A stretch of DNA of 64,000 nucleotides from Chiloscyllium plagiosum (taxonomy: Eukaryota): NCBI RefSeq assembly GCF_004010195.1, contig NC_057749.1, positions 10,751,646-10,815,645 on the forward strand, in the 5' to 3' direction. The notes beneath the pieces were generated by a model that saw only the letters and a program-made list of their open reading frames with translations, did no database searches and was not told where the DNA came from. Numbering within the stretch: position 1 is the first letter of the stretch; every line of letters begins with the position of its first letter. Of this stretch, positions 1 to 64,000 are shown piece by piece. A program made the position numbers and the translations under genes.

Positions 1-111
1 GAAAGTACAGGGATAGGGAGGGGAGGAGGAGAGTACAGGGATAGGGATGGGAGGAGGATGGTACAGAGATCGGGAGGGGAGGAGGAGAGTACAGGGATAG
101 GGAGGGGAGGA
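1..111. repeat. G/A-rich minisatellite, ~28-bp unit, about 4 copies (truncated by window start)
   Basis: Unit GAGTACAGGGATAGGGAGGGGAGGAGGA repeated with few substitutions. Confidence 0.85.
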
Positions 112-569
112 CCAGTGGCTTTCCCCCCCTCGAGTATTTACACTGAGACTGATAGTAAGTATTCAAATGTCTCAGGGAATGAAGGGTAGAGGTGAGAATG
201 TGGAGCTGAGGCAGAGGATGAGGTGTGATTGGATCGAATGTTGGGTCAGGCTCAGTGGGCTGAACAATCTCCCAGAGTTCGTACTGAGTTTGCTCTGACA
301 GACAGCTCCAGAATGCTGACTGCCACACTGTGCCCGACATGCTAAGAAAGTGTCAGATGCTGAGGGGGAGACGTGGAGATAGCAGCCTTATCTCGACGAA
401 TGAGCTAAAGGGATGATGATCTTAATGTCCTTACGGCTTCTGTCTTGCCATTGAGTCATCGCTTTGCCGGAAGGATAGCTATTTCTGTCTCATCATGTTA
501 AATTCAATGATCTCATTTCTGCTTTCAATCAAAAAACGGAAGTGAATCCTTCAGGTTGTGAACCCAATC

Positions 570-1052
570 CCATTCCTTCTCTTTCTTTTGCTTTACTTGT
601 TGCATTCTCTGTCACCATGTCCTCTTTCCCCTTCCTCCACTCCAGTCTGACCATTTATTCTTTTGCAGTCTGGTAGTTAGACACTAAGTTGTTCTGCCAA
701 TTGAGACAAGACAGTCCTTCCTGGTAACCTCAGCCAGTGGAAATTGAACCCACAGCATTGTCATCATTTTTTAATGCAAGCCAGCTGTCCCACCAGCTGA
801 GGTAGCCAATCCCCATTGTCACATTCCAATCACTTAATCCGCACTATCAATCCCTTTCTCCCCCAGCACTCCATCCCCTGCACTGTTGCATAAATGCTGT
901 CCCCTTCCACACTTCACATCAACTCCGATGAAGAGTCATCTGGACTTGGACCATTAGCTTGCTCTCTGTCCACAGATGCTGTCTGACCAACTGTGATCCC
1001 CAGCGTTGGTTGCTTTCAGAACAGATTCCAGCATCTGCAGTAATCTGCTCCT
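570..1052 (+). mobile_element. Probable Penelope-like element 3' UTR remnant (family C type) with degenerate hammerhead, interrupted by a SINE fragment
   Basis: Pyrimidine-rich stretch, then CCGATGAAGAGTC-atctg-GACTT (924-946) and tail GATTCCAGCATCTGCAG shared with other copies in the window. Confidence 0.55.
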
Positions 1053-1739
1053 GTCAAACTATACAGATCGCATTTACCTGTACTTGGTCCATAGCCCACT
1101 ATGTCCTGGCATTTTAAGTGCTCGTCCAAATCATACCATGTGTTTTTTTTAACATTCTCCTGAGACGGTGAGCAGGTCCTTGGTTGAAAGCTTATCCTGG
1201 ATTACAAGAGGAATTGAGTGTAAAAGGAAGGACATAAAGCTTCAGTTAGCCAGGGCAATGGTTTCCAGTAGCGTGTCATGGGAATGGCCGAATGGTGCCG
1301 TGAAATTTGATACTAGGTTAATGAAAATCAATGTAAAACAAACATTGTTTCATATTAAACAATATTCAATAGTTTAAGTTGCCATTGTCCTGCTCTCCCA
1401 ACAGGGAGAGATGCCAGGTAGGTGTTTAATCTGAGGATCACCACACCTCAGGAAAGATTGAGAAGGGGCAGTCCTTCCTGGTAACCCCAGCCAGTAGAAA
1501 CTGGACCCACACACCATTGGCATAACTTTTCATTGCAAACCAGCTGCCCCCTCAGCTGAGGTAGCCAATCCCCATTTGATAGTTATGCCACCAGTGTCGC
1601 CAACGTGAACACAAGACATGATGCTTAGAAGCAATCGATTCAGCTGAAAAAAGTGGGAATGCTATGGAACTGTTTGTCTTATTGAATGTGCCATATTACT
1701 GTCAGGGTTGGAACCATTTATACAGATGCATTGGTGAGA

Positions 1740-2125
1740 GACTGGGGCTATTTTCCTTGGAGCAATAGAGGCTGAGGGGTGACCTTATAGAGGTTTGTGA
1801 AATTATAAGGGGCATGGATGGGGTAAATAGACAAGGTCTTTGCCCTGGGTGGGGGAATCCAGAACTAGAGGGCATAAGTTTAATGTGAGAGGGATAATTC
1901 TTTCACACAGAGGGTGGTACGTGTATGGGATGAGCTGCCAGAGGAAGTGGTGGTGGCTAGTACAATTACAACATTTAAAAGGCATCTGGATGGGTACATA
2001 AATAGGGAGGGTTTAGAGGGATATGGGCCAAATGTTGGCAAATGGGACGAAATTAATTTAGGATATCTGGTCAGCATGGACAAGTTGGACAGTAGGGTCT
2101 GTTTCAGTGCTGTACATCTCTATGA
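1740..2125 (+). mobile_element. CR1 (HER1-type) LINE 3' fragment
   Basis: ORF2 C-terminal peptides (LRGDLIEV, RVVRVWDELPEEVV, TFKRHLD) and 3' tail ending CTGTACATCTCTATGA. Confidence 0.85.
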
Positions 2126-2739
2126 TCACATCTTGAATACAGTGTGCAAGTTTTGATCTCCTTATTTAGGGTCAGTTAGTTCAGTCGGCTGGACAGCTGA
2201 TTTGTGATGTAGAGTGGTACCAACATCATGGGTTCAATTCCAGTATCTGCGAATGTTACCATGAAGATCCAACCTTGTCAAGCCCTACCCTCACCTAAGG
2301 TGTGGTGACCCTCAGGTTAAACCATCACAAGTTGAGTCTCTCTCTAATGAGAGAGCAGTCCTCTGGGCCAATGGTAATTTGATCTATTTGAGAAAGGATG
2401 TAAACACAGTTGAGAGGAGGTTTCTTGGATTGATCCCTGGATTGAGTAGATTGTCTTATGAGGTAGACTGGACTTGTTTTCACTGGAGTCTAGCAGGGCG
2501 AGGGGTGATTGAATGGAAGTTCTTAAGATTCTGAATGGTGACTGAATTGAAGTTTTTAAGATCCTGAATTGTCTTAACAAGCTGGACATGAAAAGGGTGT
2601 TTCTTCTTGTGCGTATTACAGGACATTGTTTTCAAATTAGGGGTCACCCTTTTAGGACAGACATGAGAGAGCATTTTTCTCTGAAAAGTTGTGTGACTTT
2701 GGAACACTCTGCCTCAGGAGGCAATGGGGGCAGAGAGTC

Positions 2740-2958
2740 GAGAGTGTGGTGCTGGAAGAACCCAGCAGGTCAGGCAGCATCTGAGGAGCAGGAGAATCAA
2801 AGTTTCAGGCAAAAAGACCTTCATCGGGCTTTTGCCTGAAACTTCGATTCTCCTGCTCCTTGGATACTGCCTGACCTACTGTGCTTTTCCAGCACCACAC
2901 TCTTGACTCTAATCTCCAGCATCTGCAGTCCTCACTTTTGCCTAAGTGAGGACTGCAG
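2740..2958. mobile_element. Short palindromic PLE derivative (family B)
   Basis: Inverted arms centred near 2825; tail CTCCAGCATCTGCAGTCCTCACTT; flanking direct repeat GCAGAGAGTC (2730-2739, 2955-2964). Confidence 0.75.
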
Positions 2959-3324
2959 AGAGTCAATGAATATTATTAAAGTCTATGGACAAATTCTTGT
3001 GAGGCAGAATAATCAAAGATTATCTCACAGATGGATAAGAAAATGGAACTCAAACAGAGCTTATTGATTGGTAGAGCAGGATTGAAGGGCCGAATGGTCT
3101 AGTCCTACTCCTAATTCATATGTTGGTGTGCATTTTTCAAGACATAGCACTGCTGACAATGTAGCACTCCCTCAGCGTTGCACTGGATTTTCAAAATGGA
3201 CACTGATGCTCTTGTCAAGTAACGGTGCTCAGTTGGCTGGGGATGACTGGTTTGTGATGCCAACAGTGTGGGTTCAATTCCTGCATTAGCTAAGGTTACC
3301 ATGACTCTCCTTCACAACACTGGC

Positions 3325-4640
3325 CAGTGGCTACTCTCTTGAATTTGTGGGATATTATTTGTGTCTTCCACCGTGAAGACTGACGCAAAGTACTTATTCA
3401 GTTCATCCACTATTTCTTTGTTCCCCAATACTGCTTCTCCAGCCTCATTTTTCAGTGGCCCAATGTCAACTTTTGCCTCTCTTTTGCCTTTTATATAAAT
3501 GAAGAAACTCTTGCTATCTTTTATATATTACTGGCTAACTTACCCTCATATTTAAACTTCTCCCTCCTTATTTCTTTTCTTGTTGTCCTCCGTTGGTCAT
3601 TGTAAGCCTCCCAATCCTCTGGCTTCCCACTGTCCTTTGCCACATTATATGTTTTCTCTTTTGTTTTTATGCTATCCCTGACTTCCCTTGTCAGCTACGG
3701 TTACCTCATCCTCCCTCTAGTATGCTTCTTCTTCAATGGGATGAATTTTTGCTGTGTCTCCTGATTACTCCCAGAAATTCCTGCCATTGCTGTTCCACAG
3801 TCTTTCCTGCTAAACTCCTATCCCAGTCAATTCTACCTAGCTCCTCTTTAATGCCTTTCTTCAGCTGTAATACCATTACATTTGATCCTACCTTCGCCCT
3901 CTCAAGCTACAGAGTAAATTCAATCATATTATGATCACTACCTCCTTCACCATCTTGCCATCTTGCAGACATTCCACAAATTCCCTTTCTTGTGATCCAC
4001 TGCTAACCTGGTTTTCCCAGTCCACCTGCATATTGAAATCCCCCATGATCTCTGTAACCTTGCCTTTCTTACACGCCTTTTCTATCTCTCAGTGTATCTT
4101 ATGTCTCAAATCCTGACTTCTGTTTGGCGGCCTGTAGATAACCCCCACTATGGTTTTTTTTTTACCTTTGCAGTTTCTCAACTCTACCCACACAGATTCT
4201 ACATCATCTGACCCTAACATTGTTAATTGCTTTTGAATTAGTTTCATTTCTTACAAATAAAACAACCCCACCCTCTCTGCCCACTTGCCTCTATCTTTTT
4301 GAGAGGATGTATATCTTTGGATATTTAGCTCCCAGTCCTGATCCCCTTGCAGCCACCGTGATGCCCACCGCATCATACCCGCCAATTTCGACCTGCGTCA
4401 CAATCTCATTTACCTTATTTCGTATACAGAGGAACCTCGATTATCCAGCATTCAATTATACGAATATCGGATTATCTGGCAAGGTTGCAAGATCCCGAAG
4501 CTCAGCTAAACTATGCTCTCCAGTATTTGTTTATCTGGAATTTGATTAACTGAACAAAATACTCCCTCCCATGTCCTTCAGATAATTGAGGCTCCACTGT
4601 ACTCCACGAATTCAGGTACACCTTCAGTCCTGTATTGACC
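3325..4640 (-). mobile_element. CR1 LINE internal ORF2 fragment (degenerate)
   Basis: Reverse complement resembles the CR1 ORF2 region also seen at 41620-42800; multiple stops and indels. Confidence 0.65.
4427..4599. mobile_element. Tc1/mariner/pogo-type MITE inserted in the CR1 fragment
   Basis: TA-CAGAGGAACCTCGATTATC ... GATAATTGAGGCTCCACTG-TA: imperfect ~19-bp TIRs with TA target duplication. Confidence 0.8.
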
Positions 4641-4801
4641 GTTCCTTTTCTTATTGTCATTCATTTATCCAATGAGCTTGAAGTTTGATTCTGAACCCTG
4701 ACATCTGAGAAGCCTAGTGAGTGTGCACGTAGATTTCAGTTCTGTGTGAATTTCCTGCCTGCTTTTAACCCTTTCTTTACCATTGTATGAATTGTACAGG
4801 C

Positions 4802-5218
4802 AAAAGTGAGGACTGCAGATGCTGGAGATCAGCGTCTAGATTAGAGTGGTGCTAGAAAATCACAACAGGTCAGGAAGCATCCGAAGAGCAGGAAAATCAA
4901 CGTTTTGGGAAAAAGGCCTTCATCAGGAATGAAGGCAGGGAGCCTCCGGGGTGGAGAGATAAATGGGAGGGGTGGGGCTGAGGAGAAGATAGCCAAAAGT
5001 ACAATAGGTGGATGGAGGTGGGAATGGAGGTGATAGGTCAGAGAGGAGGGTGGAGCGGATAGGTGGGAAGGGAGATAGGCCGGTAGGACACGTCATGAGG
5101 ACGGTGCTGAGCTGGAAGGTTGGAACTGTGGTAGGGTGGGGGGAGGGGAAATCAGGAAACTGGTGAAGTCCACATTGATGCCCTGGGGTTGAAGTGTTCC
5201 GAGGCAGAAGATGAATTG
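4802..5218 (-). mobile_element. PLE 3' end (family B) with C-terminal GIY-YIG endonuclease remnant
   Basis: Minus strand encodes QFIFCLGTLQPQGINVDFTSF, followed by 3' UTR, degenerate CCTGATGAAGG..CAAAACGT motif and family B tail. Confidence 0.8.
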
Positions 5219-5386
5219 TATGTCTACTTTAACCAATAAAGTTGATCGTTCGCTGATACAGAATTGACTTCCTCTTTGAGCTGAGCCAACGACTGTTGTG
5301 GAGGGCAACATCAACTTCGCCCCTGGTCTGGGGGGGGGGTGGAAATCCTTAGGTTGAACCCCCCACCAGTTGTTTCTCTATAATGA

Positions 5387-5560
5387 CAAAAATCACACCA
5401 CATCAGGTTATCATCCAACAGGTTTATTTGAAAACTCTAGCTTTCATCAGACAGCGTTCCAAAAGCCAGTGATTTCAAACAATCCCGTTGGGCTCTAACC
5501 TGGTGCCATGTGATTTTTGACCTTGTCCAACCTAATCCAACACCAGCTCCTCCACATCAT
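5387..5560. mobile_element. Short palindromic PLE derivative (family A), degenerate
   Basis: AAAATCACACCACATCAGG..GGTTTATTTG arm, inverted arm, and tail CCAACACCAGCTCCTCCACATCAT. Confidence 0.7.
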
Positions 5561-6389
5561 CTCCATAATGAGAGGGCAGCGCTATGCTCTGGTAAGACTT
5601 GAATCAAAGGCAACCCAAACTCTCGACATTAAATATCAGAGGGACAGTTTACAATTCCAAGTGTACTCCCCACCCCATACACTGCGCTGGTCAGGAAACC
5701 AATTCCTTAATCTTTACCAATCCTGCGACAGCTCCACTAAAACAAAAGCTAAACAAGTAGCAATTGTTCACTTCTTTTAAATGCATTCAAAGCATATTAC
5801 AAGCATAATCCTGAGTGAGTTACACCACGCCTAAGGCTGGATAATAGGATTTAAAAAGGGAGCATTCAAGTGTGGCATTGTGGATACAGAATGCGGTGTA
5901 GGATGGGATTATATTCTAAATGAGTTCAGTTCACAAATTAATGATGCAGCAAGGACTGCAAATTCCAGTAAGGAGATTGGATTGGAGTCTTGCCAATTAA
6001 TTTTATTTTAATGTTTAAAATATCTGTAACCTAACTCCAAGAAAAAATTATCTTTCTCATGAAAGATCGCCTGTCCGAATTCACAAAAGGTGACCAGTAA
6101 AAGTGCCAAGAAATCGAAGTTCTCCCGAAGCCAGAAGCATTTCTCACACTCTATGAGAAAATGGCACACATGTTTTCAGACTTCACATCCCCACTCTTAA
6201 ACTCAGTATTTTTGCCTCCTGAATTTATTTTCCTTCAGTGATGGAAGTGGTGGAACATTGTAGTTATGCCAAAGGCTGATGTTATGACAAGTTGTGACAG
6301 TATACTTTCCTGCCTTTGCATGTTCTAAGGCTATTCCATAACTCCATTCAAATGCTGGGGAAGATTATACTGCCTTCCGGAGCAACGGC

Positions 6390-6445
6390 AGAAAGAAAAA
6401 AAATTAGAAGAAGGAGACAGAGAGAAAAGGAAACGGATGGAGGAC

Positions 6446-6476
<31 letters not shown>

Positions 6477-6705
6477 ATGAAAGAGAAGAGGAAGAAAATG
6501 AGAAAAGACAGGAGCAAAGGGAAGGAGAGAAGAAAAGTGAGGGTGGAAAGGCCACAGGAGGGAGAGAAGGAATGTTTAAAAGGTGACGAACAGAGACATA
6601 GAATGGAGAGGAGAAAAGAGGGAGAGAAAGGATAACTAATGGCTTAGAATGAGGGAAAGGAGTGAAATGGGTGCTAGAGGGGAGAGTGGGTGTTGAAGGC
6701 AAGGA
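6390..6705. repeat. GA-rich low-complexity / (GA)n microsatellite
   Basis: Purine-rich run including (GA)n at ~6446-6468. Confidence 0.85.
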
Positions 6706-9202
6706 CAGAACCGGTGAGTGAGTAGCAACAGTTTAACAAAAAGGGGAGGGCCGCAAGACAGAAGGCCACATGACAGGAGACAGCGTGGTGGTTAGTGGAA
6801 TGAGAGTGCAGAAATGAACCCAGTGCAATACTGGCTTGCTGAAGTAAGGTGTTTATGAAAAGCTGAAGTAATGTCCGTCAGTACTTGCAGGAGGGTCGTT
6901 TCCAAGCATCTAGGGGAGCAGATTCCCACGAAAGCAAAGCGAACTGACAGAAATGTGAGCAGTCTTTGGGGCAATCCATGACTGTGGCTCTTGGAGGAAA
7001 TGTCAACAGTCAAGATATAGAATCCCTTGTGAGGTTTTAATGAGATTTGTTGGCCCACTGTGTAACTAACACCTGGAGGATCGCTGACAAATCCGTGAGA
7101 TCTACCTCAATCGCATTTGATTCATTCTGTGTGACATTTGAACATAGCATGTCTGTTACCCTGTTTTGCCTCATGTTAAGTTTGGGATATAAATCATATA
7201 GAGTATTAGGGGAATGGGTCTGACCCTCCTTGGAGGGTCAGTGTGGACTGCTGGGCCGAAGGGCCTGTTTCCATATTCTAAGGAATTTATGATTCTAAAA
7301 TATCCATCCTTGCACAGTCAATCTTTGGTGTTGATAAACCAGTCATATTCGTTTGAGTGAGATCTTTTGTAGTAACTCCACTGTTCCTTGCTGACTATAA
7401 AATATTACTGAATCATAGAATACCACAGTGCAGAAAGAGGCCATTCAGCCCATTGAGTCTGCACCAACCTTTTGAAGAGCATCCCACCCAGCCCTGCCCC
7501 ACAATTTCCCTGTAACCCCACATTTCCAATGGCTATCCCCCCTAGCATACACATCCCTGGATACTAGACACAATTTAGCATGGCCAATCCACCCCAATCT
7601 GTATATCTTAATTGACTTAATTGTCTCACTAATTAGTCAATCAATTTAACCTGCAATCTTCATTAATCAACCCAGTTGACTCATTTCTAAACCTCAACTT
7701 AATAAAGTCTGAGGCCTATATAGTAGGCCACATTGCAGCTCTGATTAAATTTAAATATCACTGTGCCTAGCAAAGACCAGAAAGAAATCAGTGCCCTTTC
7801 AATCATAACATCTACAATTAACAAATTACACGATTAGGAATATGTCTACATTCTATCAAAGATAGATTTGTTACGCTAGATTTGTTGACATGTTGCTAAT
7901 TGTTTACAACACACTTGTAAAACATAGAATCTAGGATCAGGAGAAGGCCATTCAGCCCTTTGAGACTACTCCACCATTCAATATGATCATGACAAACCCT
8001 CTATTGCAGTTACGTGTTCCTGCTTTCTCCCAATACCCAGTGATGCCTTTAAAATCTAAAAATGTAAGGGATTGTTCAAAGTTTTGCTTCACTTGCTATT
8101 TATGGATCAAACAAAATCCTTTGGGAATCAAGAATTATGGGGAAAGGATAGGAAAGTGTCCAATCAGCCATGATCCTATAGAATGGTGGAGCAGACTCGA
8201 GGGGCCGAATGGCCTACTCCTGTCCCTGCTTCTTATGGTCTACACTTGAGCTCAGGCAAACTTTCGACATGACTTCATTTGCTCAGGCCACAAACCCAGC
8301 ACTGAGGTCTATTTTTTCCTCAGCGCAGGGTCGAATTTCACCTGGCTAAGAACCGGCCAAGTTCCGGAACATTCCACCGGCACGGTGAAGGCTGCTTTGG
8401 GCCAACTTCGGCTCACGTTCAGGTGGCAGTCCCTTCTGTTGACGCTTTGTTCTCCCAAATGCGGCCAACTTCCTGTTGGCCACTTAATCTCACATAATCT
8501 AGACAGTGGGTCCCTTACTGTGAAGAAGCCACAATGCTTTCAACTACAGAGCTCGAATGACTTTTGAAGAACCGTTCTTTGATTCCCACTGCTGATACAC
8601 GAGATAAATAATGGATATACTTGTCTAATCAAAGCCGTTTGAGAATGTGACCTTCCCATTTCACGCAGACAGTCCCTACCCTGCCTCTCTCACACACACA
8701 CACAAAACTATATATTTGATTATAATATCAAGGGTTATGAGGAGCTAAAGACAAACTTGGTTCAATTAAATTTCACTCGATAGTTGTTGGTAAGAGTTTC
8801 TCTCTTTCTTTGTTTATAAGCCGCCCCCGGGAGCAATGATTTGTAATGTTTTATAGCACCTGTTCAGGGGAGTGATGATTACATTCAGAAAAGGCCGCAC
8901 TGTTGAAAGATTTATGAGAGTTTGTGCATTGTTAAAAATTCATGATCGGTGGCAGGCTGCATCAAAGCACTGATTTCATCAAATTCCAACCGGGGGCGGT
9001 TCTCAGTTTCCAAGACCAAACCTCCCAAATTAACTGAGCAAAGAGCTGCATTGGCATTTTCTTTAAATTGCAACTGCATTGAAAATATTGAAGTTATTCT
9101 GAAAACGGAGAGCACCAGCCAATATTAAATGATTCCCAATCGGAAAGGAAGACTTGCAATTGGACAGCATCTCCATGAATTACTTCAGTGTGCCAGGAAT
9201 AT

Positions 9203-9495
9203 GGGTGGCACAGTGGTTAGCACTGCTGCACCGGAGTCCCAGATTCGATTCCAGCCTCGGGAGACTGTCTCTGTGGAGTTTGCACATTCTCCCCATGTCT
9301 GCGGGAGTTTCCTCTGGGTGCTGCGGTTTCCTCCCACAATCCAAAGGTGTGCAGGTTAGGTGGATTGGCCGTGCTAAATTGCCCGTAGTGTTCAGATTAA
9401 GAGCACTAGACTTGGGTCTGGGTGGGATACTCTTCGGAGGGTTGGTGTGGGCTTGTTGGGCCAAATGGCCTGTTTCCACACCGTAGGGATTCTAA
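9203..9495 (+). mobile_element. HE1-type tRNA-derived V-SINE
   Basis: A-box GTGGCACAGTGG, B-box-like ATTCGATTCC, V-domain TGTGGAGTTTGCACATTCTCCCC, CR1-like tail GGCCTGTTTCCACAC. Confidence 0.85.
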
Positions 9496-10094
9496 GAATT
9501 GCTTGGAAATCCCATAGGAAGGAAAAGATGGCAGCCATTTTGCACACAGAGGGATCCCCCTACTGACTGGTCAGCTTTTTGGTGTGCTGGAAGGAATGCT
9601 TCAGAGAACCACAAACAAGATATTGTATGTATGTTTGAAACTGTGGAATAGACGGAATGAGCACCAGTCTGACACTGCACTGTAAGACAAAAGGGCATCA
9701 CTGACAGTGCGGTACAGCAAGATCCCACAAAGGACAAGGCAATCAAGATGGATAGTCCATTCCAGTGATTGTCAGGCATGTCAAGATCATGCCAGGACAC
9801 CACTCGTTTCCGAATTAGTTTCCATTTGGAATCTTTAACATCCTTCTGAAAAGACAAACAGGAACCTTGGTTGCAGCAGCTCACCAAACCTCGGGCACCC
9901 CAAACAAGACAGCACTCCCTCACTACAGCAGGAAGCTGCCTATTATTCTAGTCACTACATTATTTTTCTCAGGGAGGGAACACCCTGTGGCCTTCCAGTA
10001 AGAACTGCAAGATCCTTATGGAGAATGTTTCTTCTTTGTGGAGCTAGTGTTAATTTTAGTCATATTGTTATGATTTACAAGTGTAGGGCATTTG

Positions 10095-10505
10095 TTAATC
10101 AAGTCTGGAGCATCGGAGACTGAGGGGTGACCTGATAGAGATTTGTAAAATCATGAAGGGCATGGACAGGGTAAATAGACAAGGTATTTTCCCTGGGGTG
10201 GGGGAGTCCAGAACTAGGGGGCATAGGTTTAGGGTGAGAGGGGAAAGATATAAAAGAGACATAAGAGGCAACTTTTTCACACAGAGGGTGGTGCGTGTAT
10301 GGAATGAGCTGCCAGAGGAAGTGGTGGAGGCTGGTACAACGACAACATTTAAGAGGCATTTGGATGGATATATGAATAGGAAGGGTTTGGAGGGATATGG
10401 GCCGGGTGCTGGCAGGTGGGACTAGATTGGATTGGGATATCTGGTCGGCATGGACGGGTTGGACCGAAGGGTCTGTTTCCATGTTGTACATCTCTATGAC
10501 TCTAA
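10095..10505 (+). mobile_element. CR1 (HER1-type) LINE 3' fragment
   Basis: SRTRGHRFRVRGERY...FFTQRVVRVWNELPEEVV; tail GGACCGAAGGGTCTGTTTCC...CTATGACTCTA. Confidence 0.9.
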
Positions 10506-10844
10506 GTCCCTAGGGCAATTATAAAGAGGGACTTCCCAGTTTGGAGAGGAAGGGCATGTCAGAAGGGCTCACCGTAGACAGGTTGGCTCCAAGGCCTGAC
10601 TAAGGTGTCAATAAGCAGGCGTAGGCCATCAAGAGGATCAGAGTATCAGACGGCCCAGCTCTCTGCTGTGGTCACACTAGAGCTCAGATATGTAAAGAGT
10701 CCAGTGGTCAGCTTCAGGTTGCAAGGGCTGGTGTCCATTGCCACCCCAATTTGATGAGCTTCCTTTGAATCTTTCACACCTGCTACAGAGCCACTTTTAA
10801 GAGATGTCACATTTTTGATTCGGTTTAATTATAAGGATTTTTTT

Positions 10845-11156
10845 TAGATTAGATTAGATTACTTACAGTGTGGAAACAGGCCCTTCAGCCCAACAAGTCC
10901 ACACCGACCCTCCGAAGAGCAACCCACCCAGGCCCATTCTCCTACATTTACCCCTTCACTTAACACTACAGGCAATTTAGCATGGTCAATCACCTAACCT
11001 GCACATTTTTGGTCTGTGGGAGGAAACCGGAGCACCCAGAGGAAGCCCACGCAGGCACGGGGAGAATGTGCAAACTCCACACAGGCAGTTGCCTGAGACA
11101 GGAATTGAACTCGGGTCTCTGGCGCTGTGAGGCAGCAGTGCTAACCACTGTGCCAC
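10845..11156 (-). mobile_element. HE1-type SINE
   Basis: Near full-length reverse copy with (TAATC)n tail. Confidence 0.9.
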
Positions 11157-11172
11157 ATATAAAGAGAGATGA

Positions 11173-11279
11173 GGAGAAAGTGAGGACTGCAGATGCTGGA
11201 GATCAGAGCTGAAAATGTGTTGCTGGAAAAACGCAGCAGGTCAGGCAGCATCCAAGGAACAGAAGAAGGGCTTATGCCC
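11173..11279 (-). mobile_element. Truncated PLE family B insertion with 14-bp TSD
   Basis: AAAGTGAGGACTGCAGATGCTGGAG end; ATAAAGAGAGATGA at 11159-11172 and 11280-11293. Confidence 0.8.
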
Positions 11280-11512
11280 ATAAAGAGAGATGAAGCAAGC
11301 ATGATACATGGTCAGTGTGACCAGCTGTCATGTGAAAGATTGGGGTTCAGTTCCTTGACCGGGAGAAATTGACATCTGCTGGGTTACCCATCATAGACGG
11401 GGCCAGTTTTTACTCCTTTAAAGGCAAGTTCCTCCGTTAATTTGATTAACTGTCATTAATTAGATTTTTCAAAGACAATCAAAAGATTACAAAGACACAG
11501 GCACCACCAGTA

Positions 11513-12265
11513 TAGATTAGGACTCTTTGTAGTGCAGTGATAGCAGCTGTGATAGTGATAGTGACTGGGAGACCTGGATTCAAATCCCACCAGCTCCCGA
11601 AGTGTGTGCAATAACACTCTGAACAGGTTGGTTATGAATATAGGTTACATGTTTAAAAAGAAAAATTAGATTAGGACTGTGTAAAGAAGTTCTTGTGGTG
11701 CAATGGGAATGTCCCTACCTTTGAGCCACGAGACCCAGTTTAAAGTCACCCCTGTAACATTTCTGAACAGGCTGACTATAAAATAGGTTTAAAAAAATAG
11801 ATTAGGATTGTTCAGTTTTGAATCAGCTGCCCAAACGTTTACTGGTGGTTAAAACAACAAAAAAAAAGGTCCTGGTGATTGGATGGTGGGAAAGACAATC
11901 AGACCTGAGTGATAACACTTGCAGATCAATAAAAAAATAGATTTGGACTCTTGCAGCACAGTGGTAGTGTCCCTATCTCTGAGATAGGATGCCCAGGTTC
12001 AAGTCCCATCTGCTCCAAAGGTGTGTCATAACACCTCTGAGCAAGTTATAAAATCAAAGAGGCGTACAGCATGGAAACAGACCGTACAGTCCAACTCGTC
12101 CATGCCAACCAGCTAACCTAATCTAGTCCCGTTTGCTAGCACTTGGCCTATATTCCTCGAAACCCTTCCTATTCATATATCCATCCTGATGCCTTTTAAA
12201 TGTTGTAATTATACACCTCCACCACTTCCTCTGGCAGCTCATTCCATAATTTGATTGGAAAATAT
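11513..12265 (+). mobile_element. Cluster of three short tRNA-derived SINE copies (third interrupted by a reverse CR1 tail at ~12055-12250)
   Basis: Repeated A/B-box heads (..GCAGTGGTAGTGTCCCTA.., GGTTCAAGTCCC) followed by TAACA..TCTGAACAGG. Confidence 0.65.
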
Positions 12266-12599
12266 CAATAATGTTGTACATCTGTCAGCCAGCCTATCAT
12301 CGAGAAGAGTATTAATGCCCTGCCTCTATACCCCATCACTGCTTTAGGAGTGAATTAATACCCTCAGCTATTCCCAAATTTCCTTATTGATACCCCTGCC
12401 CCAGGATAATTCCCCCCATGAGTGTCCACTTTAATCACTGAGGACAATGGGTGGGTCCTCAGTTTAATATCACATTACAACAACAACTCGGGTTTTTATG
12501 GTGGGATGGAAGATTGTGAGGGATATCAGAGAAAGACTGGCACTTAGCCATATGAGCAGACACTCAGCAAAATGATCAATCAAAAAACTATTTGCTGAA

Positions 12600-12860
12600 G
12601 AGGGTCTGGAGGAGGAAAGAGAGAGAGTGGGAAAAAAGGCGAGGTGAGAGAGAAGAGAAAGAGAGAGGGAGAAGGAGAGAGAAAGTGACAGAGAGAGGGA
12701 CGAGAAAAAGAGAGAGCGAGATATAGAGAGAGATAGAGAAGGGATGAGAGAAACAGACAGACAGAGATAGGGAGAGAGAGAGGTTGAAGAGAGAGAGAGA
12801 CAGAGAAAGAGACAGAGACGGGGGTGAAAAGAGAGAGAAGGAGACATAGCGGGGGGAGGT
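12600..12860. repeat. GA-rich low-complexity repeat
   Basis: Degenerate (GA)n/(GACA)n tract; explains the Leu/Ser-rich ORF 12470..13045. Confidence 0.85.
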
Positions 12861-13620
12861 AAGATTGGTGACTCCTGAGCTAGGGCTCGGAAGCTGAAGA
12901 CAAGGGTGTTGACTGTGGGGTTAATATTGGGGATAAAAAAAAGACAGAGGACACCCAGGACTAACTTGTGGGTCCATATGGTGAGCAACATTTTGGGTCT
13001 TGCCCCACTCTCCCAATGTTCATCAATAAGATCGAAATGCTGCAAATCCCAGACGTTAACTTAATCACCAGTAATCAACCTTCTGTTTTACTCAATCAAG
13101 ATGGATGGTGCAGGAAATCCTTTTGTGTTGCAGTTTAATGAAAGTTAATGCAAGTTAATGCAGGCTAACTCGATGCATAAATCCTCATGTCACTGACACT
13201 CTCCAGAAATGTTCAGAGCTCCCAGCCATGTTAATATCACTGAGGCCAATACCATCTGACCCATCCAATACCACAATACCAAGCTGTGATAAAGTAATTG
13301 TATATTAATGCGGATGTCTGATTTATGAATGGGGAGAACCAGGCTGCATTTTGTAATAGTTTATCAGCTTATTGACTGCTTTCCCATGTGGAAATCAGAG
13401 GCAACTTTCAATGCTACAGTAACTTCAACACAAAGGACTTGTTTTAGAATATGCACACACCACCCTGATGCAGCTCTTCAAAGTTCAAAGGGAACTTAGG
13501 CCCCACAGATACCTTCAAGAAGCTTGCTCATGATGTCATCACCATATCATCGCATGTATAGAGGTTTTGGCAGGGCCGTTAGTGGCACAGTGGTAGCGTC
13601 CCCACCTCTGAGCTAGCAGG

Positions 13621-14550
13621 AAGTCACAAGTCACATGACACCAGGTTACAGCCCAACAGGTTTATTTGAAATCATAATCCTTCACAGTACTCCAAACACT
13701 TGTGAATTCAAATAACAAATCAGGGCCTGACTTATACAGTTAATGGTAAGGTCTTTGGGAGTGTTGCCGATCAAACAGACTATGGAGTGCAGGTTCATTG
13801 TTCCTTGAAAATGGAGTCCCAGGTAAATAGGATAGTGAGGAAGGTGTTTGGTACACTTGCCTTTACTGATCAGTGCATTGAGTATAGGGAGTTAGGAGTT
13901 CATGTTGTGGCTGTACAGGACATAGGTTAGGCCATTACTGGAATACTGTGTGCAATTCTGGTCTCCCTGCTTATAGGAAAGATGGTGTGAAACTTGAAAG
14001 GATTAAGAAAAGATTTACAGGATGTTGCCAGGGTTGGAGGATTTGAGTTATCGGGAGAGGCTGAATACGCTAGGGCCATTTTCCCTGGAGCGTCGGATGC
14101 TGAGGGGTGACCTTATGGAGGTTTATAAAATCATGAGGGGCACGGATAGGATAAATAGACAAGGTCTTTTCCCTGGAGTGGGTGAATCCAAAACTAGAGG
14201 GGATAGGTTTAAAATGAGAGGAGAAAGGTTTAATTTGGACCTAAGAGGAATTTCATGCAGAGGGTAGTGTGTGTATGAAATGAGCTGCCCGAGGAAGTGG
14301 TGGAAGCTGGTACAATTACAATATTTAAAAGGCATCTGGATGGGTATATGAATAGGAAGTGTTTAGAGGATATAGGCCAAATGGGATTAGATTAATTTAG
14401 GATATCTGGTTGGCATGGACCCGTCAGACCGAAGGGTTTGTTTCTATGCTGTAAAAATTCTATGACACTATGATTCTAAACCTGTTGGATTATAACCTAG
14501 TGTCATGTGACTTCTGACCTTGTCCACCCCAGTCCAACATCTCCACATCC
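13621..14550. mobile_element. Palindromic PLE derivative (family A) split by a CR1 insertion
   Basis: Left part 13621-13716; resumes at 14478 AAACCTGTTGG...CCAGTCCAACATCTCCACATC. Confidence 0.7.
13720..14477 (+). mobile_element. CR1 (HER1-type) LINE 3' fragment
   Basis: RPLLEYCVQFWSP, MLPGLEDLSYRERL, LRGDLMEVYKIM and a typical 3' tail. Confidence 0.9.
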
Positions 14551-16792
14551 AGGTTTGGAGGCCTGGGTTCAAGAACCACCTGCTCCAGAGGTGTGTCATA
14601 CCATTCCTGATTAAAAATATCTGTAAAAGACTCAATCTCCAATTTAATCAAGCTTCTTGCAGCATGACACACTGAGGGAAACTTAGTTCACTTTGTAATT
14701 TTGTATCAGTGCACACAGCAGGACAATTGTAATATATGTTGTTACCTGAAGCTGCGATAAAGGAATAGGGTAGGGGTTGGGTCTGGGTGGGATACCCTTC
14801 ATAGAGATCAGCGTGGAACCGATGGGCTGAATGGCCTGCTCCCACACTGTAGGGATTCTATCATTCTATGAAATGTGTATCTTATCTGTGTTACCTGACC
14901 CACACCTCGGTCCTGTGTAACATCTCAAGTTACATCTTGGGCAGTGGATACATGGGAACACCATCATTGACAGGTTCCCCTCCAGGCCCCTTACCATCCT
15001 GACTTAGAAATATACTGCTGTTCCTTCGCTGTCGCTGGGTCACAACCGTGGAACTCCCTCTCTACAGACATTGTGGGTCTACCTGCAGTATACAGCCTGC
15101 AGCGGTTCAAGAAGGCAGCTCACCCCCACCTTCTCTAGGGGGCAAACAGGGACAGGCAATAAATCCTGGGCCCAGCCAGTGACACCCACATCCCACGAGT
15201 CAAGAAAAGAATAATCACGCGATAAGTTTTCAAGATATTAACAGGAAAAGTCAAAAATATTAACTATTTCCACTGATAGTCCATTCAGGAATAAGAGGGC
15301 ACAGTTTAAAAATGAGGGGATGAAGGGCATCATTGATGAGGCCTGAAGACCATCTGTAATCACCAATGGGTCAGGAGTCACATGTAAACCAGACCAGGTA
15401 ACAATGGCTTATTTCCTTCCTAAAGGATATTTTTGGAACCTATGGGCTTTTATAGCAAAATTGATGATAATATCATAATCACTGTAAGCAACCACATACT
15501 TTAATTTCCTCCTGGCCCATAATATGGTTAATGGAATTTGGATTGCTATATAGTTAAAAATACCAGGAAAAAAATGTGCAAGTAGAGGACCTACTGCAAG
15601 GTGTAGTGTTCACTTTAGCTTCACAAAATCGGTTTACATTTTGGAGCAATGAGGTGGCTATTTTACAACAGCGGTGTCAGGAATCTTTGAGTTTCGGAAA
15701 GACTGTCTAACAATCACCTTTGGATTGATCCAGCAGCTACAGTTTGTTACAGACCTGCAATTGCAGAGCCCTCAGAGATATCTAGAAGCAAAAAGAAACA
15801 TTTCCCATCATCTTTCTCTCCCAGTGAAGAATACAGAATGTGGGACTCTGAGAAGAAAGAGTCCAAACAAAAAAAAAGACCTAGGTCTAGCCGATCAGCT
15901 ACTAAATCGAAGTTCGACCATTGCTTTGCAGATCACATCACGTTGCATTCATTTTAAAAAGTCAAAAGAACTGTCAGAAACAACTCATTCCACCCTTGTG
16001 GCCTGGACTCTTGAACTGTTGAATTCCCTGTCTATGTTTTTCTACCCACAACATTTGTGTTAAACCATCTGCTATTGTTTATATTACTTTGTAAATGAAT
16101 GTGGTTGGGAGTTTAAATGGGTATAGCTTAAGTTGCATCGCAATAATGAGTAATTCATTTTTATCAACCAATTGGTAAAGAATAAGTTTGGTTACAATAA
16201 ACCTATTAATGATGAAACCTGGTGTGAATTCTTTTTGTCCTGAGTAGCATACAAAACATTGGGGAAATCGATCACTTCCTGGTTTCAGCGGGTAGTTACA
16301 TATTCATGATGGCTTGTGGAATTGTGGGGCTCAATTACTGGTGCACTCTTCACAACTTGGCAACGATATCACCTCACCGATGATGATCTCAGCTCACAGG
16401 AACAATGTAGTCTTTTCTCCAGTTACCTTCTACTTTTGTTTTAAGAAAGACTCAGAAACCACAACTCCGTATATGTGCAGAGGGCGAGTGAGAGAGAAAG
16501 AGAAACATTTTTGACAACTTTTTTTGTCAGAAATACCCAAATCTTGTTTTGAGTTATTTATTACGAGTTCCCACTATTAACTTTCATGCAACTGCAATGC
16601 AAGTCAGGTATTTTGCTCAGAGAAATTCTGAAACAGCAGGATCTCCCTGAGGGAAGCAGTGAGTTCATCAATAACTTTAACCCTCCTACACAAAGGTCCA
16701 TTCATCATCCTTCCATTATTCAACATGGCTTTTGAGAGAAATTCATGCATTCTCTGTCACTCAGTCTGAAAACGCCAGAGCTCAGTACTCAC

Positions 16793-16956
16793 GCTGTTGC
16801 GAAAGGTTGAGGCACTGAGCCATCACTGAGGGCTGGTATATCCGTCGCTCCATGCAGGATTATGCTAATACATTCCTTGCCAGGTCTTGAGACGTGCTCC
16901 TCATTCGCTGGGGAAGACAGCGTCACTTCAGTCTTTCCGAGTGGTGTTTCCAAGAC
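16793..16956 (-). CDS. CCDC33: Internal coding exon of CCDC33 (start of C2 domain), phase 0 to phase 2
   Basis: Acceptor CTGTTCTCCCTGACCCAG| and donor |GTGAGT. Peptide VLETPLGKTEVTLSSPANEEHVSRPGKECISIILHGATDIPALSDGSVPQPFAT aligns ungapped to human CCDC33 ...[34 protein letters not shown] (recalled from memory, not searched). Confidence 0.85.
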
Positions 16957-17004
16957 CTGGGTCAGGGAGAACAGCATTAAACCCCCTTAGTAATTGAACA
17001 CGCT

Positions 17005-17185
17005 ACCCCCCCCCCCCCCCTTGCCCCTCTCTCTCGCCTCCCCACTCCTCTCTCTCGCCCACCTCTCCCTCTCTCTCTCATCCCCTTTCTCTCTGTCTCT
17101 CTCGCTCTTGCCCTCGCTTTCTCTCAAAAACACACACACACACACACACCCCGCTCTCTCGCTCTCTCTCTCACCCTTCACTCCC
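17005..17185. repeat. poly-C, CT-rich and (CA)n simple repeats
   Basis: C run, degenerate (CT)n and (CA)n in the intron just upstream of the CCDC33 exon. Confidence 0.85.
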
Positions 17186-17271
17186 ATCCCAGCCATCACT
17201 GTTACTCGGTCATCATGGCACAGAAGGAGGTCCTCCATCCCCTCAAACCCATTCCAACTCTCTGCAGAGTC

Positions 17272-17371
17272 AAAAAACAGAAATTGCTGGAAAAGCTCAG
17301 CAGGACTGGCAGCACCTGTGGAGAGAAATCGGAATCAAGTTTCGGGTCAACAGACCCTTCCTCAGAACTGA
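17272..17371 (-). mobile_element. Short PLE family C insertion with 12-bp TSD and hammerhead-like core
   Basis: CTCTGCAGAGTC at 17260-17271 and 17372-17383; minus strand GTT-CTGAGGA-A-GGGTC-tgtt-GACCC-GAAAC. Confidence 0.75.
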
Positions 17372-17699
17372 CTCTGCAGAGTCCAATTTCCTTTCAAAAT
17401 TACTCATTGTCTCTGCTGCCTCCGTGGAGACAGCAAGTTCCATGTCATTCATTGCAGAAAAACAGCCTTCCTCAGGTTTCCCAGAATTTTAAATCTATGT
17501 TCCCCTAACTTTGCATTATCAGAACAGTTAGTTTTTGTCTATTTTATGTGTATCCATCATAATCCTGGACACCTCTGTCAGATCTAGCTCTGCAACCAAT
17601 GTGTTCCAAGGAACTTTTAGGCCAATAGCCTGGGATAAAGCTAATATGAAGAAACTGCACAAACAGAAAAGTTACTGAAACAAAGGGATGGTGCGCTGT

Positions 17700-18110
17700 T
17701 GGACCCTTCCCAGTCATATACTCATCCAAATGCCTTTTAAATGTTGTAATTGTACCAGCCTCCACCACTTCCTCTGGCAGCTCATTCCATACACATATCA
17801 AACTCTGGATGAAAACATTGCCCCATTAAGTTCCTTTTAAATCTTTCCCCTGTCACCTTAAACCTTTAGCTTTGGGCACCCCACCCTGGGGGAAAGACCT
17901 TGGCTATTTACCCTATCAATGCCTCTTGTGACTTTATAAACTTGCATAAGGTCACCCTTCAGCCTCCGACGCTCCCTATAGCTCAAACCTGCCAGACCTT
18001 TCAAGTTTAACAACATCCTTCTAATAGGAGAGAGACCGGAATTATTCCAAAAGCAGCCTAATCAACATCCTGTACAGCCGCAACATGACCTCCCAACCCC
18101 TACACTCAAC
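17700..18110 (-). mobile_element. CR1 LINE 3' fragment
   Basis: Minus-strand CVWNELPEEVVEAGTITTFKRHLD. Confidence 0.85.
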
Positions 18111-18864
18111 GTCTCTGGGTTACTAGCTCAGTGGCAATGCGACCAACTCCCCTTGGTACCTTCAATATCATAAGGTGCTTCACAGGACCATTTAGCAAAG
18201 AAAATTCAATACTTTAGCCACATAAGTAGAAGTCAGGTCAAAAAGCTTGATGAGAGATGTAGGCTTTAAGGAGCGTCTCAATCATGATAGAGAAGCTGAG
18301 AGATTTTGAGAAGGAATGGAAGAGCTCTGCTATAAAACAGCAAGGTTTCCCTCTCACTAGTGAAGAAAGGCAGAGAACAAACTCTGAGACCCTTTCCCAA
18401 CTGGATTGCACGATTGCTCAACAGTTCTGTCTTTGATTATAAGAGTCTGGCAATCAATCTATGATCACTGCAACTGATTGGTTAGGTCTAGGTGTGAACA
18501 CAGAGCAAAATAAACAAACTCGACAGAAGCTATTGGGGGCTGGGCTGTCATCATGGGGGCAGATAAATTTGTGATTGCAGAGATCTTTTAAGGCTCTTGT
18601 AACTAAACTTTGTTGCATATTTAGATATCTCTGCAATGCTCTGAGATACAAAAAATATACAATGCTACGCAGTGAAATGTTCAGACAGGAATGATTCATT
18701 CACATGGGAGCCTCCTGTCACAAAGCAGAGGAGCTTTTTCAGCACAGTGTCTAAGCTGACACTTCACTTCAGACCCAAGATCATTGGGTTTGGTCAGTGC
18801 CTAGGAACAGATCCCGAGTCTGGGAGAGAGCTGAATGCCATGCTCTTGGTACACAGAATAAAAT

Positions 18865-19012
18865 AAGAACTGCCAATGCTGTAGATCTGAAACAAAGATA
18901 GAAACTCCTGGCGAAACTCAACTGTTCTGATGAAGAGTCACCAGCCTTGAAATGTGAACTCTGCTTTCTTCCCACAGACCTGCTGAGCTTTGCCAGTAAT
19001 TTCTGTTTTTGT
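18865..19012. mobile_element. Short palindromic PLE derivative (family C)
   Basis: Inverted arms; GTT-CTGATGA-AGAGTC...GAAATGTG-AAC at 18924-18959 (degenerate HHR). Confidence 0.65.
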
Positions 19013-22000
19013 CTCTTATACTGAATGGCTATGAGCCATTTAGATACAGACCACTGATCTGTCAAGCACATCATCCACTCAAAACCACATTTGTTCCTAA
19101 AATTCATAACTTTCTGTTTAAATGCTAAACACAGCCGACTTCAGTGCTTTGATTATCCATTTATATAAAGAGCTTGTTGATGAATGCATTAAACCGCCTA
19201 GAGACAGTCTCAATTATGACTCAAATACTTAATAATAACCTTCATCTCCAGAAACATGTTGGTATTGAGTGAACATGCAGGAAAGCAAAATAATAATCCA
19301 CATACACACGCATAATTGGAGCCTCAAGGTCAGCTGCTTGCGGAGAGATTACTGAAAGCTCCAACTGCACAGACAGATGTGTGCCAGCAATCTGTGACCG
19401 AACCATGAGAAATTGCTGGAAACCTTGTTCCAATTAAATTGGTGACGGGGGATCAGTGGAGTCACGATGATGATGGCTTCAATATAGTTCTGTGCCAGTG
19501 AATGGTGGCCCCCGTTCTTCCAGAGGTTCAGCGGGCGGTGACTTCAATTAAATCTTAGTTTATGGATTCTGTTGTGGGATATGGGTATCTGCTCCTCATC
19601 CCCAAATGGAGTGGGTTGGCTCAGGCCATTTCAGAGGGCAGTTGTGAGTCAACCACATTGCTTGTGTGTTTGGAGTCATGGGTAGGCCAGGTATTAGTGA
19701 GCCAATGGTTCTTTCACACAACAGCAAGACCAGATTGTGATCGGGATTTTGAGGGGGTGCCGGAAGCGGGATATGGAGATGGTGAGCAATAGGCAGGGAG
19801 GTTCCATCAAATATTCAGGGCCACATGATCGCATCTCCAACTTCTGATCGTCTCGAGGTAATGGAACAGGTCACGGAAACATAGAAATATAGAAAATAGA
19901 CCATAAAACCATAAGACATGGGAGCAGAATTAGGCCATTCAGCCCATCAAGACTGCTCCAACATTCAGTCATGGCTGATAAGTTTCCCAACCCCATTCTC
20001 CTGCCTTCTCCCCATAATCCTTGATCCCCTTACCAATCAGGAATCCATCTCTGTCTTAAATACGCCCAAAGACTTGGCCTCCACAGCCCCCTGTGGCAAT
20101 AAATTCCACAGATTAATCAAATGGAATAAAATGGCCTTTCAGCTCTTCAGGCATGCTCTGCATTCCAACATGATTGTGGCTTACTCAGTTCCCCCATTCC
20201 CGTGTTCCCCCCACTGATCCCTTTAGCCTCAAGAAACAAACCTAACTCCCTCTTGAAAACATTCAACGTTTGAGTCTCGACTGCTTTCAGGGGCAGTGAA
20301 TTCCACTCTGGGTAAAGAAATGTTTGCTCATCTCAGCCTTAAATGACCTACACTGTATCCTTAGACAGGTAAGGATTCCCAGGGTCACTGGAAACATCAT
20401 TTCCTGTGTTTGCCGTGTCTAATCCTATTGGAATTTTGTACATTCTTAGAAAAGAACTCTGTTTTCTCTGCCCTTGATGTTTCCAGAAATGGTCTTTCAT
20501 TTTGTAATTTGTTTTCTCATCTCTCGCCAGAGATTGTATGGTTTTGAATGGGAGTGGGGAGTGGATAAAAGATGACACACTGGGGTGATAATTGGGTAGG
20601 ACACGTTGGATGAACCAGAAAGACTTTCCCATTTAATGTTCCTGGAATATAGGTCTGCTCCATTCAATGGCCTCAACTCAACTTTTCTGACCAATCCCCA
20701 CAACTCTCTAGTTCTCAAAGATGCCAACATTCTGTCTATCCCAACCTTAATGATATTTAATGATGGAGCATACTCTGAGGTGTAGAATTCACAGGATTGA
20801 GTGAAATTTCTCCTCACCTCAGTGCCAAATGATCAGCCACTTATCCTGAGACGGTGCCCCGCATTTTGAAAAAAACAGTAATAGTTTGCATTATTTAGTC
20901 CAACTTGTCTTGGATTCTTCCACATGGAGCTCCAATGTTTCCAGTATTAATCAGATTGCCAGATTCCACCCTGCCAAACACTTTCAGTTCACAATTCTTC
21001 TAAACTGTAAGGAACACAGACCCAATTTACTCAGCTTCCCATTCTAGGGATGAACCTAGTGAAGTTTCACTGCGCTGTGTCCTTCATTAAACATGGAGCC
21101 AATTAATGCAAACATTGCTCCCATGATCCCCTATTAGATCAGAAACCAGCCAAGATGGGAAACACTGGTGGGAAGCTAACTGAGCGCGTTTCTTTGCTCC
21201 AAAGAGTTACAAAATAGTGGCACAGGAATACCTTTACTGTTATAAATACAGCGTGGCCTGCTAATGTAGACATCTCAGTCAAGAAGCAAACATCAAGATT
21301 TATAATGAAAAATGGTTGGCACAGGAAGTGATTATGGTGGGTAAGGATTTGTAGATAGAAAGTACAGACAAGCAAAATATAAATATAAGTGGCAATAAAT
21401 AATATTTAAGTGAATAAGTAGATAACTATTATTTAGTGTCATTGTTCAAATATAATCATGACTCATAAAAATGTTAACACCAAGTGAATCAATGCTGTAA
21501 CATTCCATTGTGCAACAACATCATGTTGAAATTGTTAATAATTTCAGCTTGATAATACCATAATGTAAATAATGCCAATAAACATAGAAACACTGAACTA
21601 TTACAGTGCAGGTAAAGGCCATTCAATCCATCATGTCTGGACTAGCTCTCTAAGCATTCTGCCTTAATGCTAATCTCCTGTGGGGTAATGCCTTTTCCCC
21701 ATTACCCCACACTTTATGTCTTTAATTAACCATCCAATGTTCCTGTTCAATACCTCAACTGACCCTACCTCCAGCACATTTCCAGGCAGTGTATTCCACA
21801 CCTGAACCCCTCGCTCTGTAAAAGAGCATTTTCTCACTCGCATTTGCTACTTTTACAATGCATTTTTAAAACTGCACCCTCTGGCTCTCGATCCTTTTAT
21901 GAGCGGGAATCAGTTTCTCCCCAACGACTCTGTCCAGACCCCTCATAGTTAGAAAAATCTCCCCTTTCCAAAAGCAGTCCCAACATCTCCACTCTAGCCT

Positions 22001-23069
22001 CAAAATTAAAGCTGCATTCTCGTAGACCTCTTCTGCACTCTCTCCAATACATTCACATCCTTCCTGAAGTGGGGCACCCAGAACTGTACACAATACTCCA
22101 GCCTAGCTCTAGCCAGGGTCTGAATGAGTAGGTCCAGTGACATTACCATTATGCCACCATCTCCTCTGGACTCACATTTCGAGATATCACATATAGAGCT
22201 GGCTCCTTCAACTAACTCATTTCCTTACACATTAACATCATGTCTCACTTCAGATCAATTTTGTTTCTGAGCTTGCTGACATTTACAGCTTCAAAAGGTT
22301 TACAGTTGGTTCTCCTCACACAGAATTTCAACAAACGGTGACTTAGGTCATCACCCTGGAGCCACAAAGAAACAATTACAGACAAAGGTGGAAGATTCAT
22401 CAGCAGGAGGGTGTTCAAGCAAGACCAGAATAAAATGGGGTCATCTGGGGACTTCCAAGCCGAGCCAACTGAATAATTCAATGCAGCCCAGAGCTTTCGT
22501 TGGAAGAAACCAAAAACTTCCAAAGGACGTTAAAAAAAACACATGACCGTGTCACCCAAGGCATTGTATTTTGTTTGGAATGTAAACCAGTTTGACATTT
22601 TGTAATGCACAGAACAGAATCAGTAGTTAGAAGGGAGCTCTGTGGCCATAAAATGGTCCAAATGTCATTTTCTTGAGCATTCCACTGGCCCATTTATTTT
22701 AATGCTTATTCATGAGAATTGTTGTACGCTAAGGTGGGGAACCCTCTGCAATGATTGCCTTTTCAACAAGATAATCCCGCTGTAACTGGTTACGCTGTCA
22801 AAAGGCGCCATCACAGTTTTGTTTTCTGAAGAACAGTCCATTGTGTCGTGTTCTGTGTTGGATTACATGAGTCTGAATCCTATTGATCCTACCTGTGCTC
22901 GGGTGGTTCAGCCTGGGTGTAAATTCTGAAACAGGAACCAAACTGGTAACATTCCACGCTGTAAGGTCATTCCTCTCTGTATCACCAGCAAATCTCAGTG
23001 GTGGCATTTCCTCTCCAATGGAGGCAATAATCAAATCTTGAGCCAATCAAGGGGAGGTAATATCAGTGG

Positions 23070-23610
23070 GGAAGTGATGGCCAAGTGGTATTACCATAGT
23101 CTGTTAATCCAGAGAGGGGAAAGTGAGGACTGCAGATCAGAGTCAAGAGGTGCTGGAAAAGCACAGCAGATCAGGCAGCATCCGAGGAGCAGGAAAATCG
23201 ATGTTTCGGACAGGAGACCTTCATCAGGAATGAGGGATTCCTGATGAAGGGCTCCTGCCCGAAATGATTTTTCTGCTCCTCGGATGCTGCCTGACCTGCT
23301 GCGCTTTTCCAGCACCTCTCTAACCTTGTTAATCCAGAGAGCCAGGTAACATTCTGGGGACCTGGATTCGAATCCTGCTGTGGCAGTAAGTGTAATTTAA
23401 GTTCAATTAAAAATGTGGAATTAAGAGTTTAATGATGACTATTGTTGGGGGATAACTCATATGTTTCACTAAGTTTCCTTTAGGGAAGGAAACTGCCATC
23501 CTAACCTGGTCTAGTCTACATGTGACTCCAGACCCACAGCAATGTGGTTGACTCTTAACTGCCCTCTGGGCAATCAGGAATGGGTGACACCCACATCCTG
23601 AATGAATGAA
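23070..23610 (+). mobile_element. Second tRNA-derived SINE family (other copies ~40555-40920, 53165-53475, 56070-56370)
   Basis: B-box-like GATTCGAATCC, body CTTTAGGGAAGGAAACTGCC..TACATGTGACTCCAGACCCACAGCAATG, tail GGGCAATCAGG. Confidence 0.7.
23117..23326. mobile_element. Palindromic PLE derivative (family B) with 15-bp TSD and two opposed HHR cores
   Basis: TGTTAATCCAGAGAG at 23102-23116 and 23327-23341; CTGATGA-A-GGGC-tcct-GCCC-GAAA at 23241-23264 (+) and a mirror copy on the minus strand. Confidence 0.85.
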
Positions 23611-23791
23611 AAACATCAGTCCAATGGATGTAAAAGGACTACTTTCCTGCTTCATGTTTAAAACGGTTCACTATTACCTTCCCTAACACCTCAAAATAAG
23701 CAACTCTCCCCAATCACTCAAAAGGTTTCCATCTCAAAAGGCCAGATAAACTGTGTTCTAGTTTGGGCCAATCTAGTTTGGGCCAATTGAT

Positions 23792-24104
23792 GGGCGACAC
23801 GGTGGCACAGTGGTTAGCACTGCTGCCTCACAGCGCCTGAGACCCGGGTTCAATTCCCGCCTCAGGCGACTGACTGTGTGGAGTTTGCACGTTCTCCCCG
23901 TGTCTGCGTGGGTTTCCTCCGGGTGCTCCGGTTTCCTCCCACATTCCAAAGATGTGCAGGTCAGGTGAATTGGCCATGCTAAATTGCCCGTAGTGTTAGG
24001 TAAGGGGTAAATGTAGGGGTATGGGTGGGTTGCGCTTCGGCGGGTCGGTGTGGACTTGTTGGGCCGAAGGGCCTGTTTCCACACTGTAATCTAATCTAAT
24101 CTAA
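23792..24104 (+). mobile_element. HE1-type SINE, young full-length copy
   Basis: CpG-rich, intact A/B boxes, V domain, (CTAAT)n tail. Confidence 0.92.
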
Positions 24105-25999
24105 CGTAGCTGGTGGCCTTTCTCTCTCCTTGATTCATGTCCCCAGGAAAACCGAACCAACTCACATATTGCTGATTTCATCCCCTTCCACCTCTGCCAC
24201 CATCACAATGCTCCAAGATCTATAGGCTCTTCCAATCCTGGCTTCTCTTGTAAACCTAATTTCAATTGCTCCATAAGACACAGGAGTAGAATTAGGTCAT
24301 TCAACCCATTGAGTCCATTCCACCATTGAATCATGGCTGATATGCTTTGCAACCTCATCCTCCAGCCTTCTCCCTGTAACCCTTGATCCCCTTAACAATC
24401 AAGAACCTATCCATCTCTGTCTCAAATACATTCAATGATCTGGTCTCCACAGCCTTCTGGGGCAATGAGTTCCACACTCGGGCTGAAGAAATTCCTCCTC
24501 ATCTCAGTTCTAAAGGGTTGTTCCTTCACTCTGAAGCTGTACCCTCAGGTCCCAGTCTCTCCTACTAGTGGAAACATCTCTCCAAGGCCTCTCTGTACAC
24601 TGTCGTCCATCACTGGCAGACAGGCATTTGAACTTTTGAAATCATAATCATCGAAACCTACTCCCATCAATTTTCTACTTGCCCCCTTCCTTTTACTCTC
24701 AGGATTAGGATATCGTTATCCTTTAGAACTGAGATGAGGAGGAATTTCTTCAGTCAGAAGGAGATTAATCTGTGGAACTCATTGCCCCAGAGGGCTGTGC
24801 GGGCCAAATCATTGAGTGCATTAAAGACAGAGATAGATAGGTTCTTGATTGGTAAGGGGATCAAAGGTGATGGGAAGAAGGCAGGAGGATATTTATTGTC
24901 TAATTGCCCAGAGGGCAGTTAAGAGTCAACCACATTACTTTGTGGGTTTGGTGTCACATGTAGGCCAGACCAAGTAAGGATGGCAGAATTCCTTCCCTGA
25001 AAGGGTTAAATGGGCTTTTCCTAACAATCATTTCATAGTCATCATTAGATTGTTAATTCCGGATTTTTATTGAATTTAAATTCCACATGGCGGGATTTGA
25101 AATTGGACCACTGGCACGTTAGCTCAGTCTCAGGTTAATAATCTCGCGATAATACCGCAAGGCTATCATGTCCCCCCTTATAAGGCACTGTAAAACTTTG
25201 CTCTTCGCCACCTCTCCCAATTCAGATTGTTTCAATCTATTCAACTTTGTTTCAGATTGCAGATTTTGTTGCTTTCACACAGCACTGTGGGATATTTTTC
25301 ACTGCTTCGTTCCACATTTCTGATGGTCGTCTCTTTTCTGTTCAGATGGTTTTGCTGGGTTTAACACATTTTGTTTTGGTCCTCTTAACCCTCATCATCT
25401 AAATCCTCCAGCGAGGCTTTTACTAATGAGTACGCAACTTCATCAAATGCTGGAGTGCTCTGAGCAACACCACTCTTTGCCTCATTATTAGTTACCATTA
25501 GTGCACACATCTATCGCAACACTTGGCGCATTGTATAACAAGGCTCTAAACTCTCCACTCAGGAGGAACTCATCTCTCCGAGGACATCTGTGTGAAAATA
25601 CAATCTGCCCAAGTGTTAATGAAACAAAGATTGAAGTGCTCTGTGGCAAATTAGCCAGTCAGATGGCTCTGTCTATCTGCTGATTGCTCAGGGCTGACTG
25701 AACACCATCAACAGATGGAACACATCCAAACTGGTGTCTGAGGGAGATTCCATTTTCACTCTGACTGTGTTCGTTGTGTGTGTGTTCAGACCTGCCTTAC
25801 TCTCCACATGAATGCTAATGCTAAGGAAACATCCATCCAATTTGTACAACCCTATTAAACACAGTGCTAATTAACCAGGTATACAGCAGCGCAAAGCTGG
25901 CAAGAAGCTCCTCCTGGGTTACATTTTTGCCAGGGCCCTCGCTTCTGAAAGTAAAACTTAAACCGCTGTTCAGTGCATGAACATGAATCTAAGGATGTG

Positions 26000-26253
26000 T
26001 GTGTGCTGCTGTGAATGTGAGTGTACACCTTTATGTGTGACTGTGTGTAAGGCATGACTATGTGTCTGCCTGACAGCACGTGTGTATATCTTTACATGAG
26101 ACTATGTTTGTCAGGAGTAACTCTGTGTTCCTCTATCTGGGAGATTATCTTTATATGTGACTACATATGTAGGAGATACGTCTGTGTGTGTCTGACTGTC
26201 TGGGAGAATGTGCATGTGTAGCAGGTCTGGGAGAATGCATGTATAAGGGCTAA

Positions 26254-26294
<41 letters not shown>

Positions 26295-26450
26295 CACCGA
26301 ATGTGTAATTCTGTGTGCGTATCCACCCATCTGGGTGCCATGTGTGGCTGTCTGCATCTGCATCTTTGAGTCTGTCTGTGTGCGTACACGTGTGACCCTG
26401 CATGTGTGCCAGTGGGTGAATGCATGTGATTGTGTCCGTCTTTGTGTGTA
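26000..26450. repeat. TG-rich tract with (TG)n microsatellite
   Basis: Pure (TG)n at ~26257-26292 within degenerate TG sequence. Confidence 0.85.
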
Positions 26451-27515
26451 GGCTTCTGAAAGTCCACGGCTGTCTATGTAGCTGTACATTAGGCACGAAC
26501 AGGCTTGGGTGCAGCTCCAAAGCCTTGTGCAGTCAGCAGCTTGCTATCTCTCACTGTCAAAGCTCAACCCTGAGAAATGGCCACTGAGGCAAGACATGAG
26601 ATTGTGAACAAAAGGAAAATCAGGGGAAAGGAAAGCAGGAAATTAGTGAACGGGTTGTACAATTGCTCTATTTTCATGTATAGTTGATGAGCTGGACCAG
26701 TTTGTGTCATTCTGAAGTTTTCCTAGATTATCCTTCAGGAGAGACAGACAGAGAGAGAAGGAATTAAAGCTGGGAAGGAGAAGTGAAAATTGTGTTTTTT
26801 TTAAAAGAAAGAAAGACAACAGGTCTGGGTGCAGTTAGAGCAGCAAACTAAGGTTAAGAGTATTACACACATATAAGATTTACACTTCCACACAGGACAT
26901 AGTCTCCCCTCAGCTGGGAATACAGGAAAATGTGCTCATGTGTATTCCTATCTCCGAGCGGTAATTGTATTTGCATCTTGTTTGCATACTGTCACATCTC
27001 CTTTAAGAGACATTAAATAAATCACGGATCACTGGGCCATTCCAAATCATGCTGCCTTAATATTTTGTCAATTGACTGCGTTTGCAGCCTATTTGTTTCA
27101 TGACTTTAACCAAATCAATCCAATTTACCTTGACAAATACCATCAGCGCTGCAATGACAGTAACACAGGGAGAAAAGGCAAACAGAAAATTACAGTAATT
27201 GGAATCACAAAATGGCAGCTGCCGTTCTTTAGCCCCAAGGTCAGAAAAAAAAATCAAGCTGCTTAAAATAAGCTCTGTCTACACCGAACCACCATTCACA
27301 GACGTCTTTGAGCCTCACCATTGTTTAACATTGTGAAATAGCATTCAGTACTGTTTTCTCACTTGCAAAGGTATGCCTTTGGCACAGACTGGTGATGGAA
27401 ACCAGAGAAAAGGAAGAGTTACATTTCATGGCACCATTTGCCACTCAGAATGTCCCATAATGCTTTGCAACCAAAAAAGTACTTTAAGACACCCTGCAGT
27501 CAAATTACGCACAGC

Positions 27516-28015
27516 AAGTTAGGAGAGTGATGGAATACTCCCCACTTGCCTGGATGGGTGCAGCTCCTACAGCTCTCAAGAGGCTAGACACCATCCAGGA
27601 CAAAGCAGCCTGCTAGATTGACACCGCATCCACTCCCTCCACCACCGATGCTCAATAGCAGCAGTGTATAATATCTACAACACGCATTGCAGAAATTCAC
27701 CAAGGTTCATTAGTCGGCACCTTCCAAACCCACGACCACTTCCATCTAGAAGGACGAGGGCAGCAGATACATGGGAACACCGCCACCTTCAAGTTCCCCT
27801 CCAAGCCACTCGCCATCCTGACTCGGAAACATATTGCCATTCCTTCATTGTCACTGGGTCAAAATCCTGGAATTCTCACCCTAAGGGCATTGTGGGTCAA
27901 GCCACAGCAGGTGGACTGCAATGGTTCAAGAAGGCAGCTCACCACCTCCCTTCTTAAGGGGCAACTAGGGACAGGCAATAAATGCTGGGCCCAGCCAGTG
28001 ATGCCCACTTCCCAT
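27516..28015 (+). mobile_element. Non-LTR retrotransposon (CR1/L2-group) ORF2 3' end
   Basis: VMEYSPLAWMGAAP..LDTIQDKAA; tail GGGCAACTAGGGACAGGCAATAAATGCTGG. Confidence 0.75.
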
Positions 28016-28289
28016 AAATGAATAAATATAAATAAAACTCCCACAAACATTAATAATGACTGGATCATTGATAATACTAATGTTGGTTTGACTGATAAAT
28101 ATTGGCTGAGACACTGAGGAAAGATTCTCTCCTGTTCTTCAAAGCAGTGCTGTGGGATCGTCGCATGCCCCTGACCAACAGGACCACAGTTTCCTGTTCT
28201 CAGCTGAAAGACAGCAAATGCAACAGTGCAGCACTCCCTCAGCATGGTCTTTCTGGGTCAGCCTAGACTTTCCTGTCTGAATTTGGAGT

Positions 28290-28805
28290 ACTGCATGCAG
28301 GAAGGATGTTATTAAACTGGAAAGGGTACAAAAATGATTTGCAATGATGCTACAAAGACTGGAGGCTTTGAATTATAAGGAGGCAGCTGGATTGGCTGTG
28401 AAAATTTTCCCTGGAGTGTCAGAGGCTGAGAGTGCACCTTGTAGAGGTTTATAAAATCATGACGGGCATCGATAAGGTAAATAGCTCAGGTCGTTTCCCT
28501 AGGGTGGGGGTATCCAAAACTAGAGGGCATAGGTTTAAGGTGAGAGGGGAAAGATTTAAAAGGGACCGAAATTGTAGCATTTTCACGCAGAGGGTGGTGC
28601 GTGTATGGAATAAACAGCCAGAGGAAGTGGGGGAAGCTGGTACAATTACAACATTTTAAAGGCATCTAGATGGATGTTTGAATAGGAAGGGTTTGGAAGG
28701 ATTTGGGCAAAATGCTGGCAAACAGGGCTAGATTAATTTAGGACGAGTCAGTCAGCATGGATGAGTTAGGCCAAAGGGTTCTGTACAGCTCTGTAAGTCT
28801 ATGAC
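28290..28805 (+). mobile_element. CR1 LINE 3' fragment
   Basis: LVEVYKIM..SKTRGHRFKVRGERF..FTQRVVRVWN. Confidence 0.85.
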
Positions 28806-29164
28806 CATCCCCGGCAAGATCCCCTCTAAGCCACTCACCATCCTGACCTGGAAATATATTGCCATTCCTTCAGTGTTCCTGGGTCCAACTCATGGAACTC
28901 CTCACTAATAGCAATGGGTGGCCCTAAACCACAAGGACTAAAGTGATTCAAGAAGGCAGCTCCCCACCAACAGTCAGGATGGGCATTGGTAGTTTTGCCC
29001 TGGGTGCCAACATCTCAAGAATAGATAAGAAACACCTGCAAACTGAATTCAGACAGTCTGACAGAGGGAGTCTCGCACAGACTGTGATTCAACCTTGTGT
29101 TTTGATCCACAAGGCAATGTCACGAGAAAAGTAATTTACTTCTGCCACTCGAGGACGACCTTAC

Positions 29165-29211
29165 ATTGTTGCACTTATGAGGATTGACAAATTCTTCCAA
29201 ACGTGGTGAAG
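29165..29211 (-). CDS. Candidate 47-bp exon, possibly an upstream CCDC33 linker exon (phase 1 to 0)
   Basis: Pyrimidine-rich acceptor ..CCTCCATTCTGCCAG| and donor |GTAAGG; open frame SPRLEEFVNPHKCNN; phase-compatible with the exon starting at 16956; no recognised homology. Confidence 0.25.
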
Positions 29212-29392
29212 CTGGCAGAATGGAGGTTTTCAGAGAGAGGATAAAACAGTGGAATTCAGTCATCAAAAACTCAAAATCATCTCTAATCAAAAGATAAACT
29301 GGGTTTCTGACCTGCAGCATTGCATATGCCTGCACTCGCAGTGTGCTGGGAGAGAGACTGAGGGCACATACAATGGTTAGCTAAGCAGCCTC

Positions 29393-29949
29393 CTTCTGGA
29401 ATGTGCCTACGCAGAAGAAGTCTGGAGAGGAATGCAGTGGTGTTTGTCGAGGTTCGTCCCGAGCAGCGCCGTGACGCGGGACTCCGTGCTCTACGGTCTG
29501 TTCCCCAGGATGCACACCGACACGAACGTCAACTGCGCCTGGAGGATCATCAACTCGGTCAAAGACTCTCTTTGGTCTGTCCGAAACCTGTTGGTCTTCC
29601 AGCTGAAGGAGCTGACCCCGACTGAGTGTTGCGGACTGGCATATTCCAAGGTCCAGGACTTGAGGGATGCGCTGAAGCTTGGGGCAGCTGCCACCAAGGC
29701 ACGGTGGGGAAAGACCACCATGTAACATCTACCTACCAAAGAAAAACAGGGGGCCCACTCAGTAAGTGGGCTCCGCTGAAGCCTCAGCTAAATATATGGA
29801 TGGTAAATGTACAGACCTGTATATACAAATGATTAATTTACGATCTCTCTATGTAAAGAAATGGAATGTAAATGTATGTATGACACCACCAATTGTACAG
29901 ATCATCAAAATATTTTATGAATAAAGTATATTTTTGAAATAAAAAAAAA
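29393..29949 (+). mobile_element. L1/Tx1-type LINE, 5'-truncated 3' end with poly(A)
   Basis: LLECAYAEEVW..LYGLFP..AWRIINSVKDSLWSVRN; AATAAA and A-tail; imperfect 18-bp flanking repeat (29375-29392, 29950-29967). Confidence 0.75.
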
Positions 29950-30232
29950 GATTAGTTGAGCAGCCTCAACCACACAGCTGTGTTTAACCGGCCTGGCATT
30001 GAGATCACAGTGCAGTGTGGCTGTGACACACGTTTCAACACCACAGCCCAGCCCACAAACAGCTTCCTGAGTCTGTTCCCAAGTCGGTACACAGTACAGG
30101 ACAATGTAAAGTAGCTGTTTGTAAGGACATTTGTATGTCAGATATTTAAATTAGCACCCCTGTATGGAATCATATTTGTAAGTACAAGTGTTTGAAATTC
30201 AACTGTTTGTAAATCAGGGACCCCCTGTATAT

Positions 30233-30515
30233 GAATCATAGAATCCCTATTATGTGGAAACAGGCTGTTTGACCCATTGAATCTGCACCAACCGTCCCAC
30301 CCCTGTACTCTATCCCTGTATTTCCCACGCTTAACCCACCTAGCCTGCACATCCCTGGAGACTTTAGCATGGCCAATCCCCCCACCTTTGGACTGTGGGG
30401 GGAAATCCAGAGCACCCGGAGGGAGCACATGCAGACACAGGGAGAACCTACAAACTCCATACAGGTCCCAGGTCCCTGGCACTGTGAGGTGGCATTGCTA
30501 ACCACTGTGCCACCC
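30233..30515 (-). mobile_element. HE1-type SINE (diverged)
   Basis: Reverse A-box, V-domain remnant and CR1-like tail. Confidence 0.75.
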
Positions 30516-31724
30516 ACAAGGTTGGTGACAATTAGATGCAGGACAGTGAATGTAAACTGTGAGCAGGTTGAAATGGGCAATGATTCCACAGGTCTACCCA
30601 AAACAAAACTCCCAATAGTACCATCACACGAGTGATTTGTGATGAGCTGCAGTGAATCATACTTTCCAAATTTGAGTTACTCTTCGATTCAGAAACAATA
30701 TGAAATCCAGTTTCCCCGAGACCAGAGCCAAGAACATGGCTTACTATCCACTGGACACCCTTTGCACCTCAGCAACACACTAGCCTCTATATTCCTAACA
30801 TCTATCTACAAAGAACACCGCAACCTCATAACGCCAGGGATCCAAGTTCAATTCCACCCTTGGGGGACTGTCCGTGTGGAGTTTGCACATTCTTGCCATG
30901 TCTGCATGGGTTTGCTCTGGTTTCCTCCCACAGTCCTAAGATGCGCAGGTTACGGTGGATTGGCCATGGAGAATGCAGGGTTACAAGGGTGGGATGTGTT
31001 TCAGAGGATCAGTGTGGACTCAATAGGCCAAGTGGCCTACTCCCACAACTGTAGAGATCCTATGAATACACTGGGATGTCCCTACACCGAAAGGAGTACA
31101 GCAGCTCAAGAAGGCAACTCACCACCACCTTCTTCTGGGCAATAAATCCTGGCCTAGCTGACATCCCAGCAATGACTAAAGAGAAAGTGTCAAACTCAAC
31201 CTTCTATAAGGTTGTGGAAGAAAGCAAAAGAATGAAGCATTTGTAAAGACTACTGCCTCACACAATTTACATAAAGGATACAATAGTTTTGTTGAATTTA
31301 AGGGTGTAATCTAATTATACAACTCCAATGGCATGCAGAAATGTTCTCGCAGTTTATTATCAGCTGATTGCCTCAACTGGAGAATTGTTCTGTCGAGGCA
31401 CTACCATGGGCATAAGCATAGGTGTCAATCAACTCCACTTTGTGGCTTTATTCGCTTTCCTGTTGGTGTGTTAACACAGGTCAACACCCTGAACAGAAAG
31501 CCACTTGGCAGCTCCAAAACCTGATCGATAATACAACATCTTTGAGATCAATTAAAGACAGCCATTATTGCTAAAAGTACGAGGGAGGAATGTTTTAACC
31601 TTTTAAATCTTTACCTTTGGTACCCGAATTCAAATCTAAATCAGGTTGATGAGATGATATGCCTTTTTCTCTTGCAGTGTCACTACCAGAGTTCATTGGT
31701 TCAGCTCTCACTCCAACTTTCAGT

Positions 31725-32045
31725 GTAGCATGGTGGCTCAGTGGTTAGCACTACTGCCTAACAGCACTAGGGACCTGGGTTCAATTCCAGTCTTGGGTGA
31801 CCATTAGTGTGGAGTTTGGACATTCTCCCGGTGTCTGTGTCGGTTTCTCTGGGTATCTGGCTTTGTCCCACAGTCCAAAGATGAGCAGGTAAGGTGGATT
31901 GCCCATAGTATTCAGGAATTTGTGGGTTAGCTGTGGGAAATGCAGTGTTACAGGGAAAGGGTGAGTCTGGATTGGATGGTCTTTGAAGAGTTGGTGTAGA
32001 CTCAATGGGCTGAATGGTCTGCTCCCACACTGTAGGCATCCAACG
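31725..32045 (+). mobile_element. HE1-type SINE (diverged)
   Basis: GTGGCTCAGTGGTTAGCAC head, GGTTCAATTCC B-box, V domain. Confidence 0.8.
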
Positions 32046-32584
32046 ATTCAGGCTGAGACTGCCCTTATAGTGCGGAGGCAGTCCTACACAGTCAGGGGTG
32101 CCATCTTGCAAATGTGATGTTAAACCAAGACCACCTTCTGCCCTTTAAAATGAAATCCTTATTTTGATTTAAATATGGGCATTGTAGGCGATTACCCCTT
32201 TTGGTAGGAAGAATTAAAAAAAAGCTTATCCTCTGATTGGTGAGCTCTGAGATACAGAGGAATCTGGGTGACCCAGAGCTTGAATACACAATAGGTTCAA
32301 ATGCAGGTACAGTAAGCAATCAGGAAAGCTAATGGAGATGTGATCATTTATTACAAGAGGGCTTGAATAAAAAAGGAGGAGTTTATGTTTCAGTTATACA
32401 GAATTAGAATGAGATTTTATTGTCATGTACACTCAAGTATTGGAGTACAGTGAAAAGTATATAAAGTCCCCATTCTCCAGCCCCATCTTAGATATAAAAC
32501 CAAAACCTCAAAAATAAAACAACAGCAGAAATAAAAGAACACCAAACAGTAAGAAAAAGTATAAAATCTTATCGCCAGGAGATC

Positions 32585-34986
32585 AAAATCACACAACACC
32601 AGGTTATAGTCCAACAGGTTTATTTGAAAGCACTAGCTTTCAGAGCGCTGCTTCTTCATAAAGTGGTTGTGGAGTATAAGATCGTAAGACACAGAATTTA
32701 TAGCAAAAGTTTACAGTGTGATGTAACTGAAATTATATATTGAAAAAGACCTGTTTGGTTAAGTCTCTCATCTTTTAGAATTGGCATGTTGGTTTCAGTT
32801 CTTTCAAATGAAAATCCCAGAACTTCTTTTAAAGGTACATTCTCAAGTGAACTTTAACAATAGGTGCCATGTCGGCCCAGACAATGTGTTGAAGATGTCA
32901 GGTGCCCTGTGTGAGGCTGTCTGTGCCCCAATAGTCAGACTGATTCTAATCTAAAAAAGGGATTTACAGAATCTTACATGGATTCATGCAGTTTTTGAGC
33001 AAAATAAAATGTAATTCTGCAAGTACAAATTCACCCCACAAACTTATATATGTGTGTGTATGCATGTGGGTGTGTGTGCGAGGGGGTATAAGTGTCTATG
33101 AGAGAGTGCATGTGTGTGTGTGAGACTGTGGGAGTGCATCCAGACACACACAACAACCATGGGGACCAAACTTGCCCCCCCAATATACCAACATTTTCAT
33201 GCATTGGTTCGAACAAGACTTCTTCTCTATGCAGGACCTCCAACTAACACTATACACCAGGTATATTGATGACATTTTCTTCCTCTGGACCCACAGCAAG
33301 GAATCACTGAAACAACCACACAGTAGATATCAACGAGTTTCATCCCACCATCAAACTCACCATAGACTACTTTTTAGCATCTGTCTCATTCTTGGATACA
33401 TGCATCTCCATCAAGGATGGGCACCTCAGCACCTCATCCTACCACAAACCCACGGATAACCTCACAATGCTATACTACTCCAGCTTCCACCCAAAACACA
33501 TTAAACAACCATCCCCTATGGACAAGCACTATGCATACACGGGATTGTTCAGATGAGGAGGAATGTGATGGGCACTTGGAAGTGCTCAGGGATGCCCTCA
33601 TAAGAGCAGGATACAATGCTCAACTCATCGACCACCAGTTCCAATGTGCCACAGCAAGAAACTGTAATGACCTCCTCAGGAGACAGACACAAGCTGCAAC
33701 CAACAGGGTACCCTTTGTTGTCCAGTACTTCCCAGGAGCTGAAAAACTACGTCATGCTCTTCGCAGCCTGCAACACATCATCCATGAGGATGAGCACCTC
33801 ACCAAGATCTTCTCCATGCCTCCACTGCTCACCTTTAAACAACCACCAAACCTCAAACAGCTTAAAGGATAACACCATACAACTTTGTCATGGCAGGTGC
33901 TGCAAGATGTGTCAAAGTGTCGACACAGATACGACTATTACACATGGGGACACCTCCCACTATGTACGTAGCAGGTACTCATCTGACTCAGCCAACGTTG
34001 TCTATCTCATACACTGCAGGTAAGGATGCCCTGAGGCATGGTACATTGGCAAGGCCAAGCAAAGGCTACGGCAACAGATGAATGGACACGGCACAACAAT
34101 CAATAGACAGGAGTGTTCCCTCCCAGAGAACACTTCAGTGGTCCGGAACATTCGACCTCAGACCTTCGGGTGACCGTCCTCCAAGGCTGACTTCAGGACA
34201 GGCAACAACGCAAAGTGGCCGAGCAGAGGCTGATAGCCAAGTTCGGTGCCCATGGGGATGGCCTCAATCGGGATCCTGGGTTCATGTCCCCACTGCGTGC
34301 ATGTGTATGCGCACACACACACACAATCCTACAGACCCTTTCTCATACACAAGCTCTCTCTCATACGCTCACACATACACACCCACACATGCACCCTCTC
34401 ACAGACATATACCGCTTTACACTCCCACTCACACACGTACACATACACTCACAGACATTCATAATCGCATACACACACATATAAGTTTGTGGGGTGAATT
34501 TGTACTTGCAGAATTATATTTTATTTTGCTCAAAAACCGCATGAATCCATTTAAGAGTCTGTAAAACTCTTTTTTAGAAGTAGAATCAGTCTGGACATTG
34601 GGGCACAGACAGCCTCACACAGGGTACCTTACACCTTCAATGGATTATCTAGGCCGACATGGCACCTAATGTTCAAGTTCACTTGAGAATGTAACTTAAA
34701 AAAAAGTTCTGGGATTTACATATGAAAGAACTGAAACTAACATGCCCATTCTAGAGATGAGAGACTTAACAAACAATCCAGATGTTTTTCAATATATCAT
34801 TTCAGTTGGACCACACTGTAAACTTTTGCTATAAATTTGTTTCTTATGATCTTATACTCCACAACCACTTGAAGGAGCAGTGCTCCGAAAGCTAGTGCTT
34901 CCAAATAAACCTGTTGGACTATAACCTGGTGTTGTGTGATTTTTAACTTCGTACACCCCAGTCCAACACTGGCACCTCCACATCAT
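32585..34986 (+). mobile_element. Penelope-like retroelement (family A), 5'-truncated, with ~0.5-kb inverted pseudo-LTR
   Basis: 32585-~33055 is the reverse complement of ~34470-34944; RT and GIY-YIG remnants lie between; unpaired 3' tail to 34986. Confidence 0.9.
33138..34290 (+). pseudogene. Frameshifted PLE reverse transcriptase and GIY-YIG endonuclease
   Basis: MGTKLAPQYTNIFM, YTRYIDDIFFLW (RT motifs); RVPFVVQYFP; NVVYLIHCR*GCPEAWYIG (GIY-YIG); AEQRLIAKF..GLNRDPG. Confidence 0.9.
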
Positions 34987-35039
34987 ATCTCTATAAAGGT
35001 TTTGGGAACCACATTAGGGCCTAGCCACAGCCTGAAGTT

Positions 35040-35479
35040 CAAAGTTTGTGAGAAGATTTGTAGCTCGGGTGTTCGTTGCTGTGGCTCTGTTCGCCGAGTT
35101 GGAAGTTTTTGTTGCAAACGTTTCGTCCCCTGTCTAGGTGACATCCTCAGTGCTTGGGAGCCTCCTGTGAAGCGCTTCTGTGGCATTTCCTCCGGCATTT
35201 ATAGTGGCCTGTCCCTGCCGCTTCCGGTTGTCAGTTTCAGCTGTCCGCTGTAGTGGCCGGTATGTTGGGTCCAGGTCGATGTGTTTGTTGATGGAGTTTG
35301 TGGATGAGTGCCATGCTTCTAGGAATTCCCTGGCTGTTCTTTGTTTGGCTTGCCCTATAATGGTAGTGTTGTCCCAGTCGAATTCATGTTGCTTGTCGTC
35401 AACGTGTGTGGCTACTAGGGATAGCTGGTCATGTCATTTCGTGGCTAGTTGATGTTCGTGGATGCGGATCGTTAGCTGA
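35040..35479 (-). mobile_element. PLE 3' end (family D) with GIY-YIG C-terminal remnant
   Basis: Minus strand: QLTIRIHEHQLATK*HDQLSLVATH..HEFDWDNTTIIGQ..REFLEAWHS..INKHIDLDPTY, followed by a 3' UTR containing an HHR. Confidence 0.85.
35114..35153 (-). ncRNA. Minimal hammerhead ribozyme motif (intact core)
   Basis: GCA-CUGAGGA-U-GUCACC uagaca GGGGAC-GAA-ACGU-U-UGC: stem I GCA/UGC, palindromic ACGU stem III, GUU cleavage triplet. Confidence 0.75.
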
Positions 35480-35544
35480 TCGTTAGAAGTCTCAGTCAGC
35501 CTGTGAGTCTCACATCGGTCACTGGAACAGGGTACTATTTGTAG

Positions 35545-36085
35545 ACTATTTGGAGTTCTGTGTACAATATTGGTCTACTTATTTAGGGAAGATGTAATTG
35601 CATTGTAAGCAGTGCAAAGTAGGTCTACCAGACTACGATCTGGAATGTGGGGATGGAAGGTCTCAGTGATAAAGAAAGGCTGGATAGGCTGGGACTGTTT
35701 TCACTGGAGCGGAAGAGGTTGAGAGGTGACCACATAGAGGTTTATAAAATAATGAGAGGCATCGATAGAGTTGATGGTTTCTGTCTTTTCCCTGTACTGG
35801 TGGAGTTCAAGACTATGGAGCACATTTTTAAGGTGAGAGATTTTAAAAAGACACAAGAGGCAAATTTCACTACACAGAGGATGATTCGTGTGTGGAATGA
35901 ACTTCCTGAGGAAGTGTGGATGTGGGTACAACGTTTCAAAGACATTTTTTTAAGTACATGAATAGGAAACGTTTGGAGGAATATGGGCCAGGAGCAGGCA
36001 GATGGGACTAGTTTAGTTTGGGATTATGCTCGGCATGGACTGGTGGGACTGTAGGGTCTGTTTCTGTGCTGTCTGACTCTATGAC
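35545..36085 (+). mobile_element. CR1 LINE 3' fragment
   Basis: ERLDRLGLFSLERKRLRGDHIEVYKIMRG; typical 3' tail. Confidence 0.85.
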
Positions 36086-36292
36086 TGCATGTGTGGTGGT
36101 GATATCTTATGAAGAATGGTTCGTCAGGCAAGGTTTTTATCCTCGGAATTCAGAAGAGGAAGGGGTGACTTGATAGAAAGGTCGAAGATTTTGATGGGTT
36201 TTGACTGAGGGGACCTGGAAACCATGGTCCTTTTTATGGGAGGATGTAGAACAATGGATCACTGCTGAGAAATTGGGATTCACCCATTTAAG

Positions 36293-36500
36293 GTGACCAT
36301 AGACCATAGCAACACGACGGCTGGAGGAAGAGCGCCTCATCTTCCGCCTAGGAACCCTCCAACCACAAGGGATGAACTCAGATTTCTCCAGTTTCCTCAT
36401 TTCCCCTCCCCCCACCTTGTCTCAGTCAAATCCCTCGAACAGCAACACATTTTCAGCTCTGATCTCCAGCATCTGCAGTCCTCACTTTCTCCTAGAAGAG
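36293..36500 (+). mobile_element. PLE family B 3' fragment with internal deletion and 14-bp TSD
   Basis: RRLEEERLIFRLGTLQPQGMNSDF joined to the family B tail; TTCACCCATTTAAG at 36279-36292 and 36501-36514. Confidence 0.85.
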
Positions 36501-38138
36501 TTCACCCATTTAAGACAGAAACGAGTTAAGAGTCAGCTGCAGTGCTATGGGTCTGCAATCAGAATTCTCTCTCATTTCCTTTCCAGCTACAAGGACCCTC
36601 TAAGTGGAAATCAATGCCGTGATTGGCACACCGATGCGCGAGTGCCACCTGGCACACTAGAGCAGCCGTATGCACACACGGCCTTGTAGCTGATACTAAA
36701 CATTGTTTGGAGACACATGTAGACCAGACCATGCAACGATGGCAGAGTCCCTTCCCCTAAAGGGCACTGGTGAAACAAATGAGTATTTTAAGACAATTCC
36801 GACCCCCATTAATCTATTAAGAAATAAAGCTGGGTTTATAAATTGACCTTAAACATCACCAGTGACCACAGTGGGATTCAAACCTTAAGGTTAGCTGACA
36901 CTTCAGTAGGTTCCAATCCAGTGACATTACCACTATACCACTGCCTTCCCCCTTTAGGCTTTACTTTGTGGAAAAGCATTAATCCTCAGGAACATCAATC
37001 TGCATCCAGTGTATGGAGATCAATAATTACAGCAAAAAACCACATCCCCCTTCGTTCTCTCCTGTGGATCTGATGCATCAAACATTCAACAAAAGCCATC
37101 CCAATTAAGCAACTGTCAGGAATGAAGCAGCTCTTTCCACACACTGAAGCTTTAAGTGGGATCGGTTTTAGTGAAGCAGGGTACAATAATTAGTCAAAGG
37201 GAACTAAAGAAAACCTCTTGCTGTCTCATTCCATTAAACCACAATGTTAGCTGGGTGCCGATAACATGAACAGCGCTATTGATGACTTCAGCAGTCTATA
37301 ATGGACCTTAGTGCAAGCATCCTCCTTAAGGTGTGTCTGTCCCAAAGCAACATTCCCAGAGAAGAAAGATATATTTCCCCAGCTCTTTTCTCAATCCCCT
37401 CCAGACACACCAGAAGTGTTTTGCAGCAAATTACCTATGCTCTGAACTGTGGCTAGTGCCCAGATCTTTACACAGCAAGATCCCACAAACAGAAATGTGA
37501 GAATGAACAACTTTTATTTTCCCACTGATGCTGTTTTTGAGGCAGATATTGGGAGAAACATCCCTATTTTTCTCAAAAGAGTGCATTGGTCTCGTTCACC
37601 CTTGCAGTGTGAAAGGTTAATGTTATAGTATGTAAATAGAGAGTCTACAACAAGGCTGTCCAAAAGGGGGGATTAGGACTCTAATGGTGGAATTTGAACC
37701 TTGAGATTAGCCTCAGCATTAGAAGGACCAAGCCAGTGACATTACCACCAAACCATCACATCCCCCCTTTAGTCTTTACGTTGTGGAAAAACATTCATCC
37801 TCAGGTACCTCCATCTGCATCCACTGAACGGAGATCAATAAATACGGCAAAAACCACATTCCCCTTCATAACGAGCTGGACGGTAGCAATGGGGATCATG
37901 AAGCTCCGACTGAGTTTGAACAGTTGTGCTCTCACTCTAACAGACTCTGCTGCTCTTCATTTATAGAGCATCCTGAGGGGTCACAACAACGTTTAGCATC
38001 AACACGGGGTTGTGGTGGGAAAAGGTTTGCGAAGCACTGGTCTACATCATCAGGGATACAGGATTACATGACAACAGAAACTACTGGGAAAGATGGTCCA
38101 ACATTAGGGTTTGTCCTGAGCCTGGGCCACTATAAATT

Positions 38139-38343
38139 CATGATGTGGAGGTGCTGGTGTTGGACTGGGCTGGGCAAGGTCAGAAGTCACATGACCCCAG
38201 GTTATAGTCCAACTGGTTTATTTGAAATCACAAGCTTTTGGAGCGTTGCTCCTTCACCCTGATGAAGGAACAATGCTCCAAAAGCTTGTGATTTCAAATA
38301 GCCGTGTTGGATTGTAACCTGGTGTCATGTGACCTCTGACCCT
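38139..38343. mobile_element. Palindromic PLE derivative (family A)
   Basis: Tail CATGATGTGGAGGTG.., inverted arms centred ~38258, CTGATGAAGGAAC..GCTCCAAAAGCTTGTG. Confidence 0.8.
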
Positions 38344-38824
38344 GTGTATACCGAGGAGATGATGTTAAGTACAAGATGTGCCAACATCCTTGCCTTCCAC
38401 AGTCCCTTTTGATCATAATCAAGGGCAGAACACAAACTGAGACTCCCCATGACGTTAACAAAGCTCATACCTGAGGAAATACTGCTTTCTCCCCCACCCA
38501 GACGGAATCCAGAACTCATTGTCTGTAAATTGGTAGACATAGGAACCCTCATAACTCTGAAGAAGCATTTAGATGTGCCTTTGTGATACCCAGGCATACA
38601 GGGCTATGGACCTAGTGCTGGAAAGTGAAATTCAAATAGTCAGGTTCTTGTTTTTGACAGGCACAGACTCAATGGGCTGAAGGGCCTTTTTCTGTGCTGT
38701 AGATCTCTATGACTCTCTGACCTCGGTTTAATATTTGATCTGAAAAAGTGAAGCTTCTGTCAGTGCACTCCTCTCCGACTGCGCTGGGAGTGTCAGTCAG
38801 AATTTTGTACTCAGAGCCACACAG

Positions 38825-39145
38825 CAAGGTGGCTTAGTGGTTAGCATTGTTGCCTCCCTGCACCAGGGACCCAAGTTTGATCCCAGCCTCAGGGGACTGT
38901 CTGTGTGGAGTTTGCACAGTCTCACTGCATCTGTGCAAGTTTCCTTCCACAGTCACAAAGATGCGTAGGTTGGGTGGATTGGCTATGGTTAAATTGTCCA
39001 GAGACGCACAGGTTATGTGGGCCACTATCCATGGGAAATGTAGGGTTAGAGGGGAAAGGTTTGGGTAGATGTCCTTCAAAGGTTCAGTTCTGACTGGGTG
39101 GGCTGAATGGCCTGCTCCCAAGCTGTGGAGAATCTATGATTCTAT
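38825..39145 (+). mobile_element. HE1-type SINE (diverged)
   Basis: A-box, V domain, tail GGGCTGAATGGCCTGCTCC. Confidence 0.75.
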
Positions 39146-39896
39146 CCCGAAAGTAGGACAAGAAAGCTGAGACAGTGTGATTCCATCAATGGCCTGCTCA
39201 AGACTGCCTTTGAATCCCTAAAATTGGAGCAGTTTGATGCTTTAGCCATCAGAATGAGATTACCTCAACCCACTTCATACAGAATCCTTGCAACCAACAT
39301 CCACAGGAGATGAAGACAACAATTTTGGTCATTATACATTTTGAGACGGATATGAAACCAAGTTGGAGCCGATCTTTCATCGACTGTAACCTTATTTCTA
39401 AGCCGCACGTCACCCGAAATTGAATTGTCACAATATTATCTGCAGCCGGTATTGATTTTGCTCAGTATTCAGAGCCTTTTGATTCTGAAAAACAATCTGG
39501 AAACAAATATATTGAATGGTTTCTATTCAGAGCAGCAAATCAATTGCTCACTCGTCCTTTCACCAACACCCTTTGCAAATAGATGTTAAATTGCCTTTCA
39601 AACAGTACGTTAAAATACTCAGATCATGCCTTTGAATGTTGCATGAAAAGTTATTTTCAGAAGGTCTGAATGCCAGTGAGGGAGGATAAAAGGAGTCTGA
39701 GATAATGACACTCAGACACAGGGGGATGTGTCTCATCAGGCGTTCCTATTTTTCCAATCAATAAACCGGACGAGAAAGCAAAGGGCAACTTTGAACCAAG
39801 TAATCCCAGCTCCCTAAATCATGCATGAATCTGTCAATCATAAGGAGAATTCATGGTCATTCATGGAGCTTTGTGAATCAGAAGTGAACATCTTGG

Positions 39897-40526
39897 TGTG
39901 ACGATGCTGTAGCTTTAAGAGGTTATCTTGTCCTGGTTTCTTTTAAGAGAGAGATTGAACGAGAGGTATAGAGCTGGCCACTGAAGACCATGTAAGTAAA
40001 CAGCCTGGAAGGCCTTGGGTTTTGTTTTTAATGCAGTCCGAGTGGGTGCAGCCAGCTCTCACAGATTAAGATTTCTGGGTTTTGGTTTTTCAGTAACATC
40101 AGAAGCTATTGGGGGTCTCAGTAGAGTTGGAAACTTCGGTGAATGTCTCCTGGCTGCTCCTTGCTCTGAATCTTCTCCTGATGCTTTCTTCCTCCTGGAT
40201 GGGAGAACTGTATGTGAGAATCTGTGTCTGAAATTGCCTTTTTTGCCGAGGAATGTGTTTATGAGATGTTATGATATTGAAACACTTAATTAGTATTCTG
40301 TCCTCTGTCTATTATTCTGTTAAATTTTCCAAAAGAGTTGTTATTCAAATTCCTCTTCCTTTGGTTGTATTTAAATAAATTGCGTTTTGCTTAATGTCGA
40401 GTAGTTTGATCAGTTGCATCACATCTGAAACAGGCATTTTGCATTTGCATTTAGAATAAGAAAAAAATAGGGTATAGGTTACTTTCTTAAAATATTTTGA
40501 GGGCGGGTCTGGTCTGATCCATAACA
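39897..40526. mobile_element. Probable solo LTR (~630 bp)
   Basis: TGTGAC...ATAACA termini, internal AATAAA, flanks TTGG/TTGA resembling a 4-bp TSD. Confidence 0.5.
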
Positions 40527-41299
40527 TTGATCATAATTAGACTTATATCATGGGGAGACAGTGGCACAGTGATAATGTTATGGGGCTTAAGCAGTCCAAG
40601 CTAATGCTCTCAGGGGAAAGGTGCAAGTCTCACCACTGCCACAGCGGCCTGTGAAATTTAAATCCAATCAATAAAATCTGGAATTGGAAGCTAGTCTTAA
40701 TAATGGTGATCATTGTTGATTGGGGTAAAATCCCATCTGGTTCACCAATGCACCTTTAGGGAACGAATCAAACTCTGCCATCCTTATCCAGTCTGGTCTA
40801 CATGTGACTCCACACCCACACCAACCTGGGTGACTTTTAACTGCCCTCTGAGATGGCCCATGTGATGCCAAAGTAATTAAAGATGGACAACAAATACAGG
40901 CCTTGCCTAGAAACGCCCACCTCTCCCTTGAAAGAACAAATAGAACATGGAGGTCCGTGTAGCGAGCATGGGCTTCTGTACATTGAGTGCCAGGCTCTTA
41001 GAGATGTTAAGGGTCATCCAGGCCCTTCAAGCCTGCTCCATTCAAGAGGATCATGACTAAAGGATCATGAACATGCTTTAACATTCTAGGTCCCAGTACA
41101 AGTGAAAAAGCTCAATGAGAACAGAAGGAGGCCATTCAGCCCCTTAAGCCGGCTCTGTTATCTGATTTTTTTTTTAAATTAATTCACCCGATGTGGTCAT
41201 CACTGGCTAGGCCTGTTTTAATTGCCCATTATGGTTGGGCATTTCATTTCTCCAACTTTTTTCCCAATTCCCTTGATTCCATGACACAACCAAAAATAT

Positions 41300-41610
41300 A
41301 GATTAGCTTAGATTACCTACAGTGTGGAAACAAGCCCTTTGTCCCAACAAGTCCACACCAACCCTCCGAAGAGCAACCCACCCAGATCCATTCCCCTACA
41401 TTTATCCCTGACTAACACACCTAACACTATGGGCAATTTAGCACGGCCAATTCACCTAACCTGCACATCTTTGGACTGTGGGAGGAAACCCATGCAGACA
41501 CAGGGAGAATGTGCAAACTCCACACAGACAGTTGCCCGAGGCGGGAATTGAACCTGGGTCCCTGGCACTGTAAGGCAGCAATGCTAACCACTGAGTCACT
41601 GTGCCGCCCA
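41300..41610 (-). mobile_element. HE1-type SINE
   Basis: Reverse full-length copy. Confidence 0.85.
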
Positions 41611-41619
41611 TAATAATCT

Positions 41620-42800
41620 CAATTTTGAAGTTCCCAGGGAAAAAGTCCAGGTTTCCTTTTGGAGCAGCTTGTGGTAGACTCCACTAAGGGAACAGTCAGT
41701 TCTGCATTTGGTGATGTGGCAGACTTGATTAAGGAGGTGAAGGAACCCCCATGGGGCAGAGACCATAATCTGATAGAACTCCCCCTGCAGTTTGAGAGGG
41801 AGAGGCTGGAATCAGGCGTATTGGTATTACAACTGAGTAAAGGTAAAACAAAGACATGAGGGAGAAGCTGGCCAGAGTTGATTCGAAGTGAAGCCCAGCA
41901 GGAAAGATGGTGGAGCAGCAATGGCAGGAATTGGGCGATAGGTTTAGACAGTGGATTAGGATTGGCTCAGGCTTGGAGGGCCAAAAGACCTGTTCCTGGG
42001 CTGTAAATTGTTCTTTGTTCTTCTTTGAGTTCGTGGGGGTAGTTCGGGATGCACAGCAGATATTCATCCCAAGGAAGGAGAAACGTATTAAAGGGATGAC
42101 GAGGCAACTGTGGCTGACAAAGGAAATCAGGGACAGCATAAAACCGAAAGAAAAAGCATAAAATATGGTGAAGATTAGTGGGAAGCCAGAGGATTGGGAA
42201 GCTTCTACAAATCAGTGGAGGATAACTGAATAAAGCAATAAGGGGGAGGGGATGAAATATGACAGCAGGCTAGCTAGTGATATAACATATGATTGCAACA
42301 GTTTTTTTTAGAGACCTGAAAGGTAAGAGAGCAACAAGAGAGCATATTCGGCTACTAGAAAATGAGGCTGCAGTGGTAGCGATGGGGAATAAAGAAATGG
42401 CAGAGGTACCGAATAGGTACTTTGCATCAGTTTTCAGGATAGAAGATACCAGTTCATTATCAGAACTTCAAGAGAGTCAGGGAGCAGAGGTGAGTGTAGT
42501 GGCTATCATCAAGGAGAGGGTGCTGGGGAAGCTGCAAGGTCTGAAGGTAGATAAATCACCCAGACCAGGTGGATTATATCCTAGGTTCAGAAAGAGATAG
42601 CAGAGGAGATTGGGGAGGCATTGACAGTGATCTTTCAGGAATCATTGAATAAAGGCGTAGACTATTTTCCAAATGAGTAAAGACTTTGGAAGTCTGAAGC
42701 ATGAAGTGATTTAGGAATCCTTCTTCAGGATTCTCTTAAGGTTAACATGCAGGTTCAGTGAGGAAGGCAAATGCAATGTTAACATTCATTTCTGCTCCTA
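41620..42800 (+). mobile_element. CR1 LINE internal ORF2 fragment
   Basis: FLEQLV, DHNLIE, LWLTKEIRDSIK, NRYFASVF, LQGLKVDKSPRPGGLYPR. Confidence 0.85.
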
Positions 42801-43109
42801 AACCTTATAGGCTTATGGTCTTATTGTAAAATAGCCAATTCCTGATTTAAGTCCTGAATGGTTTAGCTCAAATTTTAAGACAACGTTCCTTATTTAACAT
42901 TCCCCCATCTGTGGAGACAGCTTCTCTGTAATTACCCCATGCTTTCTCTTTGAAAACACCTCAAACAGATTATCACTCAATCTTCAACACTCAAGAGAAT
43001 ATCCAGATGCCTCAATTATGTGTCCACCACGCTAATGGTATAACTACAATCCACATGACTATTTGGACATAACCTGTTTCCAGCCACAACATGCAAACAA
43101 CCTGACCAG

Positions 43110-43615
43110 TTCTGGTTGCCCTGCTAGAGGAAGGGTATTATTAAGCTGGAGAGGGTGCAGAAAAGATTTACCAGGATGTTGCCAGGACTGGAGGGTTTGA
43201 GCTATAAAGAAAGGCTAGATAGGCCGGGATGTTTTTAACTGGAGTGTAGAAAGTTGAGAGTTGACCTTATAGAGTTTTATAAAATCATGAGGGGAAAAGA
43301 TAAGGTGAATAGCAACGGTCTTTTCCCGAGGGTAGGGGAGCTCAAATCTAGGGGGCATATTTTTAAGGTGAGAGGAGAAAGATTTAAAAGGAACCTGAGG
43401 AGCAACTTTTTCACACAGAGAGTAGTTTGAATGGAATGAACTGCCAGAGGAAGTGGTCGATGCAGATAGTTGCAACATTTAAAATACATTAGGACAGGTA
43501 CCAGAATAGGAAAGGTTCAGTGGGATATAAGCCAAACACATGCAAGTGGAACTAGTTTAGTTTGGGAAATGTGGTTGGGAAGGATGAGTTGAACCATGTT
43601 TCCGCGATCTATTAC
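43110..43615 (+). mobile_element. CR1 LINE 3' fragment
   Basis: KLERVQKRFTRMLPGLEGLSYKERL and downstream CR1 motifs. Confidence 0.85.
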
Positions 43616-44156
43616 ACTATAAAATGAATGTGCATTGGGAATGAAATCCCATTAGGAAAGCAAAAATATTAAGCTTTATAAATTGATTTATAATCATCTT
43701 TATCTTTGCCGATCTCGTTTGATTTTGGCATCAGTGTGAATTGACCCTCTTACGTTATTGTTGCTGCTCCTTCACCACCTTGTTATAGCTGTTGTGTTTC
43801 TGGCCTCTTGACTGTTCAATCAAGCATTGTCACCCTGCTCAGAGTGAGTCTTAGTAACAGTTCAGGACACATCAGAGGCAATGGCTTGTGACTAACAATC
43901 TGAAATGTCTAGCTACCCAGAGCTCCCCCTACACACTCAAGGTGACAAGTTGAAGCTGACAAGCCGAGATTATGGACACACAGGGGTATGATTTTCCCAC
44001 TGATTACTAGCAAAACCTTATTTATCGGCTGCTGAAGGGAAAAAGAACAGAAATAATCACACAATCAGACAACGTGACCCACTTTCCAGTATCGTCTCCT
44101 CCACTACAGCATCAGGATGGCTCTCAATTCAGTGACCTTTGTTTCACTGGGTAACA

Positions 44157-44465
44157 GGGTGGCTTGGTGGTTAGCACTGCTGTCTCACAGCACCAGGGAC
44201 CCCGGTTCAATTCCAGCCTCAAGCAACTGTGTGGAGTCTGTACATTCTCTCTGTGCCTGCGTGGGTTTCCTCTGGGTCCAGTTTCCTCTCACAGTGCAAA
44301 GATATGCAGGATTGGCCATGTTAAATTCCTCATAATATCCAAGGGTGTGAAGGTTAAGTGGGTTAGACATGGGAAAACACAGGGAAAGGGTAGGGCAGTG
44401 GGATGGTCTTTGGAGGGTTGGTGTGGACTTGATGGGTCAAATGGCCTACTTCCACACTGTAATAA
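44157..44465 (+). mobile_element. HE1-type SINE (diverged)
   Basis: B-box GGTTCAATTCC, V domain, tail. Confidence 0.75.
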
Positions 44466-44600
44466 TTTGATTTAAAAAAGCCTTCCTTGTCAGCTCAGTC
44501 ATAGTATCATGCAACTGAAATATTCAATATATTGTTTCAGTTGCACGACAATGTAATCTTTTGCTATAAATTCTGTGTCTTATGATCCAGCCCCTCTAAC

Positions 44601-44635
44601 TACCTGATGAAGGAGCAGGGCTCTGAAAGCTAGTG
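44601..44635 (+). ncRNA. Minimal hammerhead ribozyme motif (family A)
   Basis: UAC-CUGAUGA-A-GGAGC agg GCUCU-GAA-AGCU-A-GUG. Confidence 0.65.
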
Positions 44636-44819
44636 TTTCCAAATAAAACTGTTGAACTATAACCTGGTGTTGTGTGATTTTTAATTTTGTCCACCCCAGT
44701 CTAACATTGGCTCTTCCACATCTTGAAATGAAGCATTTTGTTGACAATGCAGTACTTGCCCCCCAGATCTGAAGATGGTAAATTCACAGACACAGCAGAG
44801 AAACCTAAGCACCACATGA

Positions 44820-45114
44820 GGGCTGCCACTCACAGTGCAGTGCTGAGGGAGTGCCGCACTCATGGAAAAAGGGAGCTATAGGAGGAGACCTTTAGCTGAA
44901 GGCCATATCTGTCCTCTCAGATGGACATAAAAGATCCCATCACAAACCTTGAAAGGGAACATGGGAGATCTCCCAGATTCCTGGTCAATATTGGACCCTC
45001 AGCAAGTGCAAACAGAGCATTCGAGGCAGTATATTGCTGTTCGCGGGAGCTGTCTGTCAGCCAATTTGTTGCCACTTTCCCTACTTTACAACAGCTCCTC
45101 CACTTTAAAAGGTC
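44820..45114 (+). mobile_element. Deu-domain SINE (SacSINE1/AmnSINE-like), degenerate
   Basis: CAGTGCAGTGCTGAGGGAGTGCCGCAC...CTCTCAGATGGACATAAAAGATCCCAT...CCTGGTCAATATT. Confidence 0.6.
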
Positions 45115-45146
45115 CTGCATTGTCGGCAAAATGCTTCATTTCAAGA

Positions 45147-45823
45147 CGTGGAGGTGCCGGCGTTGGACTGGGCTGGACAAAGGTAACAATCACACAACAC
45201 CAGGTTATAATCCAACAGGTTTATTTGGAAGCACTAGCTTTCGGAGCACTGTTCCTTCATCAGGTAGCTAGAGGGGCTGGATCATAAGAGGCAGAATTTA
45301 TAGCAAAAGATTACAGTGTCGTGCAACTGAAATATTCAATATATCGTTTCAGTTGCATGACACTGTAATCTTTTGCTAATAATTCTGTGTCTTATGATCC
45401 TGCTCCACAACCACCTGATAAAGGAGCAGCACTCCGAAAGCTAGTGCTTCCAAATAAACCTGTTGGACCATAATCTGGTGGGTTGAGACTGGTTACACTG
45501 GATTAGATTACTTAGTGTGGAAACAGGCCCTATCGGCCCAACAAGTCCACACCGACCCTCTGAACAGCAACCCACCCAGACCCATTCCCCTACATTTACC
45601 CCATTCACCTAACACTATGGGAAAGTTAGCATGGCCAATTCACCTGACCTGCACATTTTTGGACTGTGGGAGGAAACTGGAGCACCCAGAGGAAACCCAC
45701 GCAGACACGGGGAGAATGTGCAAACTCCACACAGACAGTCGAACCCTGGTCTCCGGCATTCTGAGGCAGCAATGCTAACCATTGTGCAACCGTGCCACCC
45801 ACACATGTTGTGTGATTTTTAAC
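45147..45823. mobile_element. Palindromic PLE derivative (family A, ~350 bp) with 11-bp TSD, interrupted by an HE1 SINE (~45500-45800, minus)
   Basis: TCATTTCAAGA at 45136-45146 and 45824-45834; inverted arms centred ~45338. Confidence 0.85.
45232..45266 (-). ncRNA. Minimal hammerhead ribozyme motif (family A)
   Basis: UAC-CUGAUGA-A-GGAAC agu GCUCC-GAA-AGCU-A-GUG. Confidence 0.65.
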
Positions 45824-47721
45824 TCATTTCAAGAGGAGAGCAGCGAGTTACCTTGTTGGCCTGGCCAATACTCCCTCAAATGATCTCACTAAAAATAGTT
45901 GAGCTGGTTACTCTATTATATGTTGGTGCTGGATGCATATTGGTTGCAGCATTTCCTGGACTGTAACAATGACTGAACTACAAACAGGAGGACTGTATTG
46001 GATCCAAACCATTTTGGTGTGTTCCAAGGTCGTGTCTGGCACTATACAAACGTAGGTCTTTTCTTCACTGACCCGTACAGGGGTTTCAGGAATGCTGTAA
46101 CCACATTTCCGTCAGAGAAGTTACACGTTCTCCCATGTCTGCATGGGTATCCTCTGGATGCCTCGCTTTCCTCCCACAGGTTAGGGTGATTGGCCACAGG
46201 AAATTGTCCCATCGTGTCCAGGGATGTATAGTCTAGGTGGGTCGGCCTGGGGAAATGCAAGGTTAGAGGGATAGGTTAGGGGAGTGGGTCTGGGTGGGAT
46301 GCTCTTCAGAGGGTCAGTGTCGACTTGATGGGCTGAATGGCCTGCCCCCACCCTGTAGGGACTCCAAAGAGTAACAATCCTCTCAGGGAAGAAGTTCTTC
46401 CTCGTGCCTGCTGTAAGAGGGAGACCCTGGGCAAGGCGTATATCAGGGACAAATAACCAGGACCCATGCCTGTAGATGGTCCAGAACAGTTGGGGAAGGG
46501 GTTGTGGTCCTGGGAACAGGACAAGCAGCAGCACAGGGTGCTCGTGATTTCTGCTCCCCCCCGCCTCCCTGCACGTCCCCCAGTTCTCAATTCCCCCACA
46601 AGGGGATACATCCCATGGCCATCTACCCTATAGAGGCCCCTGAGGATTGTAGCTACAGATCACTTCTCAATTCTTCCAAGCTCCATTGAGCACAGGCCTA
46701 ACCTGCTCCACCATCCCTCAGAAAGCAAAACTGTAGTAACACAATTAGCCTGTTATCTATCAAACTAACCTGGAGTAAATCATCACCGGTCAGGATAAAG
46801 ATGTTTTTTATTAAAATGTAGATTTATCAATCCACCTCAGGTTATGTGGGCAGCAATAATGATGTATGTTACATTAAGAAAGGGTAAGCTGTTGGAATTA
46901 TGGACCTCAGCATTCTCAATTCAGTACAGAAGACACTTTGTCCAGTAAGGCATTTATTAAAACTGCATTGGTGGAATTCCTGAGGGTTTAACTAATTGTA
47001 CACTGAAAACATCATGCAAGTTGCCTCCTGTCCGTCACTGATCTTCAGAGATTTGCCGGTTCACTCATGTGCACTGGATAAGCTGCTGCCTCAAATCTCC
47101 TGACACGGTTAAAAAGCTTCCAACAGTTTCGCCAACACCATGGCAACAGGAACATCAGAGGAACATTCTGAATCTTCAACATGAATGACTTGGAATTATT
47201 CCCTGTGAGACAACTGGAGCTTGTAACTCCAGGATCCAGCAAGATTACTGGGAACAAGGGAATAGTCTATGCCCGCAACTTCCCTTTATCCAAATGATAC
47301 TTAATACATCTATTCATACAACTCCTTTTTAATGGAGTCAGATATCCCCAGGGCACTTTACAGGATCAAGACACAGATAAAGGAACTAGGGGCAGAAAGA
47401 GGCCTCTCGGCCCATCTGGATGTGCTCTATCGTTCATTAAGATCGCAGCTGATCATAGTGCAACCTGGCATCCACATTCCCACCTATTCCCAATAACCTC
47501 TGCCTCTGACTTGATACTGAGGCACCTAAGTGGATTGTAGCAGAAAGAGGTTTAAAGAGACATAGCAGATGAAAGCACGGGCACCTGTAGTTCAGCAACA
47601 AACCTGGGAACCTGCAGGATGCTAAAACTGATGGAGTTCAAGGATCTTGAAGGGTTGTGAGAGTGGAGGAAGTTACAGAGAGAGAGTGAGGGGGAGAGAT
47701 AAAGAGAGAGGTAGAAAGAGA

Positions 47722-48047
47722 GTTGCCAAGGTTGGAGGGTTTGAGCCAAAGGGAGAGGCTGAACAAGCTGGGGCTGTTTTCCCTGGAGAATCGGAGGCTG
47801 AGGGGTGATCTTAATGAAGTTTATAAAATCACAAGGAGCATGGATAGGGAGAATAGACCAAGGTCTTTTCCCCAAGGTAAGGGAGTCCAGAACCAGAGGG
47901 CATTGGTTTAAAGTGAGAAGGGAAAGATTTAACAGGGCCCTTAGGGGCAGCTTTTTCATGCAGAGGGTAGTATGTGGAATGGGCTGCCAGAGGAAGTGGT
48001 GGAGGCTGGTACAATTGCAGCATTGAAAAGGCGTCTGGATGGGTATG
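47722..48047 (+). mobile_element. CR1 LINE fragment
   Basis: LEGLSQRERLNKLGLFSLENRRLRGDLNEVYKI. Confidence 0.85.
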
Positions 48048-48439
48048 TTGTACCTTTGGTTTCTGCATATCATTTATGTTGACATTTCGTGTGAAGTTCA
48101 AACCCATTCAAACCCACCTGCGTCAATGATCACACTTGTGTCAATAAACTTACATTGACTGTCAATCCAGCAGCATTTTGATTTAAAGGTTCTTTTGCAC
48201 TTTGTGTAGATAGATCAATTCAGACTCAATGGGCCGAGTATAAGTCCATGACCATAACTTCTTCCACAGCCTCACACAAACCCCCTCTCTCTTTCCCAAT
48301 ATCTCTTTCTCCCTCTCTGCCTCTTTTGCTTTTGTATTCCCTTTCTCCCTCTTTCCTTTTAACTTTATCTCCCTCTCTCTCTCATTTTTTCTCACTCTCA
48401 TTCTCTACCCTCTCTTTCATTTTCTCCCTCTGTCTCTCA

Positions 48440-48730
48440 GAGTCATAGAGATGTACAGCATGGAAAGGGACCTTTCAGTCCAACTCATCCATGCTGACCA
48501 GATAGCCTAAATTAATCTAGTCCCATTTGTTAGCACCTGGCCCAAATCCCTCTGAACCCGTCCTATTCATACACCCATCCAGATGCCTTTTAAATGCTGT
48601 AATTGTACCAGCCTCCACTACTTCCACTGGCAGCTCATTTCATACACGCATTATACACCTCTGCGTGAAAAGTTTGCCCCTTAGGTCCCTTTTAAATCTT
48701 TGCCCTCTCCCCTTAAGCCTATGCCATCTC
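48440..48730 (-). mobile_element. CR1 LINE 3' fragment
   Basis: Reverse tail GAGTCATAGAGATGTACAGCATGGAAA and reverse ELPVEVVEAGTI motif. Confidence 0.8.
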
Positions 48731-49449
48731 GTTGAGTAGAGCATGGAAAAGACTTAGCAGCATGGAGGTGTCTTCTGATTTGTGTTATTGCACTGTAAAC
48801 CATTAGTGTGAGCTACTGGGTCCTCGGAATCTGAGTATTTTTTGAATGGACTTTGGGAGTATCTCAAAGCTTTCTGACTGAGTTTAATATCCAAGCATGA
48901 CTGTTTTATATAATAACTGTGTAGGCATATGCTAATTGAGTAGACATATAATAATTGTGTAGGCATATGATCAGTGACTTGACTTATAATAATTATTCAG
49001 GCTATAATTGAGCAGGCATATAACTACACTGTTGGTACATCAGAGCAAAAATGTTTGTCTTAGAGAGTTCCTGTCTCCTTTACTTCTCAATCAATTATGT
49101 AAAACCTGAAAAAGGGTATTATTTTTCATCATTGGTAGTCCCTCACCACGTAATGCCCAAAGCCGGAGTTGACTTAGTGAATGCCAAGTACTGCATCCCC
49201 TGTATGAGAGATAGCAACAGCAGCAGCAGCCTGTGGTTACAACAGTCACACAGTGAGCTGTGAATTGCCACGAGTTACCAAATGACATGGGCCGATCCAC
49301 ACTGAGGCCCATATGCACAGAAACTTACTCCCACCTTAACTCCCCGTGACTGTAAAAGAATTGAGGCATTTGCCTCTCAAAACTAACAAAACCTGACACA
49401 GAAATCTAAAGCTGGGTGTTTAATATGGATTTATGCTTACACAAGGTAA

Positions 49450-49970
49450 AGAGTTTTGAGAAGATTTGTAGCTCAGGTTGAGGCTCTGGATGTAGATTTG
49501 CTCACTGAGCTGCAAGGCTTGTTTTCAGACATTTTGTCACCATTAGTGCATCTCCGGATGAAGCCCTGGTGGCATGGTCCGCTTTATATTTATGTGTTTG
49601 GGTTTCCTTCGGTTGGTGACATCATTTCCTGTGGTGACACCATTTCCTGCAGTGATGTCATTTCTTAATCTTTTTCTCAAGGAATGGTAAACGGGATCCA
49701 AGTCAATGCGTTTGCTGATAGATTTCGGGTTGGAATGCCATGCTTCTAGGAATTCCCACGCGTGTCTCTGTTTCGCTTGTCCTAGGATGGGTGTGTTGTC
49801 GGAGTCGAATTTGTGTCCTTCCTCATCACCAACCCAAGGAAACCCAAACACATAAATAAAAGCGGGCCATGCCACCAGTGCTTCATCTGGAGACTCACTG
49901 ATGATGTTAACTAGCACGGTGACGAAACATCTGAAAACAAACCTTCCAGTTCAGCAAGCAAACCTACACC
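49450..49970 (-). mobile_element. PLE 3' fragment (family D-like) with inverted pseudo-LTR
   Basis: Minus-strand EEGHKFDSDNTPILGQAKQRHAWEFLEAWHS..IDLDPVY; 49828-49970 is an inverted copy of ~49480-49618. Confidence 0.85.
49895..49934 (+). ncRNA. Minimal hammerhead ribozyme motif (family D-like)
   Basis: UCA-CUGAUGA-U-GUUAAC uagcac GGUGAC-GAA-ACAU-C-UGA; stem I UCA/UGA; ACAU consistent with CpG decay of ACGU. Confidence 0.6.
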
Positions 49971-50042
49971 TGCAAAGAAAGGAATGGAAGCTGAAGGCCA
50001 TAAAATACAGGAGGAGAACCAGGCCATTCAGTCCCTCATACA

Positions 50043-50222
50043 GGAGAAAGTGAGGACTGCAGATACTGGAGATCAGAGTTGAGAATAGGGTGCTGGAAAA
50101 GCACAGCAGGTCAGGCAGCATCTGAGGAGCAGGAGGATCGGCCTTTTGGGCATAAGCCCTTCATTCTCCTGCTCCCCGGATGCTGCCTGACCTGCTGTGA
50201 TTTTCCAGCACACCACTCCCAA
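50043..50222. mobile_element. Palindromic PLE derivative (family B)
   Basis: AAAGTGAGGACTGCAG tail, arm GCAGGTCAGGCAGCATC and its inverse GATGCTGCCTGACCTGC. Confidence 0.75.
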
Positions 50223-52142
50223 CCCACATTCAGCCCATCGAGTCTGCTGCCTGCAGAAGGTGGGGGTGAGCCACTTTCTTGAACTGCTGCAGCCCATGTA
50301 ATTCCACCAGTGTGGAAGCATCGAGTCTACGCTGACCCTCCGATGAGCATCCCACCTTATCCCTGCATTTCTCGAGGTTAACTCAATTGGACTGCACATC
50401 CCCATACACTGTGGCCATTCCACCCAACCTGCACATCTTTGGACTGTAAAAGAAAACCCCACACAGACACAGGGAGAGTGTGCAAACACCACACAGCGTT
50501 ACCCAAGGTTGGAATCGAACCCATGCCCCTAGCGTTGTGAGGCAGCAGTGTTAACCACTGAGCCACTGCGCAAAAGGGACATCACGGAATTGAGAGCCAT
50601 CCTGATGCTGTAGTGGAGGAGACAATGGTGGAAAGCGGGTCAGGTGGTCTGACTGTGCAAGTATTTCTCTTCTTTTCCCCTTCAGCAGCTGACAAATAAG
50701 GCTTTGCTGGCTATCAGTGGGAAAATCCTATCTACTTGTGACTCCACCTTCAAGGAGCTGTGAACCTGCACTCCAAGGTCTCTTTGCTCGGCAACATTCC
50801 CCAGGCCCTTACCATTAAGAGTAGAAGTCCTGCCCTGATTTGCCTTTCCAAAACGCAGAAAATAAAAAGCAAGACTACAAGGTAGTTCTTACATGGAGCT
50901 TGCACACACTCAATCGGCTGAATAGCTTCCTTTTGTGTTGTATTAACCTATGAAGCGTATCGGTTTGGATTCCTCTCCCTTGGGTTAAAACACGAGACAA
51001 TATAATGGCTTTCCAGTGGCTATGCGTATCTAAGGTAAACACAGTGGAGGAAACCATGGAAATCTAAATCCCCTGTTGTTCAGTTACTCCTGAATTGAAT
51101 TGTTAAAGATTACAGAGGGTCTGACCTTGCATCGTGAAGACGATAAGTAATATATCTAGATTATTTCAATTATTTAGTTGGACTGAGTTATGAGATGAGA
51201 TCCACACACAGTTTTCAGACTCTGTTGTTCTCAGAGAGATGGCCTTTAGGTCAGTATTTCTTCCCACAGCTTGCTTGATTCATCACAACCGATGGCACTA
51301 GTGTTGCGATTTACAAACAAGCTGTTGGCTAAAGGAACATACAACAAGTCAGAGGCCAGTTAAATATTAACTCACAATAACAATGACGGACTAGGAAACA
51401 ATGATTCCACAATGTGAAGTAAGAATGTTTCGAACTATCTTTTATATGCAACAGAGCGATTAACTGACAAAAACCATCAGGGTTAAACAGAGGAAAACAA
51501 ATCAGGTTTGTTTGATCCGCTTGACTGGTTAAATGGGCAAACATCTGCAAATATACAGGTCCCAGTCATTATCTCTTCTATGAACTGGTCAATTCACTGG
51601 GAACACCCATTCCCCTCCAAGCCACTCACCAGCCTGACTTGGAAATATATTGCTGTTCCTTCAGTGTCGCTGGGTCAAAATTCTATAATTCCTTCCCAGC
51701 GTCAACCCACAACAGGTAGACTGCTGCGGTTTGAGAAGGCAGCTCCCCACCACCTTCTCAAGGGGCAACTAGGGACGAGCAATAAATGCTGGCCCAGCCA
51801 GTGATGCTCACATCCCACAAGAGGAATAAATTAAAAAATAAATAAACAAAGATTCGTTCATATCAAATGAACTATATGATCGTGACATCTCAGGAAGTGC
51901 TGTCTCTACATGAATAGAAGACTGTAGACCAACAGTCAATCCCTTAGTCAGTTTCATTGAGAGCCATTCTGCAATATTTCTTCCTAAGGAGCGTCCTCTG
52001 TAAGGATTGCAGGGATAGGGTAAGGGGTGAGTCTGAGTGGGATGCTCTTCAGAGGATCGGTGTGGACTGAATGGGCTGAATGGCCTGCTTCCACACTGTA
52101 TAAATTCTATCATTCTTTGATAAAGAGAACGCAAATATTTAA

Positions 52143-52290
52143 GATAAGAACAGGAATTGCTGAAAAAGCTCAGCAGATCTGGCAGTATCTGTGGAGAGAA
52201 ATCAAAGTTAATGTTTCGGCTCCAGTGACCCTCCCTCAGAACTAAGTTTCTGTTTTTGTTTCTGATTTCCAGCATCTGCAGTTCTTTCAG
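52143..52290. mobile_element. Palindromic PLE derivative (family C)
   Basis: Minus strand GTT-CTGAGGGAGGGTC-actg-GAGCC-GAAACATTAAC; tail GATTTCCAGCATCTGCAG. Confidence 0.7.
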
Positions 52291-52469
52291 TTTAAATTAT
52301 TTGGATTTTTTTGTTAGTTAGAAAACAAAATGTTATGGCGGTGGGGAAGGAAATGTTCATTTTGTGAGCAGTCAAGAACTATCGAATCAGATAATGGAGT
52401 CCATTGGTTTTCCAATCAAGCAACCAACAGGAGCAGATGGTCAGGATGTTTGATTCAACCATGTAAACT

Positions 52470-52803
52470 GCAGTAGAGTCCCTACAGTGTAGAAACAGGC
52501 CCTTCAGTCCAACAAGTCCACACCAACCCTCCAAAGAGTAACCCACCCAGACCCATTCCCCCAACCCATATTTACTCTTGACTAATCCACCCTAACCTAC
52601 ATATCCCTAAACGCTATGGAGCAATTTAGCATTTCCTCCCACATCTTTGGACTGTGGGAGGAAGCCAGAGCACCTGGAGGAAACCCACGCAGAAACGGGG
52701 AGAATGTGCAAACTTCACACAGATAGTCACCCGAGGCTGGAATTGAACCCAGGTCCCTGGCGCTGTGAGGCAGCAGTGTTAACCATCAAGCCACCGTGCT
52801 GCC
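52470..52803 (-). mobile_element. HE1-type SINE
   Basis: Reverse copy with tRNA-like head and V domain. Confidence 0.85.
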
Positions 52804-54707
52804 TCTGAAGATGTTCCAAAGAAGAGTCCTATGGAGCTCAATATGTTAATTCTGTTTCTCCCTCCACAGATATCGCCAGACCTGCAGAGTTTCTCCAACA
52901 CTCAGGAAGTGCAGTCTGTACATGAATAGAAGACTGTAGACTAACAGTCAATCCCTGGGCCAGTCAGTTTCATTGAGAGCCATTCTGCAATATTTATTCC
53001 CTTGGAGCCTCATCTGTAAGGTTCCCAAACCTCCAGGACTATCCTGCAGCCTACAGGATTAATTAATCTACTGAGAACACCATGATAAAGTCAACAGGCT
53101 CCAGAGTTTCTCCAATACTTTCTGTTTTAAAATTAAGGCGGTGGGGGGGGGGGGGGGGGGGGGGGAGCAATGTCCTAGTAGTATTATCGTTAGACTTCTA
53201 ACCCAGATAATGCTCTGATGAGCCGGGTTCGAATCCCCCCACAGCAGTTGGTGTAATTTAAACTCAGTGAAAATCTGGAAGTGAGGGTCTAATGATGACC
53301 ATGAATCCATTGTTGATTCATTAATGTCCTTTAGGGAAGGAATCTACTATCCTTACCTGGTCTGGCCTAATGTGACTCCAGACCAACAGCAATATGGTTG
53401 ACTCTTAACTGCCCTCTGGGCAATTAGGGATGGGCAATAAATGCTGGCCTGGCCAGAGATACCCCACATCCCATGAGCGAAGTTTTAAAAAATTAGCATA
53501 GGAACAGTTTTCAGGGTTACAGGGGAAAAGGCAGGGGGCTGGCACTGAGTTCAAATGATCAGAGAGTGCAGATATGATGGCCTGTTTCTGCACTGTAGCG
53601 ATTTCTCAGAGTTTTCTTCAACATTATAAGGACGCATGTGATAGTCCTGATGTGTATGGCCGAGAGTCACATGGAGACCTCGAACCAACTTTGTATTTTT
53701 CGGCAGTACCATCTATTCTCGGACCTGGCTCACTGGGCAGTTTTCCCTCTGTTGAATCTGATCATGTGGCTCAAATCCCTTTTTTAGCACAGGGCGTTCA
53801 TTGCCAGTGGAGCCCCGCACACCAACACCCGCACATCACCACAAACAAGCCAAGAGAGAGGAAAAAAAATAGCTTGGCCAGAAAATCTTGATCCAGCATC
53901 AAATGAGTGGTGATGCCATCTTTCAGCTGAAGTATCTAACAGAGGCCCTGACATCTCTCAGGCGGACCGTAAAGAGTGCATGGTAATGTTTTGGAGATAT
54001 TTTGGAGATGTCAAACCCTCAACCATTAAGGAAACAGCTAATTTGGCCTTTAGCTGGATGTGGGATCCATGTGTGAGCTGCTGTATTTCCAACATCATTA
54101 TGACTCGGCTTTGAAATCCCAAGGACATGAAAGGCACTATAGAAATGCAAGTTCATACTTTTCCCACAAGGAAGAAACCTGTACTTTCTAGCATGTTGCC
54201 TTGATATTTTTCATGAATATCATTATCCTCCTGTTCTTTAAAGTTAGAGAAATGAATTACATTTTTAGAATGTTCGACAAAGACTTGCAACTTCCTTTCA
54301 TTACGGATTTTGCCTATTGAGAGTTTGAAATATAAACGGCAAACACTAATAATCCCTTCAGGGTACCAGTTTAGATTATCACTGAGATTTCAGAAGCAAT
54401 TTGCAGAATACATTTTATCGCCAACGGAGTCCAAAAGTCACTATCTGAGAGACTCAAGTAATAACTCACATCTTATCTGAACCCTCACAGGAAATATTAG
54501 CTTGGTACATTATTTAAGGCAAGTTTCATATCCTGTGCCCACATTAAATATTCTACAGATCTGCTCATCTCTAACTGTGCAAATGAAACACCTCAATCTG
54601 AGAATGAACCAGGATCTGAGCAGAGACAATTAAGGAGAGATCAAATTGAGATAGTTAAAATGATTTTAAAGGAGTTGGTAAGGTAGATATAGAGCTACTC
54701 TTTTTAG

Positions 54708-55067
54708 GGGCTTGTGGTACAGTGTTAGTGTCCCCACTACCTCACAGTGCCAGAGACCCAGGTTCGATTCCAGCCTCGGGTGACTCTGTGTGTGGAGTTT
54801 GCACATTCTCCCCGTGTCTGCATAGGTTTACTCTGGGTGCTCCAGTTTCCTCCCACAGTCCAAAGATCTGTAGGTTAGGAGGATTGGCCATGTTAAGTTG
54901 CCCATTTTGTCCAAGGATACAGAGGTTAGGTAGGTTAACTGTGGGAAATGCAGGGTTACAGGGATAACACAGGGGGATGAGTCTGGTTTGGATGCTTTCA
55001 GAGGGGCTGGTGTGGACTTGATGGGCTGAATGGCCTGCTTCCACACTGTAGGGATTCTATGATTCTA
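54708..55067 (+). mobile_element. HE1-type SINE
   Basis: B-box GGTTCGATTCC, V domain, tail GGCCTGCTTCCACACTGTAGGGATTCTATGATTCTA. Confidence 0.85.
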
Positions 55068-55675
55068 AGTTTCATCCATTTCAGAGGTGCGTCATGCCAT
55101 CTCTGAACTGGGTTGATTAAACATAGTTCGAGAATCTCTGGTCGAGCAACGCAGAGCCAAGAGCTCAAAATTCGAACTGGCTTATTCAGGGTGAAATCTG
55201 TAACAGTTAAAGGTCATGGAAATCTTGAATTCTAAAACATTGCTCTCCCAGTTTCCTAATTGACCAGATTTCAAAAGTTAACACACTAGCTTGTAAAGTG
55301 GTTTGAAATTCCTGCGGGTGGGCTAAGACCTTGTACGTTTAAGTTTGTTCTTCCCTTGAATGAGGAAGTGGTTTCTGAATCTGAACTGAATAGTTTGAGC
55401 TGAATCGGAATTTGGATGTCAGTTGAAACTAGCAAATGATTTTCAAATGATCCAACATTCCATTGGGCATTGAGTTGATTCATTGTGATGTCAGTAACTT
55501 GATTCTGAAATGTGTTACATAGAATTTTGCAGCTCGGAAACAGACTGTTCAGACCCAGCTGTTTGTGCTCCACATCACTCTATCTCAGCCAATGGAGGCA
55601 TCTTTCTCTTCCCTTCGTGTACTTGTTAGGCTTCCCTGTAAATGAACCTGTGATACTCACTTCAATGCCTCAGAA

Positions 55676-55995
55676 AGATTAGATTAGATTACCTACAGAG
55701 TGGAAACAGGCCCTTCGGCCCAACAAATCCACACCCACCCTCCGAACAGAAACCCACCACCCCTACATTTACCCCTGACCAATCCACCCAACACTACGGC
55801 AATTTAGCATGGCCAATTCATCTGACCTGCACATCTTTAGACTGTGGGAGGAAACTGGAGCACCCGGAGGAAACCCACGCAGACACGGGGAGAATGTGCA
55901 AACTCCACACAGACAGTTGCCTGAGGCGGGAATTGAACCCGGGTCCCTGGCGCTGTGAGGCAGCAGTGCTAACCACTGAGCTACTGTGCCGCCCC
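55676..55995 (-). mobile_element. HE1-type SINE
   Basis: Reverse full-length copy with (TAATC)n tail. Confidence 0.9.
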
Positions 55996-56744
55996 CAAAA
56001 GGCAGAAATTCTACTCTTTTCTGCTCCCAACATAAAACTTTTCTCCTGAATTTCTCACTTCTCTCGGGCATGGCCAATGACCTAGTGATACTATCGCCAG
56101 CAGTCCCTCTGAACAACGCTATTACTCCAGAGACCCAGGTAGTGTTCTGGGGTCCAAGACTTCGAATCCCAATATGGCAGATGGTGGAATTTGAATGTAA
56201 TAAAAATCTGGAATTAAGAGTCTAATGATGACTGTGAGAGTCTAATAATGATCATGAAACCATTGCCAATTGTTAGAAACATCCATCTGGTTCATTAATA
56301 TCCTTCAGGGAAAGAAACTGCTGTCCTTATCTGGTCTGGCCTACATGTGACTCCAGAACCACAGCAATGAAATTCACCAAAGATTCTCAGACAGCACCAT
56401 TATAACCTCTCAGTTCAAGTACACTCCTTTTTGCCCTGTCTGCAGTGCATCCTGGGTCTACATTATTAACAGTAACAATAAAGGCAGCAGAAAGAAGGAA
56501 TGCCACCAGCTGCAAGTTCCCCTCCAAGCCAGTCACTGTCCTGATTTGGAAATATATCGCCGTTCCTTCATGGTCGCTGGGTCAAGATCCTGGAAATCCC
56601 TCCCTAAGGGCATTGTGGGTCAACCCACAGCAGGTGAACTGCAATAGTTCAAAAAGGTAGCTCACCACCACCTTCTCAAGGGCAACTAGGGACGGGCATT
56701 AAATGCTGGCCCAGCCAGTAACACCCACAACAAGCTTTCTTAGA

Positions 56745-57360
56745 CTCTTCATGTGGATGCATTGGTTACAAAGGCCCAACAATGTCTCGTCTTCCTCAGG
56801 CAACTGAGGATATTTGGCATGATGCAAATATCCTTGCCAACTTTTATAGGTGCGCCATCGAGATCATTCTGTCTGGATGCATGACTACCTACCGAAGGGC
56901 CTGTTTCCACTCTGTATGGCAACTGTACCATTCAAGATCGTAGCTGGTTACAGAGAATGGTGAACTCGGCCGGACAATCACAAAGGCCAACCTCCCATCT
57001 ATAGACTCCATCTACCAGGCCCCCTGTCAAGGAAAGGCCGCCAGCATTCTCAAAGATCCATCCCATTCTGGCAATGTCTTTCTCCAACCTCTCCCATGGG
57101 GAAGAAGGTACAGAAGCCTGAACCCGCACCAGCCAGTTTCAAAACAGTTTCTACCCTACTGTTATTAAAATACTGAATAAACTTACAAACTCTTAATGTT
57201 CGCCTGCACCTGTGTTTTTGTTTTTGCTGCTATTTACCCATTAGTTACTTATCTATGCTACTTAACTCTGTAATCTGCCTGTATTGCTCGTGAGACAGAG
57301 CTTTTCACTTTGCCTCGGTACACGTGACAATAAATTTAATTCAATGCAATTCAATTCAAT
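56745..57360 (+). mobile_element. Rex/Babar-type non-LTR retrotransposon 3' end
   Basis: KAQQCLVFLRQLR..NFYRCAIEIILSGC; AATAAA then (ATTCA)n tail. Confidence 0.7.
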
Positions 57361-58224
57361 CCCACAAATGAGTTTTAAAAAAAACACCAAAAATTGGGCG
57401 CTATGCTAATCTATTGTTGAAAGGCTTCAAGCCAGCTTTGTTCCAAATGCCAGCCAAGATGCTCAAACTTTCACTGATATCCCCCTTGATAGCTGACGAT
57501 ACAATGGGCTCTAAAAGCACAATCCTTGCTGCTCCTATGAGCAGTAGCTCGGCAAATAGCCCTACAGTTTGTTGCTGTCTAGTTACTGTCAACACTGATG
57601 AATTAGGCTTTCACTTGAGCAGAATGCTATCCACATTAATTCAGAAACACAATCACTTAGACTGTTAAAGGATAAATATTACATGCAGTCCCTGGAATAA
57701 AATAGCCCGAGATAAATTGTTTTTTTATTACAGTTGTTCACACAAGCTATAACACACATCTATATTATATTTCAAACTATTTCATGCTATGGTGAAATAT
57801 TTTAGTGGCAGCATTACGTTGTGGAGATGTTATCCCCAAAATTACTGCACAGGATATAATATGTGAAGCTGAATGCGTTTACACATTGTTCTGGATGTTA
57901 TTTTAGTGCAGGCTTATCTAATTCATTTCAAATCTCTTTAGGCCTCCCATAAAACAACATAGCAATGAAAGCATCGAGTAAGCATCATTGATGTTGCAAT
58001 CCTCTACAAATCATTCGTTGTACTCCAAGCTTCTGTAAAATGCAATGTGTCGGCACATTACACAGATGTTGTACAGTGGTTACATACATCATATAAGAAA
58101 GATTTCCTCTGTGACTCAATGAGAACTCGGTTCGCTGGGAAAAGGTCACAGGTTCAGAAGGCTTACAATTTAGGTTGACGCTTGAGTGGTCTGTTGGATT
58201 GTGTGCAGTACTGTCTTTGGGATG

Positions 58225-58456
58225 AGGTCAGAAATCACACAGCACCAGGTTACAGTCCAACAGGTTTATTTGAAATCACAAGCTTTCGGGGCACTGCACC
58301 TTCATCAGGTGGAGTCTGTCCCTCCGTCTTCACCAGACGAAGGAGCAGTGTTCCAAAAGCTTGTGATTTCAAATAAACCTGTAGGACTATAACCTGGCGT
58401 CGTGTGACTTGTGACCTTGTCCACCCCAGTCCAACACCGGCACCTCCACATCATGG
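58225..58456. mobile_element. Palindromic PLE derivative (family A) with 10-bp TSD
   Basis: CTTTGGGATG at 58215-58224 and 58457-58466; inverted arms plus unpaired tail. Confidence 0.85.
58277..58311 (-). ncRNA. Minimal hammerhead ribozyme motif (family A)
   Basis: CAC-CUGAUGA-A-GGUGC agu GCCCC-GAA-AGCU-U-GUG. Confidence 0.65.
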
Positions 58457-58717
58457 CTTTGGGATGCAATTTGAAACTGTAACCCTGTCTGCCCACTCAG
58501 CTGGATGGAAGCCAATTCCAGGCCACTGCTTTGAAAAAGGGATGGGGCTGTTCTCTCCAGGGTCCTTGTCGCTCAGCTGTTGGGTTACTTTGAGATAAAC
58601 TAGCCCTCATCTATCACTGACCTCGCACTGCCATTTTAACAACAGTGTGGGGGGCAGGGGAGGGGTGTGGTGGGGGGGGTGGGGGGTAACCTGACAAAGA
58701 CTGCAGCGGTTCAAGAA

Positions 58718-59017
58718 GGCACGGTGACACAGTGGTTAGCACTCACAGCGCCTGAGACCCAGGTTCAATTCCCGCCTCAGGTGACTGACTGTGTGGAGTT
58801 TGCACATTCTCCCCGTGTCTGCGTGGGTTTCCTCCGGGTGCTCCGGTTTCCTCCCACAATCCAAAGATGTGCAGGTCAGGTGAATTGACCATGTTAAATT
58901 GCCCGTAGTATTAGGTAATGGGTGAATATAGGGGTATGGATGGGTTGCGCTTCGGCGGGTCGGTGAGGACTTGTTGGGCCGAAGGGCCTGTTTCCACACT
59001 GTAATGTAATGTAATGT
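58718..59017 (+). mobile_element. HE1-type SINE, young
   Basis: Near-identical to 23792-24104; (TGTAA)n tail. Confidence 0.9.
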
Positions 59018-59112
59018 AAAAAGAAAATGTAAAAGGCAGCTCACCACCACCTCCATTTCCAGGCCAATCCCAGATGCCAAATAAACAAACATCTGAAGTA
59101 AGAAAATTTTGT

Positions 59113-59281
59113 AGGCGAAATGAGGACTGCAGAGGTTAGAGTCAAGATTAGAATGGTGCTGGTAAAGCACAGCAGGTTAGACAGCATCTGAGGAGCAGGA
59201 AAATCGACGTTTCGGGCATTCCTGATGAAGGCTCCTGCCTGAAATGTCGATTTTCCTGCTCCTCGGATGCTGCCTGACCTG
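59113..59281. mobile_element. Palindromic PLE derivative (family B)
   Basis: Inverted arms around 59218; degenerate flanking repeat TAAGAAAATTTTGT/TAGGAAGATTTTGT. Confidence 0.75.
59220..59250 (+). ncRNA. Minimal hammerhead ribozyme motif (family B)
   Basis: UC-CUGAUGA-AGGC uccu GCCU-GAA-AUGU-C-GA; GUC cleavage triplet. Confidence 0.55.
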
Positions 59282-59889
59282 TTTGCTAGGAAGATTTTGT
59301 GCTGAGTGATAATTAACATCTAGATATGATTTTTTACACAATGAATGCTACAAGGGATTATAAGACTAATTTTTACACATAAGTTTTGCACTATATCACA
59401 ATCATCCTGTCGCACTTTCCATGTCACAACACTGACAACATCCTTGTTATTAAATAAGGTAGACTTGCATTTATGTAGCACCTTTCAAAAAGCTTTACAG
59501 CCAACAAAGTACTGGCTGACCCTGTTGTAGTGTAGGAAGTTCAGCAACCAATTAGTGTTCCACGGACTTCCACAAACAGCCTTGTGATTGTGCAGCTAAT
59601 CTCTTATATTTTGTGTTATTGATTGAGGGACAAATGTTAATAAAAAAAAAAGCCTTGCAGAAGATGTAACCTCCAAGCTGTTTTAGGCCTGTCAGAATAT
59701 ACAAGATAGACACACAAACTGAAAATTCACTAATAAGCTCATCATACTGAGTAGTGAAACTCCATTATTACACAGTCATAGGGCTCCGAAACAGTGAGAC
59801 TGCAACGTAATTGTCAGAGCATTGGGGGGTGGGGCAGAGGCGTGCTGGGGGCAAGGGACAACTTGGGTCAATATAGGTACATGGAGGGG

Positions 59890-60520
59890 ATCATTGATCA
59901 CCAACAATCTGTCCTGGTCCACCCCACATTGACATGACAGTCAAGAAAAAACAACAATGTCTCTACTTCCTCAGGAGGCGAAGGAACTTCAGCATGTCCA
60001 CAAAGAATCTTACCAACCGTTACAGGTGCACTATAGAAAGCATCTTATCTGGAAGCATCACAGCTCGGTTTGGCATCTGCTCTTGCCAAGACCTCAAGAA
60101 GCTACAGAGAATCGTGAACGCAGCCCAGTCCACCACGCAAACCAGTTCCTGACCCACTGATTCCATCTAGACTTCCCGCTGCCAAGGAAAAGAACCAACA
60201 TAATCAAACACCCCTCCACTCTGGTTATACTCTCTTCCACCCTCCTCCGGCGAGCAAAAGATATAAAAGTTTGAATACACGTACGAACAGATTCAGGAAC
60301 AGCTTGTTTTCTGCTGTTATTAGACTTTTGAACAGACCTCTCAAATGTTAATGTTGAATTCTCTCTCTGCACCTTCTCTACAGCTGTAACACTGTATTCT
60401 GCACTCTGTTCTGCTACTCTGATGCACGTTGTATGGTACAATCTGCCTGTAAGGCATGCAAAATAATACTTTTCACTGCATCTCAGTACATGTGACAACA
60501 AGAAATCAGTCAGTCAATAA
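59890..60520 (+). mobile_element. Rex/Babar-type non-LTR retrotransposon 3' end
   Basis: KKKQQCLYFLRRRRNF..YRCTIESILSGSIT..KKLQRIVNAAQ; (TCAG)n tail. Confidence 0.75.
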
Positions 60521-60906
60521 ATAAGACAGGATTTGAGTCAATCCAAAGAGGCAATCAGGTTGAGCCATGGAGGGAGGTGGGAGACCCCACTCTATTAGCC
60601 AATATATTGATCCTCAACATATTATTAATATAATTGAGAAAACAATTAGATATTAGAATGTTATAGATATATAATTATTATTATTGTAATTATCCACTGT
60701 GTGGGATATAGGTAAAGTAGTGTTACTTCTGCAAGGTAAATGAACTCACACCAGTGTGTAATTGTTTCAACTAAGAGCTGAGTCAACTAGAATGCAAACT
60801 ATGTGGAGGAAATACATAATTGTTTTTGTATTAGCTAAAATTGTATGCAAGAATGAAACGTGACTGCAAAACAATGGTAGATGTTACAGACAAATAGATA
60901 AGGTGC

Positions 60907-61399
60907 TGTGAGGATGTAGGTTAAGCCAGATATGCTTGCACAAGCAGTAGTTATAAGCATCTGTTTCCCACTTTTACAGAAACACAGGAACAAACCCCAA
61001 TTAGAAGGTCATAAGGATCAGTATGGTTGGGGAAAGCACAGATGGAGGGGATAGATAATACCTAACAATGGGCCACAGCAGGATGTGGTCAAATGGCCTT
61101 GTGAGGCCAGAAATAAGCATTTTGTCACAGATAAGGCCGGCTAAGGCAAGAGATAAACAGGAGTAATGGGTGCTGGTCTTCGAGAAGTGGAAGATGTAAA
61201 CGGGGAGGAACAATGGGATTAAAAAAAAGGAACCAAATTACATAAATATCGTGTATTCGTTGAACTCGGGTGTGTGTGTGTCCCTGCCTTGTAGACAGTG
61301 GACATCGCACCCTCTTGCAAGGGTAAAATAAATGACACCACTGATTCAGATCTTGTCTCGGACTGAAATTATTGAATTGAGTGAGGTTTGTTTCTCACA
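60907..61399 (+). mobile_element. Solo-LTR-like element (~490 bp)
   Basis: TGTGAG...CTCACA inverted termini and AATAAA at ~61327; no clear TSD. Confidence 0.4.
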
Positions 61400-62374
61400 C
61401 ACTGTATGTGTCAAATGTCACTGTTTAGGTTCATTGTCCAAACACTTTGCTTTTAAGCTTCTTACAGCTGTTTCCATATGAAGAAGCTCTGAATCCGGCT
61501 CTGATACCGCGACCAACGTTTTCTCTAAACTGCAAGAGTACAGGGACACACGGCGATCTGCAACACACTGTGCAATGCAGCAGGCAGGTGGCACGTAATA
61601 TAGAAAAGTTCGACAGAACTTTGGTCCCTACCCCTCACTACATTCATGTTTACCGCCTTGTTTTAAGCTATAGCACAGGCTTCCCAACCTATGTGTACTG
61701 AGGGACAGCAAAAGCCTTCATGAACTGAATGCATTCATCACCCCCTTAGATTAGATTCCCTACAGTGTGGAAACAGGCGCTTTAACCCAACAAGTCCACA
61801 CTGACCCTGTGAAGAACAACCCACCCAGACCCATTCCCCTACATTTACCCCTGACTAATGCACCTAACACTATGGGTGACTTGCACATCTTTGGACTGTG
61901 GGAGCTCCTGCCCCTTCCCCAAACGCCTGAGGGACTGCTGCGGAATCCCCAGTTATTATTCACTGACAGTGCTTCTCGTTTCCTCCTGGTGGTTTGAACA
62001 GCAAACTCGACTGTCACTGGTTATTCTACAGCAGCTCATATCTTGGTGTCTCCTTCCTTTACAGCCCCAGTAAACAGGCTGCATTGCCAGGCCAAGCTGT
62101 TATCGTCAATGTTTACATTGAGCTGTAATCAGGAATTAGATCAGCTGTATCGAAGGGACCAGGAAAACAGCCACGATCCCATTTATCTTCACATACAGCT
62201 GAGCACATCAGTGTTCGTCTTCATTATAACACTCCTCAGTCCCAATCTGACAGCTGTGGACATTTCAGCTTATTCCCAGCAGATCATTGACCCTTGAGCT
62301 GATCCATAAATAAAATGCATTGCCCAAGGTTGTGGCTTCAAGTGCCACAACAGAGACTGAAACATGTTACCTAG

Positions 62375-62620
62375 TGCTGGCACTCCAGTGCAGTGCTGAA
62401 GGAGATGCTGCACTGTCAGACGTGCTGTCTTTCAGATGAGCCAGTAAACCAAGGCCCTACCTTCCCTCCCAGCTGAAGGTAAAAGAGACCTTGGTGCTAT
62501 TTTGAAGGACAGCTGGAGAGTTCTCTCTGGTGTCCTGGTCAATATTTAAACCTTAATCAAGATCACAAAAACAGATTCTCTGGTCAATTATCACATCGCT
62601 ATGGGAGTCTGCTCTTATTA
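62375..62620 (+). mobile_element. Deu-domain SINE, degenerate
   Basis: CACTCCAGTGCAGTGCTGAAGGAGATGCTGCACTGTC..TCTTTCAGATGAG..TAAACCAAGGCCC..GGTGTCCTGGTCAATATTT. Confidence 0.6.
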
Positions 62621-62803
62621 CAGTCTCAGTAGACCCCAGTGCCATTGTTAGTTTTTTGAAGAATCTGAAACTTTAGAGTTTACTCGAATTAAACCAACGA
62701 GGGTCACAGTTTGAACTTTTACCAGGATCAAAAATATTGAATATTAATAACTTAATAGTCAGTTATGATAAAATATTAGAAGTACAATGAACAGTCACTT
62801 ATA

Positions 62804-63118
62804 GGGTGGCACAGTGGTTAGCACTTTACCTCACCGCTAGGGACCTGGGTTCACATTCCAGCCTCAGGCAACTGTCTGTGCAGATTTTGCACATTCTCCC
62901 CATGTCTGCGCGGGTTTCCACCAGACGCTCTGGGTTCCTCCCAAGGTTAGATGGATTGGCCATGCTAAATTGCCCGTAGTGCTCAGGGGTATGCAGGCGA
63001 GATGGATTAGCTGTGGGAAATGCAGGATGGGGGTGGGGGGGTGGGATGCTCTTCAAAGGGTCAGTGTGAACTTGATGGAACGAATGGCCTGTTTAACAAA
63101 CTGTAGGGATTCTATGAC
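62804..63118 (+). mobile_element. HE1-type SINE (diverged)
   Basis: GGTGGCACAGTGGTTAGCAC head, V domain, tail. Confidence 0.8.
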
Positions 63119-63639
63119 CTAAACCAAACTTCTGAAATCAGATTTCTTTCCACACCTACTTGATTTAGCATGTAATTCAAGTCAGACATTTGTTAGAAAT
63201 TGGAAAGTTTAACCATTCAATCTGAGGACTGTTTTAAAGGTGAGATTTCCTCAACCTTCTGCACTGTTAGGAATTCTTCGGTTAAGAAGAGTTTTAAACT
63301 CTTTTTTTTGCAACACACCAGATGTCAATTGAATCATTTTGCAAGAGATATTTCCTCAACTAAGTTTGTTCAAAAACTGAAAAGCAAAACTTAAACTTTT
63401 TTTGCTACCCTCACAATCTACTCACTCCCATAATTAACTTCTAGTTGTCACTGCTATTCTACTGTTGATCTACCAGGCAACCTGGTCAAATATTATTTAT
63501 AGAAAGCTAGATAATTTACCAGAAATCCCCTTTCAAAGAATTGAAAGGGACCATCAACACCATCACTTAAAGCAGTTCTCTTTTCACAACAGTACGTAAG
63601 CACGACACAGAAATTGGTTGCTGCATTTCTGATATTTGT

Positions 63640-63952
63640 GGGCGGCACGGTGGTACAGTGGTTAGCACTGCTGCCTCACAGCACCAGAGGCCCGGGTTCA
63701 ATTCCCGCCTCAGGTGACTGACTGTGTAGAGTTTGCACATTCTCCCCGTATCTGCGTGGGTTTCCTCCGGGTGCTCCAGTTTCCTCCCACAGTCCAAAAA
63801 TGTGCAGGTTAGGGTGAATTGGCCATGCTAAACTGCCCGTAGTGTTAGGTGCAGGGGTAAATGTAGGGAATGGGTCTGGGTGGGTTGCGCTTCGGCAGGT
63901 CGGTGTGGACTTGTTGGGCTGAAGGACCTATTTCCATACTGTAAGTAATCTA
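63640..63952 (+). mobile_element. HE1-type SINE
   Basis: GGGCGGCACGGTGG head, GGTTCAATTCC, V domain, tail. Confidence 0.9.
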
Positions 63953-64000
63953 ATATTATGACACATACTGGGGTCAGTAAGCTCAGTTGGGCTGGTTTGT

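Follow-up and report, generated by a model that had tools for sequence, protein, structure and literature searches.

Fragments of Penelope-like elements are scattered through a 64-kb stretch of the genome of the shark-like fish Chiloscyllium plagiosum (the window), and they are very probably the 3′ termini of at least four endonuclease-bearing lineages, each with a type-I minimal hammerhead ribozyme in its 3′ region, for whose source elements we infer cutting as a dimer. In three of the families (A, B and C) the motif is found 230-800 nt past the end of the ORF, and in the fourth (D) it overlaps the ORF end; a tail of about 80-130 nt follows it, and many fragments occur as head-to-head pairs. 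Reverse transcription would begin in this tail, and most copies are 5′-truncated, so that the last few hundred bases, including the ribozyme, would accumulate in the genome. Our counts cover the window and approximately 280 kb of other loci of the same genome.

Hammerhead motifs in the window

Motif scanning of the window recovered the hammerhead at every coordinate that a previous sequence-only reading had assigned to families A-D. The type-I order is the same at all of them and runs from stem I through CUGANGA, a single unpaired base, stem II and GAAA to a palindrome of 4 nt and the cleavage base. The boxes start at 44604(+), 45263(-) and 58308(-) in family A; motif positions are 59222(+), 23227(-) and 23241(+) in family B, 18927(+), 17365(-) and 52246(-) in family C, and 35150(-) and 49898(+) in family D. 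With exact catalytic boxes (CUGANGA and GAAA) in this order, there are 10 family copies in the window and 117 in the 335 kb of window and loci. All criteria are satisfied by three of these 10 window copies (44604+, 45263- and 35150-), and 59222+ is the fourth complete copy under a laxer rule that permits G.U in the palindrome. The copies and related fragments are as follows.

44503..44755, plus strand: family A, complete minimal hammerhead, all criteria satisfied; stem I 44601-44603 with 44633-44635, CUGAUGA 44604-44610, unpaired A 44611, stem-loop II 44612-44624, GAA 44625-44627, AGCU 44628-44631, A17 44632, predicted cut between 44632 and 44633
45112..45364, minus strand: family A, descriptor-complete, box from 45263, one A.C mismatch in stem II; left arm of a head-to-head pair
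45372..45480, plus strand: family A, right arm of the pair 45198-45480, box decayed to CUGAUAA
58225..58452, unstranded: family A head-to-head pair; minus arm with exact boxes at 58308 and stem II down to 2 bp, plus arm from 58332 with decayed box
38158..38341, unstranded: family A head-to-head pair with the junction within the hammerhead; both arms CAAAA instead of CGAAA
33576..34984, plus strand: family A, long 5′-truncated Penelope-like copy; RT-EN linker and GIY-YIG remnants 33576-34244, CA-rich 3′ UTR, hammerhead relic at ~34855 with a box deletion, tail end 34984
32580..33139, minus strand: family A, inverted partner of the preceding copy, arms 77-92% complementary, box mutated at ~32677
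59166..59287, plus strand: family B fold-back unit, hammerhead from 59222; stem I UC/GA, stem II GGC/GCC, AUGU, C17; the antisense arm pairs with GAAA, the cut site and the tail half
23146..23319, unstranded: family B, two hammerhead relics, 23227(-) and 23241(+), in a head-to-head pair; palindrome lost in both (ACAU and AUGA)
4838..5218, minus strand: family B Penelope-like 3′ end (ORF end and motif), outside the range of the sequence-only reading; final 20 endonuclease codons at 5218-5159, 232-nt 3′ UTR, hammerhead relic at 4933-4890 in which GAAA has become AAAA, tail
2766..2944, unstranded: family B fold-back, decayed
50054..50247, unstranded: family B-like fold-back, decayed; only a weak miRNA-like hairpin and a BLAST match to the B tail
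36267..36392, plus strand: endonuclease C-terminal remnant of the family B lineage; downstream hammerhead region deleted
17273..17372, minus strand: family C short copy, box at 17365, palindrome broken by a 1-nt deletion, G at position 17; flanked by a 12-nt direct repeat
18920..19010, plus strand: family C-like copy, box at 18927, weakened stem II, AUGU palindrome, G at position 17
52146..52246, minus strand: family C short copy, box mutated to CUGAGGG, palindrome decayed to ACAU
35036..35532, minus strand: family D, young 5′-truncated Penelope-like 3′ end; endonuclease ORF 35532-35137, TAG stop 35136-35134 within loop II and almost no non-coding spacer, hammerhead 35153-35114, predicted cut between 35117 and 35116
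49491..49990, unstranded: D-like head-to-head pair, diverged; plus-arm hammerhead at 49898 with ACAU palindrome and one A.G in stem II, minus-arm endonuclease remnants 49830-49624

It should be noted that the two-box pattern by itself is barely enriched, with 11 matches in the window versus 4.39 ± 2.47 in shuffled sequences and at least 11 in two of 100 shuffles; matches at 1431 (one of the 11), 12595 and 44769 are members of no family. This is what would be expected if the motifs were random matches to a loose pattern inside abundant repeats. However, the full descriptor yields four matches, compared to a shuffle mean of 0.005 (maximum 1; 200 shuffles), which places the pattern beyond chance in the kind of descriptor scan that had been proposed earlier. 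None of the 28 box-only matches outside the families, in the window and loci, satisfies the descriptor, and the core, the extra base, the G10.1-C11.1 pair and the palindrome are common to four unrelated flank contexts. The descriptor counts, this background test and the parsed family copies refute the chance-match reading, the probability of which we consider to be practically nil.

About 20 hammerhead relics are recognizable in the window. A covariance model built from families B, C and D has 10 window matches at E<0.01, and BLAST contributes nine further family A arms that extend to the box; the expectation of more than 10 recognizable copies is thus borne out. Across 223 kb of independent flanks, there are 7.7 exact-box copies per 64 kb, which supports the high genomic density that had been suggested. 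A first look at the genome gave candidates, not copy numbers: 3112 for A, 2965 for B, 1636 for C and 1111 for D. The covariance model did not recover family A at E<0.1, indicating that the families have little in common beyond about 16 core bases.

The canonical type-I hammerheads in Rfam are Hammerhead_1 and its relatives. The motifs described here have the same core (CUGANGA...GAAA), non-G cleavage base and type-I topology, whereas the helix III hairpin and the contacts between the loops of stems I and II are absent. The scan with hammerhead models that the sequence-only reading had recommended was unproductive: Rfam gave no match at the gathering score in the 64 kb, none of the 22 matches that appeared with E up to 10 was to a hammerhead family, and the fold-backs drew only weak miRNA-like matches. 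This silence is expected for a motif that lacks the helix III hairpin, and the call stands without support from any curated model.

Covarying helices and linked endonuclease remnants

Read from the parsed copies, the stems agree with the helix sequences described earlier for each family. Stems I and II are, respectively, (C/U)AC/GUG and GGAGC/GCUCY in A, UC/GA and GGGC/GCCC in B, and (A)GUU/AAC(U) and GGGUC/GACCY in C; in D, stem I is GCA/UGC or UCA/UGA, and stem II is GUCACC/GG(G/U)GAC. Stem I of family B has 2 bp only. In place of a helix III hairpin, the motifs have a self-complementary 4-mer at positions 15.1-16.1, through which two copies can pair; it reads AGCU in A and ACGU in the other three families. 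Of the 117 family copies, 116 have the unpaired base that separates A9 from 10.1, as A in families A (37/37), B (47/47) and C (26/27), and as U in family D (6/6). At the outermost pair of stem II, G10.1-C11.1, 109 of 117 copies have G-C or G-U, with the G-U forms attributable to C-to-T transitions in the CpG that involves G12. AGCU is kept in 35 of 37 family A copies, and ACGU is found in 33 of the 80 copies of B, C and D, another 35 of which have the CpG-transition forms AUGU or ACAU, so that the lost palindromes can be explained by CpG decay.

Modal pairs differ among the families at six helix positions in the descriptor-parsed copies, and pairing is kept. These cross-family counts, with family A included, were scripted on the parsed copies because a MAFFT alignment shifted family A by one column. 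Among 102 model hits of families B, C and D, 86.0% of cells are paired versus 78.8 ± 0.6 in shuffles (0/500 shuffles), the covariation is 0.252 versus 0.147 (0/500), and slid controls give 8-64% pairing. Changes on both sides are found in seven of nine helix pairs. The alignment had been made to fit the structure and contains related rows, and the shuffle test is therefore inflated; read with this limit, the pair counts and the shuffle tests support the covariation that had been claimed. The associated claim that the ribozymes were under selection holds as an inference for the source elements, but not for the window copies, which are mostly decayed.

The sequence-only reading had assumed that the elements are Penelope-like, and this identity is now shown by remnants of a GIY-YIG endonuclease that precede the ribozyme on its own strand, in families A, B and D inside the window and in family C in two other loci. 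The remnants were found only by tblastn, with remnants from other loci as queries (X at stops). For family A, the remnant at 33576-34244(+) precedes the copy that ends at 34984, and this layout is homologous throughout in loci L009 and L027. For family B, the ORF remnant lies at 5218-5159(-) and the motif comes after a further 232 nt; the spacing is 232-234 nt in loci L019 and L024. In family C (loci L075 and L078), the motif is 281-302 nt past the ORF end. The endonuclease match of family D, 35532-35137(-), has E=1.6e-71. The Pfam GIY-YIG domain scored above the cut-off in 47 of 150 places in this genome. Pfam gave no reverse transcriptase and no GIY-YIG match in the 49 window ORFs of at least 110 aa, and the stretch of long genomic copies where the reverse transcriptase is expected appears as N. 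Identity of the endonucleases between lineages is 32-44%, or they cannot be aligned; the hammerhead core is nonetheless kept.

Activity of the motifs and alternative explanations

According to published work, in active tandem source transcripts two hammerheads would pair via the ANNU palindrome, building helix III, and would cut after position 17, possibly aided by the protein of the element. Cleavage by the window copies is not likely, because most are mutated and none has an intact partner on the same strand nearby; in family C, for example, all three window copies are broken, through a G in position 17, the loss of one nucleotide or a mutated box. Among six natural copies that were folded, two had z below -1.9 and four had no significant stability; in two family B copies with low z, the best fold is a competing hairpin, in which the core is paired with the cut region. 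In RNA run X19 (single-cell poly(A) raw reads), 255 reads fall on family D, with the first mate on the plus strand in a ratio of ~5:1; read depth increases toward the 3′ end of the element, read ends are not concentrated at any position, and 76% of the aligned reads continue into unlike flanks. A second run, X20, gave no aligned reads and does not bear on the question.

An alternative, which we regard as unlikely, is that the motif was kept in source elements for a role other than cleavage, i.e., as a protein-binding or folding signal near the start of reverse transcription, or, in family D, by coding constraint. Metazoan minimal hammerheads are poor in vitro and active as dimers only, and the authors of that work left other roles open (PMC4209133). 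The accessible part of a study of PAc, a Poseidon-type element of Anolis carolinensis, reports that catalytic mutants leave in vitro insertion unaffected, that cutting needs protein, and that no RNA-seq reads end at the cut site (PMC11167929), and hammerhead-less lineages proliferate well, according to the portion consulted of Craig et al. (2021). In agreement with this, the 255 family D reads form no pile of ends at the predicted cut; however, single-cell poly(A) reads are a poor probe of cleaved ends. The conserved letters are exactly the catalytic core and a non-G at position 17, and the self-complementarity of ANNU is kept across lineages, which matches what catalysis as a dimer requires. 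Coding constraint could act in family D, where the ORF end and an ATG overlap the motif, but it is inapplicable to families A, B and C, where the motif is 230-800 nt beyond the stop codon.

A further possibility, rather unlikely in our estimate, would overlap with the interpretation as Penelope-like 3′ termini, not replace it: many copies might be short non-autonomous elements, similar to SINEs or retrozymes, that borrow the Penelope machinery. Animal non-LTR retrozymes were reportedly described by Cervera and De la Peña in 2020. The candidate units are a hammerhead with tail of ~100 nt and a fold-back of ~125-150 nt with a fixed junction. In about 20 of 27 family C copies, homology to long copies ends 9 nt or less upstream of the CUGA box, which implies that these copies start at stem I. 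Target-site duplications in family C give this reading weak support: a 12-nt direct repeat surrounds the copy at 17273-17372, and a shared flank word of at least 8 nt occurs in five of 23 copies versus six of 115 mismatched controls. The best 40 genomic matches of the family B fold-back hit both strands over the same span with 86-93% identity, and the scorable fold-backs among them have one common symmetry axis; this is partly ascertainment, since the loci were selected by likeness to the fold-back query, whereas the axes of B pairs met incidentally range between -7 and +10. Window copies of families A, B and D, moreover, continue into endonuclease remnants, and the shared 5′ end of the family D matches is the query copy's own end, with locus L091 extending further upstream. 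Retrozymes, too, are short non-coding units with a type-I hammerhead; the available text of a 2026 preprint (Li et al.) derives those of animals from the pLTRs of Penelope elements, and reports them in one cartilaginous fish. Conversely, retrozymes are tandem arrays of hammerheads with helix III and loop contacts, whereas the motifs found here lack helix III and are outside tandem arrays: none of the five arrays detected by Tandem Repeats Finder in the window (longest period 38) contains the motif, and the defining head-to-tail layout is thus missing. A tRNA scan of the window found no genes, hence no sign of tRNA-derived SINE heads. The common 5′ end at stem I of many short copies is unexplained by hammerhead cleavage and may be a transcription start.

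Returning to the Penelope-like 3′ termini, family D has an ATG at the start of stem II (35144-35142), composed of A9, the unpaired U and G10.1. This candidate ORF start opens a frame of 36 codons that reaches the element end, and the predicted cut is 25 nt past the ATG. Among 150 matches to the 36-residue tail peptide, a few have long open frames, and the long-frame match that was inspected ends at the usual tail. We tentatively put forward, at a low probability, a combined proposal: family D would be a Poseidon-type element that was active recently, with the hammerhead, the RT-EN ORF end and the beginning of the following ORF combined in a single overlapping module, and the short units starting at stem I and the fold-backs with a fixed junction would have multiplied as parasites of the same machinery. 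If so, the reading frame would be intact only in uncut tandem or circularized RNA, and complete minimal hammerheads would number on the order of 10^5, far beyond any vertebrate reported.

Comparison with known systems and implications

Minimal hammerheads are carried by the pseudo-LTRs of metazoan Penelope elements (Cervera and De la Peña 2014, PMC4209133), where they are marked by an extra base after A9, G10.1-C11.1, a palindromic 15.2-16.2 pair and families rich in compensatory changes, and occur mostly as single copies in truncated elements, or as opposite-strand pairs 100-700 bp apart. Judged from the sequence, every feature of the motifs in this study matches that description: the type-I order without a helix III hairpin, the palindromic 15.2-16.2 pair, the unpaired base that follows A9, G10.1-C11.1, the presence in one genome of several families with compensatory changes, and both the single copies in truncated elements and the opposite-strand pairs. 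The differences are in the host, since the vertebrates of that paper are fishes, coelacanth, frog and reptiles and a shark-like genome is not among its hosts; in the helices, which are longer in Schistosoma (stem I 4-5 versus 2-4 bp here, stem II 7-8 versus 4-6 bp here); and in density, for which a rough extrapolation with another descriptor gives ~10^5 descriptor-complete motifs here, compared to ~4,000 in coelacanth and ~9,000 in Xenopus. An inverted, 5′-truncated partner copy is a feature of Penelope-like elements also in the consulted part of Craig et al. (2021).

According to the available part of the PAc study (PMC11167929), reverse transcription starts internally, downstream of the hammerhead. 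The ATG at the start of stem II with the cut 25 nt past this codon, as in family D, and the A/C-rich tail that follows the motif and ends genomic copies resemble PAc as described there, and such a tail fits a start of reverse transcription within the first part of the ORF. Unlike in that account, the stop codon of the upstream endonuclease in family D sits inside loop II. In the literature, we found no paper on Penelope hammerheads of sharks, although the supplements of PMC4209133 and of the 2026 preprint may list such motifs; the accessible sections of shark repeat papers merely include Penelope among the listed repeats.

Existing knowledge of the mechanism of these ribozymes is unchanged by the results. 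Specialists may find use in the very high motif density, in the way ribozyme, stop codon and ATG overlap in the young family D, and in the 5′ end at stem I, and in genome annotation the relics should be masked as Penelope-type repeats, not annotated as ribozyme genes or miRNA hairpins. Cartilaginous fish are added to the hosts of Penelope-like elements with minimal hammerheads, and the keeping of the motif in four lineages with barely alignable endonucleases provides good support, by comparison, for the view that the ribozyme fold is constrained.

Hammerhead motifs of the four families

The assembly around the window comprises 3.56 Gb in 101,977 contigs; the window has a G+C content of ~44%, and interspersed repeats occur throughout. 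A search for CUGAKGA followed by 5-30 bases and GAAA gave 11 matches, 10 of them at coordinates where the sequence-only reading had proposed hammerheads. All ten copies have the same 5'->3' order of parts, i.e., a stem I strand, CUGANGA, one unpaired base, stem-loop II, GAA, A-N-N-U, position 17 and the stem I complement, which is the order of a type-I hammerhead without the helix III hairpin; that part of the reading is thus borne out. The enrichment of the two-box pattern alone is marginal (11 versus 4.39 +/- 2.47 in shuffles, with at least 11 in 2 of 100 shuffles). The count for the whole descriptor (stem I of at least 2 bp, stem II of at least 3 bp, pairable ANNU, non-G at position 17) is far from chance, with 4 matches in the window versus 0.005 on average over 200 shuffles, and none of the 28 box-only matches outside the families, in 335 kb of window and fetched loci, satisfied it. 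An Rfam search of the window returned no hammerhead at the gathering score and none at E up to 10; this is expected because helix III is absent from the window motifs, and the hammerhead call stands without a curated model.

The families were defined by self-comparison of the window and by searches of its own genome.

Families carrying the motif (stem I; stem II; palindrome; position 17; genome-search candidates, which are candidates and not copy numbers)
Family A; (C/U)AC/GUG; GGAGC/GCUCY; AGCU; A; 3112 at first look
Family B; UC/GA, then a U.U mismatch and an A-U pair; GGGC/GCCC; ACGU; C; 2965
Family C; AGUU/AACU; GGGUC/GACCY; ACGU; U; 1636
Family D; GCA/UGC; GUCACC/GGGGAC with one A.G mismatch; ACGU; U; 1111

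The family A tail after the motif is ~110 nt long, and family B splits into two subfamilies by the base at the free position 7, U or A. In family D the unpaired base is U; its best 40 candidates have 96-98% identity, and a diverged relative lies at 49898 of the window. Sampled words of the family D copy (window 35036-35478) were present in contigs of runs under four coded organism labels, with shares of 0.22-0.86; therefore, the family or its close relatives are not confined to one species label.

Covariation and the upstream endonuclease

Among 117 exact-box copies, the modal pairs at three stem I and three stem II positions differ across families yet stay complementary. For example, position 2.1-1.1 is C-G in A and B, U-A in C and A-U in D, and position 10.3-11.3 is A-U in A, G-C in B and C, and C-G in D; the third stem I pair also varies within family A: C-G (n=16), U-G (n=14) or U-A (n=5). 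We derived a covariance model from 11 natural copies of families B, C and D, and it gave 102 matches at E <=0.001 in 343 kb. In the resulting alignment, which was fitted to the structure and whose rows are related copies, 86.0% of cells paired versus 78.8 +/- 0.6 in shuffles, and the covariation score was 0.252 versus 0.147 (0 of 500 shuffles as high in either case). Both sides change in 7 of 9 pairs, a value reached by 29 of 500 shuffles, and sliding the partner by 1-3 columns lowers pairing to 8-64%. Family A lies beyond the reach of the model (best match E=0.36) and therefore enters the covariation counts by script only. The complementary modal pairs at six positions and, within the limits set by a structure-fitted alignment of related rows, the pairing and covariation scores agree with the earlier claim that the paired parts covary between families.

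The proposed Penelope-like identity was followed through the endonuclease. None of the 49 window ORFs of at least 110 aa had a reverse transcriptase or GIY-YIG match in Pfam, and in the long genomic copies the stretch expected to hold the reverse transcriptase reads N. GIY-YIG remnants are abundant in the genome (47 of 150 scored places above the Pfam cut-off), and one decayed copy (L092) retains the Cys motif and, downstream of it, a typical C-terminal endonuclease. Using endonuclease remnants as queries, with stops written X, we found every family linked to a same-strand endonuclease ORF upstream, as the Penelope-like assignment had it. In family B the motif lies 232-234 nt past the ORF end in two other loci (L019, L024) and in the window at 5218-4838(-); in family C, 281-302 nt past the ORF end of a second endonuclease lineage (L075, L078); and in family A, ~750 nt past a third lineage, with homology unbroken from endonuclease to tail between L009 and L027. 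Window 33576-34984(+) repeats the family A layout, with a linker 69% identical over 85 residues (E=4e-37). The family D window copy at 35532-35036(-) is the end of the endonuclease ORF itself (E=1.6e-71 versus the L091 copy). Between lineages, the endonucleases are 32-44% identical or not alignable.

In family D, the stop codon TAG of the endonuclease ORF, 35136-35134(-), falls within loop II, and it occupies the same place in the diverged copy at 49898. A 36-codon frame reaching the element end starts at an ATG, 35144-35142(-), that consists of A9, the unpaired U and G10.1; the position of this ATG mirrors that in PAc, the Poseidon-type Penelope-like element of Anolis carolinensis (PMC11167929).

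Arrangement, decay and density of the copies

The window holds 10 exact-box family copies. Three of them, 44604+, 45263- and 35150- (named by the start of the CUGA box and the strand), satisfy all criteria, and 59222+ is a fourth if the palindrome may hold G.U. With box-mutated arms included, ~20 relics are recognisable (10 of B, C and D by the covariance model and 9 family A arms by BLAST), in keeping with the more than 10 copies in 64 kb counted previously. CpG loss accounts for much of the decay and shapes which relics still appear intact: of 80 copies of B, C and D, 33 keep ACGU and 35 have the transition forms AUGU or ACAU; C11.1, in CpG with G12, is often U; and TG or CA has mostly replaced the CpG of both the ACGU palindrome and the C11.1-G12 step. 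In family A, where the palindrome AGCU has no CpG, 35 of 37 copies keep it.

The sequence-only reading had further expected a very high genomic density. The 223 kb of flanks that were not selected by the motif contain 27 copies with exact boxes and 12 complete ones, i.e., 7.7 and 3.4 per 64 kb, near the values of the window, which upholds the expectation, with the limit that flanks adjoining other copies are possibly enriched. By crude extrapolation from such flanks, the genome would hold a few 10^5 motifs.

Head-to-head pairs are frequent among the window copies.

Head-to-head pairs in the window
45198-45480
58225-58417
38158-38341
23146-23319
59166-59287
32580-33139 with 34389-34948
49491-49990

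Craig et al. 2021 describe the same layout in Penelope-like elements, with an inverted partner copy that is 5'-truncated, and the window pairs also match those on opposite strands in Cervera and De la Peña 2014 (PMC4209133). No tandem array in the window carries the motif, and for no family do two intact same-strand copies lie close together there; dimer cleavage at the window loci is therefore unlikely. The antisense arm of the fold-backs would also sequester the cut site.

Rfam scores the fold-backs as weak miRNA-like hairpins. The family B fold-back (window 59166-59287; loci L032-L060) has a fixed symmetry axis within the CUGAUGA box, recurs at 86-93% identity in its best 40 genomic matches, and reaches 56.9 bits as such a hairpin versus a gathering score of 105; incidental family B pairs have their axes elsewhere.

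The window also holds two abundant repeats, of which the ~310-nt one (very abundant, identity between copies 80-92%) has no relation to the hammerhead families and the ~400-nt one has copies 75-85% identical, and a GA microsatellite of ~87 units. In the window, ARAGORN detected no tRNA-like head. SCARNA7 of Rfam is matched weakly at four places (21-26 bits; gathering score, 65), of which two fall in arms of a family A inverted pair; these matches probably represent a repeat and not genes.

Other features of the window
~310-nt repeat: 23787-24104, 63636-63954, 10849-11156, 55679-55994, 58718-59019, 41300-41609, 45501-45740, 9204-9485, 52474-52785
~400-nt repeat: 10105-10504, 14085-14470, 1758-2125, 28411-28708, 48436-48725, 17703-17975, 47783-48046, 12054-12248
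SCARNA7 weak matches: 26162-26308, 34417-34563, 2501-2651, 32944-33105
GA microsatellite: 12646-12818

Proposed role of the ribozyme

In family C, the 5' ends of approximately 20 of 27 copies lie at stem I, 4-9 nt before the CUGA box (window 17260-17383; loci L062-L090); a 12-nt direct repeat, GACTCTGCAGAG, borders the window copy on both sides. Hammerhead cleavage, with its cut ~38 nt further on, does not account for this shared 5' end, which may mark a transcription start.

In PAc (PMC11167929), the start site of reverse transcription lies within the region that follows the hammerhead. If reverse transcription began there in these families too, ribozyme and tail would therefore be kept in every 5'-truncated copy. 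If the ribozyme acts, it would do so in multimers transcribed from active tandem elements, in which two ANNU palindromes could build helix III, as proposed for multimers by Cervera and De la Peña 2014 (PMC4209133). It should be noted that the in vitro activity of minimal hammerhead motifs is low and that PAc ribozyme activity depends on the element's protein while catalytic mutants insert in vitro all the same (PMC11167929); for these reasons, we give self-cleavage about an even chance of being the motif's function. All defining sequence features of the minimal hammerheads described in 2014 are present in these families, which, at the level of sequence, supports reading them as minimal hammerheads of Penelope-like elements, and the published picture of Penelope-like hammerheads fits the window copies.
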